A stretch of DNA of 64,000 nucleotides from Carcharhinus longimanus. Lineage: Eukaryota. The first letter of the stretch is position 1, and the number at the start of each line of letters is the position of its first letter. Positions 1 to 64,000 of this stretch are shown here, piece by piece. The translations under genes and the position numbers were made by a program. The notes beneath the pieces were generated by a model that was not told the origin of the DNA, did no database searches, and saw only the letters and a program-made list of their open reading frames with translations. The stretch is from NCBI GenBank assembly GCA_030264375.1, contig JASCQW010000162.1, positions 27,709,647 to 27,773,646 on the forward strand, in the 5' to 3' direction.

Positions 1-416
1 GCCTGCATTGGGGGGTGGGGGGTTTCGCTCTGTTGCTTGTGGGTGGGTTTTGTCCCATTGTTTTTTTGAGGTTTGCCCCATTGCTTGCGGGGGTGGGGGC
101 GGGATTGCTCTGTTAGTTGTGGGAGGGGGTTTATGCTGTCACTTGTGTTGAAGGAACTGCTCTATTGCTCTGCCCTGCTCCCCTGTCCTTGGGGAGTGGG
201 GAGAGTTTCTTTTTAATGCAGATTGGGGCGCCCTTTAAAGATGCCAAACTGATCTCTGTGGACCTGGTGTTGTTGGCTCTATCAGGCTCCATATTGACAG
301 CAGAACACAACCCCCCCTCTCCCCTCAACCCCCTGTGTACAGAGAATCTGGAGAGAAAGTGTGGCTCATTTCTCATTGAAATCAACACTGAAAAAATATC
401 GAAAGATTCCAGCCAG
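1..416. mobile_element. Partial GC-rich non-autonomous DNA element (Harbinger-type MITE-like), truncated by the window edge
   Basis: GC-rich interior ending in aagattccagcc, similar to the termini of other MITEs in the window. Confidence 0.4.
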
Positions 417-761
417 TAAGAGGGAGTTAAAGAATAGATATGCTCATTGAATCCCTGAGTTCTGATCGCACTTTAAGAAGGATAGCACAGAAATTAAGAG
501 TTGAGGGCCCGTAGAGGAAGCTATGGATAAGAAAGTTAGAAGGCTGTTCCCCAGTTCAGGCTTTGTACAAAACTTTGGTAGTTCTTCAATTTGCAAAATC
601 AAAACATATGCTGAAGAACAATTTCATTTCATGGAATGGCATATTTAAACTTTTATCATCAAAATGTAAGAATGGTCCCAGCCCCGCACTCAAATAAAAA
701 CAATAATGCAGATGCTGGAAATCTAAAGTAGAAACAGGAAATGTTGGGAAAATGCATGCAC

Positions 762-880
762 TGGGATTTGACTGTCCCACCTACCACAGAATCGGAGCGG
801 GTGAGGGGCGCACAAAGGGAATGTCCGTTGACCTTGGCAGGAATTTTCAGTTTCGCTCGAGCAAGGCCGTAAAATCCCTC
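762..880. mobile_element. About 120-bp MITE
   Basis: Ends gggatttgac...gtaaaatccc. Its reverse complement is similar to the element at 34532-34650. Confidence 0.6.
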
Positions 881-906
881 CTGCGACGTCTTACAGCTTG
901 AAACCT

Positions 907-2139
907 TGGGGCGATTCTCCCAAAAGTGCTGAACGGGCAGGAAAACTGTTGTAAATCCTGACAGTTCTGTCAGTTCAGTTTCTCACCTGAATCTCCGCAC
1001 TCTGTGCGCTGCAGAGGTCCCAGTCATGAATCTCATTAAAAACCCGGAGGGCGGGGCCTATTCACTCCGGAGTCTGACAGTTCTGGAACTCTGCGCATGT
1101 GCAGTTGCTCCAATCTGTCAGTCTCCCCAGCAATCCTGCCCCCAACCCCCGAGACTCCCGCAGTGCTGCCCTTCCAGCCCCTCCGTCCCACAGCCTGATT
1201 GCAGCCCCCACAGCAATTCCTGGGCCAGCCCTGAACCCCACTGACCCGGAGCGCCCCAATGCACAGCCCACCTCCCCAGCAGTGGTGATCTCCCCACCCT
1301 CCTCATCCTGGCAGACCTGCCTCCTCTCCAGGGTCAGTAACCCCCCCACCGCCCCCCACCACCATCCGAGGCAGCCCCCCCGGCAGACCACCCCTCCCAG
1401 CCTGCCATAATGGCTGCCCTTCCTTCATCCTAGACTGATCCTGTCTGCAGAGTGACCCCCACCCCCCCCGATCCACCCGAGGCCCCGTCCCCCATAGGCC
1501 CCCCCCNNNNNNNNNNNNNNNNNNNNNNNNNNNNNNNNNNNNNNNNNNNNNNNNNNNNNNNNNNNNNNNNNNNNNNNNNNNNNNNNNNNNNNNNNNNNNN
1601 NNNNNNCCCCCACTGATCACCCCTAGGCCCCGTCCACAATAGGCCCCACCCTCTTGACTGCCCAATGCCTGATTGGCAGTGCCAAGGTGCCCCTGGGCAT
1701 GGGCACTTTGCCCCTTGGGCAGTGCCAGAGCACCAATGCCCAGGGAGCACCATCGCCCCCACAGCCTGACCCTCTGGGGCGGACCCCGATTGCCCCCCCT
1801 TCATTTCAGTGAGGTGTGGCATTAGTTCTCCCTAGTGGGGAGCTGGTTTGAATCCTGCTGGAATGAAGTACTCCTGTGGGGTGGGAGATTCAATGGGAAC
1901 CTGAAAGTTCCCGATAATGAACTGATAAACATATTTAAAATACATTTTAAAAGGATTTAAATTACTCATCTGTGTTCCTGCTGATTTCCAGCATGATCTG
2001 ACCAGTGATTATTCACTGGTTCTGGGAGATGTGCATGCATTCCCAGTGCATGCGCAAATCTCGGGACAAGGCCAGCGATGTGCGTCTCCCACCCCGACCC
2101 GCCAGAGAAGTTGTGGGTCACGATGGGAGAATCACGGCC
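907..2139. mobile_element. About 1.2-kb non-autonomous Harbinger-like element with TIRs
   Basis: Termini ggggcgattctccc and gggagaatcacggcc. C-rich interior with ggcagtgcc repeats, shared with 11503-12609 and 52578-53372. Confidence 0.6.
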
Positions 2140-2799
2140 ATTAACTCTGTTTCTCTCTCTCCACAGCTGCTGCCAGACTTGCTGAGTGTTTCCAGCATTT
2201 TCTGTTTTTTATTTCAGATCACATGCTTGCTGGCCTTGATGCGATTTTGGAAACAAAGGCCATAATTGACTCGTTATCAAGATCGCCATCCAATGAGGGG
2301 CGCCAGGCGAGGAGAGGAGAGGTGAGTTTCGCACAGCTGGCCAGGTGTAACAGGCAAACAGCAGCTTGTTGTTATTGCGGTGACTATTTCAGCCAGAGGA
2401 GAGCAGCAGGACAGCATCAGGTCATGCGCCCATATCAGGGCGATCTCAGGTTTCTCAGATGCCTCCCTCGAGGTTCTTCTGAAGGAGATGGGAGAGTGGT
2501 GAAGTGCACTGTTCCCTGGCAGCACCAGGAGTATGTCAGCCAGCAGGCGAGGCAGGGATGGCTGGAGTCGCTGTCACATTGTGAGGAAGATGTGGGTTTA
2601 GTGCTGCTAGCTTTTGAATGGTCTGATCAGGAGCTGTATTTTATGTTCCCTTGTGGGTGTATTTTTGGTGAGGAGGGCACCCCACCACCTTCCCTCTACC
2701 CCTAGGCTCACTCTCGAAACCAGCAGCCCACCCACCATATTAAAATAAACAATCAAGGGTCAGTTGAGCTTGTTATCATGCCAACTGACCCCAAAAATA

Positions 2800-3062
2800 C
2801 ATTGCCCATGCTATTGAACAGCTGGTGAATGGTAGAATTTGAATTTTTTAAAAATCTGGAATTAATAATCTAACATTGATCATGAAACCATTGCTGATTA
2901 TCATAAAAATCCATCTGGTTTACTAATGCCCTGTAGGGAAGGAAATCTGCCACCTTACCTGGTCTGGCCAACATGTGAGTCCAGATCCACAGCAATGTGG
3001 TTGACTCTTAACTGCCTTCTGAAATTCAAAGGCAAATGTTGGCTCACATCTCATAAATGAAT
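2800..3062 (+). mobile_element. SINE family B (tRNA-like head, catgaaaccatt...ggaaggaaatctgcc body), partial
   Basis: Same body as the copies at 24383, 49326 and 63020. Confidence 0.7.
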
Positions 3063-3596
3063 TTTAAAAAACTGCATTTGCTATTGGAAGCAAGTTCCCA
3101 TGACCACATTCTTATATCTGTCCTTATCACATGTCTATAACGGGTCAGAAGAGAGTGGAGGGTGGGGAGTGGATCCTACTGCTGAGGAGGGATATTGTTG
3201 GGGTTTCTGTGAGGACGAAGCCTGCACCATCATACTGTTCTCATCACCCTCCATCATCTCACTCTCAATGGCTCCTCAACCCAGTTTAGAATGGATGGCA
3301 CTGAGTGAATCGCACTTCACTAGTGGGCAAGACAAGGTGAGGGAGGCGGAGGCAGCACTCGAAGGCCCGAGGACAGACACAGACAACTGGGGATTGATCC
3401 ATAACGTAGGAAGTAACACACAAGATGGTTATACTTGGAGCAGCAGCGTGAGATGTGTTGGGGTTCCCTGAGGCAGTGCAGAAATGGCTGAGAATGGAGG
3501 TGGCTGTTCGTCATGTGTGTTCCACCATACCTCAGGCTTTTGAGTCCATGAGCTTCTCCACAGAGGGAGTGACCAACATTGTGGAGAGTCGGAAGT

Positions 3597-3947
3597 GGCA
3601 TCATTAACTCTGTCTACACATCCCACTGCTTCGGAAAAGCAGCCAGCGTAGTTAAGGACTCCATGCACCCATTCTCTCTTCCACCTTCTCCCATCAGGAA
3701 AAAGAGATAAAAGTCTGAGGTCACTTACCAACTGACTCGAGAACAGCTTCTTCCCTTCTGCTGTCAGACTTTTGCATGGACTTACCCTGCATTAAGTTGA
3801 TCTTTCCCCACACCCTAGCTATAATTGTAACACTACATTCCGCACTCTCTCCTTTCCGGTAAGCTTTGTCCGTATAGTGCACAAGAAACAATGCTTGTCA
3901 CTGTATACGAATTCATGTGACAATAATAAATCAAATCAAATCAAATC
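3597..3947 (+). mobile_element. Rex1/Babar-like LINE 3' end with (ATCAA)n tail
   Basis: RT C-terminal relic (SLFHLLPSGKRDKSLRSLTN.LENSFFP), AATAAA and a tcaaa repeat tail. Confidence 0.75.
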
Positions 3948-4841
3948 ACTCTGAGCAGATACAAGAAAAGTGTATTGAAATTCAAAAAATGTATGGCACT
4001 TTCTGCAGCATTAAGTGGTCAGTGGCACTGAAGACACAAAGATAGATGGAGTGGATGCCAATTACTTCCTAGCTGGCAGTTCCCTTTAATGATCCAGAGT
4101 GCTATGAGAGGGTTGTGGTTGTCATAGATGATAATGGGAGAGGGGGCATCCGTCATGGGGGTTCCATCATCATGTCCTGTCTCCTTAACCCTCCTGAATG
4201 AGAGACTATCCATGCTGTTAGATCTGTAAGCTAGCCCTGTGCATTAACACTGACACAGCAGCCTCTGGAAGGACCTCCAGATCTACAATGAGGACAGTTG
4301 CCACTGGCATCTCAGCTGCACACACACACATCCAAGAGAATAGATTCCCTCCAGATTCCCTCCAGCTCATCCCAGGGCAGTACCCTGCATCAGCAACCAA
4401 GGCTGCAGGCCATTACATTGTTAATTGCACTTTCTGGGTTACTAGAATATCATATTCTGTGATTGCATTAAGTACTTAATCCAGTAAACGTGTTGCTCAC
4501 ACCCAGGCTTGTCTGTTTCAATTACCTGATGGTGATAAACATAAAAAGGGAAGAAGTGGGGCAGCAAAGCAAAGGTAAGCCCTCAGAGACGGCCAGTGGA
4601 GACATGGCAACAAGGGCGATAGGAATGGAATTATTCAGAATTGCGAGCATTATGCCTGCATTACCTGACTTAGGTAAAGGTGACTCACACAGCCAACTGT
4701 CTAACAGGATGAGTGTAGCTCAGGTAAAATATGCCTGGCTCACTAAATTAGCAGAATATCATTATTTAAACTAGGCTGACTTTAGAAGCTGCAGTCAGGT
4801 TCAAACCCAGGATTTTTTGTTGTTTATCATGTGCCAGTCAT

Positions 4842-4860
4842 TTACCAGTAGATGGCGCAG
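4842..4860 (+). promoter_or_regulatory. Candidate CTCF-binding motif
   Basis: ttaCCAGTAGATGGCGCag closely matches the vertebrate CTCF core CCASYAGRKGGCRS and sits in repeat-free sequence. Confidence 0.35.
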
Positions 4861-5454
4861 GCATGCTGTCAAAAGGGTTTCCTATCGCTGGCAGCGTAGA
4901 GAGCTTCGAAACTGGTCAGTCTCTGTGCTTAGAGCAGAGTGAATTCTTATTTTCAATTTCCACCCCCTAGTGACATACAATAAACTGTATTGGATTACAT
5001 ATGGACTGTATTATAAAACTTTACCATCCTTGCTACTGTTGCCAAAATATTGTTTATCTCTATATAGAATGGTTTTTCAAAAAACTTTATATTGGAGCAA
5101 TAAAATGTTCTCATGCATTGTCAAATAGGTATCAGGGAGCAATTGAAAAAACTCTTTGATTTTAATTTGGTACACTAAGGTTATGCCTGAAAACTAAGAC
5201 TATTTAATTGGTCGTTTATCTCATTGGTGTTGGAGCTTGCTGTGCAGAATTTGGCAGCCACGTTTCTTACATAACAGCAGCGACTATATTTCAAAGATAC
5301 TTAATTAGCTGTAAAGTGGTTTGGGATCTCCTGAGGTCATAATAGGCACTACATAAATTTAAATTGTTTTTTTCCCCCCTTTCTCTATTTGTTGTCAATG
5401 CCAAAAGCAGTGAAGTCTCTTTTCTATATTGTACACATTCACTATTTGCCAAAG

Positions 5455-5754
5455 GTTTAAAGTTTATTTTATTTATTAGTGTCACAAGTGGACTTTCATT
5501 AACACTGCACTGAAGTTACTGTGAAAATCCCCTAGTTGCCACACTCGGGTGCATGGAGAAAGAATTTAGTGTGGCCAATGCACCTAACCAGCACATCTTT
5601 CAGATTTGGGATGAAGCCAGAGCACCCGGAGGAAACCCACAAGACACGGGGAGAATGTGTAGACTCCACGTAGTCAGTGACTCAAGCTGGGAATTGAACC
5701 CAGGTCCCTGGTGCTGTGAGGCAGCAGTGCTAACCACTGTGCCACTGTGTCACC
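5455..5754 (-). mobile_element. HE1/V-SINE-like tRNA-derived SINE
   Basis: Reverse complement of gtggcacagtggttagcactgctgcctcacagcaccagggacctgggttcaattccc (Pol III A/B boxes); AT-rich tail. Confidence 0.85.
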
Positions 5755-6170
5755 CTATCAAACAGATTAGGCACAATAGGAAATTCTAGATTGCTCCAAG
5801 AGGTCAAACTTGTTATCAATACAGATTTGCTGAGTAAATATTTTATACTCAGGACGGATCTATTGATTAGAAAGGCAAGTCGCATTGTGATGAATGTCAG
5901 AGTGTAAGAGGTACAATTGGTTAGGTAGCAGACAGCAATATTTACATAAACTTTGCTTTCCTCTTTACACTTACTGTTTTCCTGAATGTCTCCTATATCT
6001 TTTGTTTCTATTTCAGGTTTCCAGCATTTTGCTTTTGTTGTAACAATATTTAAATAGACACCAACACTAGTGTCACAAAACTTACTGTTACAAACCATTC
6101 CTTTAATTTATTATTTACTTTTCTCCTACCTATTGATTGAATACTTACCTCTGTGGGTTTGTTATTTTAT

Positions 6171-6480
6171 GATGTGGAGATGCGGGCGTTGGACTGGGGT
6201 AAACACAGTAAGAAGTCTCACAACACCAGGTTAAAGTCCAGCAGGTTTATTTGGTAGCAAANNNNNNNNNNNNNNNNNNNNNNNNNNNNNNNNNNNNNNN
6301 NNNNNNNNNNNNNNNNNNNNNNNNNNNNNNNNNNNNNNNNNNNNNNNNNNNNNNNNNNNNNAGGTTTATTTGGTAGCAAACACCACTCCCCCAACGAAGG
6401 GGCAGAGCCCTGAAAGCTAGTGGCATTTGCTACCACATAAACCTGTTGAAATTTAACCTGGTGTTGTGAGACTTCTTACT
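6171..6480. mobile_element. Penelope-derived palindromic element spanning an N gap
   Basis: Inverted arms agtaagaagtctcacaacaccaggttaaa and tttaacctggtgttgtgagacttcttact. Confidence 0.7.
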
Positions 6481-6639
6481 TTGTTATTTTAGCCACCTTA
6501 TAGATTCAATGGAAATATCCATGGGATTTCCTTTGGGGATTCCATGTTACTTGATGCAGGAAGAGGTTGAAGAAGAGAGAGCCAAGGTAATGCAGGAGGC
6601 GAATGTCATCCATCTGACTGTATCCTCACTTCAGAATAT

Positions 6640-6862
6640 AAAGATTATGATAGGGTCACATAAGATCTTGAGGGGTATTGACAGGGTGGAAATGGAGATG
6701 ATATCTCATCTTATGGGAGAATCTAGAACTCGGGGTCACTTTTTAAAATTAAGAGGTCACCCATTTAAAACAGAAATGTGGTGAAATGTTTTCACTCAGA
6801 GGTTCATGAGTCTTTGGAACTCTATTCCCGAAATGATAGTGGGAGCGGAGTCTTTGAATATT
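6640..6862 (+). mobile_element. CR1 LINE 3' fragment
   Basis: KILRGIDRVE...GESRTRGHFLKLRGHPFKTEM is a typical CR1 ORF2 C-terminus. Confidence 0.8.
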
Positions 6863-6864
6863 TT

Positions 6865-7512
6865 TTCCAGGTCCAGGGGACAGCATGAAGTAACACTGAA
6901 ATAGTCATCAATGTACTGATAAAGGAGTTGTGGGAGGGGGCTGGAGTAGTACTGGAACAGGGAATGTTCCACATATCCATAAAAAGACAGGCATAACTGG
7001 AACCCATGCAGCTACCCATAGCCACACCTTTTATTTGGAGGAAGTGAGACAAAGAAGAAATTGTTGAGTGAGAGAACAAGTTCAGCCAGATGAAGGAGAG
7101 TGGTGGTGGATGGCGATTGTTCATGCCTCTGATGAAGAAGCAGAGAGCTCTCAGGCCATCCTGATGGGGAGTGGAGGTGTAGAGGGATTGAACATCCATG
7201 GTGAAAAAGGAGGTGGTTTGGGCCGGGGAACTGGAAGTCATTGATATGGCGTAGGGCATCGGAGGAATTGCGGATGTAAGTGGGAAAAGACTGGACAAGA
7301 GGAGAGAGAATGGAGTCCACATGGGAGGAATTGACTGCCGCAGCTACCTTGACTACAGCTGTTGACACCCCACATCTTTCCTTCACCCCTCTGTCAGCAT
7401 TCCACAGGGACCGTTCTCTCTGGAACACCCTGGTCCACTCCTCCATCACATCCAACATCTCATCCCCTGCGCATGGTAACTTCCAATGTAACCATAGAAG
7501 GTGCAACACCTC
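6865..7512 (-). mobile_element. Degenerate Penelope-like retroelement (RT fragment on minus plus an inverted plus-strand fragment)
   Basis: Minus strand: FTMDVQSLYTSTPHQDGLRAL and FLQIKGVAMGSCMG, which are PLE RT motifs. Plus strand at about 7375-7512: LSAFHRDRSLWNTLVHSS...FQCNHRRCNT, resembling the PLE linker Cys region before GIY-YIG. Confidence 0.75.
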
Positions 7513-7514
7513 TA

Positions 7515-7740
7515 CAATTTCCCTATCAAAACAGGGAAGTCTTGTTAAAACTACATAAGGCACTAGTTAGATCACACCTATGATCTGTAAACAGTTTTGG
7601 TCTCCTTTCCTAAGATATACTGGCATTGGAGGCAGTCTAGAGAAGGTTGACTAGGTTAATCCCAGGTGGAAGGGATTTTCTGATGAGGCAAGTTTGAGTA
7701 GGTTGTGGCCTGTACACATTGAAGTTTAGAAGAATAAGCC
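7515..7740 (+). mobile_element. CR1 LINE fragment
   Basis: YQNREVLLKLHKALVRSHL motif. Confidence 0.7.
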
Positions 7741-7929
7741 TATTATGCACATTATTAACCTTGCACTTCTGTGTCTGATTTTACAAGTTCTGTCACCAGA
7801 TGCACCAACATGATCTTGGATTATTGGTGCTGTGTGTGTTTAGAATATGCTTCCCTCTCAAATCAACATTTTCAGAAATTAGGAAAAATAAATGACTAAT
7901 CCAGAGATATGCTCCTCAATCTGCTTTAC

Positions 7930-8010
7930 CTGTCTGGGAAATCGATCTTTTTACATAGCTGGTGGTGCTGTGACGCTTGCTTGCAATCATGAAGGGATCC
8001 GGAAGTGATT
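7930..8010 (-). CDS. MCF2L2: Symmetric phase-1 cassette exon (ESLPDPFMIASKRHSTTSYVKRSISQT), 81 nt
   Basis: Acceptor ttcaacttcttcttacag and donor CAG/gtaaag. Open frame, length a multiple of 3. Confidence 0.7.
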
Positions 8011-10216
8011 CTGTAAGAAGAAGTTGAATATTTTTAGTAGCATAAAGCTAACATTTATCAAGGATTGCTGCAGAGAAAATAAGAATGATGAATAAACTTC
8101 AGCTTTGGCACAAAGAAGCTCATCCTTACAAAATAAATTCTTCATGTTAAAAATGCTAATTAATGTCACCTTGATAAACAAATGGATTTTTGTTAATTTA
8201 TTTAAATATTTTACACTTCACCTGGTCCATTATTTTGTAGTTGATAATTTCAACGTTGGAAGAAAAAAACAACAAAAGTTTCAAAAACTGGTTACCAATC
8301 TTATTGTATAAAAGAGAAATGGTAGTTTATTTCTCAAGGCTCCTTTACTGACAATAGCCCAAGTTGTTCATCAGTCATGGCTTATTGCAATTCAGGACAC
8401 CACTGTTGTTCAGAAATTAATAATTACACCTCATAATATTTGGTAAGTGAAATATGTTTAAAATTGTCACCAGATGTCATAAAGGATCAGTGGCTGCGGT
8501 GACTTTTAAACTTAAAGCTTGTTTGTATTTCTGGTTGATCTACTAGTCACTCAATCATTGTCGTACAATTAAAATGACTGGAATTTATAAACTGGTTTTG
8601 GATGTATTTTGTCTGATGTAGGGGAATTAGTTCAAGGGAGCTCATGAAATGCAATTCATTGACACAGTAGAGGTACTAAAGTACAAAATTTCTATAGAGA
8701 GATATTGAGAAAAGGAAGGACAAATCAATAGGCTCCTGCAAACGTTAGGAAAATATCTTTTAAAAATGCACACAGTATAGCGGCAGAAGTTAAGATTATA
8801 TTTGGCACTGTGATTAACTGTCCTTTCTGATATTGACAGAAAATGCATGTTGCATAGTACAAGTAACATTAACACTATATTAAATACAATTAAAATGCTA
8901 GTAAATAAAACATAGATGCAAAAATACATGTCTTTCTGCAAATGTTTCTAAGCATGAAAAGAACACATGGAATTTGGACTTCTGGTTCCATGACTTAGAA
9001 TACCATTGCATTGTTCCTGTAGACTTTCACTTAAAAGTAAATGAACCGAAATATCACTGATTATACTTATCACTGACCCCTCTAATTGATCATTGTGGTC
9101 ACCTTTCACTCATTTTCTTACTTGTTCAACTCATGTTTTCTGTGCATATTTTGATAAATATTTCTGGCTTCACTTTTGCATTTTATTTATTAACCTTTTC
9201 TCCCCCAACCCTCCCGCCACCTTGGATCATCAAACAAACAAGAAAGAAGCATGTTCCTGGATATTTGATGATACAACTGCTGAGGCAGCCTTTAGAATGT
9301 GAGCAAGAATGACTCAAGGTAATTAACCCACCAGATTATATTTTTGCCAGATTGCAGATAAAAATGTTCAGCACTAACCAAGGGGCTAAAAATGAACACT
9401 AAACATCTAAAGCTTACATTTAGGGCCAGATTTTTGTCTGGTGTTTTTGTTTGGCCTGCAAACAGCAACATCCTTTTTTTACAGGGCAATTGGATTGTCA
9501 CACATGGATCAGGTGTGCAGCTTGTAGAACAAAAAACAGTACAGCACATGAACAGACCCTTCGGCCCTCAAAGCCTGTGCCGATCACGTTATAAGCATGA
9601 AAGCATGTAGGTCAGGTTTCCCTGAGCCCCTTAAGAAGATTCTGCCCCGATTTTAAAAAAGACATGCAAAAATGTGATGATTCCATTTTTATTTTCTGGA
9701 AAGGTTCTTCCCCCAGTTTAACTGCTGTTGCGGCGCTTACTCCTTCAGCTCCTGTGGGTGAACAGTGAAGTTCAAACTGGCTGCAGTTATCAGTCATGCA
9801 GCTCCGAGGTTACTCAACAGGACATGCACAGAAATTCCCACTTGAACTTTGACTGCAAGAACAGTATGCAGAATGCAGAATGGACAGAAAGTGGATTGGA
9901 CTCCAATGTTTTCCTGCAAAAACTTCTGAATTCAGTTCAACTTTTCAATTCCATGATGCATTATAAATGAGAGACAATAAACGGTCTAACTATTTTGTCT
10001 GAAACAATATCACAAATGTCAAAAGCAGTCACAAACACCTGACACACAGTCACAAACAGCTAAAGCACAATTACAGCCACAATACAGTCAACTCCCACTA
10101 CATGGTTATGGAACACAATGAAATGAAGAACTTCTCCTGAAATGAGAACAAATAAGCACTTTTGTTTAGCAAAGTACATCGCAGCATGCACTTCCCCACA
10201 TCAAATGCAGCTGTAC

Positions 10217-10291
10217 CTTCAAACCCCAGTGGAGTTGGGTCACTCTTTATTTCATATCTCTTAGCTTTAACATCTGGCCCAGAGAGTGATC
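10217..10291 (-). CDS. MCF2L2: Symmetric phase-1 cassette exon (GSLSGPDVKAKRYEIKSDPTPLGFE), 75 nt
   Basis: Acceptor tttcatgcctctgcaacag and donor AAG/gtacag. Matches the MCF2L segment SPDKKAKRHEVKSDPTPFG (recalled). Confidence 0.88.
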
Positions 10292-11502
10292 CTGTTGCAG
10301 AGGCATGAAAACATATCAAGAACAGCTCCATAATTCATTACTTTATTATTTATACCTTACAACAAATAAACTAGCACAGGTTCAGTTAATACAAGTAGCA
10401 GTATTGTCTGATATATAACCTGGGACTAAGAAAGATCATTGAATAAAATCCATTGAGCTTAATGTTTAATCCTTAGAGACATTTTAGCTAAAGCACTGAT
10501 TAGTGGTAAAACGCTTCTTGTTAATAAAGAGCTGAAAAAGCAAATGCGATCCTCATTAACAGAAGCATACAATTTGATATAAACAAGAATTCTCTTTTGA
10601 GTTCATGCATTGCTCTAGCCTGTACCATCAATGAACTGTTACTGCTTAAAAGAGACATCATCGTAAAGAAAAGGTATCCCATCTGAAAAAAAAAATTAAT
10701 TCTGAAAACCCTCACTGACGAAAATCTTTTCTTCTTATTTTGCATTTCCAATTTTTGTTTTTTAATATTTATTTCTGCTACTGCTTTTCCTAATTGATGC
10801 CGAATGCACGCAAACCAAATGAGTTGCAAACCTATGACACAGTTTCTGATGCTATGTAGGTTGGGAAATCTGTTCTGTAGAAAAGCTGGCACAAAGCGGG
10901 TGGATGCCACTTGCATCGAGAGATGAAGGCCTGAAGCTCATTGGAAAATGGACTTTGGGCAACGTCTACATAATGCTAGTGAGTTGCAGTGTTAGTCCAC
11001 AGTGGGGACTTGGAGGGATTTGGGAGATAATTGGGAAATAGGTGATCAGAGGCCAGAGCAACACTCCTGCTCATTTTAGCTCACCAGGAAGGGAAGTTTT
11101 TAAAAAATTAAATGACCTATTCTGGTGGCCTTTTTGGGACTACTGTAAGTCCATAAAAATTGAACCAAATTCAGCTTCAGGATTCAAAAACAGGCAACAA
11201 GTCTCAGCTGAGTCTCTGCCTGATGTTTGTTTTAGGTGGGTGCCCTTGGATCTTGTGAAAGGGAGCAGGTGAGAGGAGTGCTGCTTGGAAATTAGTCCAC
11301 CCAACTCCTATTTTGCAGCAGAAAGAGGGAATGATGAGGCCCATTGACTGACTGGAAGAAAGTGGAAAACCAAGTGAGGGTGCTTTCACATCCTGCAGGA
11401 CCCCCCCTCTCCCCTCACCTTCCACACTGGTCAAGCAAGCTTACTGGCAGATCAATCCTTGGACAGTGCTTTGGAGATCTGAATGGACAGCATCAATGCC
11501 AT

Positions 11503-12609
11503 GGGGCAATTCTCCCAGCCTGCTGCGCTGGCTGAGATACATAAGCAGAGGCTGTTTAGTGGGCTCCCCACTGGGCGCCATGTCCTCCACATGTCTCTGG
11601 CCACCAGATTTCTGGCATCGTCAGCTCCGTGCCGGAAAATAGTGTAAAGCTGATTTAAAACACTTAAATTAAAGTTTTAATCCTGTTAACAGGATTTAAT
11701 CCCATTATAAGGACTGAAACATCTGGGCCTTCTAGCCGCTCCCCTCTCACCAGGATTGTTTCATTCCAGCCATGGAGGCCCACCAGGAGATTGGGGGTAA
11801 GGTGTGGTTGGTCCCTGGGCATTGTCAGCTTGGCAGTGCCAACCTGGTCCCCTGGCACTGCCCACAGGACAAAATGGCACTTTGGCGCTGCCCACCAGGC
11901 TTTGGGCAGTGCCAAGGGAGTGGGGTCTATTTGGGGCACGGCCTATGTGGAGGGACATCAATGGGAGCAGGGGGAGTCCCACTGCCACTCTGTATTTTGG
12001 ATCATAGGCAGAAGGAGGCTGGACAGTGATCGGGACTGGCCATCGGGGGAGGGGGGCAGGGGTCTCAGCCTGCCAGGGATGTCAGGACTGTGTGTGGGGG
12101 AGGGGCTGTTCAGGGCGGCATGTATCGGGGGGGGGGACAGAATTGGGAGATTAGAACTACAGAGGGGGAGATATCGAGGCAGCCGAGGAGGGTGGAGGGG
12201 GTGGTTTTTGGGGCGGGCTGGGAGACGTCTGGAAGGCCCGTGATCGGGACATTAGGAGGATCGGAAGGGCAGTGTTGCGGGGTCATGGGAATGGCCAGCA
12301 ATCAGCAATTGGGAGGCTGGCAGTGCGGAGCCACTGGGTATGCGCTGGTCACAGTGCTGACAGATTGGTACATGTGCAGTGGTCTGTTCAATGCTATACT
12401 GCCGGCCTCTCCAGCGGAAATGGGCCTCAGCCACAGATTTTTATCGTAATTCACGCCGAGGCACTCTGCAGTGCATAGAATGTGGCAGATTCATTTTGAA
12501 AGTCCCGCTAAAAAAAAGTGGTATTTATTTCAGTTTTTACGCAAATTCAGCACTTAGAATTTTTTTGGAAGAATCTTTTTGGGAGAAGTTTTTTGGGAAA
12601 ATCCAGGCG
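11503..12609. mobile_element. About 1.1-kb non-autonomous Harbinger-like element, inverted relative to 907-2139
   Basis: Termini ggggcaattctccc and gggaaaatccaggcg, flanked by CAT on both sides (possible 3-bp TSD). G-rich interior. Confidence 0.6.
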
Positions 12610-13179
12610 CATGAGTTTAGCAGAAAAAAACAATTTGTCTGTATTCATAGAATAGGAATCAAATCCATGATATCAACTGATGACACATGAACCCAACTGT
12701 AGATGGCACATGTGAGTGAGGGTTTAATCTTTCAGTCTCTTGATCACTGTTCTGGTTCTGGCTGAATCTAAGCATGTTAAGCATGTCATTAATATTTAAA
12801 GCAGCCACAACCCCTTCCCGGGCATGAGGTTGATTTCATTGACAGAACAGGGGCTGAAAGATCACAAGAGGCACAAAATTGGGTTCATGCCCGATATCTT
12901 ACTTCTTGCAATCTTTCCAGCCCCATGCATTATAAATTACTATGACTTAGCTCGCTGAGAAAATGGGTGAGAAAATCTCCTGATTTTTCACCTCTTGCCC
13001 TATCTCATTGGCTTGCTACACCGATCGACTGGCACGGAGCATGGTAAAATCCCGTTAACTCTGCCTGATTGCATTCTGATTTTCGAAATGCCCTGCTACT
13101 ATCTCCTTAATACTTTTTCTTGTATGATTGTGTATTTTTTTTTAAGAAATATTCATAAGTGCTGGACAAGAACCATCTC

Positions 13180-13660
13180 CATGAAGAGAGGATCTAACCA
13201 TCTCCCCTTGACATTCAATGGCATTACTATCACTGAAGGCTGGGAACTTTGAGAAGAGTAACTTGCCTCCTGGCTCCCCAAGGTCTGTCCACTATCTACA
13301 AGACAAAAATCAGGCATGTGATGGAATATTCTTCACCTGCCTGGGTGACTGTAGCTCCAACAACACATAAGAAGCTCAACACCATCGAGGGAAAAATAAC
13401 CCACTTGATTGACATCCCATCCACCAGTGATTCACAGTGGTAACAACACACACATTTACAAGATCCAAAGGTCCTTCAACACCACCTTCCAAACTCATGA
13501 CCTAGAAGGGGAAGGGCAGCAAATTTATGGGGCACTCATCACCTTCAAATTTCCCTCCAAGCCACACCATTCTGACATGGACCTGATGGATTCAGCAGTT
13601 CAAGTAGGTGATATATCACCTCCTTCTCAAGGACAAATAGGAATGGACAATAAATGCTAG
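13180..13660 (+). mobile_element. CR1/L2-clade LINE 3' fragment
   Basis: LSTIYKTKIRHVMEYSSPAW RT C-terminal relic; tail gacaataaatgctagcc. Confidence 0.7.
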
Positions 13661-13664
13661 CCTA

Positions 13665-13990
13665 GGCGGTGGCACAGTGGTTAACACTGCTGCCTCACAG
13701 CATCAGGGACCCGGGTTCAATTCCACCCTCCGGTCACTGTCTGTGTGGAGTTTGCATCTTCTCTCCATATCTGCGTGGGTTTCCTCTGGGTACTCCGGTT
13801 TTATCCCACAGTCCAAAGATGTGCAAGTTAGGTTGATTGGCCATGCTAAATTGCCCCAATGTCAGGGGGATTATCAGGGTAAATGAGGGTTATGGGAATA
13901 GGGCCTGGGTGTGATTGTGATCAGTACAGACTTGATGGGTGAATGGCCTCCTTCTGTGCTGTAGGGATTTGATGGTTCTATTCTATGATC
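13665..13990 (+). mobile_element. HE1/V-SINE-like SINE with CR1-type tail
   Basis: ggtggcacagtggttaacactgctgcctcacagc head; tail gaatggcctccttctgtgctgtagggattt. Confidence 0.85.
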
Positions 13991-14425
13991 CTAACCTGAG
14001 AGGTCTCCATTCCCATGAATTAAAAAAGCTCTTCCCTTTTGCCCCTATCATTCTTATGATGCTTTTTTATGTCTTCCACTATGAAGGCAGATAAAAAGTA
14101 CTTGTTCAAAACGTTAGCCATTTCCTTTTTTCCCACGATTAATTCCCTAGTCTCAGCCTCTAAGAGACTAATGCTCACTTTAGCTACATTTTTCCTTTAA
14201 ATATTTGTAGAAGCTTTTACTGTCTGTTTATGTTTCTTGCTAGCTTCCTCTCATTCTCCAATTTCTCCCTTCTCTTTTATTTTGTCACCCCTTGTGGGTT
14301 TTTAACATTTTCTCAATATTCTGGCTTACCACTAATATTTGTGGCATTGCAAATCTTTTTCAATTTGATACAATCCTTAACTTCCTTACTTACCCACGTA
14401 TTATGCCTTATAGAATCCCAGTAAA

Positions 14426-14502
14426 AAGTCTGACAACACCAGGTTTTAGTCCAACCTATTTATATTAAATAGGTTGGACTAAAACCTGGTGTTGTCAGAC
14501 TT
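14426..14502. repeat. Perfect 37-bp inverted repeat with a 3-nt loop, made from Penelope-derived arms
   Basis: aagtctgacaacaccaggttttagtccaacctattta-tat-taaataggttggactaaaacctggtgttgtcagactt; abuts an N gap. Confidence 0.85.
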
Positions 14503-15279
14503 NNNNNNNNNNNNNNNNNNTATCTTCCCATTGCACTTTAGCCATCTGTCTCCATACCCGAGTTATTGCATTTATTTAAGTTCAAGACACTCATTTCAGA
14601 TCTAACTTTCTCATCCTCGAACTGAATGTGAAATATTATTACGTTATGATTGCTCTAATCTAGAAGATCTTTTACTCCGAAGTATTTATTAATTCTGTCT
14701 CATTATACATTACCAGGACTAAAGTAGCCTGTTTCCTGGTTGATTCCAGAAGTATTGTACTAAGGAACTGTCCCAGATACACTCTATGAACTCATCCTCT
14801 ATGCTTCAGATTTGAAGTTCCATAGGTGAAGTTTGTACCAAGTTAGCTGATCTAAGCCAAATGTAAAGTTGGGTGCTGCAATTAGTTTCATAGGAGAGTG
14901 AAAAATTAGCTGACAATCTTAGTTCAGGTTCGCACAGAAGAATGGCTACTTGGGGTTAGGTACCAGAAGGCTGCTAGTTTCTATGGAAATGTACATGAGC
15001 AAAAATCAGTACTTTTATGATAGCAGATAAAAGAAGGGGGAGAAAAACAGGACAGTGCAAGTAAATTTTAAATGACTGCAGAGTGCAAGTTAATTATTAA
15101 TGCAACCTGACCCAAACTGGATTAATTCCAAATGAGCTCCAGAATAAGCTGATTAATGCTATGTTACTAAACATTTTGATTTCTTCCTTTTCTCCCAAAC
15201 TTACCCCTATATTGTGATATATGTATACCTAATTTCAGTTCATGTAGACAAAACTTGCAGCAATTTTTGTGTAGCACTG

Positions 15280-15715
15280 GAAAATAGGAGAGGTTGGATG
15301 AACTCAGTTTATTCTCACTGGAATTATAGAGATTGAAGGGTGGCCTGATAGAGTTTTCCAAGATTATGAGTGGCATGGGCAGAATAGATGGTTAGATGCT
15401 CTTTCCTAGGGTAGAAAAGTCAAGTGCTAAGGGACATAGGTTTAAGGTGCACGGGGAAGAGTTTAGAGGAGATGTTCGAGGCACGTTTTTTGTACAGAGA
15501 GTGGTGAATGTCTGGAATGTGCTGTCCAGGGAGGTCATGGGTGCAGGTATGATGGCAGCATGTAAGGGGCAACTAGACAAGTACAAGAAGAGGATGGGAA
15601 TGGAAGGATACAGATTCCGTAAGTGCACATGATTTTAGTTTAGGCAGGCATCATGATTGGCGCAGGCTTGGAGGGTCCAAGGGTCTTTTCCTATACCCCT
15701 ACTTTTCTTTGTTCT
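15280..15715 (+). mobile_element. CR1 LINE 3' end
   Basis: LFPRVEKSSAKGHRFKVHGEEFRGDVRGTFFVQRVVNVWN. Confidence 0.85.
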
Positions 15716-16208
15716 GTATAATTTATTACAGGTTTGTTCCTTGACTGTCTTCAAATCTACACTTTTTTTTCTCTTTCACATGTATCATAGTGCGCTTCGC
15801 TCCAATTTGTAGAATTGTTACAACACAGAAGGAAGGAAGCTATTTGACCAGTCTGCGGTGACTAGTATTCTGGGCCGTGGACCAGGGTAGTATAACTGAC
15901 AGCATTTTTCTGTCACCAACAAATGAGAAGTGAGACTCAGTTGGAACGGAGTGCATGGTAACGATTTTCCTTACAACGCAGTTATCTTCTGATTATCTGC
16001 TGCTCGCCCACCATCCCCAGTTAACAAACAGCGACATTGCCAATTGGGCTAGAATGGCAGAAACTACAATATGATCCTCCAGCTTATGGTCTGCTCAAGG
16101 GGATATCTAACTAGTTATAAATGGATTTATTAAGGCAGTTTTTTCCCATGTGAATATGATTGTAAATCAAAAGCAAAGGAGCTTTGAAGTTTTCTTCTGT
16201 GATATAGC

Positions 16209-16452
16209 AAGAAGTCTCAAAACACCAGGTTAAAGTTCAACAGGTTTACATGGAATCACGAGCTTTTGGAGCACTGCTCCTTCATCTGGTGAGTGGCTAA
16301 TTCATGATGAAGGAGTGCTACTCCTTCATCACCCACCTGAGGAAGAAGCAGTGCTCCAAAAGCTCATGATTCCAAATAAACCTGTTGGATTTAAACCTGG
16401 TGTTGTGAGATTTCTTACAGTGCCCACCCCAGTCCAATGCCGGCATCCCCAC
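16209..16452. mobile_element. Penelope-derived palindromic element with decayed hammerhead-like cores
   Basis: Arms of about 85 bp (16209-16292 and 16333-16416) and an internal hairpin at 16305-16331. Confidence 0.75.
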
Positions 16453-16561
16453 TTTTATGATATACGCAGGGCTTTGGAAATGCAACAGCCCGTGTTATAG
16501 TCAGATTTAGTCAAAACTGGGAATGGAGCAGAATGGAACGGTAATTATAATGTATGTTTAC

Positions 16562-16630
16562 CTCGTGAAGCACTGACAGAGGAAGCTAAGGAAATGCGGC
16601 GAATTACAGTTGGCTCCTTAGACTGTGATT
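16562..16630 (-). CDS. MCF2L2: Symmetric phase-1 cassette exon (ESQSKEPTVIRRISLASSVSASR), 69 nt
   Basis: Acceptor ttgattttctgtattctcag and donor GAG/gtaaac. Open frame, length a multiple of 3, in repeat-free sequence. Confidence 0.7.
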
Positions 16631-17549
16631 CTGAGAATACAGAAAATCAATGCATGTGAAGGTTAGAAAAAAGATCATTAAGAGCAAGCAGGAAAGTAAT
16701 GGCAAACACTGGGCAGATACTGTACATAAAAGCAGAATGCTCTGCCTGCACTTCTTTCTACAATTGATTTACAAAATACATTCTTTTCTTCAAAACATTT
16801 GTTAAATTTTCTCCAGCATATACTTTTATTTTTAAACCTGTATTTTATGGCTTTTTCCTTCTACCACTTGAAACCTACTTCATGCAAGACACAAATGAGT
16901 GTGTTCTTCATTATTTTGCTTTGGCGGAAGTGAATTCAGTTGAACTGTATTTACACAGCAAAATAATGAGTAGTATTGGAAATGCTGTTTGCAAACTTTG
17001 GACACTCCACATCAACTACACTGAATGGTTGGAAATATTTTCCATTAAATAAAGGAAACAAAAGATGGAGATATTAAATACGATAGCACGCAATAAGTAG
17101 AAAACACACAACAGAGAGTGATAGAATAAATTGTTCTCCAATCCACATTTTTTTTTATGGTATGAATGAAGATAATGAAATCATTATGTTTGTCATGTAA
17201 GCCTAATTGCATATATCTGTTTACATTGTAATGCATGTTAATAAAATATAATTTAAGCATCAACAAGCTGTTTCTCACTTTGCTCCAGAGATTAATGAAA
17301 GCTGCTTTTAAAACATTATTGATGATTTCAGTTCCAAATATTACCAGGATTACAAAAACACAATGGAAGATCTATCTTAAATGTTTACTGTGCAAAGTGT
17401 AAGCATTTTTTATTTTATGCAGCTGACAAAATAGCAGCTAAATACATTAGAGCTGTCGCTGTGTGGAGTTCAGGAGGAATGTGTAGCTCTTCTTGTTATA
17501 TGGGTAGGTAATAGGTAATTAGCCATAGACCACATCTCTTCTTTAGGGA

Positions 17550-17714
17550 CAGTAAAAAGTCTCACAACACCAGGTTAAAGTCCAACATGGTTTGTTCAGA
17601 ATCACAAGCTTTTGGAGTGCTGCTCCTTCATCTGGTAGTCACCTTTAACCCGGTGTTGTGAGACTTCTTACTGTGCCCACCCCAGCCCAATGCCCACATC
17701 TCCACATCATGGCT
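17550..17714. mobile_element. Penelope-derived palindromic element, internally deleted
   Basis: agtctcacaacaccaggttaaag ... ctttaacccggtgttgtgagact. Confidence 0.7.
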
Positions 17715-18071
17715 TCTTTAGAGAGACAATGAATTCTTGGTGCCTCCAGCATGTGTGTATCTGTAGGAGGTGGGATAAGGGGGGGGGGGGGAGGTAATGA
17801 GGGTTGTTGGGCACCACCTCCCCCCTACTCCCAAGTTCTGCCCCACAACATAGGGACTGTGGGGGAAGAGGGGGGCACCAAAATCAGCAGTCTGCCTGCC
17901 ATGTCTAAATGAATAATCAAGGATCAAAAAGGCTTGTTATCAAACCGATTGGTCCTGATGGTACGATGCCCATGCCATAAAACATTTGGAGCAGGCAGCC
18001 CAATGGGAGCAGGAAGCCCAGTTTTTATGGTCAAATACTTAAAGGGCAGCAAGGAAGGGTGAGGCCGTCAC

Positions 18072-18237
18072 ATAGAACATAGAACATAGAAAAACTACAG
18101 CACAAACAGGCCCTTCGGCCCACAAGTTGCGCCGATCATATCCTTACCTATCAGGCCTAGCTATAACCCTCAATCCTATTAAGTCCCATGTACTCATCCA
18201 GAAGTCTCTTAAAAGACCCTATCAAATTTGCCTCCAC
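18072..18237 (-). mobile_element. Young CR1 3' end running into a gap
   Basis: (agaacat)n tail; nearly identical to 21948-22110. Confidence 0.75.
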
Positions 18238-18535
18238 NNNNNNNNNNNNNNNNNNNNNNNNNNNNNNNNNNNNNNNNNNNNNNNNNNNNNNNNNNNNNNN
18301 NNNNNNNNNNNNNNNNNNNNNNNNNNNNNNNNNNNNNATGAAGGGACACCGGCCCCTGAGGAGTTATTTCACAATGCTTCACACTGCATTATGTTTCGGG
18401 GCTGACTAGCTGTAGTTGCCAAAGGCCGAAAGGATATCACAGTTCCATTCATATCACATTCATTTCCAGGGCCATAGCTACCACAAATGCCAGGTATCAA
18501 TGGCGGTGTCTCATGCCATCAATTCCAAATCACTG

Positions 18536-18836
18536 GGTGGCAGGGTGGCACAGTGGTTAGCACTGCTGGCTCACAGTGCCAGGGACCCAGGTTCAACTCC
18601 CAGCTTGCGGAGTCTGCTCATTCTCCCCATGTCTGCGTGGGTTTCCGTTGGGTGCTCTGGTTTCCTCCCACACTCAGGTTAGATGAACTGGCAATGCAAA
18701 ATTGCCCCTTAATGTCAGGGAGATTAGCAAGATAAATATGTGACATTACAGGATTAGGGACATGGTGGGATTGTTGTCAGTGTAGACTTGATGGGCCAAA
18801 TGGCCTCCTTCTGCACTGTAGTGATTCTATCATTCT
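18536..18836 (+). mobile_element. HE1/V-SINE-like SINE
   Basis: tRNA-like head and CR1-type tail. Confidence 0.85.
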
Positions 18837-19035
18837 AAATGCAAGCAAGGGAAACCATGAACAAAGTTAATCATTTTTCTTTCCCGTAGCACGTGTCACA
18901 TTTTTGTTTTCTTATAACCCTCTCAAGTCAATGTCTTTAGACTTGTCAAAAAATTACTTTCCTGGTTCAAAGTGGTTGATTTTCCATTTGATTCCTTCTT
19001 TCAACCTGCTTATGTCACATATCATTCACTGGTCA

Positions 19036-19112
19036 GGTGGCTCGGTGGCACAGCAGTTAACCCTGCTGCCTCACAGCACGAGGGACATGGGTTCAATTCC
19101 CAGCTTGGGTCA
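19036..19112 (+). mobile_element. SINE head truncated by a LINE insertion
   Basis: ggtggctcggtggcacagcagttaac...gggttcaattcccagcttgggtca, followed directly by a (ttgat)n LINE tail. Confidence 0.7.
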
Positions 19113-19672
19113 TTGATATTGATTTGATTGAGTATTGTCACCTGTATTAGTATACAATGAAAAGTATTGTTTCTTGTGCGCTGTACAGACAAAGCAGTCC
19201 ATTCATTGAGAGGGAAAGGAGAGAGCGCAGAATGTAGTGCTCTAGTCATATCTAGTATGTAGAGAAAGATCAACTTAATGCAAGGTAAGTCCATTCAAAA
19301 GTCTGACAGCAGCAGGGAAGAATCTGTTCGTGAGTCGGTTGATATGTGACCTTAGACTTTTGAATCTTTTTCCCGATGGAAGAAGATGGAAGAGAGAATG
19401 TCTGGGGTGCGTGGAGTCCTTGATTATGCCGGCTGCTTTTCTGAGGCAATACAAAGTGTAGACAGAGTCAATGGATGAGAGGCTGGTTTGCGTGATGGAC
19501 TGTGCTACATTCACAACCTTTTGTAGTTCCTTGCAGTTTTGGACAGAGCAGGAGCCATACTAAGCTGGGATACAACCAAAAAGAATGCTTTCTACGGTGT
19601 ATCTATAAAAATTGGTGTGAGTCGTAGCGGGCATGGCAAATTTCCTTAGGCTCTTGAGAAATAGAGGTATTG
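19113..19672 (-). mobile_element. Rex1/Babar-like LINE 3' portion
   Basis: ORF 19275..19514 SIDSVYTLYCLRKAAGIIKDSTHPRHSLFHLLPSGKRFKSLRSHINRLTNRFFPAAVRLLN. Confidence 0.8.
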
Positions 19673-20034
19673 GCATCTCTGTGACTCCAGTCCCTGCACT
19701 AGATGTTGCCTCTTAACCACTTGTCTACGTGAGTGGGAGTGTGTCTGGGTCTGGGTGTATATGTGTGGGTGGGGGAGTGAGACAGCGTTCCTGAGAGTGG
19801 GGGCTTGATTCTCACTCTTGAGGTGGGTAACTCAAGTTGGGAAGTTTCCCAACTCAGCAACGCCACCTCAATTTAAAATGTACACTCAGCCCCAATTTTG
19901 AGTCAATGTGAGATAGAGAGGGAAGGTCTGGTATAGAGTCAAACCAGCCTACCCCAGAGGGAGATGTTAGGCAGTCACAGGGACAGGTAAATGCTTAGGT
20001 GGGGCATGTTAGGAAGCCCACCTCAGTTCTTGGG

Positions 20035-20285
20035 GGCTCTGAGACTTGGTGATATTGTCCTTGGACAAGTAATCCAGGGAGCCAGAGTATCAGGAGTTTG
20101 AATCCTACCATGTCAATGGTGGGATTTGAATTCAATAAATATCTCAAATTAAAGCTTAATGATGAACCTGAAACCATTATTGTAAAAATCCATCTGGTAA
20201 ACTAATGCCCAATAGGGGAGAACATCTGTTGTCCTTGCCTGGGTGGGTCTACATGTGACTCCAGGCTCACAGCAATGTGGTTAGA
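20035..20285 (+). mobile_element. SINE family B copy
   Basis: Body shared with 49326-49712. Confidence 0.65.
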
Positions 20286-20409
20286 CACAGCATCAAACTG
20301 TAACAAAGTCAATAAAAAAGAATGAATGCAGATGGACCACCCCAACACCATCTAGGCAACAGAAAGGAAACCCATCCCTGAAGGCCCTGCAATCTCCTCA
20401 TCATTAACA

Positions 20410-22250
20410 TAGAGTCATACAGCCTATGGAAACAGGCCCTTCGACCCAACTTGTCCATGCCATCTTTTTTTTTAAACCTCTAAGCTAGTCCCAATTGCCT
20501 GCATTTGGCCATTTTCCTCATCTCATCCATGTGATCGTCTAAACCCTTTCTAAAAGACAAAATTGTACCTGCCTCTTCGACTGCCTCTGGCAGCTTGTTC
20601 TAGACACTCATCACCCTCTATGTGAACAAATTGCTTCTCTGGATATCTGGGGGGTTTGTGGCAACATCTGAGGGAGATGTGTCACAGACTAGACACAGCC
20701 TGGCATAATAAGAAATAGGAAATAAGAAATAGGAGCAGGAGTAGGCCATCTGGCCCTTCGAGCATCATACGCACAGAATTATAGCACAATGTCCCAGGCA
20801 CCACCATCACCATTTCTGGGTGCTTCCTGTTGTTTCCCGCCCCACTGACACCCACCCCCCCACCACCTCACCCCCTCCCCTACACCTCCCCCCCCACCCC
20901 CATCCTCCTAACCCCACCACCTCCACATCAAGTCCCCAGGACAAGCCTGCCAGAGGGGGCAGCGCAGTTGTATACAGATGGGAGGGAGTGATTCTGAGTG
21001 GGCTCGACGTCGATTCTAGGCCCCATGAAGTTTCATGACATGAGGTCAAACAAGGGCAAGGATCTCCTACTGATTACCACATACTGCAAGCCACTGTTCG
21101 CCCACTCCACTCTCCCCTCCTCACTCCCTCCCCACCCCCAGCTGCTGAATCTGTACTCCTCCATATTGCACACCACTGGGAGGAAACATTGAGGGCGGAA
21201 AGGGAGCAAAATGTATTCTGGGTGGGGGGGGGGGCTTCATTAACTTCAATGACCATCATCAGGGGTTGCTTTGTAGCACCACCACAGATCAAGCTGGCCG
21301 GGTCCTAAAGATCGTAACTGCTAAACCGGAACTGTGGAAAATGGTGAGGGAAGAACATATTTAACCTCATTCTCACCAACCTGCATTTGTCCCAGACAGG
21401 ATTGCTAAGAGTGACCACCGCACAGTCCTGGTGGAGACAATACCCCGTCCTCACAGTTTATTGTTATTCATTCATGTGACGTGCATGTCGCAGGGTGGCC
21501 AGCATTTATTGCCCTTGAGAAGGTGGTGGTGAGCTGCCTTCTTGAATCGCTGCAGTCCACGTGCTATGGGTTGACCCACAATGCTGTTAGAGAGCGAATT
21601 GCAGGATTTTGACCCAGTGACTGCAAAGGAATGGTGATATGTTTCCAAGTCAAGATGGTGAGTGACTTAGAGTCATAGAGTTTACAGCATGGAGACAGGC
21701 CTTTGGCCCAACTTGTCCATGCCGCTCTTTTTCTGAAACCCCAAAGCGAATTCCAATTGCCCGCATTTGGCCCATATCCCCCTATACCCATCGTACCCCT
21801 GTAACTATGTAAATGTTTTTTAAAAGACAAAATTGTACCGCCTCTGGCAGCTTGTTCCAAACACTCTGTGTGAAAAAATTGCCCCTCTGCACACTTTTGT
21901 ATCTCTCGCCTCTCATCTTAAAACTAGTTTTAGATTCCACTACCTTTTAGAACATAGAACGTAGAAAAACTACAGCACAAACAGGCCCTTCGGCCCACAA
22001 GTTGCACCGATCATATTGCTACCTACTAGGCTCACCTGTAACCCTCAATCCTATTAAGTCCCATGTACTCATCCAGAAGTCTCTTAAAAGACCCTATCAA
22101 ATTTGCCTCCACCACCACCAATGGCAGCCGATTCCACTCACCCACCACCTTCTGAGTGAAAACTTAACTCTAACATCTCCTCTGTACCTACTCCCCAGCA
22201 TCTTAAACCTGTGTCCTCTCGTAGCAACCATTTCAGCCCTGGGAAAAAGT
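20410..22250. mobile_element. Cluster of nested LINE fragments: CR1 3' ends (minus; about 20410-20640, 21667-21945, 21948-22248), an endonuclease-region relic (plus; about 20650-21460) and a LINE tail (minus; about 21465-21665)
   Basis: CR1 tails gtcatagag/agaacatag, GGSAVVYRWEGV...DSRPHEVS APE-like relic, and ccagcatttattgccc tail. Confidence 0.65.
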
Positions 22251-24382
22251 GTCACAATTTGACAATTGCCCTTTGCTGAATGTGGGTCCCCCTGAGATTA
22301 AATTCTCCCTTCCTTCCTATCCACTCCCTCCTTAAATCCACCTGCTTCCCCCTCCCTAAGCTACCAAAACTGTTCTGACCCAAGACCGTAGACTTATCTG
22401 ATTCGGAGATCCATGGACCTTGATCTTCTTCTTCCCTCCCTCCCCTCTAGTCCTGGCAGCTTTCCTGGGGCTGGAGCTGACAGCCAATTGGATTGGATGT
22501 CAGCTCCAGATACTGAAACGTATTCCCCATTTGGCCCTCAATAATCTGCTCTGCAGCGCTCTGTGTCTGCCGGGCGGTTCAGCATGGAGCGTACCGGCTC
22601 CATGTCAATGTGGTTTCCGTTCCTACTCCCAGATTATTCAGTCCTATTTAGCTTGAGGTACATGCTGCACTCCACAAGCATGGGGCAAGGTGAGAAGACA
22701 GGCCTCTGTAAACTGGCATTGAACCCATGCTTTTGTTGTCATTCTGCATCACACTCTGTCATCTTGGCACCTCAGCTAACCAGCCCTCACTGATAATGAA
22801 TTATAAAAGATCATTAAAGGGAAAGTGAGGGTTGCAGCCGTGGCTCAACTTATTTTAACAACAGGACACATTTTGTGACTAATTCACCACACTTTACAGG
22901 TGGTACTTTGTGCCCTCTCCCTGGTATTAAACCAGCAGCAGGTGGCCCTGTCGTCATGTGGGTGGCATTACAAGCAAAGCTGTGCAGGTTACTTGTGATT
23001 CCCTGGGGTCAGCGGGACCTCATTCAAAGGCCTGATCAGGCACCCAGTTTTGGGAAGGTGCGAGCAACCCCTTTCCCTTACTGCTGACCCATTATACTTC
23101 TCCCCAGACCCCCACCACATCAAACCCCTCCTGCTGTTCTGGGGCCTGCAGTGGGTGAACTAGCTGCAGAAGCCACCATTCCTCAATGGCCTCTGATTGG
23201 CTGGCAGCTCTTGGCAAGTAGGAGTTCCCGGCCCTCGGGTCCTGATCCAGGACCAATGGCCTGTTAACTGTCTGATTTGACGGGACTTTCCCCACAGGAG
23301 GTAATCCAGGTCTCTCGCCAGCTCTTCAGCTGGTGTTGACCCCCAGAAATCTCCTCCCTATGTTCACAACCTCTATCTTAAAATCATCGTAAAGCATATT
23401 TCTCCACAGAAAAGGAAGGACAACTGAAGAATGAGTCATCAAAGAACAAACAAATAACATCCCAACACGGGAAACAGGCCCTTCGGCCCAACGAGCCTGC
23501 GCCGCCACATCTTCCTACACCTACCCCGCCCTGTGTGTATGTGAGTGGAACCCCTAATGTAGCCAGATTCAGGGGAGAATAGTGTCAATTTGGNNNNNNN
23601 NNNNNNNNNNNNNNNNNNNNNNNNNNNNNNNNNNNNNNNNNNNNNNNNNNNNNNNNNNNNNNNNNNNNNNNNNNNNNNNNNNNNNNNNNNNNNCACTCCC
23701 GGAACCTCCAAGAGCAGCCCACGCACGACCCACCGTGTGCATGCCCCTTGTTTGACAACAAGGTGGACCGACACCTGTGGAATAAAAATACGTCATCGCT
23801 TGGGAATGAGTCACCATTTGGAAAGCTTCAGCAGTTAGTACGTAGCACATGATGATAAAATCTCAGCAAGTGAGGATGTGTGACATAAGAAAGGTGGTAA
23901 AGAGAAAAAATGAAAAATATTTTAAAAAGCATTCCATTTTGTTATATCTACACAAGTCAAACAGCTGTACATTTGATTCATTGGCAAAACAGCTTGGAAC
24001 TGGGCTAACTACTTAACTCCTGGCCTGGTTCAGTTTTCAAAAATCAAGACTGCATCATTGAGTGGTGGAGGGTAAAGTGGGGGTGGCAGCTTACAGCGTT
24101 ACTGCACGGTGCCATAAGTTTCAAATCACAAAATAATCCAAAACCTACACTTTGTGCTGCCTGCTGATTTGAATGATCACAATATCTGGCCAACACCAAC
24201 TGAACTATTGTTTGCTGGATACATCAACAGGGGGCAATATCATGAGTGGCTAGCAGCACTTAAGGCCAGCTTGTATTCCTTAAAGCTCACCTGCACTGTT
24301 TGAAACTAACTGGTACCTCTTTAATGAATTGTGGCTGGAGTAGGTGCTGGAAGTCATTTGCAATTGAATTTTAAAACAAAAT

Positions 24383-24742
24383 TCATTCATGGGACATGGG
24401 TGTCCAGCATTTATTGCCCATCCCTAGTTGCCCTTGAACTGAATGACTTGTGAGGCCATTTCGGAGAGCAATTGAGAGTCAACCACATTGCTGAGCCTCT
24501 GGACTCACATGTAGACCAGGTAAGGACAGCAGATTTTCTTCTCTAAAGGACATTAGTGAACCAAATGGGTTTTTGTAAAATTTGGTAATGGTTTCATGGT
24601 CATCAGTAGATTCTTAATTTCAGATTTTTTATTGAATTCAAATTCCACTATTTGCCATGGTGGGATTTGAACCTAGGTCCCCAGAACATTAGCTGGGTTT
24701 CTGGATTAATAGTCTACCAATAATACCACTAGGCCATCACCT
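24383..24742 (-). mobile_element. SINE family B, near full length
   Basis: attcattcat tail and a B-box-like gggatttgaaccta on the opposite strand. Confidence 0.8.
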
Positions 24743-24759
24743 GACCGTGGGCATTTTGT

Positions 24760-26700
24760 ATAACAGCATAACGCTGGGGGTCTTGATAAAGAAGGTGGAA
24801 ATTAGAAGAGACATCTTGTATTTACAGGAGGCTCTTCAAACATATGTTCATAAGGCAATAATTTAGGCTCTGATGACTGAGGTGAATTGCCATAAGAACT
24901 TCAACCACCAGCAGTTGAGGTCAATAAATGCATCATTATAAATCACACCCTACCAACTGCGGCACTAACCTCATACATTGGTTAATTTACATTCCCATCA
25001 CTCACCCAACCAACATTCTCCATTAGAATTCAATCTCAGATTCATAGCTCCAATGCACCCTCATATGCATAGCAGTGCTGCAAGCCTCACGATTACACCT
25101 CATAGTGCGCACACATTGCCCAATAGTTAACTACGACAATCACATCATGCAAACAGATCACACAGCATTCACTGATCCACTTCCCTCTCCTGCAGGATAA
25201 GACAGTGCACAATTGGAGGTAGCAGGAGCTATTTGTAGCTACAATTCTGAACTATCATGAAGAAGACAATGCTGGCTACCGTTATGATTCCTGTTGTTGA
25301 GGTTGTGACCGGCAGAACGATTGAAGTTATCAAGCATGACATTACCCTCATATCTAATCATTCTTACCACATCCCATCTTCTCCGAATCCACACTCTCTT
25401 CCAAGTTACAACATGCGGCACGGTGGCACAATGGTCAGCCCTGCTGTCTCACAGCGCCAGGGATCCAGATTCGATTCCCAGCTTGGGTCACTGTATGTGC
25501 AGAGTTTACACGTTCTCCGTCTGTCTGTGTGGGTTTCCTCCGGGTGCTCCAGTTTCCTTCTGCAGTCCGAGAGATGTGCTGGTTAGGTGCATTGGCCATG
25601 CTAAATTCTCCCTCGGTGTACCCAAACAGATGCCGTAGTGTGGCAACGAGGGGATTTTCACATTGACTTCATTGCAGTGTTAACGTAAGCTTACCTGTGA
25701 TACTAATAAACTTAAAACTTAAACTTACAGATGTATCCTTCTCCTTTCGGATACTTAAGAAGTGCAACCTGGCCAGGTTGTAGAGAAACAACAAGATGTA
25801 GTAATGATGAAGGCATGTCGTCACTTAAATTTCGCACTCGCAACTTCCAGCCTAGAAACTGACATGGCACATATTTTGGAGGATGGCACAGAGGTGGGAT
25901 AGGCATGTGGTGAGATATTGGGCACAAGTGTCAGGCAGCCAGGGCAGCTAGCAGGAATAGCGCATCAGCCAGCTCTCCAAAGGAGTAAGGTCATATACAG
26001 TGTTTGCTGCAGAGGACTCAGATGAAGATTTCAATGGGGAAGCCCACAGGAGATAACTTATGGATATGCACACTGAAATGCTTGGATCATTGGGAAGCCT
26101 GCCAGAAGGTTTGTATTCATTGTCAAGAAGAATGGAGGAATCTAGCATTAATGGCGCAGGGTTTTGTACAGAACCTGGAGCTTGTCTTTCCCTGTGTGGC
26201 GGGGTGGCCAACATCCTCTGCATACTTCCAGATTCAACCATGCTGTAGTGACTGATGGCCAATGTTGGATGTCACAGTTTCCATTGCAGCACAAGCAGCA
26301 GGCACCCAGATTCTGCATTCTGCAGTGGAAGCTCAGACTGAAGTCATGCAAGCTCAGACAGCTGCTGTCATGTCCGTGAGCACAGGTGTTCAAAAGGGGC
26401 AGCTTGGCTCAGCAGTCCAGCAATCTGTCCTCCAATGGATTACCAAAACTGTTAAAGTGCTATGGAAGGGAACAGCAGTGACCCCGTCGAGCATCAGCCT
26501 GTTGTCCTCTCTCAGGAGAACAGCATTCACCTTCCCACTACTATCACTGCCAATGTCCTTGCTTCTACTTCTCAGCCAGCCAGCTCAGACTGCTGCCATC
26601 CACACTGGGATGTTGTGGATCACAGCTGGGCTGTGTAGGCCCAGGGCTGCTTCAGAACCTTCTCCACCTGTAGTGAGCAGGACGTGTAGTATAACTGGCT
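24760..26700 (+). pseudogene. Degenerate Harbinger/PIF-type Myb/SANT-like accessory gene relic
   Basis: LIKKVEIRRDILY (about 24782), a spliced segment ctcctgcag/DKTVHNWR*QEL (about 25196), and AAEDSDEDFNGEAHRR*LMDMHTEMLGSL...SLSRRMEES followed by an Ala/Gln-rich tail. Contains stops and frameshifts and is interrupted by a SINE. Confidence 0.5.
25415..25722 (+). mobile_element. HE1/V-SINE-like SINE
   Basis: gcggcacggtggcacaatggtcagc head; aataaactt tail. Confidence 0.85.
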
Positions 26701-27619
26701 TGGGGTTTCCGGTTATGTTAATAATTAAAGTTGGTTGGGGGGGGGGGAGTAACTGTGTAGCGTAGTGTATTAATTGCTTACAAAGTAGTGTTTAGTTAAT
26801 TTTGTTATAGTAAAAGTCTGTGCAGTTCCTTTAAATTGGTCACTGAGTATTCAAATCTCTTGTTCAAAGTTATCAGTCTCTAATCAGGGATCTAGTCGTG
26901 AACTAACACATGTTGCAAATATTGCCTGATCAAGTTTGAAGTGAGCCAGATGCATATAATTTCTTGGCTACAGTCACCTTTGCAGTCATGGTCAATGCTG
27001 TCTTTGCTGTACGCTGAGGCTGTGGTGGTTACAGCAGATGGCAGATTTCAGTGATGAGCTCCTCAGTGAAGTAGAAACATCGGATATACTGTACCACTGA
27101 GAATGTGGTGGAAGAAGTTTGATCTGAACCCTCAAGTGGTTATAGCCTCCGGCTGAAAGCCCTTCTTACCATCTTCCTCCTTTTCCCAGCAGCTTGTTCT
27201 GTTCTGAATCATCTGCTCATTCTCTCTGTCATGATATAGTCCAAGGGAATGCAAACTGCAGGGTGGAATATCCTTTAGTGTGTAACATTGATGTAATGCC
27301 AATGGTGCCATTTTTAAACTCAAGGCTCTAATTAATGCCCTGTGTTAATATTGCACAGCTAAACATATTTTCACTGCAATTTAATTGCTCTTTGTCCTCA
27401 ATATTTCCAAAGTTTTTTCACAATGCTTCATTACACCATTCTGCTTTACATCTCTCCCCTGGGATGCCCTTACATGGCTCCATTCCCACTGGTTTGAACG
27501 CATTTCAAGCAATTGCTTACCTTTCCTTGGTGCAATGTCACCTTTGGCACTCCATTGAGGATCTATTCTCTTCTTTATTTCCACCATTTAGCACTACTGT
27601 CAGCAAGAATCAACCTCCG

Positions 27620-29170
27620 TGTAGAATCATAGAATAGTTACAGCGTTGAAGGAGGCCACTTTAAGTCAGTGCTGGCTTTTTGCAAGAACAATTCTACTAC
27701 TGCCCACCCCCCCAGCCCCCACTCCCGTGCTTCCCCACAGCCCTGCAATTAGTTCCTTTTCAAGTTCTTATCCAACTCTCTGTTGTGAACAATTATAGAA
27801 TCTACCTCTACAACACTCGAGAAATGCATTCTAGATCTTAACTGCTCACTGCATTAAAACATTCTTACTCGAGTAATCTTGCTTGTTTTGCCAATCACCT
27901 TAAATCAGTCTCCTCTGGTTCTCGATATTCCTGCCAATGGGAACAGTATTTCTCTCTATCTGGACCCCTCATGATTTTGACCATCTATCAAATCTCATGC
28001 CAAACTTTTATTTTCACTAAAAAATAACAACTCTGGTTTCTCCAATCGATTCATGCAACTTGAGTCTCTTATCCTTGAATATCATTCTGGTAAACTTTCT
28101 CTGAATCCTCTCTTATTCCTTTATATACTTCCTAAAGTGTGGTGCCTAGGAATAGGTACAATACTCCAGTTGAGGCCAAACCAATCTTTTATAAGGATTC
28201 ATTATAAATTTCTTCCTTTCAAGCCTCAATTTAGCTGAGGATTCTGTATGTCGTTTTAACGATTTTCTCAACCTGTTTATGCCACTTTCAATGAGTTGTG
28301 CACATAAATTCCCAGGTCTCTCTGTTCCCAAACCATCTGCAGAATTGTATCCATTATTTTGGATTGCCTCCCTTGATTCTGCTGATCAAAATGTATCACT
28401 TCACTCTTCCCTGCATTAAATTTCATCAGCCACACCTCCTCCCATTCCAGCAACCCAAATATGACCTCTTCAAGTCAATCACTATTCTCATTGTTTGCAA
28501 CACTTCCAAGTTTTGTGTCATTTGCAAAGTTTGAATTTGTGCCCTACACACACCCAAGTTTGACCAGCCACCTCGCCCTCGTCCAGAGAGTGGAAAGCAA
28601 TGGCAAACCCCAGTGAAAACCTGCCAAGGAAGCAGCTCAGGATCAAGATCAGCAGACAACTGGACAATGCACACTCGAGTGAATGAACGGCACCTAAGTT
28701 AGATCATTCATATATACTATACTATTGTGTAAATTTCTAATACCAAAGCCCAGGTAAATCCATTGTAAACGTTCCCCAGTCTGGAAAAAAATCTTTCATC
28801 ACAGCTCTATGTTTCCTGTCACACAGCCAATGTTGTATGTATGCCACCACTGTCCCTTTTTATTCCATGGGCTTTAACTTTACTGACAAACCCATTATGT
28901 GGTGCTTTATCAAATGCTGATTGGATTCCCTCGCCCAGTACATCAACAGTATTATCCTAATCAATCCTCTGTTACTTCATCAAAACACTCAACAATGTCA
29001 CTTAAATACATGGTTTGGCTTATCTGTGCTGGTTTTCCTTAATTAATGCACACTTTGCCAGTTTTGTCCTGAATTTTTATTTCTGAAAGCATTCCCACCA
29101 ATGAGGTTAAACTGGCTGGCAAAAAAATCGCTGGGTTCACCTTCACACCCTTTTTTTGAACCGGAGTGTA
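27620..29170 (-). mobile_element. Old degenerate CR1 LINE fragments
   Basis: YKRLVWPQLEYC relic, gtagaatcatagaat tail and gctttatcaaatgc (KAFDK) relic. Confidence 0.6.
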
Positions 29171-29175
29171 ACATT

Positions 29176-29498
29176 GTGAGGCCTTGATAGAGTGGACATG
29201 GAGAGGACGTTTCCACTAGTAGGGAAGACTAGAACTAGAACTAGGAGGTACTATCTCAGGCTGAAGGGACGATCTTTTAAAGCAGAGACGAGGAGGAATT
29301 TCTTCAGCCAGAGAGTGGTGAATCTGTGGAACTCTTTGCTGCAGAAGGCTGTGGAGGCCNNNNNNNNNNNNNNNNNNNNNNNNNNNNNNNNNNNNNNNNN
29401 NNNNNNNNTGGGGATGAGAAAAATATCAGCCATGATTGAATGGCAGAGCAGACTCGATGGGCTGAGTGGCCTAATTCTGCTCCTAAGTCTTATGGTCT
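29176..29498 (+). mobile_element. Young CR1 3' end spanning a gap
   Basis: RLKGRSFKAETRRNFFSQRVVNLWNSL. Confidence 0.85.
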
Positions 29499-30908
29499 TA
29501 TTGCCATTCTCCAGTCCTCTGGCACCCACTTCTGTATTTAAGGAGAATTTGAAGAATATAGCCACGGAATTGATGGCAGGGAAGATGGCAGATGGGCCTT
29601 CTGTCCAGAGGCCAAATGAGTCATAGTCAGTTAATGATTACTTCCTATTGTCCTATTGCTGTTTGTCTCTCAGTTGATTCCCATTTGAGCCACTAACAGA
29701 GGGCGGGAGGTGCCCATGCCAATTGCACTGCCCGCCCTCACCAAGCACCAACTAGCACCATTCCTCCCACCTCACCGGGTCCTGCTGTCTGACTGGCCCA
29801 GATGCCACACACTTGGTGGAAAGGCTTGCTGTCCTTCTCTGGTGTTCTGTTCTTTCAGGTGCAGCCCCAGCAGCAGCCAGTATCACTGCTGATTGGCCAA
29901 TCCTGTGATTGATTGGCAGCTCCCGAGGGCAACCAAACATCTGAGTGTAAGTGTGAAATGAAGCCCATGTCACCTCCTGACAGTGAGACACCAGAATAAA
30001 GTTCAACTCTGAATTAAAAACTGTAAAAACATCAGTCTCGTCTTATTGATTGGATCAATCCTTTCAGAAGAAATTAGATTATTGTTTGAATAAAATTACC
30101 CTTCATTTGGTTTTCTATCTTCGACTGAGAGTTCACACAGATTCATTGGCATTTATACGCACTTGCCCGGGTTTTACTGGCACTTCTAGCTTGTACCGAA
30201 CTTGTGAGGTTCAGTTGTGGTTTTTTTTCTGTTTCTAAACTAGTCCAACACAAACTAATTGCTTGGCTCACATTTTAAATGTGGTTAAAGTCAATAGTTA
30301 CAACAAGCAACTGGTTTGGTTTCGGGACATTGACAAATTCCAAAATGTTCTCTTCCCTTAATTAGTACCATTTACGAATACAATTTTAATAAAACCCATC
30401 AAATTTTCAAGAATAAGTAACACCACCCAAAGGAAAGTTATTCGGACTTTTTAAAATATATTTTGACATCATGTGATGACATGTAAATAGTTAAAAAAAA
30501 TACTGTTTATTACTTGAAATTGTTCACTGCTAGTTTAAGTAAGAGCGTTCACAAATGGTTTAAAACATAACCTTGTCTAGCCCTTAATGGATTTGTCACA
30601 CTTTGCCGTCACCTCCAAAGCACTTTCTGATTCTCATCTGCAAATTACATTCAGTTCTGGAAAATCACATTACTGAAAAAAAAAGTAGAGTTCACATATC
30701 TGGAAAAGTCAAAATGGCTGCCATTATTTGCAGAACAGAGAGGTCATAAAAGCCACACATCATGAAAATGGTCTGCAAAATGGATAATGTTTGACTATTC
30801 TTCAGGGCAGTGCTTTAAGGGCAGTACTCTCATTTCTACACTGGCCCTGAAGTATTTCTCCAGCTCAAAGCTCTTGAAGGGGTTCCTGCTGTTAAGAGGG
30901 AACCTCAG

Positions 30909-31123
30909 TCAAGGAGAAAATGCTGGGGGCTGCTGTTGTTCCAGAAAATCTGCCTTCCAACTTAAGGGGCAGGAGTGTTCAAAGATTGGAATGAGGCCAA
31001 GACCAACATTTTCAGTTGCTGTCTCTTGGATTGTAAGAGGAAATACAGATTGTTTTGAGGCCATCTTTATCCTTTGGATATTTACTGCCACTTCTTGGAG
31101 TTTGTCCCTAATTTCCATATGGC
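30909..31123 (-). CDS. Candidate alternative terminal exon (GHMEIRDKLQEVAVNIQRIKMASKQ...QQQPPAFSP*)
   Basis: Pyrimidine-rich acceptor ctttctgccacacttactttcactccctaag. Phase-1 entry is in frame with ORF 30909..31118. AATAAA lies on the minus strand at 30506-30511. No homology support. Confidence 0.4.
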
Positions 31124-31444
31124 CTTAGGGAGTGAAAGTAAGTGTGGCAGAAAGCATGAAATCTACCGTGACCCCAGACCTTCCCAACCTCTGCCTTCAC
31201 CACCATACAGCATATCAGGAAAGGAATGAGCAATGGCAGCCTTGGTGGGATTGTTGGCAGGAGGAATACCACTTGTCTGCTGAGCCCTTACAAATCCCAT
31301 TTTCCACTGTTTTATACTGTGATCCCTACTGATGTTGAAGAATCCCTCCATAAAGAAGCATGACCCAGAAGGTGGTCATTCAGCCCATTGTGTCAGTGCT
31401 GCCAAAAATGAATTACCCAACCTAATTCCGATTTCAAGCTCTTG

Positions 31445-31806
31445 CCATTGACTCTGTCTACACTTCCCGCTGCCTCGGCAAAGCAGCCAGCATAATTAGA
31501 GACCCCCACACATCCTGGATATTCTCTCTTCCACCTTCTTCCGTTGGCAAAAAGGTACAAAAGTCTGAGGTCACATACCAACCGACTCAAGAACAGCTTC
31601 TTCCCTGCTGCTGTCAGACTTTTAAATGGACTTTCCTTGTATTAAGTTGATCTTCCTCTACACCCTAGTTCTGACTTTAACACTACGTTCTGCACTCTGT
31701 TGTTTCCTTCTCTATGAATGGTATGCTTTGTCTGTATCGTGTTCAGCAAACCCTATTTTTCACAGTGTGTTAATACATGTGAATAATAAATCAAATCAAA
31801 TCAAAT
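31445..31806 (+). mobile_element. Rex1/Babar-like LINE 3' end
   Basis: Same family as 3597 and 19113; (tcaaa)n tail. Confidence 0.8.
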
Positions 31807-31859
31807 CTTGCTCTATAATCCTGTAGGTCTTGGCATTTAAATGCATATCAAACCATATT

Positions 31860-32470
31860 TTAGTCAGGGATTTAATACTGAGCCCCATGGAATTCCACTG
31901 GAAACAGCCTTCCAGCTTAAATACACCTGTTACCCTTCGCTTTCTGTCTCTCCGATAATTTTGGATCCAATTTGGTACTTTCTGTAGGATCCCATGGACT
32001 TTTACTTTCCTGACCAGTCTGTCATTTGGGACCTTGTCAAAATCCTAGCTAAAATCCACAAAGACTACATCAAATACACTAAGTCATCAATCTGCCTTAT
32101 TGCTTCCTAAAAAAACCCAAAAATATCAATTAACTTAGACAAATCTGACCTTCCCTTATAACAAATTCATGATGGTTGAGCTTGAATAATCTGTGACTTT
32201 CCAATAATAATTCATATTGTCCCTCAGTATTTTTTCCAATAATTTGCTCCCCACCCAAGTTTGACTGACTGGCCTGTACTCAGTCGATCTAGTCCTTCCT
32301 CCATTTATAATCAATGTTACAAATGTTGGCATCTTCCTATCCTCTTGCACCATACCTGTAATTCTAGAGGACTGGAAAATAATTGTTAGAGTCTCTGCTA
32401 TTTCCTCCTTTGCACCTCTTGGTCTGGAATGTATCTTATCAAAGCTTGACATGTTTATCAACTTAGGCAA
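31860..32470 (-). mobile_element. CR1 RT fragment
   Basis: EEIAETLTIIFQSS...YRPVSQTWVGSKLLEKILRD. Confidence 0.75.
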
Positions 32471-32878
32471 AATAGTTTTCTCATGACTTTACAGATAAGA
32501 CATCCCTGCAAAGTTTATTTCACCAATTTTAATGTGAAAAAGTATGAAATACCATGAGTTGTATGTTTCACAAACTTAAAGCTAATTGTCTATCTTTTAG
32601 GATTTGTGATTCAATGACAGCAATATTCACATTTGTGAGCATTATGAGATTTTACTAAATGACTGACGGAAGGAATACAATGAAAGTCAGATGACAAAAT
32701 TAGGCCACACAACTTATACAGAAAACATAAGGAAATATACCTGACAGATTACACATGGGTAAAGTATGTAATAGTGTGTGATAGTTGTATGGAAAAGTGA
32801 TAGTTGTTTGGAAAAGTGAAGAGCCATGCGGTATAGGACGGACACTGAAGTTACACCAGTTCCACTTAGTTGTTTTAC

Positions 32879-32974
32879 CTTTCTGCTGTGGTCTGCGATT
32901 GGAAAGACCCTGCAATGTAAATCGCTTTTTAGCAAGAGATGAACGATCAAGGTTATGACTGGAAGGGACATCAG
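32879..32974 (-). CDS. MCF2L2: Symmetric phase-1 cassette exon (ADVPSSHNLDRSSLAKKRFTLQGLSNRRPQQK), 96 nt
   Basis: Strong pyrimidine tract (tcttcctcttcctctttcctag) and donor AAG/gtaaaa. Resembles the MCF2L segment SRKRFTLQGFANLKGQK (recalled). Confidence 0.88.
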
Positions 32975-34531
32975 CTAGGAAAGAGGAAGAGGAAGAGGTA
33001 AGAAGGAAAACTGAAATATCCTTAAGTGCACATTTCTTTGCACCAAAACACATGCTTTTTTTTCCAGTCGGGCATCTCTTAGACATTTTTGCACCATATT
33101 TTCTGGCCAAATTTTGCAGCAGTGGCGGAAAAACAGGAGAAGTGTCCTTTGATCAGTTTGGAAAGTTTAATCCAGCATAATTCTCATGGTCTAATTTTTG
33201 GATTATTTTATCTTATTAACTGAACTGAAAAAAACAGGGACTATATTGTAAATTGCAATGGAGTCATGCATTGACACTGAGTTTGAATTCTTAGGTTAGA
33301 ATTGTTAATGTGGATTCAGGGCTAAAACCACCTGAAACATTTCACTTCCTGGTGTAATTATTAATCCTTGAATGAACATATGTAAATGCACATATTGTTT
33401 TTAGAGCTTGGTATTCAATTCAATTGCCATAAATTTTCATAGTGTCATGGTAACATAATGCATTTTCATTTTGTATATCAACATTTTTCCACTTAATGCT
33501 ATGCAAAACTTGGGCTTTTCTTGTTTGGCATATAGGTGGAAATTGTAAGTAACATTGCCTGCTGGAAAGACACATGATAGCCTCTGTAATGGAAGCTTCA
33601 GCCTTTCCACCTCTTGACTACTGGAATCTTGCTGGACACTATAAATGCGCATTGCTGATTGATGGTTGAGGTGCTTACGAGCTGTTGGCAGAATTCCATG
33701 TTACTTGAACTTAACCCAGGCCAAAGCAAGAAAGTCACTGGACATGCCCACCAGGTGAAAGCAGGTCAGAAGCACAAAGAGTTCCTCCAAGATAAATGGA
33801 TTGGTGAGGTTTGGGAGGGGCTGGTCTTCCTTTCTTCCCCTTTCTGAGAGTTTCTTTCAGAATCGTCTTCTTCATGATGAGCCTTATTCTGGTCCCAGAC
33901 AGGCATCAGACAGTCGAGCTTTCACTGCAACAATCTACTCTTTGCAGACGTTCAACATGCCAATGGGACCCAGCAATTAAAATGTCCCAGCCTCAAATCT
34001 GGGCCTTTTGTACTTGCCCTGCCCCACACACCTGAAAGTAGCTGGGAGTTAAAATTGACTTCATGGTTTTCTTAGTGGTATTTCTGGGCCAAAATAAGGT
34101 ATTGAAATGTGGCTGTGCTTGAATATGAGCCATACGTTTGGTAATGTTGTCCAACATCAATACAAATACATTCTTCTCAGCCTACACTATTCCAAAATGT
34201 TATAAAGGTTGCTTGGTGCCACATTAAGAGGCTCGTGTGGTTGAACATAAACTGTTTATTGTTAGCATAAAACTATATACTATCTCCAAGGTATAATCCC
34301 ATGTAGGTGCTTTCTTCATGTCAACTTCTCTCAGATTCTCACTATACACAATCATATGACTCTGTACTATCACGTGATTCTCTACATCACAATGTGGGCA
34401 GTTCTGTTCTCCAGTCCCACATTAACCCTTGCTAAATCAAACATCTTTATCCTAAACCTTCTCCAAGTCATTACCCAATATACTTACAATACAATCTTTC
34501 TCTATGAGCTATTCCTTTTCCCATTCTCCAG

Positions 34532-34650
34532 TTGGGATTTTGCCGTCTGGCTCAAGCAAGACCGAAAATTCCCGCCTAAGGGCAATGGACATTTCTGTTG
34601 TCTGCCCCTCGCCCGCTCTGACTCTGTGGCGGGCAGGACAGTAGAATTCT
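34532..34650. mobile_element. About 120-bp MITE, same family as 762-880
   Basis: ttgggattttgccg ... cagtagaattct; reverse-complement similarity to 762-880. Confidence 0.55.
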
Positions 34651-34659
34651 GATGCCTGC

Positions 34660-36100
34660 CTCCCCAAATCTGACTTTATAAATTCAGATGGTCTTGAGAC
34701 TTGACTATTCTTCCAAATTTTGTCCTTGTCATGTTTGGAGGAATGGTGGGCTCAGTTGGTTTGGGTAGCACTTTTTGGTTTGGAGTTGCAATCATATATT
34801 CTGAGTTTCTGGCACTTAGTCATTTCCACCCAGTTTGCCTTTTGCACTCCTTCCAGTTAGATTTCTCAGAATCAACAATCTGCTTGTTTTGTTCAGATTT
34901 CCTGGGTTTGTCCCATTCCTTCTGAAGGGAATCCTCACTCCATTCATTCATGGAACGGACTCAGACTTTCCTTTTTCCATAGTGTCTGCGATGATATTCC
35001 TGGGAGTTGACGGTGTATCTCTCTCATGTCTGAACGTTTCTCATCCATGAGCTTACCCTGCAGTGTGTCTTCCTCAGTCACACTGTTTATCTCCAAACCT
35101 ATGTGGTTTGCTGAGGTGTGATTTGATGAGTTGGTGGTTGCTCTTTTTCTGCTCCATTGACTTGCTGCTGTATGTTTGAGGTGACACCTCAGCTTCACTG
35201 CTATGGTTTTTGACAGCAATTCTTGGACTCTGAGGTTCATCTTCCATTCAATTGGTGCACAGGAGAAGGTTGGTGCGAAACTGAAGGTTTATCTGGTCCG
35301 ACTGAACAGGGGTTTTTGCTGCCAGCTGCAAAGGAATTAGATTAACAGACCATGCAAAAATGAATACAATACAGAGCTGAATTCTCAGGCAAGAGTGTCT
35401 GTACTTGTGGACCTCAAAGAACCTGCTATTTCATTTAGTTGTTTTGACATCTTGTACAGTTTTGTGAAGGTAAGCACAACGCAAGCATCCTTGCACAAGA
35501 GAGAAAAAGATTAGTTTCAGACGACATACAAAATCTTGAATATTTGCTTGTCGGCATAGTGGAGTGGTTCTAGAATCCTGCCCATGACCAAGAGCCAGAT
35601 TCCTCCAGGACTATGATGTTTGTGTCTGTCACCCATTCAGAGGAGTACTTCAGCCACAATTCCTTGTCTGAGATGATTGTCATTTTGGCTTCCGTGCCTA
35701 ATTTAAAATTAGTGAGGTGACACGTTTACAGAAATGGCAGCATCCTAAAAAATTCAGGCTCCTTGATCTCACTCAAGAAGCACATTTTGGTTTCTTTTTG
35801 GTGTGGTACGTCAACCTCGTGGACTATTTTGAGATCCCCTGCACATTGCAGGTTCCGAGAGAGCTTTTCAAAAGTGCCCCAGCCATTTGCAATTGAGACA
35901 CTGCACTGCAGTGTTGATGGAAATTGCTCTCGCTTGTGAGGTCTTTTGGCTCCTCAAAATTGACATGGTCTCCCACTATCTTGTGGTCTGTTTAGATATT
36001 GCCTTCCTTGGCCTGGAGTCTCCCTGCCTTCTTGTTGCTTTATGAGCTGGACAATTAGGGTTGCTCCACATGATAGCTTAACATCGCCATGTAAAATGGC
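34660..36100 (-). mobile_element. Internally deleted, degenerate Gypsy/Ty3 LTR retrotransposon
   Basis: Zinc-knuckle relic RPCQF*GAKRPHKREQFP / QCLNCKWLGHF (about 35870-35975), protease relic FKLGTEAKMTIISD (about 35666-35708), integrase tail MTRTKFGRIVKSQDHLNL* (about 34676-34732), then a purine tract ggggagg. Confidence 0.65.
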
Positions 36101-38063
36101 CCAATGTTTTTGGCGGATTGGCAGATTGCCTAAGTACTTGGATGTCTTTTGCTTGAGTCATATTTCCAAAGTTTCTGCTGGATGCAAGATGGGGACCAGT
36201 ATCATAACAGCTGCTTGGCTGCTTTTGTGCTAGAGAAGAGTCATGGAACCATGGGAGCCTTCCTCAATTTGCAGTTTTCACTTTGAAGGGACACCTAGAT
36301 GTAACTCTGCAGCTTGTTCACTGACAATTAGGTATCAGATCTTATGTACCACTGTTACTGTCCTGACAGGTGTCAGCATCAAACAGGACACGTGTGGCAT
36401 TGAACTTTACAGCACTGTCTTCACTGATTAGTAAGCTAACTTGCCCAATACCAGCTATTAAGATTTGGGAAGACCTTAGACATCGAAATACACCTTGGTT
36501 ACCAGAGTAAGGGACCCAGAATGCGGGGCACTGTCAGTTCTGCCTTCTATAGCCAATGGGGCTGCATTTCAATGGAGTTGGAAACACCAGTTGGTTCCGG
36601 GTGCTTTTTGGGTGTAGATCTGTTGCAGGTTTGATGTAAGTAAAGCGCACACTCCATTGATATCAGCAATAAAGACAAAGCCTCTCTGACGTTGTAAACA
36701 AAGGCTGCAGATACAAAAACCACATAGCTGTCAGCTGTTGCACGTGCTGGGAGCCTGTACTCAGAGGATGCATGGAATGCTAATGCTCCTTTTCAATAAG
36801 TATCAGGAATTCTAGGTCCTCAGCCTCCATTGGGAAACTGACAGTTGTCAATCCTCCAGCACCAACACACTGAGTCACCAGTTACAGCATCCACATTAAC
36901 AATAAGTAAAAAGATCGAAGCAGATAGGCCAACAGGTACAATGTCAACATAGGCCTGGTAGGTTGGGATATGACTGGCGCAACTTGTGGGTTGAAGGGCC
37001 TGTTTGTGCTGTAGTGTTCTATGTTCTATTTAAGATACATTTGTATAAGTACATGATTGGAAAAGGAATAAAGAGATATGGGCCAAATGCAGGCAATTGG
37101 GACTAGCTGGGAGCTGTCATGATTGACATGGACCAGTTGGGCTGAAGTGCCTGTTTCCATGCTGCATTGCCCTATGACTCTCACTTATGCAGGTCAGTTT
37201 AATTTTAGTCAGGATTTGTGTTAATGGAACTTTCACCTGATGTGCAAATGAACTGAGTCACAAAAACCTTGGTGGATTTGCAGAACGTCAGTAGGTGCAC
37301 TTTGTGATTCAATTGGTACAGACCCGGAGCAAGTCATTATCTGGAATTATGGGGCCAATAAGTCTCCCATTGAATGTGGACTTTGTGTCAGCCCTGAATT
37401 CACTGCTGATGTTATATAATTAAACATCAGCACAAACCCATAAGAATTAGAGATAACTGCATGTCTGCTAACATGCGTCATCCTGTAACAGATTTAAATA
37501 TTAAAATAAAACTGATTTGCATCCAGCAAGCGCTCCTGAGGTGTTTACACTTATGGAATTCACTCGAAACCATCGGCAATCTCACACAAATTTATGAAAT
37601 TTGGAGATATATTTGCGTGTTACTATTGTCTTGCCACTTGTCTTGAAATAATTTGCCATTAGATTCACCACTAAAGAGATGTTTGTAACCATCTAAACAT
37701 TACAAATTGATACCTTGGAAATTAAATAAGGATTTTGGAACATCAAGTCAAAAAAAAAATGGCCAAAGCTGATGGAGAATGCTGATGTATGCCTAATGAC
37801 AGAATAGCACTAAATCCAGTATTGTATGGGAACAAAGCTTCCCTAATCCTGCCGGTACTAAATATATCGTCATCAGCATTCTCTTTATGCATTTGCACTA
37901 GAGCATATTCAATGAATATTGTAGACTGTAAATAAAAGGAAGCTGATCTGCTAGCAGCAAGATCAGCATTTGGATAAGGCACATATTCAAATTTAAAATA
38001 CAGTTTCTCTGGAACCACAGTTTACAGCTGAACTCTATAAAACATTTTGGTTTTCATTCATCG

Positions 38064-38445
38064 TGCTGGATTTTACACTCCCCACGTGGCGTGTTTGAAG
38101 GGCAGGGGGCTCGTCAAATGCAACACATGATCTGCCCTATGCTTATCTGCCTGCCCCTGATCAATGCCCCCTTTTAATGGCTGAGGGGGAAATGGGGCGA
38201 TGGCTAGAACTGCCAGTTAATGGCCCCCTAACTGCCTCAACCTGCCTGCCACTATTTTAACTCTCCCGCAGCAAAGGAAGGCCCAATTGTGTGGGATTCT
38301 CGCTCTGAGCCAATTAACACCCTGCTGACTGTAAAATGGCTGGAGAGCAGCCCATTTCTTTATGGGTGGCCACTTGACTGACTTTTCAGCCCAGGAGATA
38401 GGAGTCGTAGGAACACAAGGAAGCCACAACCTATAAAATCCAGTC
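38064..38445. mobile_element. MITE with TIRs
   Basis: ctggatttta (38066-38075) and taaaatccag (38434-38443) are exact reverse complements. Confidence 0.6.
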
Positions 38446-38459
38446 TATAGTAGGGTTAC

Positions 38460-39020
38460 TTCATAGAAGGAGGCCATTCAGTCTGTCACATCCATGTCGG
38501 CTCTCTAGAAAAGCAACTCAGCTAGCACTACCTCCCCTATCCTTTACCTGTAGTATCATGATTATTTTTTCTTCAGGTAACTATCCAATTCCTTGCCTCC
38601 ACCACAATCTTCAAGCAGTACATTCCATATGCTAACCACCTGCTGTATAAAAAGGTGTTTCCTCATTATGCCTTTCACTTTAAACCAGTGCCTCAACCTT
38701 TTTGCCAAAAGGAACAACTTTTCTCTATTGAATCTGCCCAGATCTTATCATTTTGAACACATCTATCAAATCTCTTTTCAACCTATTCTTCTCCAGGGAG
38801 AACAGACTCTGCTTCTCCAATTTACCTATGTAACTGAAGTCCCTCTTCCCTTAAACCGTTGCTGTAATACTCTCGGCACCATCTCCTTCTCAAATGGACA
38901 CAATATTCCACTTGAGGCCAAACCAGTGTTTTGTGATGTTTCATGATTACTTCCTTGCCTTTATACTCAACGCCTTTAATTATGAAACCAAGGATCCTGT
39001 AGCCTCATTAACCACTTATC
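38460..39020 (-). mobile_element. Old CR1 3' fragment
   Basis: agaaggaggccattcag tail and CR1-like antisense composition. Confidence 0.55.
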
Positions 39021-39636
39021 TTGAATATGAAAGTAAATGATAAAACGATAAATGTTTTTAATAGGCAGTGAATCATGTTCACCGCATTCTGCAACAGAGA
39101 TTATTTACATGGAAATTGACTGTATAGACCTGTCAATCAAGCTTCTCTCAATCCATTGAGGTGGTTAAATGGAATAGTACTGTCACATATTCTCTATCTT
39201 TTCCTATTGATTTAACAGTCTTGTACATTCCATGTCATGCACTGAGGTAGTTACTCAAACTGCTCAAGCACTGCAGTCATGAATCTTATGTCATACAGCC
39301 TGGCAAGGAATCACTGCCAAAGAAAATAACAGTAACAAAATAACAGCTAACTAGGTGGAAAAGAAATACAATGGCTCCTATTCAATGATAGCCTTCAGTT
39401 GATAATACAAAAACAACACCCCAGAAACTATGAGTCTGTTGACAATCAACATCTCATAAATCATATTCACATTTTAAGAGGAGTGAGGAAAGTGAAATTT
39501 TGCTTGCACTGTGGGGCCATTGTAAAAGTGAACTTCCTCAAAGTTCAAGCTTTAGCAGCAGTGAGATAGAGTTGTAGATGAGTTTGTCTAGAATTTTTGC
39601 TGCCTTTGTGAATTGTATCCCTTCAATGGGAAATTG

Positions 39637-40030
39637 GGTGGCACGGTAGCACAGTGGTTAGCACTTCTGCCTCACAGTGCTAGGGACCCAGGTTTGATTC
39701 CTGGCTTGGGTCACTGTCTGCGTGGGTTTCTTCCGGGTGTTCCGGTTTCCTCCCACAGTCCAAAAGACGTGCTGGTTAGGTGCATTGGCCATGCTAAATT
39801 CTCCCTCANNNNNNNNNNNNNNNNNNNNNNNNNNNNNNNNNNNNNNNNNNNNNNNNNNNNNNNNNNNNNNNNNNNNNNNNNNNNNNNNNNNNNNNNNNNN
39901 NNNNNNNNGCTGGTTAGGTGCATTGGCCATGCTAAATTCTCCCTCAGTGTACCTGAACAGGCACTGGAGTGTGGTGACTTGGGGATTTTCACAGTAACTT
40001 CATTGCACTGTTAATGTAAGTCTACTTGTG
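39637..40030 (+). mobile_element. HE1/V-SINE-like SINE spanning a gap
   Basis: tRNA-like head; aaataaactt tail. Confidence 0.85.
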
Positions 40031-40516
40031 ACACTGATAAATAAACTTAAAAAAAAGCTTCTTAAGTGGCCCATTAACCCTGATAATAACTGAGAGGAGG
40101 GAAGGTGGTAAGATGGAATGAGAAGGGGTGGAAGTTGGGGCTAGGATTAGCATGAGGGCCTGTAACATTTAAAGATCTGACCTGTTTCAGCCAGCCAGAT
40201 TGAGAGGATGTTAGCCGGGAAGGCATTCTGGGAGCCCAGCTGAGATAAGTTGTCAGTGGTGGTGTGGGGTCAGGATGGAGGGTGGAGAGTGAATTGCACA
40301 TCAGATTTCACAAGGCCAAGGCCCACAGAATAGACCAGGAATCTGATCATGTGGGGGGAGTTCAGCCAATTGTGGTGGTCTGAACATGGGGAGGGATGCA
40401 GGTAAAATTAAGGTGGGAAGCACTCCTGCAGGATAAGGGTTGGTCACAATTCACACCAGCCTGCACGCTGCTCTCCCAACCTGGCTAGCTCCATTTTGGG
40501 CGTTGGATTTCCTAGC

Positions 40517-40878
40517 CATAGAGCCATAGAATCCCTATAGTGCAAAAGAGACCACTCAGCCCATCGAGTCTGCAACAACTCCCTGAAAGAGCACCCCACC
40601 CAGGTCCCCCCCTCCCACCCGATCCTCACAACCCTGCGTATTTACCATGGCCAATCCATCTAACCTACACATCTTTGGACACTAAGAGACAAGTTAGCAT
40701 GACCAATTCACCCAACGTGCACGTCTTTAGACTGTGAGAGGAAACTGGAGCACCCAGATGAAACCTAGGCAGACATGGGAAGAATGTGTAAACTCCACAC
40801 AGTCACCCAAGGCCCAAATTGAAACGGGTCCCCTGGAGCTGTGGGGCAGCACTGTTAACCACTATGCCACCGTGCCAA
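40517..40878 (-). mobile_element. HE1/V-SINE-like SINE with CR1-type tail
   Basis: Reverse complement of the head at about 40815-40878. Confidence 0.8.
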
Positions 40879-41974
40879 CCTCTGCAATTTTTGTGGAGTC
40901 ACATCAGCTTTTCAAGGACTCATGATTCATGGCCACGCAAATGTTTCCTGAACCATGGGGGATGAGGGAAGTATTTTAAATATAAGTTCAAAAGGCCTTA
41001 CACATGTCAAACCATGACCTCTATCCACACTCCATGGTACCTCATANNNNNNNACCCTCTATGCTAATTGGTACGTCTATGCCCATTCACCAGTACACAT
41101 TCTATAGAGAACAACTGAATCTGAAAACATGTGTCAAGAAGCATTCAAAAAATTGTAAAAATTGCCTTTATTACACTCCTATAAAAATGTCAATCATCCA
41201 GTCTCTAAAGTATCAGTAGCATAACCTGCAAGCACTTGAAATCACTTCAGCTTGTGCAAATGAACATTGGACAACTTGACAGAATATGAGAGAGAAATAG
41301 CTGTTAATTAGACCATGTTTTCCATGGGCAGTTGCTTCAGCCAAGTAATGGACATATGGCCTTTCAGCCAAGGATGTAGTAAAAGGAATTTTGGCATGGA
41401 GAATGAAGAGCCATGAGGGTTGGGGTAGATTCTGTTGGGGACCACTGACAGCTGTGCAATCATTATTGTGAGGAGCAGAAGAAACATGCAGTAATTGGCA
41501 CTGGAATTTAACAAAATGTGGAGTCTACTTTGTAAACTGGACTTGTGCATAATGAACTCTTTCTAACTCTCTTTAAACTCTCTAGCTACATAAAATCTTC
41601 AAGTTCCACATCTGCATCTACAGGGTATTTGATATACGTGATTACAAGTAGAACCAGAAAGTCACCACAATAGAGTTACACATGATAGAAAATATTGGTG
41701 TGATATACAGTCATTAATGTTATGGTTAAGGTTAATTATAATCCATGTCTTTCAGTAAGCATGAATGTGTACTATTTAAAACTGCATCTCTCAAATTTTC
41801 ACAAACTTTAGATGTTGGAACGATAGAAGAGGTGGTGATTTTGTTGCATTGATCTTAATACCCAAATTGTAGGTTTGTGTTGGGTTGACGTTGACTAATA
41901 ACATGGGGGAATGGACGAAAAAGCAAGGTTTCTAAAAAAAGTGAACACTTAACTTTTCATAGGGCTTTTCTTTG

Positions 41975-43135
41975 CAGCAGCAGTGAGGCAAGACTGGCTG
42001 CCCTTGACATCAAGGCAACGTGTGACCAAGTGTGACATCAAAGAGCCCCAGCAAAACTGGACTCAATGGTAATCAGCGGAAAACCCTCCCCTGGTTGGTG
42101 TCATACGTGGCACAAAGGAAGATGCTTGTCATTGTTGGACGTCAATCATCTCAATCCTAGTCCCAGGACATCACCACAGAATTCCTCAAGTTAGCACAAC
42201 CATCTTCAGCGTCAGTGATCCTTGGACAGGTTGCAGAGCTGGGCCGAGAGGTGGCGGATGGAGTTTAATGCGGAGAAGTGTGAGGTAATTCACTTTGNNN
42301 NNNNNNNNNNNNNNNNNNNNNNNNNNNNNNNNNNNNNNNNNNNNNNNNNNNNNNNNNNNNNNNNNNNNNNNNNNNNNNNNNNNNNNNNNNNNNNNNNNNN
42401 NNNNNNNNNNNNNNNNNNNNNNNNNNNNNNNNNNNNNNNNNNNNNNNNNNNNNNNNNNNNNNNNNNNNNNNNNNNNNNNNNNNNNNNNNNNNNNNNNNNN
42501 NNNNNNNNNNNNNNNNNNNNNNNNNNNNNNNNNNNNNNNNNNNNNNNNNNNNNNNNNNNNNNNNNNNNNNNNNNNNNNNNNNNNNNNNNNNNNNNNNNNN
42601 NNNNNNNNNNNNNNNNNNNNNNNNNNNNNNNNNNNNNNNNNNNNNNNNNNNNNNNNNNNNNNNNNNNNNNNNNNNNNNNNNNNNNNNNNNNNNNNNNNNN
42701 NNNNNNNNNNNNNNNNNNNNNNNNNNNNNNNNNNNNNNNNNNNNNNNNNNNNNNNNNNNNNNNNNNNNNNNNNNNNNNNNNNNNNNNNNNNNNNNNNNNN
42801 NNNNNNNNNNNNNNNNNNNNNNNNNNNNNNNNNNNNNNNNNNNNNNNNNNNNNNNNNNNNNNNNNNNNNNNNNNNNNNNNNNNNNNNNNNNNNNNNNNNN
42901 NNNNNNNNNNNNNNCCACTCTCCATCCTAACTTGGAAATATATCCCTGTTCCTTCACTGTTGCTAGGTCAAAATCCTGAAATTCCCTCACTAACAGTGCT
43001 CTGGCCACACCTATACCAAATAAACTGCAAAGCTTCAAGAAGGCAGCTCACCACTACCTTCTGAACAGCAATTAGAGATGGGCAATAAATGCTGGCCTAA
43101 CCAGGGACACCCAGATCCCATGAAGGAATAAAAAA
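41975..43135 (+). mobile_element. CR1/L2-clade LINE fragment containing a nested young CR1 (from 42212 into the gap)
   Basis: ALDIKATCDQV RT relic, DLDRLQSWAERWRMEFNAEKCEVIHF insert and gggcaataaatgctggcc tail. Confidence 0.7.
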
Positions 43136-44479
43136 TAAGCAATTGGACCTCAGAGAGCAGACCATTACGCCACGAACATCAATAGGAAATAATTGTTAGG
43201 ATTTACAGAGGTCTCACAGCTCTCAGGTATCAGTCTGAGCTCCATAGCAGCCACTATTACCTTACAGTCCACAACCCCAAAATCCCATCTTGTGATTCCA
43301 CTAGAGGTTGCGACACACATTTTGGGAAGCCTTGTCTCATCTCAGCAATCATCCCTCCTGTGTGATTCCAAATAATATGCAGAGAAGATTTGTAAGAATA
43401 CATTTAGATAATAGTTTTATAACATTCCAGGTAAGCCATGAATTAGCAGAAACATATGGTTAATCAAATTAAACCGTAAACTACTTTGTGATTACGGGGA
43501 TTCATTTGTTAAGGATAAATAGATGATGCTGTCTGTAGCAACAAACCATCAGGTAGAAACAATTTCATAATTTATGGTGTCTAATGTTTTGATAAATTTC
43601 ATAATGGCTTTTAGTGTATAATATTTCTTAATTTGTTAAAATCTAAAAATCCATCGAAACAATCTGATAGGTTGTTGGTTGGAGTAACGTTCATCTGTGG
43701 AAATATAGTTTGATATTCCAGATCCCTGTTTTTAATCTGAGAAGGAATGAAAGTTATATCATGGACAGAGTGTTACCTGCAGTTTATTAGCCCTGAGATA
43801 CTGTTTGTGGATGATGCCACACACATGAATTATGATACATGTTCAGTGAGTTTAGCATTGCCATCTATTCGTTATTTTTGTAATTAGAAGAAGTGCAAGT
43901 TAAGCACATTTTACTATGTAGTGAACCTTGCTAAAGTATTTTTTTGAATACTACCGTTTTTTTAATGAAAGTGATTTATAGAGATTCATGTTTACTGAAT
44001 CTGTGTCACACCATTTGGGAGAGTAGATTTGATTATCTTCACCATCTGGGCTGGAATCTGTCAGGGCAGACTGCCCATTTACCCTTTATACAGCATACCT
44101 TATTTTTGTTCCTTTACAATTAGTGGAATAAAGATATGGCAGCTCCTATTAAGGGTATGTGATCCATCTTGTCAGATTACTGCTCAGGTGATGAAAAAGG
44201 ATGTTGACAAATATTTCACTTACACTCTCCAATGACTAAGTGAACTCCTGGAATATATACTCCTGCAGAAAGCTATTATAGCAACACTTCAATCCCAGGC
44301 AGATAACGTGTGGATAAAGTCACACTCAGTTTGCTTACAAGAATCATAGTGCTGAGTACTTGGGTAAAAATTGAACATGAGGCCTTCAGTCGCTATCAAA
44401 ATAAATTTGAAACTGCTGCTTAAAAAGGAAAGAATTCACAATGATTAAAGGAGAAAAAAAATGTATGTAAAGGCTTCCA

Positions 44480-45270
44480 GTTAAAAATAATACCAATTAC
44501 TATAGATGATGTACTTACAAACAACGATGGAGGTAAGAATGTAGGTGTACTGGAGGAAAATGAGGAACACATATTGGAGAACCTTGTAGAAATGAAATTG
44601 GTTATGAAAAAAAACAAAGTGGCTAAATCACCTGGCCACTAACAGCATATATCCAAGGCTACTGAAGGAAATTAGAGGAGTTAGCAAAGGATCAGGTCAC
44701 ATTTTTCAATGCTCCTTAGAAATGAAAGCTGTGTCAAAGAATAAAGTGTTGGCATTATAACACATCTGGTTAAGAAGGGGAAGAAAGTTTAAGACACAAA
44801 TAACTAGAGTTCAGTTAGTCAAACATCAGCTGTGAGCAAATTTGAGGTTAAATTAGAGAACACATATGGAATAATCAAGAACGGCCAGCATAAAATCATT
44901 AAGAACAAGTTGAGTTTGAAATATTTAAAGGACAGAAAATTTCCTCAGAGCTGCTCATCTTCCAGCATTACTTTGCCAAGCATGCAGTGGAAATTGCGTT
45001 TATGTAAAAATAGTGCCAGTGGGATGGCATCAGCTCTGAAGAATTTCCTGAACATGAGGTCTTATTAAAGAAGTGGCTGATTTATATTGATAAAAATGAA
45101 GCATTACAGGTGTTCTCTATTGATATTTAGAATGTGTTTGATCGGGTGTCTCACTGAAAGCTTGTTATAGATATTCAAGTGTGATATAAAAGCGAATGCA
45201 GCAGCATGCATTAAAAGTTGGCTGATGAACGAGAAATTTAAGTTTTGCTTAGATTGAGAAAGGTTGAAAA
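44480..45270 (+). mobile_element. Highly degenerate CR1 RT fragment
   Basis: Relics such as KSPG..IYPRLLKE, PVSQTSAVSK and DI...FDRVSH..L. Confidence 0.45.
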
Positions 45271-46075
45271 TGCTGTCCCGCAGAATTGAGTTCAGACTAG
45301 TAAGGATAATTTTTCACTACTTGATTGATGGAAATGGCAAACCTGAAAGAAACACTCTACGTTTGTATTATTTGTCAGAGCACAAAATTCTTCATTATTT
45401 AGCACACCTTGGCACCAGCATTTCACTGAGAAATATTGAGATGGTTGGTGATATTCTACTATGAAAGCACATTGTTGGAGAAGACTAAATGGAAGATAAA
45501 AGCATAAAAGATAAAAGCATAAAAGAGTAAATGGAACTTAATTCTGCATCTGGCCCTGACAGCAATGAACTCTTTAATGCTGATGCAAGATGAACTATAT
45601 CTCACAAATAATGAAACAAAAAAGATTCAAAAATGGACAACAGCAGCCAATGTTCTGATTGTAGTTATTATGGGCAACACACTTTTACATTGCTTTATTC
45701 GCACTAGTAAAGTCATTTGTGACCTTTACAAATTTGAGCTAACAGGTGTCAAATGCTTAGGAATGAAATTATTAATTGGAACAGGACAGGTGGTGGGCAC
45801 CAGTTCCATTTAATGAAAGCTGGAATTTAGTCATATATTTAACTAGGGGATTCATTCTTTCTGTATCTGTGTTCTTACCCGTATAACACAGGCATTAGCA
45901 CTCAGGAAAGATTTATAGTCTGCAAACGCATAACTCATTTGAACATGAACTTTCAAGGTTTGAGTTGAAAGGTAGTTCAGCATTTATGTGCATCATAAAA
46001 TTGCAGAGGTAATACCTGTTGTCTGTCAATACTTTTATATAGTTAGCACAATGAAACACACATCAATAGTATTAC

Positions 46076-46188
46076 CTCTCCGTTGCCTGTTATTGGAGTT
46101 GGTGTTCTCATGTTGTCTTTCGACTGCTTCAGAACTTAATGAATCACACTTATTGTCCTGTTGCTGTAAAGATGATTTCCTATTATAC
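46076..46188 (-). CDS. MCF2L2: Post-PH exon (YNRKSSLQQQDNKCDSLSSEAVERQHENTNSNNRQRR), 113 nt, phase 2-1
   Basis: Acceptor tctcttgcacag and donor GAG/gtaata. Open in the required frame and bridges the phase-2 and phase-1 neighbours. Confidence 0.75.
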
Positions 46189-47499
46189 CTGTGCAAGAGA
46201 GGTTGTACTTCATTGGAAATCTGTTATATGAAGTGAATAATATAGTTTTAAAAATTGCAGATTAAGATTCAGTTTGTGTGTGTTACTGATACTCAGTCAT
46301 CTCAACATTTTCTATGTCTTTCTAGTGTTTAGAGTGCTAATCCTGAGACTTGGCTGGAATCCTGTTCTCTTTAAAAATACTTGATGGGTGGGACAATTTC
46401 TAGGTCCTGACCCTGCATTTGCTATCATCAGCTTGCCCGGGAGATCGCCCAGAGTCAGCTAATTAAGAGGCCATCTCAGATTCTGCCATCCAATTAAGGG
46501 CATGGGTGTGTTCTTGGGGCTCCAGGCTCCATTGGATGGCTGGCAGCCTTAAAAGAAAAGCAGCTCCGTTGGCAGAGGTGCAGCTTCTGCTGCAAGATGG
46601 GGACAACAAGGAAGCCTCCATTTTGAGGCTCTCTTTGAAGAAGTTTTAATTTATCAGAAATAAGTTCTGGCCATTGCTGCCAAGCCAGTCCTGTGAAGGA
46701 TCTAATCCTCCTCAGGATAATAGTTGGCCATTGCTGCAACCTATTGATCAGTTCTGCTCTAGTTGCGGGGGGTGAGGAGGAGGGTGGGGGTGGCGGGGTA
46801 GTGGGGTGGGGTGGGGTTCGGTAAGTTGCCCCCACATGTCTTGGAAAATTATGCCCTGTGTCTCTAAAAGGACTTTGTAGTGCTCACTGCTACCAATGCT
46901 GTCATGAACGGATGCCCTTGTGGCAAGACATTGGTGAAGATGTGTTCAACTGTTTTTCTCTGTCCTCAAGTTGGTTATCTGCTGTGACCTCAGTCTCTCA
47001 GCTCTGACACTCAGGATATCATGCAAGTGATGAAAAGATATCACAGGATGTATTTTAGCCATTTGTTCAGCATTTTAATACTGCGGTCAGATATATTTAT
47101 ATCCTTTTCCCCTCTTATCTGAAGAAAGGTGGAGAAGCAGCATCACAATCCATTTGTCACCACATCTCATGAGAGTTAACTTCCTTGTGATGATTAGCAG
47201 AAAATTCTGGCACGTGACTGCCACATTTCAGAGCTTTGTCCTGTTTTGTTATAATGGGAAATATGCCTGTATTTTCTTTTAAATCTCAATGTGGCCTTTT
47301 AATCCCTGTTAGTTTTCATCAATTCTGATCGTCATAAACTGATCAGGCGCGATCTTATGACCATTCACGCCACACTCCCGCTGCAGCGAGGCCGGAGAAT
47401 TTGGCACCCAGTCAAATCTCTAGTCACTGCAGTGGGATGGGAAAATTTCACTGGTGTGAACAGTGATAATAATTCATCCATTATGTTGCGGGTGAATTT

Positions 47500-47677
47500 T
47501 GCCTTTTAAAAAGTATTTAGATAATTACATGGGTAAGATAGTTATAGAGGGATATGGGCTAAACACGGGCAAGTGGGACTAGCTTAGTGGTTAAAAAAGG
47601 GGCGGCATGGACAAGTTGGGCTGAAGGGCCTGTTTGCATGCTGTAAATCTCTCTGATTCTAACTTCTATGACTCTAT
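47500..47677 (+). mobile_element. CR1 3' UTR/tail
   Basis: gcatggacaagttgggctgaagggcctgtt...ctatgactctatg. Confidence 0.7.
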
Positions 47678-48196
47678 GTCACTATTGTAGATCTGAATAA
47701 ACAATAAGCCATCTGCTCATTGGCAAAAACTGAGAAAAAACTATCTTTATGAATGGCTAGGAAAGAACAGTGGTGAGTAATATGCAAAAGGAAATTCCCA
47801 TGATTTGCTTGGTCCTGTATCTGAGGATGTTTCAGGCCTTGTTTCAGCAACATTAGGACTAAATTGAACTTTCAATGGTGGCAGAAAACATTCTCTTGCC
47901 CTTCCCAGTGAACAATTTGCACTGATCATTTTGTGCCTCTGCCAAAAATTAAAATCAGCCCTATTCAACGTGATTTAAGTTATGCAAAGTTATCCTTCAG
48001 TGTATATTTACTGTCTTTACATACTGCAGAACTTCAAGACTCATAATACATTTTATTTGGAACTTCTTTAAAGTTTCCAGAACTAACTGGAACTTCCTAA
48101 GGTGTTACACAGATGTCCAGATTGTTACTTTTAATGTATTTTTGAATGTGACTTAGTTGGTCTGGCTATTATGATTCAGCCACATAATCTAAGTTA

Positions 48197-48496
48197 ATTA
48201 AAGGTTATTAGTCACAAAGTAGGCTTATGTTAATACTGCAATGAAATTACATTGAAAATTGCCTGGCCGCCACAATCCAGTGCCTGTTTGGGTACACTGA
48301 GGGAGAGTTTAGCATGACCAATGCACCTAAGCAGCATGTCTTTCAGACAGTGGGGAGAAACTGGAGCACCTGGAGGAAACCCACGCAGACACGGGAGAAC
48401 ATGCAAACTCCACACAGACACTGACCCAAGCTAGGAATCAAACCTGGGCCCCTGGCACTGTGAGACAGTAGTGCTAATCACTGTGCCACTGTGCTG
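48197..48496 (-). mobile_element. HE1/V-SINE-like SINE
   Basis: Reverse complement of the consensus head and body. Confidence 0.85.
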
Positions 48497-49021
48497 ACCT
48501 AACTGGGGCTAGAGTCACACGTTTGACCAGAAGTGGGGAGGATAGTCGATCTCTCCCAGGTATTAATGTGTGAACTGGTTGAGTCCTTTTAATGATAATT
48601 CAATAACTTGCCTGGTAACCATTTCTAATGCTAACCAATCAATTAGCAAATAACTAAATTCAATTCCATAACTTGTCATAGTGGAGATTGAACTTGTGTT
48701 AGGAAAACAAAGGGAGTTGTAAGGGATTTATACTTGTATTGGTGAATATTAGGAATGACGTATGGGGGAGTGGAGTCAAGTCATGTGAGTGCAGGAATAG
48801 TTGTGTTTCAGTAGACTCTGGAACCACTCACTTTTTAATCCTTTCATTAATCTTGATGCACAGCCCATAATTACCTAGTTCTGGAGTGAAAACTCCATCC
48901 TATGTCTGATTTCTGGTTAAGTTTTGGGACAAAATGCTGAATAAAGTCATGAAAATCCTTGATTGAGAGAAGCATTCAGAGGAAGATAGGGTGGAGCTGA
49001 GTCCCCAGTATGGTGATATGG

Positions 49022-49212
49022 TCAGTGAGCCAGATGGGTTTTTCCGACGATCGACAACGGTTCCATGGTCATCAGCAGATTCTTAATTCCAGATATTTTT
49101 TATTGAGTTCAAATTCCACCATCTGCCATGGTGGGATTTGAAGCCAGGTCCCCAGAATATTAACTGAGTTTCTGGATTAATAGTTTAGAAATAATACTAC
49201 TTGGCCATCACT
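49022..49212 (-). mobile_element. SINE family B, 5' half
   Basis: Reverse complement of 49326-49540. Confidence 0.75.
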
Positions 49213-49325
49213 TCCCCAACATAACTATACCAATGAGTTTAAGCAAATTAAAAGGTGGCTGTATAATCTATTCTAGATTCCCTTCACAGAAAATTAGTGA
49301 AGGGTTTCTGAAGAAAGACTTCTGA

Positions 49326-49712
49326 GGGAGCCAATAATTTAGTGGCATTATTGCTAGACTATTAATCCAGAAACTCAACTAACATTCTGGGGACCTGGGT
49401 TCAAATCCTGCCATGGCAGATGGTGGAATTTGAAGTCCATAAAAAACATCTNNNNNNNNNNATCTTGAATTAGGAATCTACTGATGATCATGAAACCATT
49501 GTTGATTGTCAGAAAAACCCACCTGATTCACTAATGTCTTTAGGGAAGGAAATCTGCCAACCTTACCTGGTCTGGCCTACTCCAGAGCCACAGCAATATG
49601 ATTGTCTCTCAATTACGTGAGATGGCCTAGCAAGCCAATCAGTTCAAGGACAACTAGGGATGAGCAATAAATGCTGGCTAGCCAGCGACACCCATGTCCC
49701 ATGAATGAATGA
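49326..49712 (+). mobile_element. SINE family B, near full length
   Basis: ggacctgggttcaaatcct B box; atgaatgaat tail. Confidence 0.8.
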
Positions 49713-49945
49713 AGAATAAAATGATTACTGAATGGCATTGTTTGGACTTCTTAAGTTTTAGGATTTTATCAAAACTGATAACTAATGTATTTTCAATTCT
49801 AATGACTTCTATATACTAGCTGTGATGATGTTCTTGTAATTAATATCACTGATCAGAAAAAAATCAAGCTTGGGAATCTCTCAGGATTGAGTCAAGTGAG
49901 ATTCTGCAATGGTTAATTACCAAGAAAGAGTAGATATTACTCTAC

Positions 49946-50012
49946 CTGTTGGGTGTATTCAGTGGAGCTTGGAAAACATGTTCCTGTATCCTCTGGTTTA
50001 GTTGGCTTGCTT
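49946..50012 (-). CDS. MCF2L2: Post-PH exon (EASQLNQRIQEHVFQAPLNTPNR), 67 nt, phase 1-2
   Basis: Acceptor ttgtatgatag and donor CAG/gtagag. Continues the frame and begins EASQ, as MCF2L does at this position. Confidence 0.85.
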
Positions 50013-50605
50013 CTATCATACAAGTGAGAAAAAAAATAATTATTATACAGAGCTTGTGCTCTTAGATAATTCTTCTTGGGATCTTTAAGTTATCCATTGT
50101 TGGATTTTCAGGCAGATTTTCCTGTTCTTGCACCTGGCATTGTTGGGCATAGTAAATCAGTCGGGAAGCACACATCTGACAGGGAGTGCTTCTGATTTTT
50201 TTGTCCATTTAAATTAATGGTTGCTAGATCTATGTGGAATTTGTCAGGGATGTGCACGTCTCCCTGCATTGCTGAAATAAATAAACAAGTTGTCGAAGCT
50301 TTGTGTCTTCTACACATCAGGACAGAATCTCAAATGATGACAATAATTTATCCTGCATGATAAAAGAGTTCTGATTATTAGACTCTGACTGATAGAGAGG
50401 TTTCCACGGAGAATGCACGAGGGAACAATAGTCCCCACAAGTGGAATGGGCCTCCAATTAAAGCAGTTAATGCCAGTATCGATTGACACCATTAAAATTA
50501 GATGGATGAATACAAGGAATGGAATGGAGGTTAATGTTATAGAGAAAAGTACAGACAGTCCATTTCTAGTTAAATATTCAAACCTTGATTTGTCTTTCCA
50601 TTTAC

Positions 50606-50684
50606 CTCTGTAAGCTTGCAGTTGTCCTGTCAGTACTTTCCGGATTTCAGAAACCCAAAGATTCTTCAGTTCTACAGATGATGC
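50606..50684 (-). CDS. MCF2L2: Exon for the PH C-terminal helix (ASSVELKNLWVSEIRKVLTGQLQAYR), 79 nt, phase 0-1
   Basis: Acceptor ctaattacag and donor GAG/gtaaat. WVxEIRKVLTxQL motif. Confidence 0.93.
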
Positions 50685-50874
50685 CTGTAATTAGGTGATC
50701 ATTTTCAAATCAGTAGAACATTGCAACATAGAACAAATTACCTAAAAATAGACAAGGTATTCCACCTCCAATAGATGGGATAGGAATCATCTGGGGAGCC
50801 ACTTTCCTGCACCATCCCCCTAGCCACTTCCCTCAAAACGAACAGGGACAGGCTCCCTAATATTGGCGGACATC

Positions 50875-51170
50875 GGGCGGCACAGTGGCACCGTGGTTAG
50901 CACTGCTACCTCACAGCGTTAGGGACCCAGGTTCGATTCCCGGCTTGGGTCACTGTCTGTGTGAAGTTTGCACATTCTCCCCGTGTCTGCGTGGGCTTCC
51001 TCAGGTTTCCTCCCACAATCCAAAGATGTGTGGGTTAGGTGGATTAGCCATGTTAAATTGCCCCTTAGTGTCAGAGGGACTAGCTAGGGTAAATGCATGG
51101 GATTATGGAGAATGGGGCAGACTCAAAGGGCCTTCTGCACTCTAGGATTCTGTGATCCCTATGATCTATG
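50875..51170 (+). mobile_element. HE1/V-SINE-like SINE
   Basis: gggcggcacagtggcaccgtggttagc head; CR1-type tail. Confidence 0.85.
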
Positions 51171-52423
51171 ATCTTCAAATTAGATAACACGTTGCACAGC
51201 TTTTGGATCCTAGCAGTGTTCGGTGCTATAAGACACAGTGTGCGCCTAGTATTCAGATACAATGTTAACTACTGGCCCAGATGAAGGGAGCCAGTACTGT
51301 CTGTTATTTGTGAACATTTAGCATGGGAGCACATTGGAGCCCATGATTAGGACAATAAACAGAAAATGCAGGAAATACTCAGCAGATCAGGAAGCTTCTG
51401 CTGTGAGAAAAACACTCTTCATAGCCAGCATTTTTCAGATGGCAAGGTTTCTTTATCCAGGGTTCCCACTACGAGGATTATCAATTGTGATTGTATGTAC
51501 CTGGATATTTATCACTTAACATATACATAACGTTCCAGCCATTAGTCGGCCTACACATTCATCCTTGTGAACCACTGCCTTCCTACACCAACTGGAAAGC
51601 AAAAAGGCTCAATACCCAATTCAGTGATGCCCGAATATTGCTTTTTAATTTTGTTTTAATAGTTTGATACCTGGGAATTGAATCTTTTTAAATGTCCCAG
51701 TGATGTTTCTCCAGGATTGCACACAGCGTCCTGGAAATTGGTCTTCAATTCCTGGAGACTCCAGGCCAATCCTGGAGGGCTGGCACCGCCAATGATAAAG
51801 TTGGCAGGGAATGTACCCCCACTAATTGTGCCCCCATATATTATAATTTTAACCTCCACGCGAGAGAGACACCCATTGGTCCCTTAAATGTGCAGATCAG
51901 CATCTGATGCTACAACTAAAGTTTGACTGCAATTTTAACCTGAGGCTTGCGCAGAGAAGCAATCGTGGCTTCCTCACCAGGTTAACCTCTGGCAAGAGGA
52001 ACCAGAGCTTGAAAAGTGAACAATCTTAAAAAAAAGCTGTTCCCTGCTGCAGATAGAGCATGAGTGCTCCTCTGAACCTGTAAGTAAGTCTTGGGCCATC
52101 CCTCACCCTTAGTCCCAATGCCCTTATCCACCACCCCTGTGCCGCCAGGACTTACCCGGTAGTTGGGATCCACTCCATGTGCCCCTGGCAGTACTCTCCT
52201 GACACCCGAGATCCCGCTTTCGCCTGTCTGCCAGCTGACACTTCCCATCAGGTTTGATAATAGACCAACAAGGATTTAATCAAAGACTGCCTTGGATGAT
52301 ATGTCAAGCCTCTGGTGTGGATGCCCTCAGCCCCAACTATACAACTCTCTCCAGGAACTAAAATCGGCTGTAAAGTTGATATTTTCAGTAATAAAACTAT
52401 GTCCAATTTTCAGCATTGTTTAC

Positions 52424-52516
52424 CTGAATAATGTACACTTCCTCTCTGCCGTTGTACCAGATTTCAAATTTCTTAATGTCTCCCTTTACATTTTCTGTGA
52501 TACCAACAGCGCTCAT
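52424..52516 (-). CDS. MCF2L2: PH-domain exon (MSAVGITENVKGDIKKFEIWYNGREEVYIIQ), 93 nt
   Basis: Acceptor tgtgctttcag and donor CAG/gtaaac. Conserved AVGITENVKGD-KFEIWY motif. Confidence 0.95.
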
Positions 52517-52577
52517 CTGAAAGCACAGTATTCACATTGTTAGTTACAGAGCTGGTAAATTGTGGTACAATTAACAG

Positions 52578-53372
52578 GCCTGGGACTGAAATCTCTGGGC
52601 CCACTAGCCTCTCCGCTCCTCCCCCTGTCAGGAGTGGTTCACTTCAGCGGGCTTTTACAATGGCTCCCCGCACTTGCGGGGAGTTGGCAGCCCAACACCG
52701 TTGGAGTGAAGGGTCCCCTGGGGATCAGGCACCGGGGTTACCCCTGGGCACTGCCAGCGTGGCAATGCCAGCCTGGCCCTCTAGCACTGCCCAAGGAGTA
52801 AAGTGCCGATGCCCATTGGGCATGGGGCAGGACCTAAAAGGAGAGAGGGTCTGATGGGGAGATGGGTCCTCTGAGGGGGGAGATCAGTGGGGGAGGAGGG
52901 GGGNNNNNNNNNNNNNNNNNNNNNNNNCTGCCACTCTGCAGTCGAGACTGGTGGGGGAGGGAGGGAGGCCAGTGATTGGGCATGTTCGAGGGAACCAGCA
53001 CTCAGGCCTTTGGTTGGGAGGGGGCTGTCACACGGCCGATGATGCGTGGCTCACAGGGCTGACCAGCGATCGAGCTGGCCTGCAATCGGGAGGCCGGCAG
53101 ACAGAAAACCACTGCGCGTATGCTGATCTCAGTGCTGATTTTGATTTGATTTGATTTATTATTGTCACATGTATTAATACATACAGTCGTGCTGATACTG
53201 CCAACCTCTCCAGGGGAATTGGCCTGGTTTCTGGAGTGAATCACACTAGTGCACTCTACAGTGCACAGAGTGTGGGTGATTCATTTTAATACTCCTGCTG
53301 GAAAAAGACAGCGGCATTTACTCCAGCTTTTACGCAAATTCGACACTTAGAATTTTTTTACGAGAATCCTAC
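52578..53372. mobile_element. Non-autonomous Harbinger-like element (family of 11503-12609) with a small inserted LINE tail at about 53140-53185
   Basis: Shared right end ttttacgcaaattcgacacttagaattttttt. Confidence 0.55.
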
Positions 53373-53559
53373 CCCAGTTTCTTTTATAACAGCTTACACT
53401 TAAAACCTTTAATAAAGGACAAGATGTTAAGTTGAGGTCCTGTCTGCTGTCTCAGATGGATATAGAAGACTGGATGACACTGTCTTAATGAAGAGCAGAA
53501 TGAAGTTATTCCTGGTGTCCTGGCCAATATTTATTTCTGATTCAGCTGCTTTTTAAACT

Positions 53560-54357
53560 ATATTTGTTGACAGGATTTGGGTTTTGCTGGCTAAGCCAAT
53601 GTTAATTACCCATTCCTAACTGCTTTTGAGTGATGGTGGTGAACCACCACAATCCATCTGATGTAGATACACCCATCGTGCTGTGAGGGAAAGTGTTTCA
53701 GGCTTTTGACCCAGCAAATGTGAAGGAACAGTGAGATAGTTCCAAGTCAGGATTGTGTGTGGAGGGGAGATGGCTTGCGGTGGTGTTACCATGCATCTGT
53801 TGCCTTTGTCTTTCTAGGTGGTAGAGGTCATGGGTTTGGAAGCTGTTGTTGAAGGAGATTTGGTCAGCTGCTGCAGTGCATCTTGTAAATAGTACACACT
53901 GTCGCCCACTGTGCGCTGACAGTGGAAGGCATGAATGTTTAATGTGGTAGAAAGGGTGCCAATCAAGTGGCTGCTTTGTCCTGGATGGAGCTTCTTGAGT
54001 GTTGTTGGAACTATATTCACCCTGGCAAGTGGAGAGTATTCCATCACACTCCTTGTAGACTGTGGACAGGCTTTAGGGAGTCTGATGTTGAGCTACTCAC
54101 TGCTGAGTCCCTAAACCTACTGATCTGCCCTTATAGCCATAGTATTCATATGGCTGATCCAGTTCAGTTTCTGGTCAACAGTAATCCCCAAATGTTGGTG
54201 TTTGTGGCTTCAGCCTTGGTCAATGAATATCAAGTGGAGATGGTTAGATTCTCTCTTGTTGGAGACAGTAATTGCCTGGCACTTAATGCGAATGTTACTT
54301 GCCACTATCAGCCCAAGCCTGAATATTGTCCAGATCTTGCTGCATATGGACATTGAC
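53560..54357 (-). mobile_element. CR1/L2-clade LINE 3' portion
   Basis: MMEYSPLA..VPTTLKKL relic, same family as 13180-13660. Confidence 0.7.
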
Positions 54358-54567
54358 AGCTTCACCATTAAACAGATATCTAGTCATTACCTCATTAGTG
54401 TTTGTGAAAGCTGGGCACAAATTGGCTGCTGTGTTTCTTTCATTACATTAGCAACTACCCTTCACAAGTACTTCATTGGTTGTAACAAACTTTTGAGACA
54501 AGTTGACGATTTGAAAGCAGTTATAGCAGAAAATCTTTCTTTTTATACTGCTGATGGCATTACGGAC

Positions 54568-54789
54568 CTTCAATGAATGCTTAAAGCTGTATGAGGGAGA
54601 TTTCTCATGTCCATCCGCATTTTCCTCTCGTTTCTTGCAGAGTAGCAACAATTTTGTGTAAAGGAAAAGGTGCCTTTGCATTGGCTTGAACCGTTCCAAG
54701 TCTTTGACCTTGCTGTGAACCTTCTTATGATCTGTCCACACATTGAAAGATCCTTGCATCAAGAGCTTCCCAAGGTCGTTTAGGTTTCC
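54568..54789 (-). CDS. MCF2L2: PH-domain exon (GNLNDLGKLLMQGSFNVWTDHKK...RFKPMQRHLFLY...SYSFKHSLK), 222 nt
   Basis: Acceptor ttttacag and donor AAG/gtccgt. Lies within ORF 54448..54816 and shows DBS-type PH motifs. Confidence 0.95.
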
Positions 54790-55200
54790 CTGTAAAAGTA
54801 ATACATTTCCAAACATTAAACAAAATTAATTCACCACCAACCAGGGTTGCAATATAACCTGAAGTATTCTATTGTATTAGGGCCAAATTAAAATCAGCAT
54901 TTTTCTAGAGAAGCTACTGATCAAAATTCTTGCCTGATTGGCAGTGCAAACGGATAGAACATTTACTATGAAGTTCAAAACAGGAAATGCTGGAAACACT
55001 TAGGAGGGCCTGACAATATCTATAGACCTGCTAAGTACTTGCAGTATTACCTGTTTTTATTTCAGATTCTCAGCATCTGTCACAGTGTTAACTTCTCAGC
55101 TTCATAAATAAAATTGAAGCAATATCACAATGGAACTATTGTTATAAGTCACAATTAATTTCAGAAACAGAGTAGATTAGATATCACATTGTGCTCTTAC

Positions 55201-55326
55201 CTCAAACCCAGTGATAGCAATTTGGTGCATGGAGTCATTCACTGATTTAATTATACTGATCATTGTCTCCAGTGCTTCCTCTAACTCTGCAGTGCCTTCC
55301 GAGTTTTTACTGCACTTTAGCATCTC
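55201..55326 (-). CDS. MCF2L2: Exon for the DH C-terminal helix and DH-PH linker (EMLKCSKNSEGTAELEEALETMISIIKSVNDSMHQIAITGFE), 126 nt
   Basis: Acceptor ttattcctactag and donor GAG/gtaaga. Carries the VNDSMHxIAITG signature of MCF2/MCF2L/MCF2L2. Confidence 0.95.
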
Positions 55327-56380
55327 CTAGTAGGAATAATCACTTTATTGTTAATAGGCAGTCATAATGTGTCATCTATCTAGAAATTATCTTATGGGGA
55401 CAATTTCCGTATTCATGCAATAAACAGAGCAGAATGTGTGTGGTAGGTGCCTGGAGAATTCAAAGAGCAACCTATATATTTTTCACGATTAACCCACATT
55501 ATCATGTAGTCAGTGAGGTGCCAACACAAAATACACTCTGGTTAGACAGCTTGTCAAAGCAGAGGCAGGAAATCAGGTGTTGCAGGCGTTGGTCAGAGGT
55601 TTGCAGCAGCAATTTCGATGCTGGTGAATATTTCATTCCGACAGAGGGAAATAAAACCATAGAATCAGAGGAAATGTGAATGCAGAATCTACAGCAGAAA
55701 CTACAAGTGTTTATGGTGAAAACCCACAAGCAACTGACAAGAAAAATGTCTTCAAAATTTCCTTCCAGTGTTACCTGACGATAGCTGGGGATTAGTTTAA
55801 GTATCGCTGCTCCCCAAGTTGAACTAGCCACGGTTGGTGAAATGGTTCAGGAGCGAGAAGTAGGCACAGATGAAGATGGCATCAGAGATACGAAGTGTCT
55901 TGATGCCTATTTGCACAGATGAATGACACTCACATCTCTCTTTGACAGCAGCACGTGCTAACTGCTAGATTCAAATCCAATCGAGACATCTCGATCACGG
56001 TTGTTCCATTTTCATGGTGCTACCACCCATTTTTCGGTGTAAACAGAGTTGGAGAGTGATTTTTAAAAATCCATTCTGCCTTTTCAAATCTTTACTCAGT
56101 GATTTTCCTTACTTGCTTGTGTTCACCAATAACTCAACCCGTTCACAATGTCACCCCTTCCACACTCCTCAAATCACCATCATTCATCTTTATCCAAATG
56201 ATCAAAGAATCTAACAGGTCCGGAACAGCGTTGCATTAAACAGGCAGCTGCTGCTGCTTGAGCTTTTGGTGAAGATTTGCAGCAACATGATGGGCTGGAA
56301 GGAAACCTGGCTGACGGTTTTGAAACCTTCCCTCCAGCTGAATCCTTCCCACCTAGCTATATCTTCAATAGCCTGCATAA

Positions 56381-56647
56381 GCACGGCACCGTGGTCAGCA
56401 CTGCTGCTTCACAGTGCCAGGGACCTGGGTTCGATTCCTGGCTTGGGTTATTGTCTGTGTGGAGTTTGCACGTTCTCCCCGTGCCTGTGTGGGTTTCCTC
56501 TGGCTGCTCTGGTTTCCTCCCACATTCTGAAAGACATGCTGGTTGGGTGTATTGAACTGAACAGGTGCCCGAGTGTGGCAACCAGGGAAATTTCACAATA
56601 ACTTCAGTGCCATATTAATACAAGCCTTACTTGGGACTAATAAATAG
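56381..56647 (+). mobile_element. HE1/V-SINE-like SINE
   Basis: Consensus head and body. Confidence 0.8.
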
Positions 56648-56882
56648 ACATCACTTATCTTTCATCATCTGTTTTGCCCAATTCATCATAGTATTGGTGT
56701 GGCTCTTATAACTAAATTACGCCTTCATCTGTCTCCTTAACGCTTTGATATTTTCTCCTCCTTTAAGCATCTCATCTCATTCTATCCCATTTGCTTCTCA
56801 TTTGTTCTCTACTGCCCACCCTAGTTCTATGCCAATTTTCATACCAAACTCATTTCTTTCATCCCTCAGCTTATGACTTCTC

Positions 56883-57135
56883 ATAAGAACATAAGAACAT
56901 AAGAAATAGGAGCAGGAGTAGGCCATCTGGCCCCTCGAGCCTGCCCCGCCATTCAATNNNNNNNNNNNNNNNNNNNNNNNNNNNNNNNNNNNNNNNNNNN
57001 NNNNNNNNNNNNNNNNNNNNNNNNNNNNNNNNNNNNNNNNNNNNNNNNNNNNNNNNNCAGCTGCGGCCTCACCAATGCCCTATACAGCTGCAGCAAGACC
57101 TCCCTACTTTTATATTCAATCCCCCTCGCTATCAT
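56883..57135 (-). mobile_element. Young CR1 fragment spanning a gap
   Basis: (ataagaac)n tail; IARGIEYKSREVLLQLYRALVRPQL. Confidence 0.8.
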
Positions 57136-57182
57136 CCTCAATGATTTAAATCTCCACCTTTTCACGTTTATTTTTCTCTGAA

Positions 57183-57360
57183 TGGCATGGTGGCACACTG
57201 CTTAGTGCTGCTGCCTCACAGTGCCAGGGACCTGGGTTCGATTCCAGGCTTGGGTCACTGTCTGTGTGGAGTTTGCATGTTCTCCCCGTGTCTGTGTGGG
57301 TTTCCTCCGGGTGCTGCAGTTTCCTCCCACATTCTGAAAGACATGCTGGTTATGTGCATT
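57183..57360 (+). mobile_element. HE1/V-SINE-like SINE, 3' truncated
   Basis: Consensus head. Confidence 0.8.
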
Positions 57361-57892
57361 GATGTGAACACTCTGCGTCACCCTGCTCATTGCCTCTGGT
57401 ACAGCCCCCATCTCTGCTCCATTAAATCCAAGGCAGGCAATTTCAAATGGATAAAGTGAATACCAGTTTGGTCAATTGGTGCTGGATCTGGCTGTACCAC
57501 AAGGAACACTATTGGATCCTGCTCTTGTGGGAGGAGTGCTGCAGAATCAGTTCAGATTGCAAATTAACTCCCCATGTACTTTTTCTACTGCCAACTATTT
57601 TGTTCAGTCCTTCTACTCTGTCTCCTCCATCCCTCATTACTTGTGAGGAGCTCATGAATTTCTTGTCACTAAGACTGAAAATATTTAATTAGATGCTTCT
57701 GCCACCGACCCTTGTTCCCCTTGAAAAAATCAACTTTTCTTTCTCTCCAAAATCCTTGAATACATTTTTGCCTTTCAAATCCATGCCTACGTTTCTCAAA
57801 ACTCCATGCTTGATTCCCCCCTGTCAGGGTTTCATTCTCCCACAGTACTGAAACAGTTCTTGGATAGATAGCTAGATAGTCAACATCTTTTC

Positions 57893-58495
57893 GGTAGACA
57901 GAGGGGAACCGGTGGATGTGGTGTTTTTAGATTTCCGAAAGGCATTTGATAAGGTGCCTCACAAAAGGTTGCTGCAAAAGGTTAGGGTGCACAGAGTTGG
58001 GGGTAAGGTGTTAGCNNNNNNNNNNNNNNNNNNNNNNNNNNNNNNNNNNNNNNNNNNNNNNNNNNNNNNNNNNNNNNNNNNNNNNNNNNNNNNNNNNNNN
58101 NNNNNNNNNNNNNNNCATGATCTTATTGAATGGCAGGGCAGGCTCAAAGGGCTAGATGGCCTACTCCTGCTCCTATTTCTTATGTTCTTACGTTTTCCCA
58201 AAGGTAGGGGAGTCTAAAACTAGAGGCCATAGGTTTATGGTGAGAGGGGAGAGATACAAAAGGGTTCGGAGGGGCAATTTTTTCACGCAGAGGGTAGTGA
58301 ATGTCTGGAACAAGCTGCCAGAGATAGTAATAGAGGCGGGTACGATTTTGTATTTTAAAAAACATTTAAACAGTTACATGGGTAGATGGGTATAGAGGGA
58401 TATGGGCCAAATGCGAGCAATTAGGACTGGCTAAAAAAATTGGTGGTGTGGACAAGTTGGGCCGAAGGGCTTGTTTCCATGCTATAACCCTCTAT
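57893..58495 (+). mobile_element. Two tandem CR1 pieces
   Basis: VDVVFLDFRKAFDKVPHKRLL; FPKVGESKTRGHRFMVRGERYK...FFTQRVVNVWN. Confidence 0.85.
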
Positions 58496-58605
58496 GGCCA
58501 GAATTTTACAGGCAGGCCCGCCCACGTCTCATAAGTTCATGAATGCTGTTCTGCAAGCCCCGCCCACCCTGATTTCAGAGCAGGCGTGCCAGTAAAATCA
58601 GGGCC
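58496..58605. mobile_element. 110-bp Harbinger-type MITE with TAT target-site duplication
   Basis: TIRs ggccagaattttac and gtaaaatcagggcc, flanked by tat on both sides inside a CR1 ctctatgactctat tail. Confidence 0.7.
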
Positions 58606-58787
58606 TATGACTCTATTATCAAAATCACAATTGGAATCCAATGTGACTGTGATAAAGGTAAATTATCCACCTTCTTCCTTCTCAATCTATTTGCTGCCTT
58701 TGACATGGTTGACTATATTATTTTCCTGTTTCTTTTTTTATCTATTAAATAGTAGCCAAAGAAACATCTACAATGGCTTCTCATGGA

Positions 58788-58967
58788 ATAATAGAAACCC
58801 TACAGTACAGAAAGAGGTCATTCAGCCCACCAAGTCTGCACTGAACACATTCCCACGCAGGTCCTACCCCCATATCCCTACATATTTTACCCACTAATCC
58901 CTCTAACCTACACATCTCAGGACACTAAGGGCAATTTTAGCATGGCCAATCAATCTAACCCGCACAT
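58788..58967 (-). mobile_element. HE1-like SINE 3' part running into a gap
   Basis: atagaaaccctacagtacagaa tail and gggcaattttagcatggccaat body. Confidence 0.7.
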
Positions 58968-59455
58968 NNNNNNNNNNNNNNNNNNNNNNNNNNNNNNNNN
59001 NNNNNNNNNNNNNNNNNNNNNNNNNNNNNNNNNNNNNNNNNNNNNNNNNNNNNNNNNNNNNNNNNNNNNNNNNNNNNNNNNNNNNNNNNNNNNNNNNNNN
59101 NNNNNNNNNNNNNNNNNNNNNNNNNNNNNNNNNNNNNNNNNNNNNNNNNNNNNNNNNNNNNNNNNNNNNNNNNNNNNNNNNNNNNNNNNNNNNNNNNNNN
59201 NNNNNNNNNNNNNNNNNNNNNNNNNNNNNNNNNNNNNNNNNNNNNNNNNNNNNNNNNNNNNNNNNNNNNNNNNNNNNNNNNNNNNNNNNNNNNNNNNNNN
59301 NNNNNNNNNNNNNNNNNNNNNNNNNNNNNNNNNNNNNNNNNNNNNNNNNNNNNNNNNNNNNNNNNNNNNNNNNNNNNNNNNNNNNNNNNNNNNNNNNNNN
59401 NNNNNNNNNNNNNNNNNNNNNNNNNNNNNNNNNNNNNTGTCACAGGCTGACCCAG

Positions 59456-59531
59456 CTACATATAGAACTATATAAAGGCTACAAAGAGTCTGACCCAGAC
59501 TCTTTGTTGCCTTATGTAGTTCTATATGTAG
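59456..59531. repeat. Imperfect inverted repeat with arms of about 37 bp (hairpin)
   Basis: ctacatatagaactatataaaggctacaaagagtctg-acc-cagactctttgttgccttatgtagttctatatgtag. Confidence 0.8.
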
Positions 59532-60211
59532 TTACAAAAAGAGCTTCTGACCACAGATCATTTCCATTACTAAGATCGTCTATTTATACTTCTATAACTT
59601 CACACTATTCAATTCTTATATACTCCGCTACTAAGAGCCTCATCGGATGCGATTATTCTAACATAGTTCCTTATTAGTCTCCAATGTTCTACCCTCTGTA
59701 AACTTGATGTGATCCAAGACTCTGCAGCCTGTGTACCAACTTACAACAAATCCTGATTGCTCATCATCCCTCTGCTTGCCGTGTGTTTAAAGGGCCATTC
59801 TTGTTTTCAAATCTCTCATTGGCCTTACACCTCTTTATCTCTACAATTCCCTCCAATCTCACAATCTTTTGAAAGATTGTGCCTCTATAATTCTGGCCTC
59901 TTTGTCATTCCAATGATAACTGCATCACAATTGACTGATAAGACCTAAGCACTGGAATGTCCACCCTAAACTTCTCTGCCTTTCCACCTCGCTTTTTGCC
60001 TTTAAGAAGGCCATTAAAACCTACCTCTTTGACCAAGCTTACGTACAAATTTTTATCAAATTTGTACATAAGCCATTCATTATGATTTCTATCAAAATCA
60101 GAGTCATGGTGCCTGTTGTATTAAAACACTCTAAAAAGTAGTGCAATGTCTTTTGCCTCTGTTAATCTTCAGCCATTGAAACCACAAATCTTTGCCAAGA
60201 ATCCTGATTAC

Positions 60212-60304
60212 CTTTAGGAGGAGTTGATATTTTGTAATCCTTTGGACAGGCTTCAACAAATAAGCATCCAATGATAGTTTATGATCCAGTTTTCGTTGGC
60301 ACTC
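60212..60304 (-). CDS. MCF2L2: DH-domain exon (ECQRKLDHKLSLDAYLLKPVQRITKYQLLLK), 93 nt, phase 0-0
   Basis: Acceptor tttgtttttcag and donor AAG/gtaatc. Contains the canonical DH CR3 motif LLKPVQRITKYQLLL. Confidence 0.95.
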
Positions 60305-62002
60305 CTGAAAAACAAACAAAAAATAAATAAAGCTTTGGAACTTAGCAACCATTAAGGAAATGCTATTGTATTAAATAGTGTCCCAGCTCTTTCACATGCA
60401 CAGACATGGCAAACAACAACATATACAGAGCAAGAGCCATATGGAACTAGAAACACAACTTAGAGAAGCAATATGCAAACAGAATGGAAAGAGGTTTAAA
60501 AGTTCAAGCTACCAAGACTTTGGTAACTATGAGAAGTTCCTATGAGACTTAGTCCTTGAGATAATGGTGAAAAGTATCGGGAGATTGCATGTAATAGGTA
60601 GTTTTTGATGGAAGGAGGAATCTGGAATTATCCTTTTCTTATGAGAAATGAATGGTAGCATTTTGTAATGGGCTAGTAATCCAGAGGTCCAGACTAATAA
60701 TAATCCAGAGAAAATGATCCATATCCCACTATGATAGCTGCAGGATTTAAATATAGTTAATTAAATAAATATGGAATAAAAAGTATCAGTATTGGTTGCC
60801 AGACTTCCCTAAAAACTCATCTGGTCATTAATGTCCTTTATGATCAGCATTTAATCATGTTAATGTTTATTTTTGTAACCACTATAACCACTATGGGTGG
60901 GGTTTTACAGTTTCCCCCGCCCCAAGACAGGAGATTCCTGTCCCAAGGTTAACAGACCTTCAATGCGATGATCCCATGGTGGGTGGGACTGGAAAATCTA
61001 CCCACATGTATCTGATTTAACATTGGAATCTCTGGGATCTTGGGATCTTAGAGATCTGATGTCAATTAGCTAACATGAAAGCATAGAAAATAAGAGCAGG
61101 TATAGGCCATTTGGCTTTTCGAGCCATTCAATGCAATCGTAATGGATCCTCTACCTCAATGCCATATTCCCGTTGTATGCATTTTAAATTATCCATGTCT
61201 ATACAATACCATAATAGATCTTCCTATCAACAGCAATGCTGGATGCATTGTCACTACCCAGGATGATTTTCTCAACCCAATAATACTGCCCATTTCTTCT
61301 GGAATCTTCCGATTCCATTGGTCACAGAACTGGGCAGCACAGTGCCTCCTGTCTAAGTCCAGCAAGTGTTGTAGAATCAGGGTATGGGGAGACACACCAC
61401 CTTTTTATAGCACGAGCTGCCACATTCAGGTAACTTTTTAGGCGTCCAATTCTTTTCATGAACGAGTGCAGCTTAGTGAAAGGATGATTGAATGGGGTGA
61501 GTGGATGAATGAGTGAGTAAATGGATGGTAATAGTTGGGTGAGGTTGGTCGGTGGTAGGTTGTGAGATGAGTGAGGGGTTGAAAGGTAGGTATGGCAGTG
61601 GGTGAAACAGGTATGTGGGTAGAGGGTGATATATAAGATTGGGTAGCCAAAACCTGGGCACAGAAATGATTTTAGGATTGGCTCTTAAATGAAGAGAGGT
61701 GATGAAAAGGCAGAGGAGTTTAGGAAGGAGATTCTAGAGCTTTATTTGAGTGCTATTGACAAAGGCAATTGGGAGTGCACAAGAGACCAGAAGAGTTCTG
61801 GAAGTATTATAGAACTGGAAAATGTCAAGGGTTGAGGCAGCAATCACTGACATAGTGGAAACAGTGGACAACATTGCAGAGCCAGCAGAATGGCTGCCAA
61901 GTTCTTTTTGCTGGGGTTGCTGTTGTGCTTTTCAATGTGCCATATACTACATGAACACTACCAAACAGCAACACTATCCTGAGAATGATATAGAATTTGT
62001 AC

Positions 62003-62095
62003 CTGAAAGAATTGGCAGTCTCCACATTGTCTCCAGAGAGCTTCTGAACGAGGTTTGTTTTGACAATACTTTTCATAAATCTGTAAATCCTCTTT
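62003..62095 (-). CDS. MCF2L2: MCF2L2/DBS-family RhoGEF, DH-domain exon (KEDLQIYEKYCQNKPRSEALWRQCGDCQFFQ), 93 nt, phase 0-0
   Basis: Acceptor ttttttctacag and donor CAG/gtacaa. The peptide matches the Dbl/DBS DH segment FQIYEKYCQNKPRSESLWRQC. This exon is not in frame with the listed ORFs. Confidence 0.92.
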
Positions 62096-62224
62096 CTGTA
62101 GAAAAAAAGATAGAAACCTTCTTGATCATAAAAATGTCTGAAAGATGGATGGAATTGAAAAAGCAATGTAATTAGCTTTACTTGAATAATTAGTGGTATA
62201 CAATGATTGTATACAGATATGAAG

Positions 62225-62409
62225 AGTGGGATTTTCTGTCACTTCCTGATAGTGGGATCTTCCAGTCCTGCTGAAGGTGACCCCACGCCAAGTTCTCTAG
62301 TGGCAGGGCAGGCGAGGCACACCACAGACTTGAGTGGACTGGAAAATCCTGCCAGTAGTCAATCGTCTGCAGGAGAACCTGCCGTGGAGAAGCCAGAAAA
62401 CCCCAGCCT
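62225..62409. mobile_element. Short MITE
   Basis: gggattttctg ... cagaaaacccc termini, with internal ttccagtcc/ggactggaa inverted pair. Confidence 0.5.
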
Positions 62410-62454
62410 AAGATTAGTATAGGTACATTTGTTTCCAGTTGATGCTGGACTTCA

Positions 62455-62925
62455 GAGCACATACAAACAAGGAGCAGGAATAGGCCATTCAGCCCATCAA
62501 GACTGTTCTGCCAGTTAATAAGATTATGGCTAATCTGACTTCAACCTCGGATCTGCATCCTGCCTAACCCTGAAAAACTATCACCCCCTTGCTTACCAAG
62601 AATCTAGCCACCTCCGCCTTAAAAATATTCAAAAACTCCCCTCTCACCACTCCTTCAGGAAGAGAGTTCAAAAGAGTCACAACACTCTGATTGGAAACAT
62701 TTCACCTCCACTCTGTTTTAAGTGAGCAACGCCTTATTTTTAAACAGTGACTCCTAGTTTGAGATTCTTCCACAAGAGGATCCTCTCCACATCCCACCTG
62801 TCAAAACCCTCAGGATCTTGTATGTTCCAATCAAGTCATTTCTTACTCTTCTAAACTCTGGCGGATACCGATCTAGCCAGCCCAACCTTTCCTCATAAGA
62901 CAACCCAACCATTCCAGCTATTAGT
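62455..62925 (-). mobile_element. CR1 3' fragment
   Basis: aggagcaggaataggccattcagccc tail and CR1 antisense body. Confidence 0.7.
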
Positions 62926-63019
62926 CAGCCATATTTTGGAACCAAATTGGACTTTTATTGGTTCCTGAAGGTGGACCTGATTTCCTATAATCCAGAAGGT
63001 TTTTTGGATTCTCCCTTTT

Positions 63020-63350
63020 TCTTACTCATTTGCGGGATGTGAGCATTTATTGCCCGTCTCTAACTGCCTTCCATTTCAGACATTTGAGAGTCAGTCAGTC
63101 ACATTGCTGTGGATCTGGGGTCACATGTAAGCCAGACTAGGTAAGGACGGCAGATTTCCTTCCCTAAAGGGCATTAGTGAATCGGGTGGGTTTTTACAAT
63201 AATCGACAATAGTTTCATGGTTATCATTAGACTTTTCTTTGAGTTCAAATTTCACCATCTGCCATGGCAGGATTTGAACCCAGGTCTCCAGATCTTGCTC
63301 TGGCTCTCTGGACTACTAGACCAGTGACAATACCACCACGTCATTGCCTT
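63020..63350 (-). mobile_element. SINE family B
   Basis: Same family as 24383-24742. Confidence 0.75.
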
Positions 63351-64000
63351 TCCTCCGCAGAGTTGTGTACCCAGAATTAACGATTTCCAATTTATGGTTA
63401 TCTACTTACTAAATTTAAAAAAGATTTGTGTAATTCTGCCAAATTCACTTCAATATGTTTCATATTGCAATAGAGACCAGTGTATAGAAACTTGTTTGCT
63501 CTGAACAATATTGAGCTCCATGCTCAATAGGTGAACAACTCCCAGTACGGTAAGTGCTTGGGGGAGCTACTAGAGACAGTGATAAAGTGAGAAGGGAGAA
63601 ACAAAGCCAAAGCTGGTGAGGCTCTGGAAGGATCCTCCTGCTCCCCTTGACACTGCTGCAAATCTGAGAGGGCTTCTGAGGCACCAGTGGTTACCATGGT
63701 CAGGGTCTCCGCATTCTACTGGAAAACAGCAGATAGGAGGCAAACAGATCCAAGGACCGCGAGAGAGTTTGAAAGAGAAAGGTGAAATGTGCCTCTTCAA
63801 ACCTCCTTTTGCATTTTTGCAAAATTATCTCTTAGATCATAGTGTAATAGGGAAATAGGCATGCCCAAGACACAGATCCAAAGAAAATTGTCCCATTGTC
63901 TTTTCTACAAACTTCCACATGGAGATATACTATTCAATCATGGTATACAGAATAACATGCTCTAAAAGAAGCTTGAGATAGTAAAGTTATTGTTCCACTT

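Follow-up and report, generated by a model that had tools for sequence, protein, structure and literature searches.

The 64,000-nt stretch of Carcharhinus longimanus DNA analysed here, referred to as the window, carries on its minus strand part of a gene for a Dbl-family RhoGEF of the MCF2/MCF2L/MCF2L2 group. Three DH exons (62003-62095 and 60212-60304, 93 nt each, and 55201-55326, 126 nt; all phase 0-0) are followed by a 222-nt PH exon at 54568-54789 (phase 0-0) that matched solved Dbs DH-PH structures (E 3e-33), a second at 52424-52516 (93 nt, phase 0-0) and the last PH exon at 50606-50684 (79 nt, phase 0-1). Two linker exons come next, U0 (49946-50012, 67 nt, phase 1-2) and U (46076-46188, 113 nt, phase 2-1), the latter being the upstream partner of the exon array described below. 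A DH-PH tree of 38 rows placed the gene in a clade with MCF2L2-named rows, apart from MCF2L and MCF2, with moderate support (89/88, not starred). Tetrapod matches are named MCF2L2, and a catshark orthologue whose exons map across the window locus has CRAL_TRIO_2, Spectrin, RhoGEF, PH and SH3 domains. Two other paralogues in this genome, on contigs C105 and C190, are of the MCF2L and MCF2 types. A single-exon Galactosyl_T ORF of 374 aa lies antisense inside an upstream intron of the gene, and LAMP-family matches occur 17-22 kb downstream of its last exon, both neighbours being named to family level. A nested B3GNT5-type gene with a LAMP3-type neighbour is presumably the human MCF2L2 arrangement, and the shark locus matches it. 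By tree plus synteny, the window gene is MCF2L2. One published account ties B3GNT5 expression to variants in MCF2L2 introns (PMC7062907). Rfam gave 0 matches within the window, and six long intronic ORFs had no Pfam match.

The initial annotation proposed four short phase 1-1 exons with AG/GT sites in this gene, and all were found on the minus strand with open frames: exon A at 32879-32974 (96 nt, KKRFTL motif), exon B at 16562-16630 (69 nt, RRISL motif), exon C at 10217-10291 (75 nt, KAKRYEIKSDPTP motif) and exon D at 7930-8010 (81 nt, with RSxSQ, here RSISQ, at its end). The claim that any subset keeps the frame holds for all subsets of A-D. Their placement after the PH domain is correct as to order but not directly so, as 49946-50012 and 46076-46188 intervene, and the description of a C-terminal tail was mistaken: an acidic exon, two SH3 exons and the last exon, located 2.2-8.4 kb past the window's start, come after the array, which therefore occupies the PH-SH3 linker. 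The 75-nt exon at 10217-10291 had been left without a position.

Several other readings of the array were considered and set aside. A mutually exclusive or duplicated array does not fit, all pairs among A-D having hhalign probabilities of at most 1.8% (the best within-gene pair, A-B, at 1.8%), and these pairwise comparisons leave an origin by tandem duplication unsupported. Exons A and C, the two tested, are single-copy in the genome. A choice of one exon at a time conflicts with ABCD occurring together in 34/64 gene models and with a C-D joint in reads, and at 69-96 nt the exons fall outside the 3-27 nt of neural microexons.

Other cartilaginous-fish proteins match A-D in the right order, at 71-100% identity for the shark and ray rows among the matches listed. 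Together with the single copies of A and C and the C-D joint in reads, these matches mark the exons as unlikely to be chance features. Identity of exon A is 100% to catshark and skate and 61-77% to bony vertebrates; across 10 references from catshark to marsupial, exon B ranges from 45 to 95% and exon D, the least conserved of the four, from 19 to 96%. Conservation is higher for exons A and C than for linker exon U, which is constant. Cross-species protein conservation, extending to the previously unrecognised B and D, bears out the reading of all four as coding. All four are present in public models from other sharks, paddlefish, teleosts, reptiles, birds, platypus and marsupials. Because jawed vertebrates other than cartilaginous fish, bony fish and amniotes alike, already hold the full set, the proposed expansion in cartilaginous fish falls away. 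Some bird models carry a further segment ahead of A.

Relative to non-carcharhiniform sharks and rays, this genome and two catsharks have an exon B shorter by two codons. A fifth exon, a 6-nt microexon between B and C, was sought as the source of the two extra residues that follow B in most sharks and rays, and no convincing AG/GT micro-exon was found there. In every model these residues accompany B, and the start of the window's intron resembles the former codons, so the simpler reading would be that the donor moved by 6 nt in carcharhiniform sharks. A two-residue insert in a Mustelus model fits 9103-9108, between C and D, behind a purine-rich acceptor, and is likely a model artefact.

Evidence for optional use comes chiefly from public gene models. 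In 64 cartilaginous-fish models A is absent from 26, B from 6, C from 13 and D from 0, and the same skips recur across catsharks, carpet sharks, rays and chimaera. The skipping evidence consists of automatic models (RefSeq X forms, Ensembl), in which distant events may be unphased and some models are poor. Cassette skipping as originally suggested is thus annotated for A, B and C. Exon D, optional in teleost and amphibian models, is present in every cartilaginous-fish model and is likely constant in sharks. Reads were checked over C and D: one run from a related species (X1), only guessed to be RNA, contained the exact C-D splice (8010 to 10217, with GT..AG ends) and an exact loose end at the splice from D to the next exon. 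The 8010-10217 joint was absent from three other runs examined. Depth in X1 was greater over D than over C, though X1 is contig-based, so its depth is uninformative on levels and cannot rank exons.

These data could also be read as four essentially constitutive exons, with low-level skip forms as splicing noise that leaves the frame intact and is tolerated for that reason. The pattern seen most often is ABCD (34/64), D is in 64/64 models, and the joints seen in X1 reads are inclusion joints only. Moreover, five successive phase 0-0 exons in the DH-PH core of the same MCF2L2 gene are constitutive, so a run of symmetric exons is by itself no sign of optional use. We nevertheless consider this reading improbable: identical skips occur in several orders, A is missing in 26/64 cartilaginous-fish models, and teleost MCF2L2 has an annotated full-skip form, which in MCF2L is the most frequent one (52/106). 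Alternative use of A, B and C is highly probable.

At the other extreme, the initial annotation envisaged a free combinatorial system of up to 16 tails, expanded in cartilaginous fish. Every subset does preserve the frame, and with all fish pooled MCF2L2 shows 11/16 patterns in 89/120 proteins, full inclusion dominating (46/89). The cartilaginous-fish models, however, show 6/16 patterns; D is never skipped, and A always occurs with B (38/38; Fisher p 0.003, rows non-independent). Together with the presence of all four exons in bony fish and amniotes and the apparent loss of the array from galeomorph MCF2L, this makes a freely combinatorial, expanded system very hard to credit. Judging from public gene models, sharks may make about 6 forms.

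The array has a counterpart in MCF2L, in which four optional slots are likewise found in birds, turtle, opossum and teleosts, with 9/16 patterns in 106/119 proteins. Exons A and C matched MCF2L optional exons with hhalign probabilities of 98.3% and 98.7%, and C also had a hagfish match of 28 bits; their short motifs are kept between the paralogues and in hagfish while the flanks drift. For B and D no similarity to their slot counterparts in MCF2L was detected (0.13% and 0.11%), in a test limited by short low-complexity segments. For MCF2, a search of 100 kb of contig C190 (about 20% N, and with the later tail exons unlocated) and of three MCF2 proteins gave no cassettes, and among invertebrate relatives neither A nor C was matched in three profiled invertebrate-type tails or a motif scan of 148 representatives. 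In this shark, A-D-type exons are absent from the MCF2L intron, a gap-free 3.2 kb, and they are likewise absent from 18/18 galeomorph-shark MCF2L models; the entire array has apparently been lost from MCF2L in galeomorph sharks. The system had been described as ancient and shared by the MCF2L paralogues. Its age is supported by the hagfish homologues of A and C. Sharing holds for A and C with MCF2L, but not for B and D, for MCF2, in which none was found, or for the MCF2L gene of this genome.

One tentative account of this history is that A and C constitute a splice-controlled regulatory module that predates the MCF2L/MCF2L2 duplication and is obligatorily kept in one paralogue (MCF2L2 in galeomorphs, possibly MCF2L in mice), while the B and D exons arose independently in the two paralogues, at the same pair of slots. 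We regard it as possible, though doubtful as a whole.

Downstream of exon C, at distances of 27, 389 and 417 nt, the minus strand carries three TGCATG hexamers, presumably RBFOX elements (9795-10190). With 26 copies on the whole strand, about 0.2 would be expected in 500 nt; the screen covered 22 flanks and 7 motifs, and the third hexamer is altered in one relative. The cluster is a hint, and only a hint, of RBFOX-type regulation. For the human intron matching the array, a 2005 study lists two human-mouse conserved exon predictions (PMC1185642, Dataset S1) and reports two bands by RT-PCR in brain, with an insert of ~90 bp that differed from the predicted exons (PMC1185642). A NOVA2/PTBP2-regulated Mcf2l splicing event is described elsewhere (10.1101/244905). 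Our literature search returned no study on the function or history of A-D and no phosphorylation, binding or tissue data for them, and older Ost/Dbs isoform work may describe C-terminal variants.

The PH-to-SH3 linker that holds the array is predicted to be disordered. In the sawfish ABCD form, residues 843-1040, which span all four exons, have AlphaFold pLDDT <50 and are structureless in the model. The linker is basic (K+R 19%, D+E 10%), adjoins the acidic exon and in sharks would vary from 27 to 107 residues depending on inclusion. Each exon would contribute one basic Ser/Thr motif, KKRFTL in A, RRISL in B, KAKRYEIKSDPTP in C and RSISQ in D, and such motifs would serve as targets of basophilic kinases or be recognised by binding partners. 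Because each exon brings a putative kinase or docking motif, its inclusion would alter regulation or placement of the GEF, while also setting linker length; inclusion would probably be favoured in nervous tissue. Among exon holders the motifs are retained in 139/139, 225/225, 230/231 and 232/232 cases, a partly circular count.

The optional exons might instead serve chiefly as spacers or as patches of basic charge that adjust PH-SH3 distance or membrane-binding charge, with neither specific phospho-sites nor partners. The predicted disorder and basic composition of the linker beside an acidic exon would suit such a role, as would the strong sequence divergence of D and of the MCF2L B and D slots. 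A pure spacer, however, would have no need of the A and C motifs that are kept across paralogues and hagfish amid drifting flanks, and we consider this role rather unlikely. On balance we lean towards motif-based regulation as the reason for exon conservation. With more assurance, we conclude that shark MCF2L2 probably has old, conserved, frame-keeping linker exons, A-C likely optional and D likely constant, that are predicted to add phosphorylation or docking sites while leaving the catalytic core untouched.

The closest known system is that of the MCF2L/DBS/Ost linker exons, which share the Sec14-spectrin-DH-PH-SH3 order (PMC7156542), the position and homologous A and C exons. Unlike MCF2L2 models, in which full inclusion dominates (46/89), MCF2L models are dominated by the full-skip form (52/106), and the MCF2L B- and D-slot segments lack detectable similarity to MCF2L2 B and D. 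MCF2L2 orthologues of catsharks, rays, chimaera, paddlefish, teleosts, birds, reptiles and marsupials have the same exons, order and annotated skips. More generally, there is a class of conserved frame-preserving cassette exons whose products are disordered stretches of signalling proteins that bear short motifs. The MCF2L2 exons resemble this class in symmetric phase, short length, predicted disorder, basic motifs and possible RBFOX-type elements, and differ from it in that there are four in a row, two of which can be followed back across the vertebrate gene duplication and to hagfish. Dscam-type arrays, which consist of duplicated or mutually exclusive exons, also multiply isoforms through several short tandem exons; A-D, in contrast, are not mutual copies and are included together.

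Automatic annotation already includes exons A-D, and optional exons are a frequent feature of disordered linkers; what is new here, and modestly so, is the evolutionary history. In cartilaginous fish exon D looks constant, whereas bony vertebrates appear to use it optionally. The motifs of A and C have been kept for >450 million years in both paralogues and the papers searched describe no function for them, which suggests an unstudied control layer of DBS-type GEFs. The apparent galeomorph loss of the array from MCF2L is the opposite of the loss of MCF2L2 reported in mice (PMC5499878). If the proposed history is true, an alternative-splicing module would have been reciprocally partitioned after genome duplication, and sharks and mice would be natural single-copy test cases.

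Exons A (32879-32974, 96 nt), B (16562-16630, 69 nt), C (10217-10291, 75 nt) and D (7930-8010, 81 nt), all on the minus strand, each have an AG acceptor, a GT donor and an open phase 1-1 frame, and the peptides of the initial annotation match the window letter for letter. Introns measure 13.1 kb from U, the constant linker exon (46076-46188), to A, 16.2 kb from A to B, 6.3 kb from B to C, 2.2 kb from C to D and 10.1 kb from D to the next exon. Because A is separated from the PH domain by two further exons, and four exons (acidic, two SH3 and last) follow D past the window edge, the array forms part of the PH-SH3 linker rather than the C-terminal tail originally proposed. Symmetric phase alone proves nothing, since the DH-PH core of MCF2L2 also contains five consecutive phase 0-0 exons.

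Local features of the array region were also recorded. Of the 14 N runs of the window (1,895 bases), two are in the region of introns U-A and A-B and another is located between B and C; either place may hide a small additional exon. Relative to non-carcharhiniform sharks, exon B stops two codons short (16556-16562, minus), and the resemblance of the first intron bases to the lost codons suggests a frame-keeping 6-nt donor shift. At 9103-9108 (minus), an AG-6 nt-GT arrangement with a purine-rich acceptor would yield the two-residue insert of the public Mustelus model, which is likely an annotation artefact. A short, very high-copy repeat lies between C and D (9525-9590); in each of the four runs examined, its summed contig depth reaches thousands to tens of thousands.

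From sequence comparison, the gene was called MCF2L2. The genome carries three paralogues of the group, and in a 38-row tree the window joins MCF2L2-named rows (support 89/88, unstarred), separate from the MCF2L and MCF2 clades. The PH exon matches Dbs (MCF2L) structures and is 92-99% identical to cartilaginous-fish proteins named DBS; its teleost matches carry the name MCF2L2. Over DH-PH, identity to a Mustelus asterias model is 99.6%, which makes a carcharhiniform shark the likely source of the window. An intact, B3GNT5-like, single-exon galactosyltransferase ORF of 374 aa lies antisense in an upstream intron (contig positions 27823678-27824802, plus, L040) and a LAMP-family gene lies 17-22 kb downstream (27678800-27684225, minus, L007-L008), an arrangement shared with human MCF2L2. 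Contigs of both paralogues also hold LAMP-family matches, 0.55 Mb from MCF2L on C105. The PH exon (54568-54789, minus) reads KDLERF for the KDLARF of Mustelus, catshark and Dbs; this Glu for Ala, a species change or assembly error, is the sole difference from Mustelus over 235 DH-PH residues.

All four exons were found in sharks, rays, chimaera, paddlefish and teleosts, and in birds, crocodilians, turtles, squamates, platypus and marsupials. Thus B and D, initially unrecognised, are conserved from sharks to marsupials, and the suggested expansion in cartilaginous fish finds no support. Profile calls on 120 tetrapod-set proteins, made with a query favouring B and C and a threshold that missed at least one D, gave BCD in 63, ABCD in 49, BC in 5 and ABC in 3; four amphibian models were without A and D. 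Against 10 references, identity was 61-100% for A, 62-100% for C, 45-95% for B and 19-96% for D; U reached only 27-81%, below A and C. No placental protein was among the 120 matches, and the array may have been lost from placental MCF2L2, a lead only; MCF2L2 is absent from mice (PMC5499878). The rabbit MCF2L2 model (P0251) has a strongly diverged DH-PH and ends shortly past PH with no cassette motif. Among models P0451, P0455, P0446 and P0448, some from birds have about 14 extra residues before A or a C six residues shorter, and one from a lizard has nine residues added between B and C; these would be further lineage-specific splice options of the same linker.

Up to four optional segments (A'-D') occupy the same place in MCF2L of birds, turtle, opossum, teleosts and chimaera, with 9 of 16 patterns in 106 of 119 proteins (52 of the empty form), and A' and C' are kept in naked mole-rat and other placental models. 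Profile comparison between MCF2L2 and MCF2L gave 98.3% for A-A', 98.7% for C-C' and 92.9% for the next exon, versus 0.13% for B-B' and 0.11% for D-D'; no pair within A-D exceeded 1.8%. A hagfish protein of ambiguous tree position matches C at 28 bits and, weakly, A at 9.9 bits, in order. Shared by both paralogues and matched in hagfish, A and C are therefore older than the MCF2L/MCF2L2 duplication. The proposal of an ancient system shared with MCF2L holds for its age and for A and C, but not for B and D, which have no detectable similarity and could reflect either divergence beyond recognition or separate origin. The array was apparently lost from galeomorph-shark MCF2L: cassettes were absent from 18 of 18 MCF2L proteins of seven galeomorph species, and the 3.2-kb, N-free MCF2L intron of this shark (C105:68751643-68754856, L016-L017) showed no cassette trace. 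Genome searches with A and C, a weak test for short distant copies, matched only the window. Chimaera MCF2L retains three segments.

Inclusion patterns, which come from automatic gene models, fall short of the 16 tails first envisaged. Species assignment gave 65 cartilaginous-fish models, with five more rows unused; after removal of one that was an N-terminal fragment, they showed six patterns: ABCD 34, BCD 15, BD 5, ABD 4, D 4 and CD 2. D was present in every model counted, and every model with A also had B (Fisher p 0.003, on rows that are not independent). Pooled fish matches gave 11 of 16 patterns in 89 of 120 proteins, the other 31 being without anchor or next exon and motif calls misreading a few poor models. 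In X1, a run of probable RNA from another species, one contig links 8010 and 10217, with GT..AG at the ends, and a loose end at D continues into sequence of the next exon. This joint was absent from the three other runs examined over 7800-11000, and none of the four showed a skipping joint in that C-D region, which lies outside A and B.

AlphaFold, run with a 58-row alignment on the sawfish ABCD form, predicted residues 843-1040, a span that includes all four exons, to be unstructured (pLDDT <50) between a folded PH and a folded SH3. Each exon carries one short basic Ser/Thr motif kept in nearly all holders, although the holding test partly overlaps the motif. Such motifs resemble sites of basophilic kinases, e.g. 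PKA. In teleosts, D is similar to a 14-3-3 site, whose proline is missing from shark and amniote D. On the favoured reading, splicing would leave catalysis untouched and would set both the number of basic Ser/Thr motifs and the amount of linker between PH and SH3. Three TGCATG sites, one altered in a relative, lie within 420 nt downstream of C, versus ~0.2 expected per 500 nt (chance ~0.001 for one flank, by hand, with 22 flanks and 7 motifs viewed). In mouse brain, an Mcf2l splicing event of unplaced position needs NOVA2 and PTBP2 (10.1101/244905), and synapse formation involves Mcf2l (PMC3681934). The TGCATG cluster, this event and the synapse role are hints of neural control of splicing.

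Exons A-D are a real, conserved cassette-exon cluster of a common kind, already in public annotation. Ohler et al. (2005) gave two human-mouse conserved exon predictions in a human DBS intron, already in VEGA (PMC1185642, Dataset S1); their RT-PCR, with primers that translate into exons on either side of the array, gave two bands in brain, with a ~90-bp insert mismatching the predictions. Reviews deal with the domains of Dbs and its N-terminal isoforms (PMC7156542, PMC6952795, PMC8210018, PMC10885033), and a literature search with incomplete coverage of key Dbs papers returned no study on the function or history of these linker exons. Modestly new are the A/C module reaching back to hagfish, the B and D slots that appear unrelated between MCF2L2 and MCF2L, the constancy of D in cartilaginous fish and the apparent loss of the array from galeomorph MCF2L.
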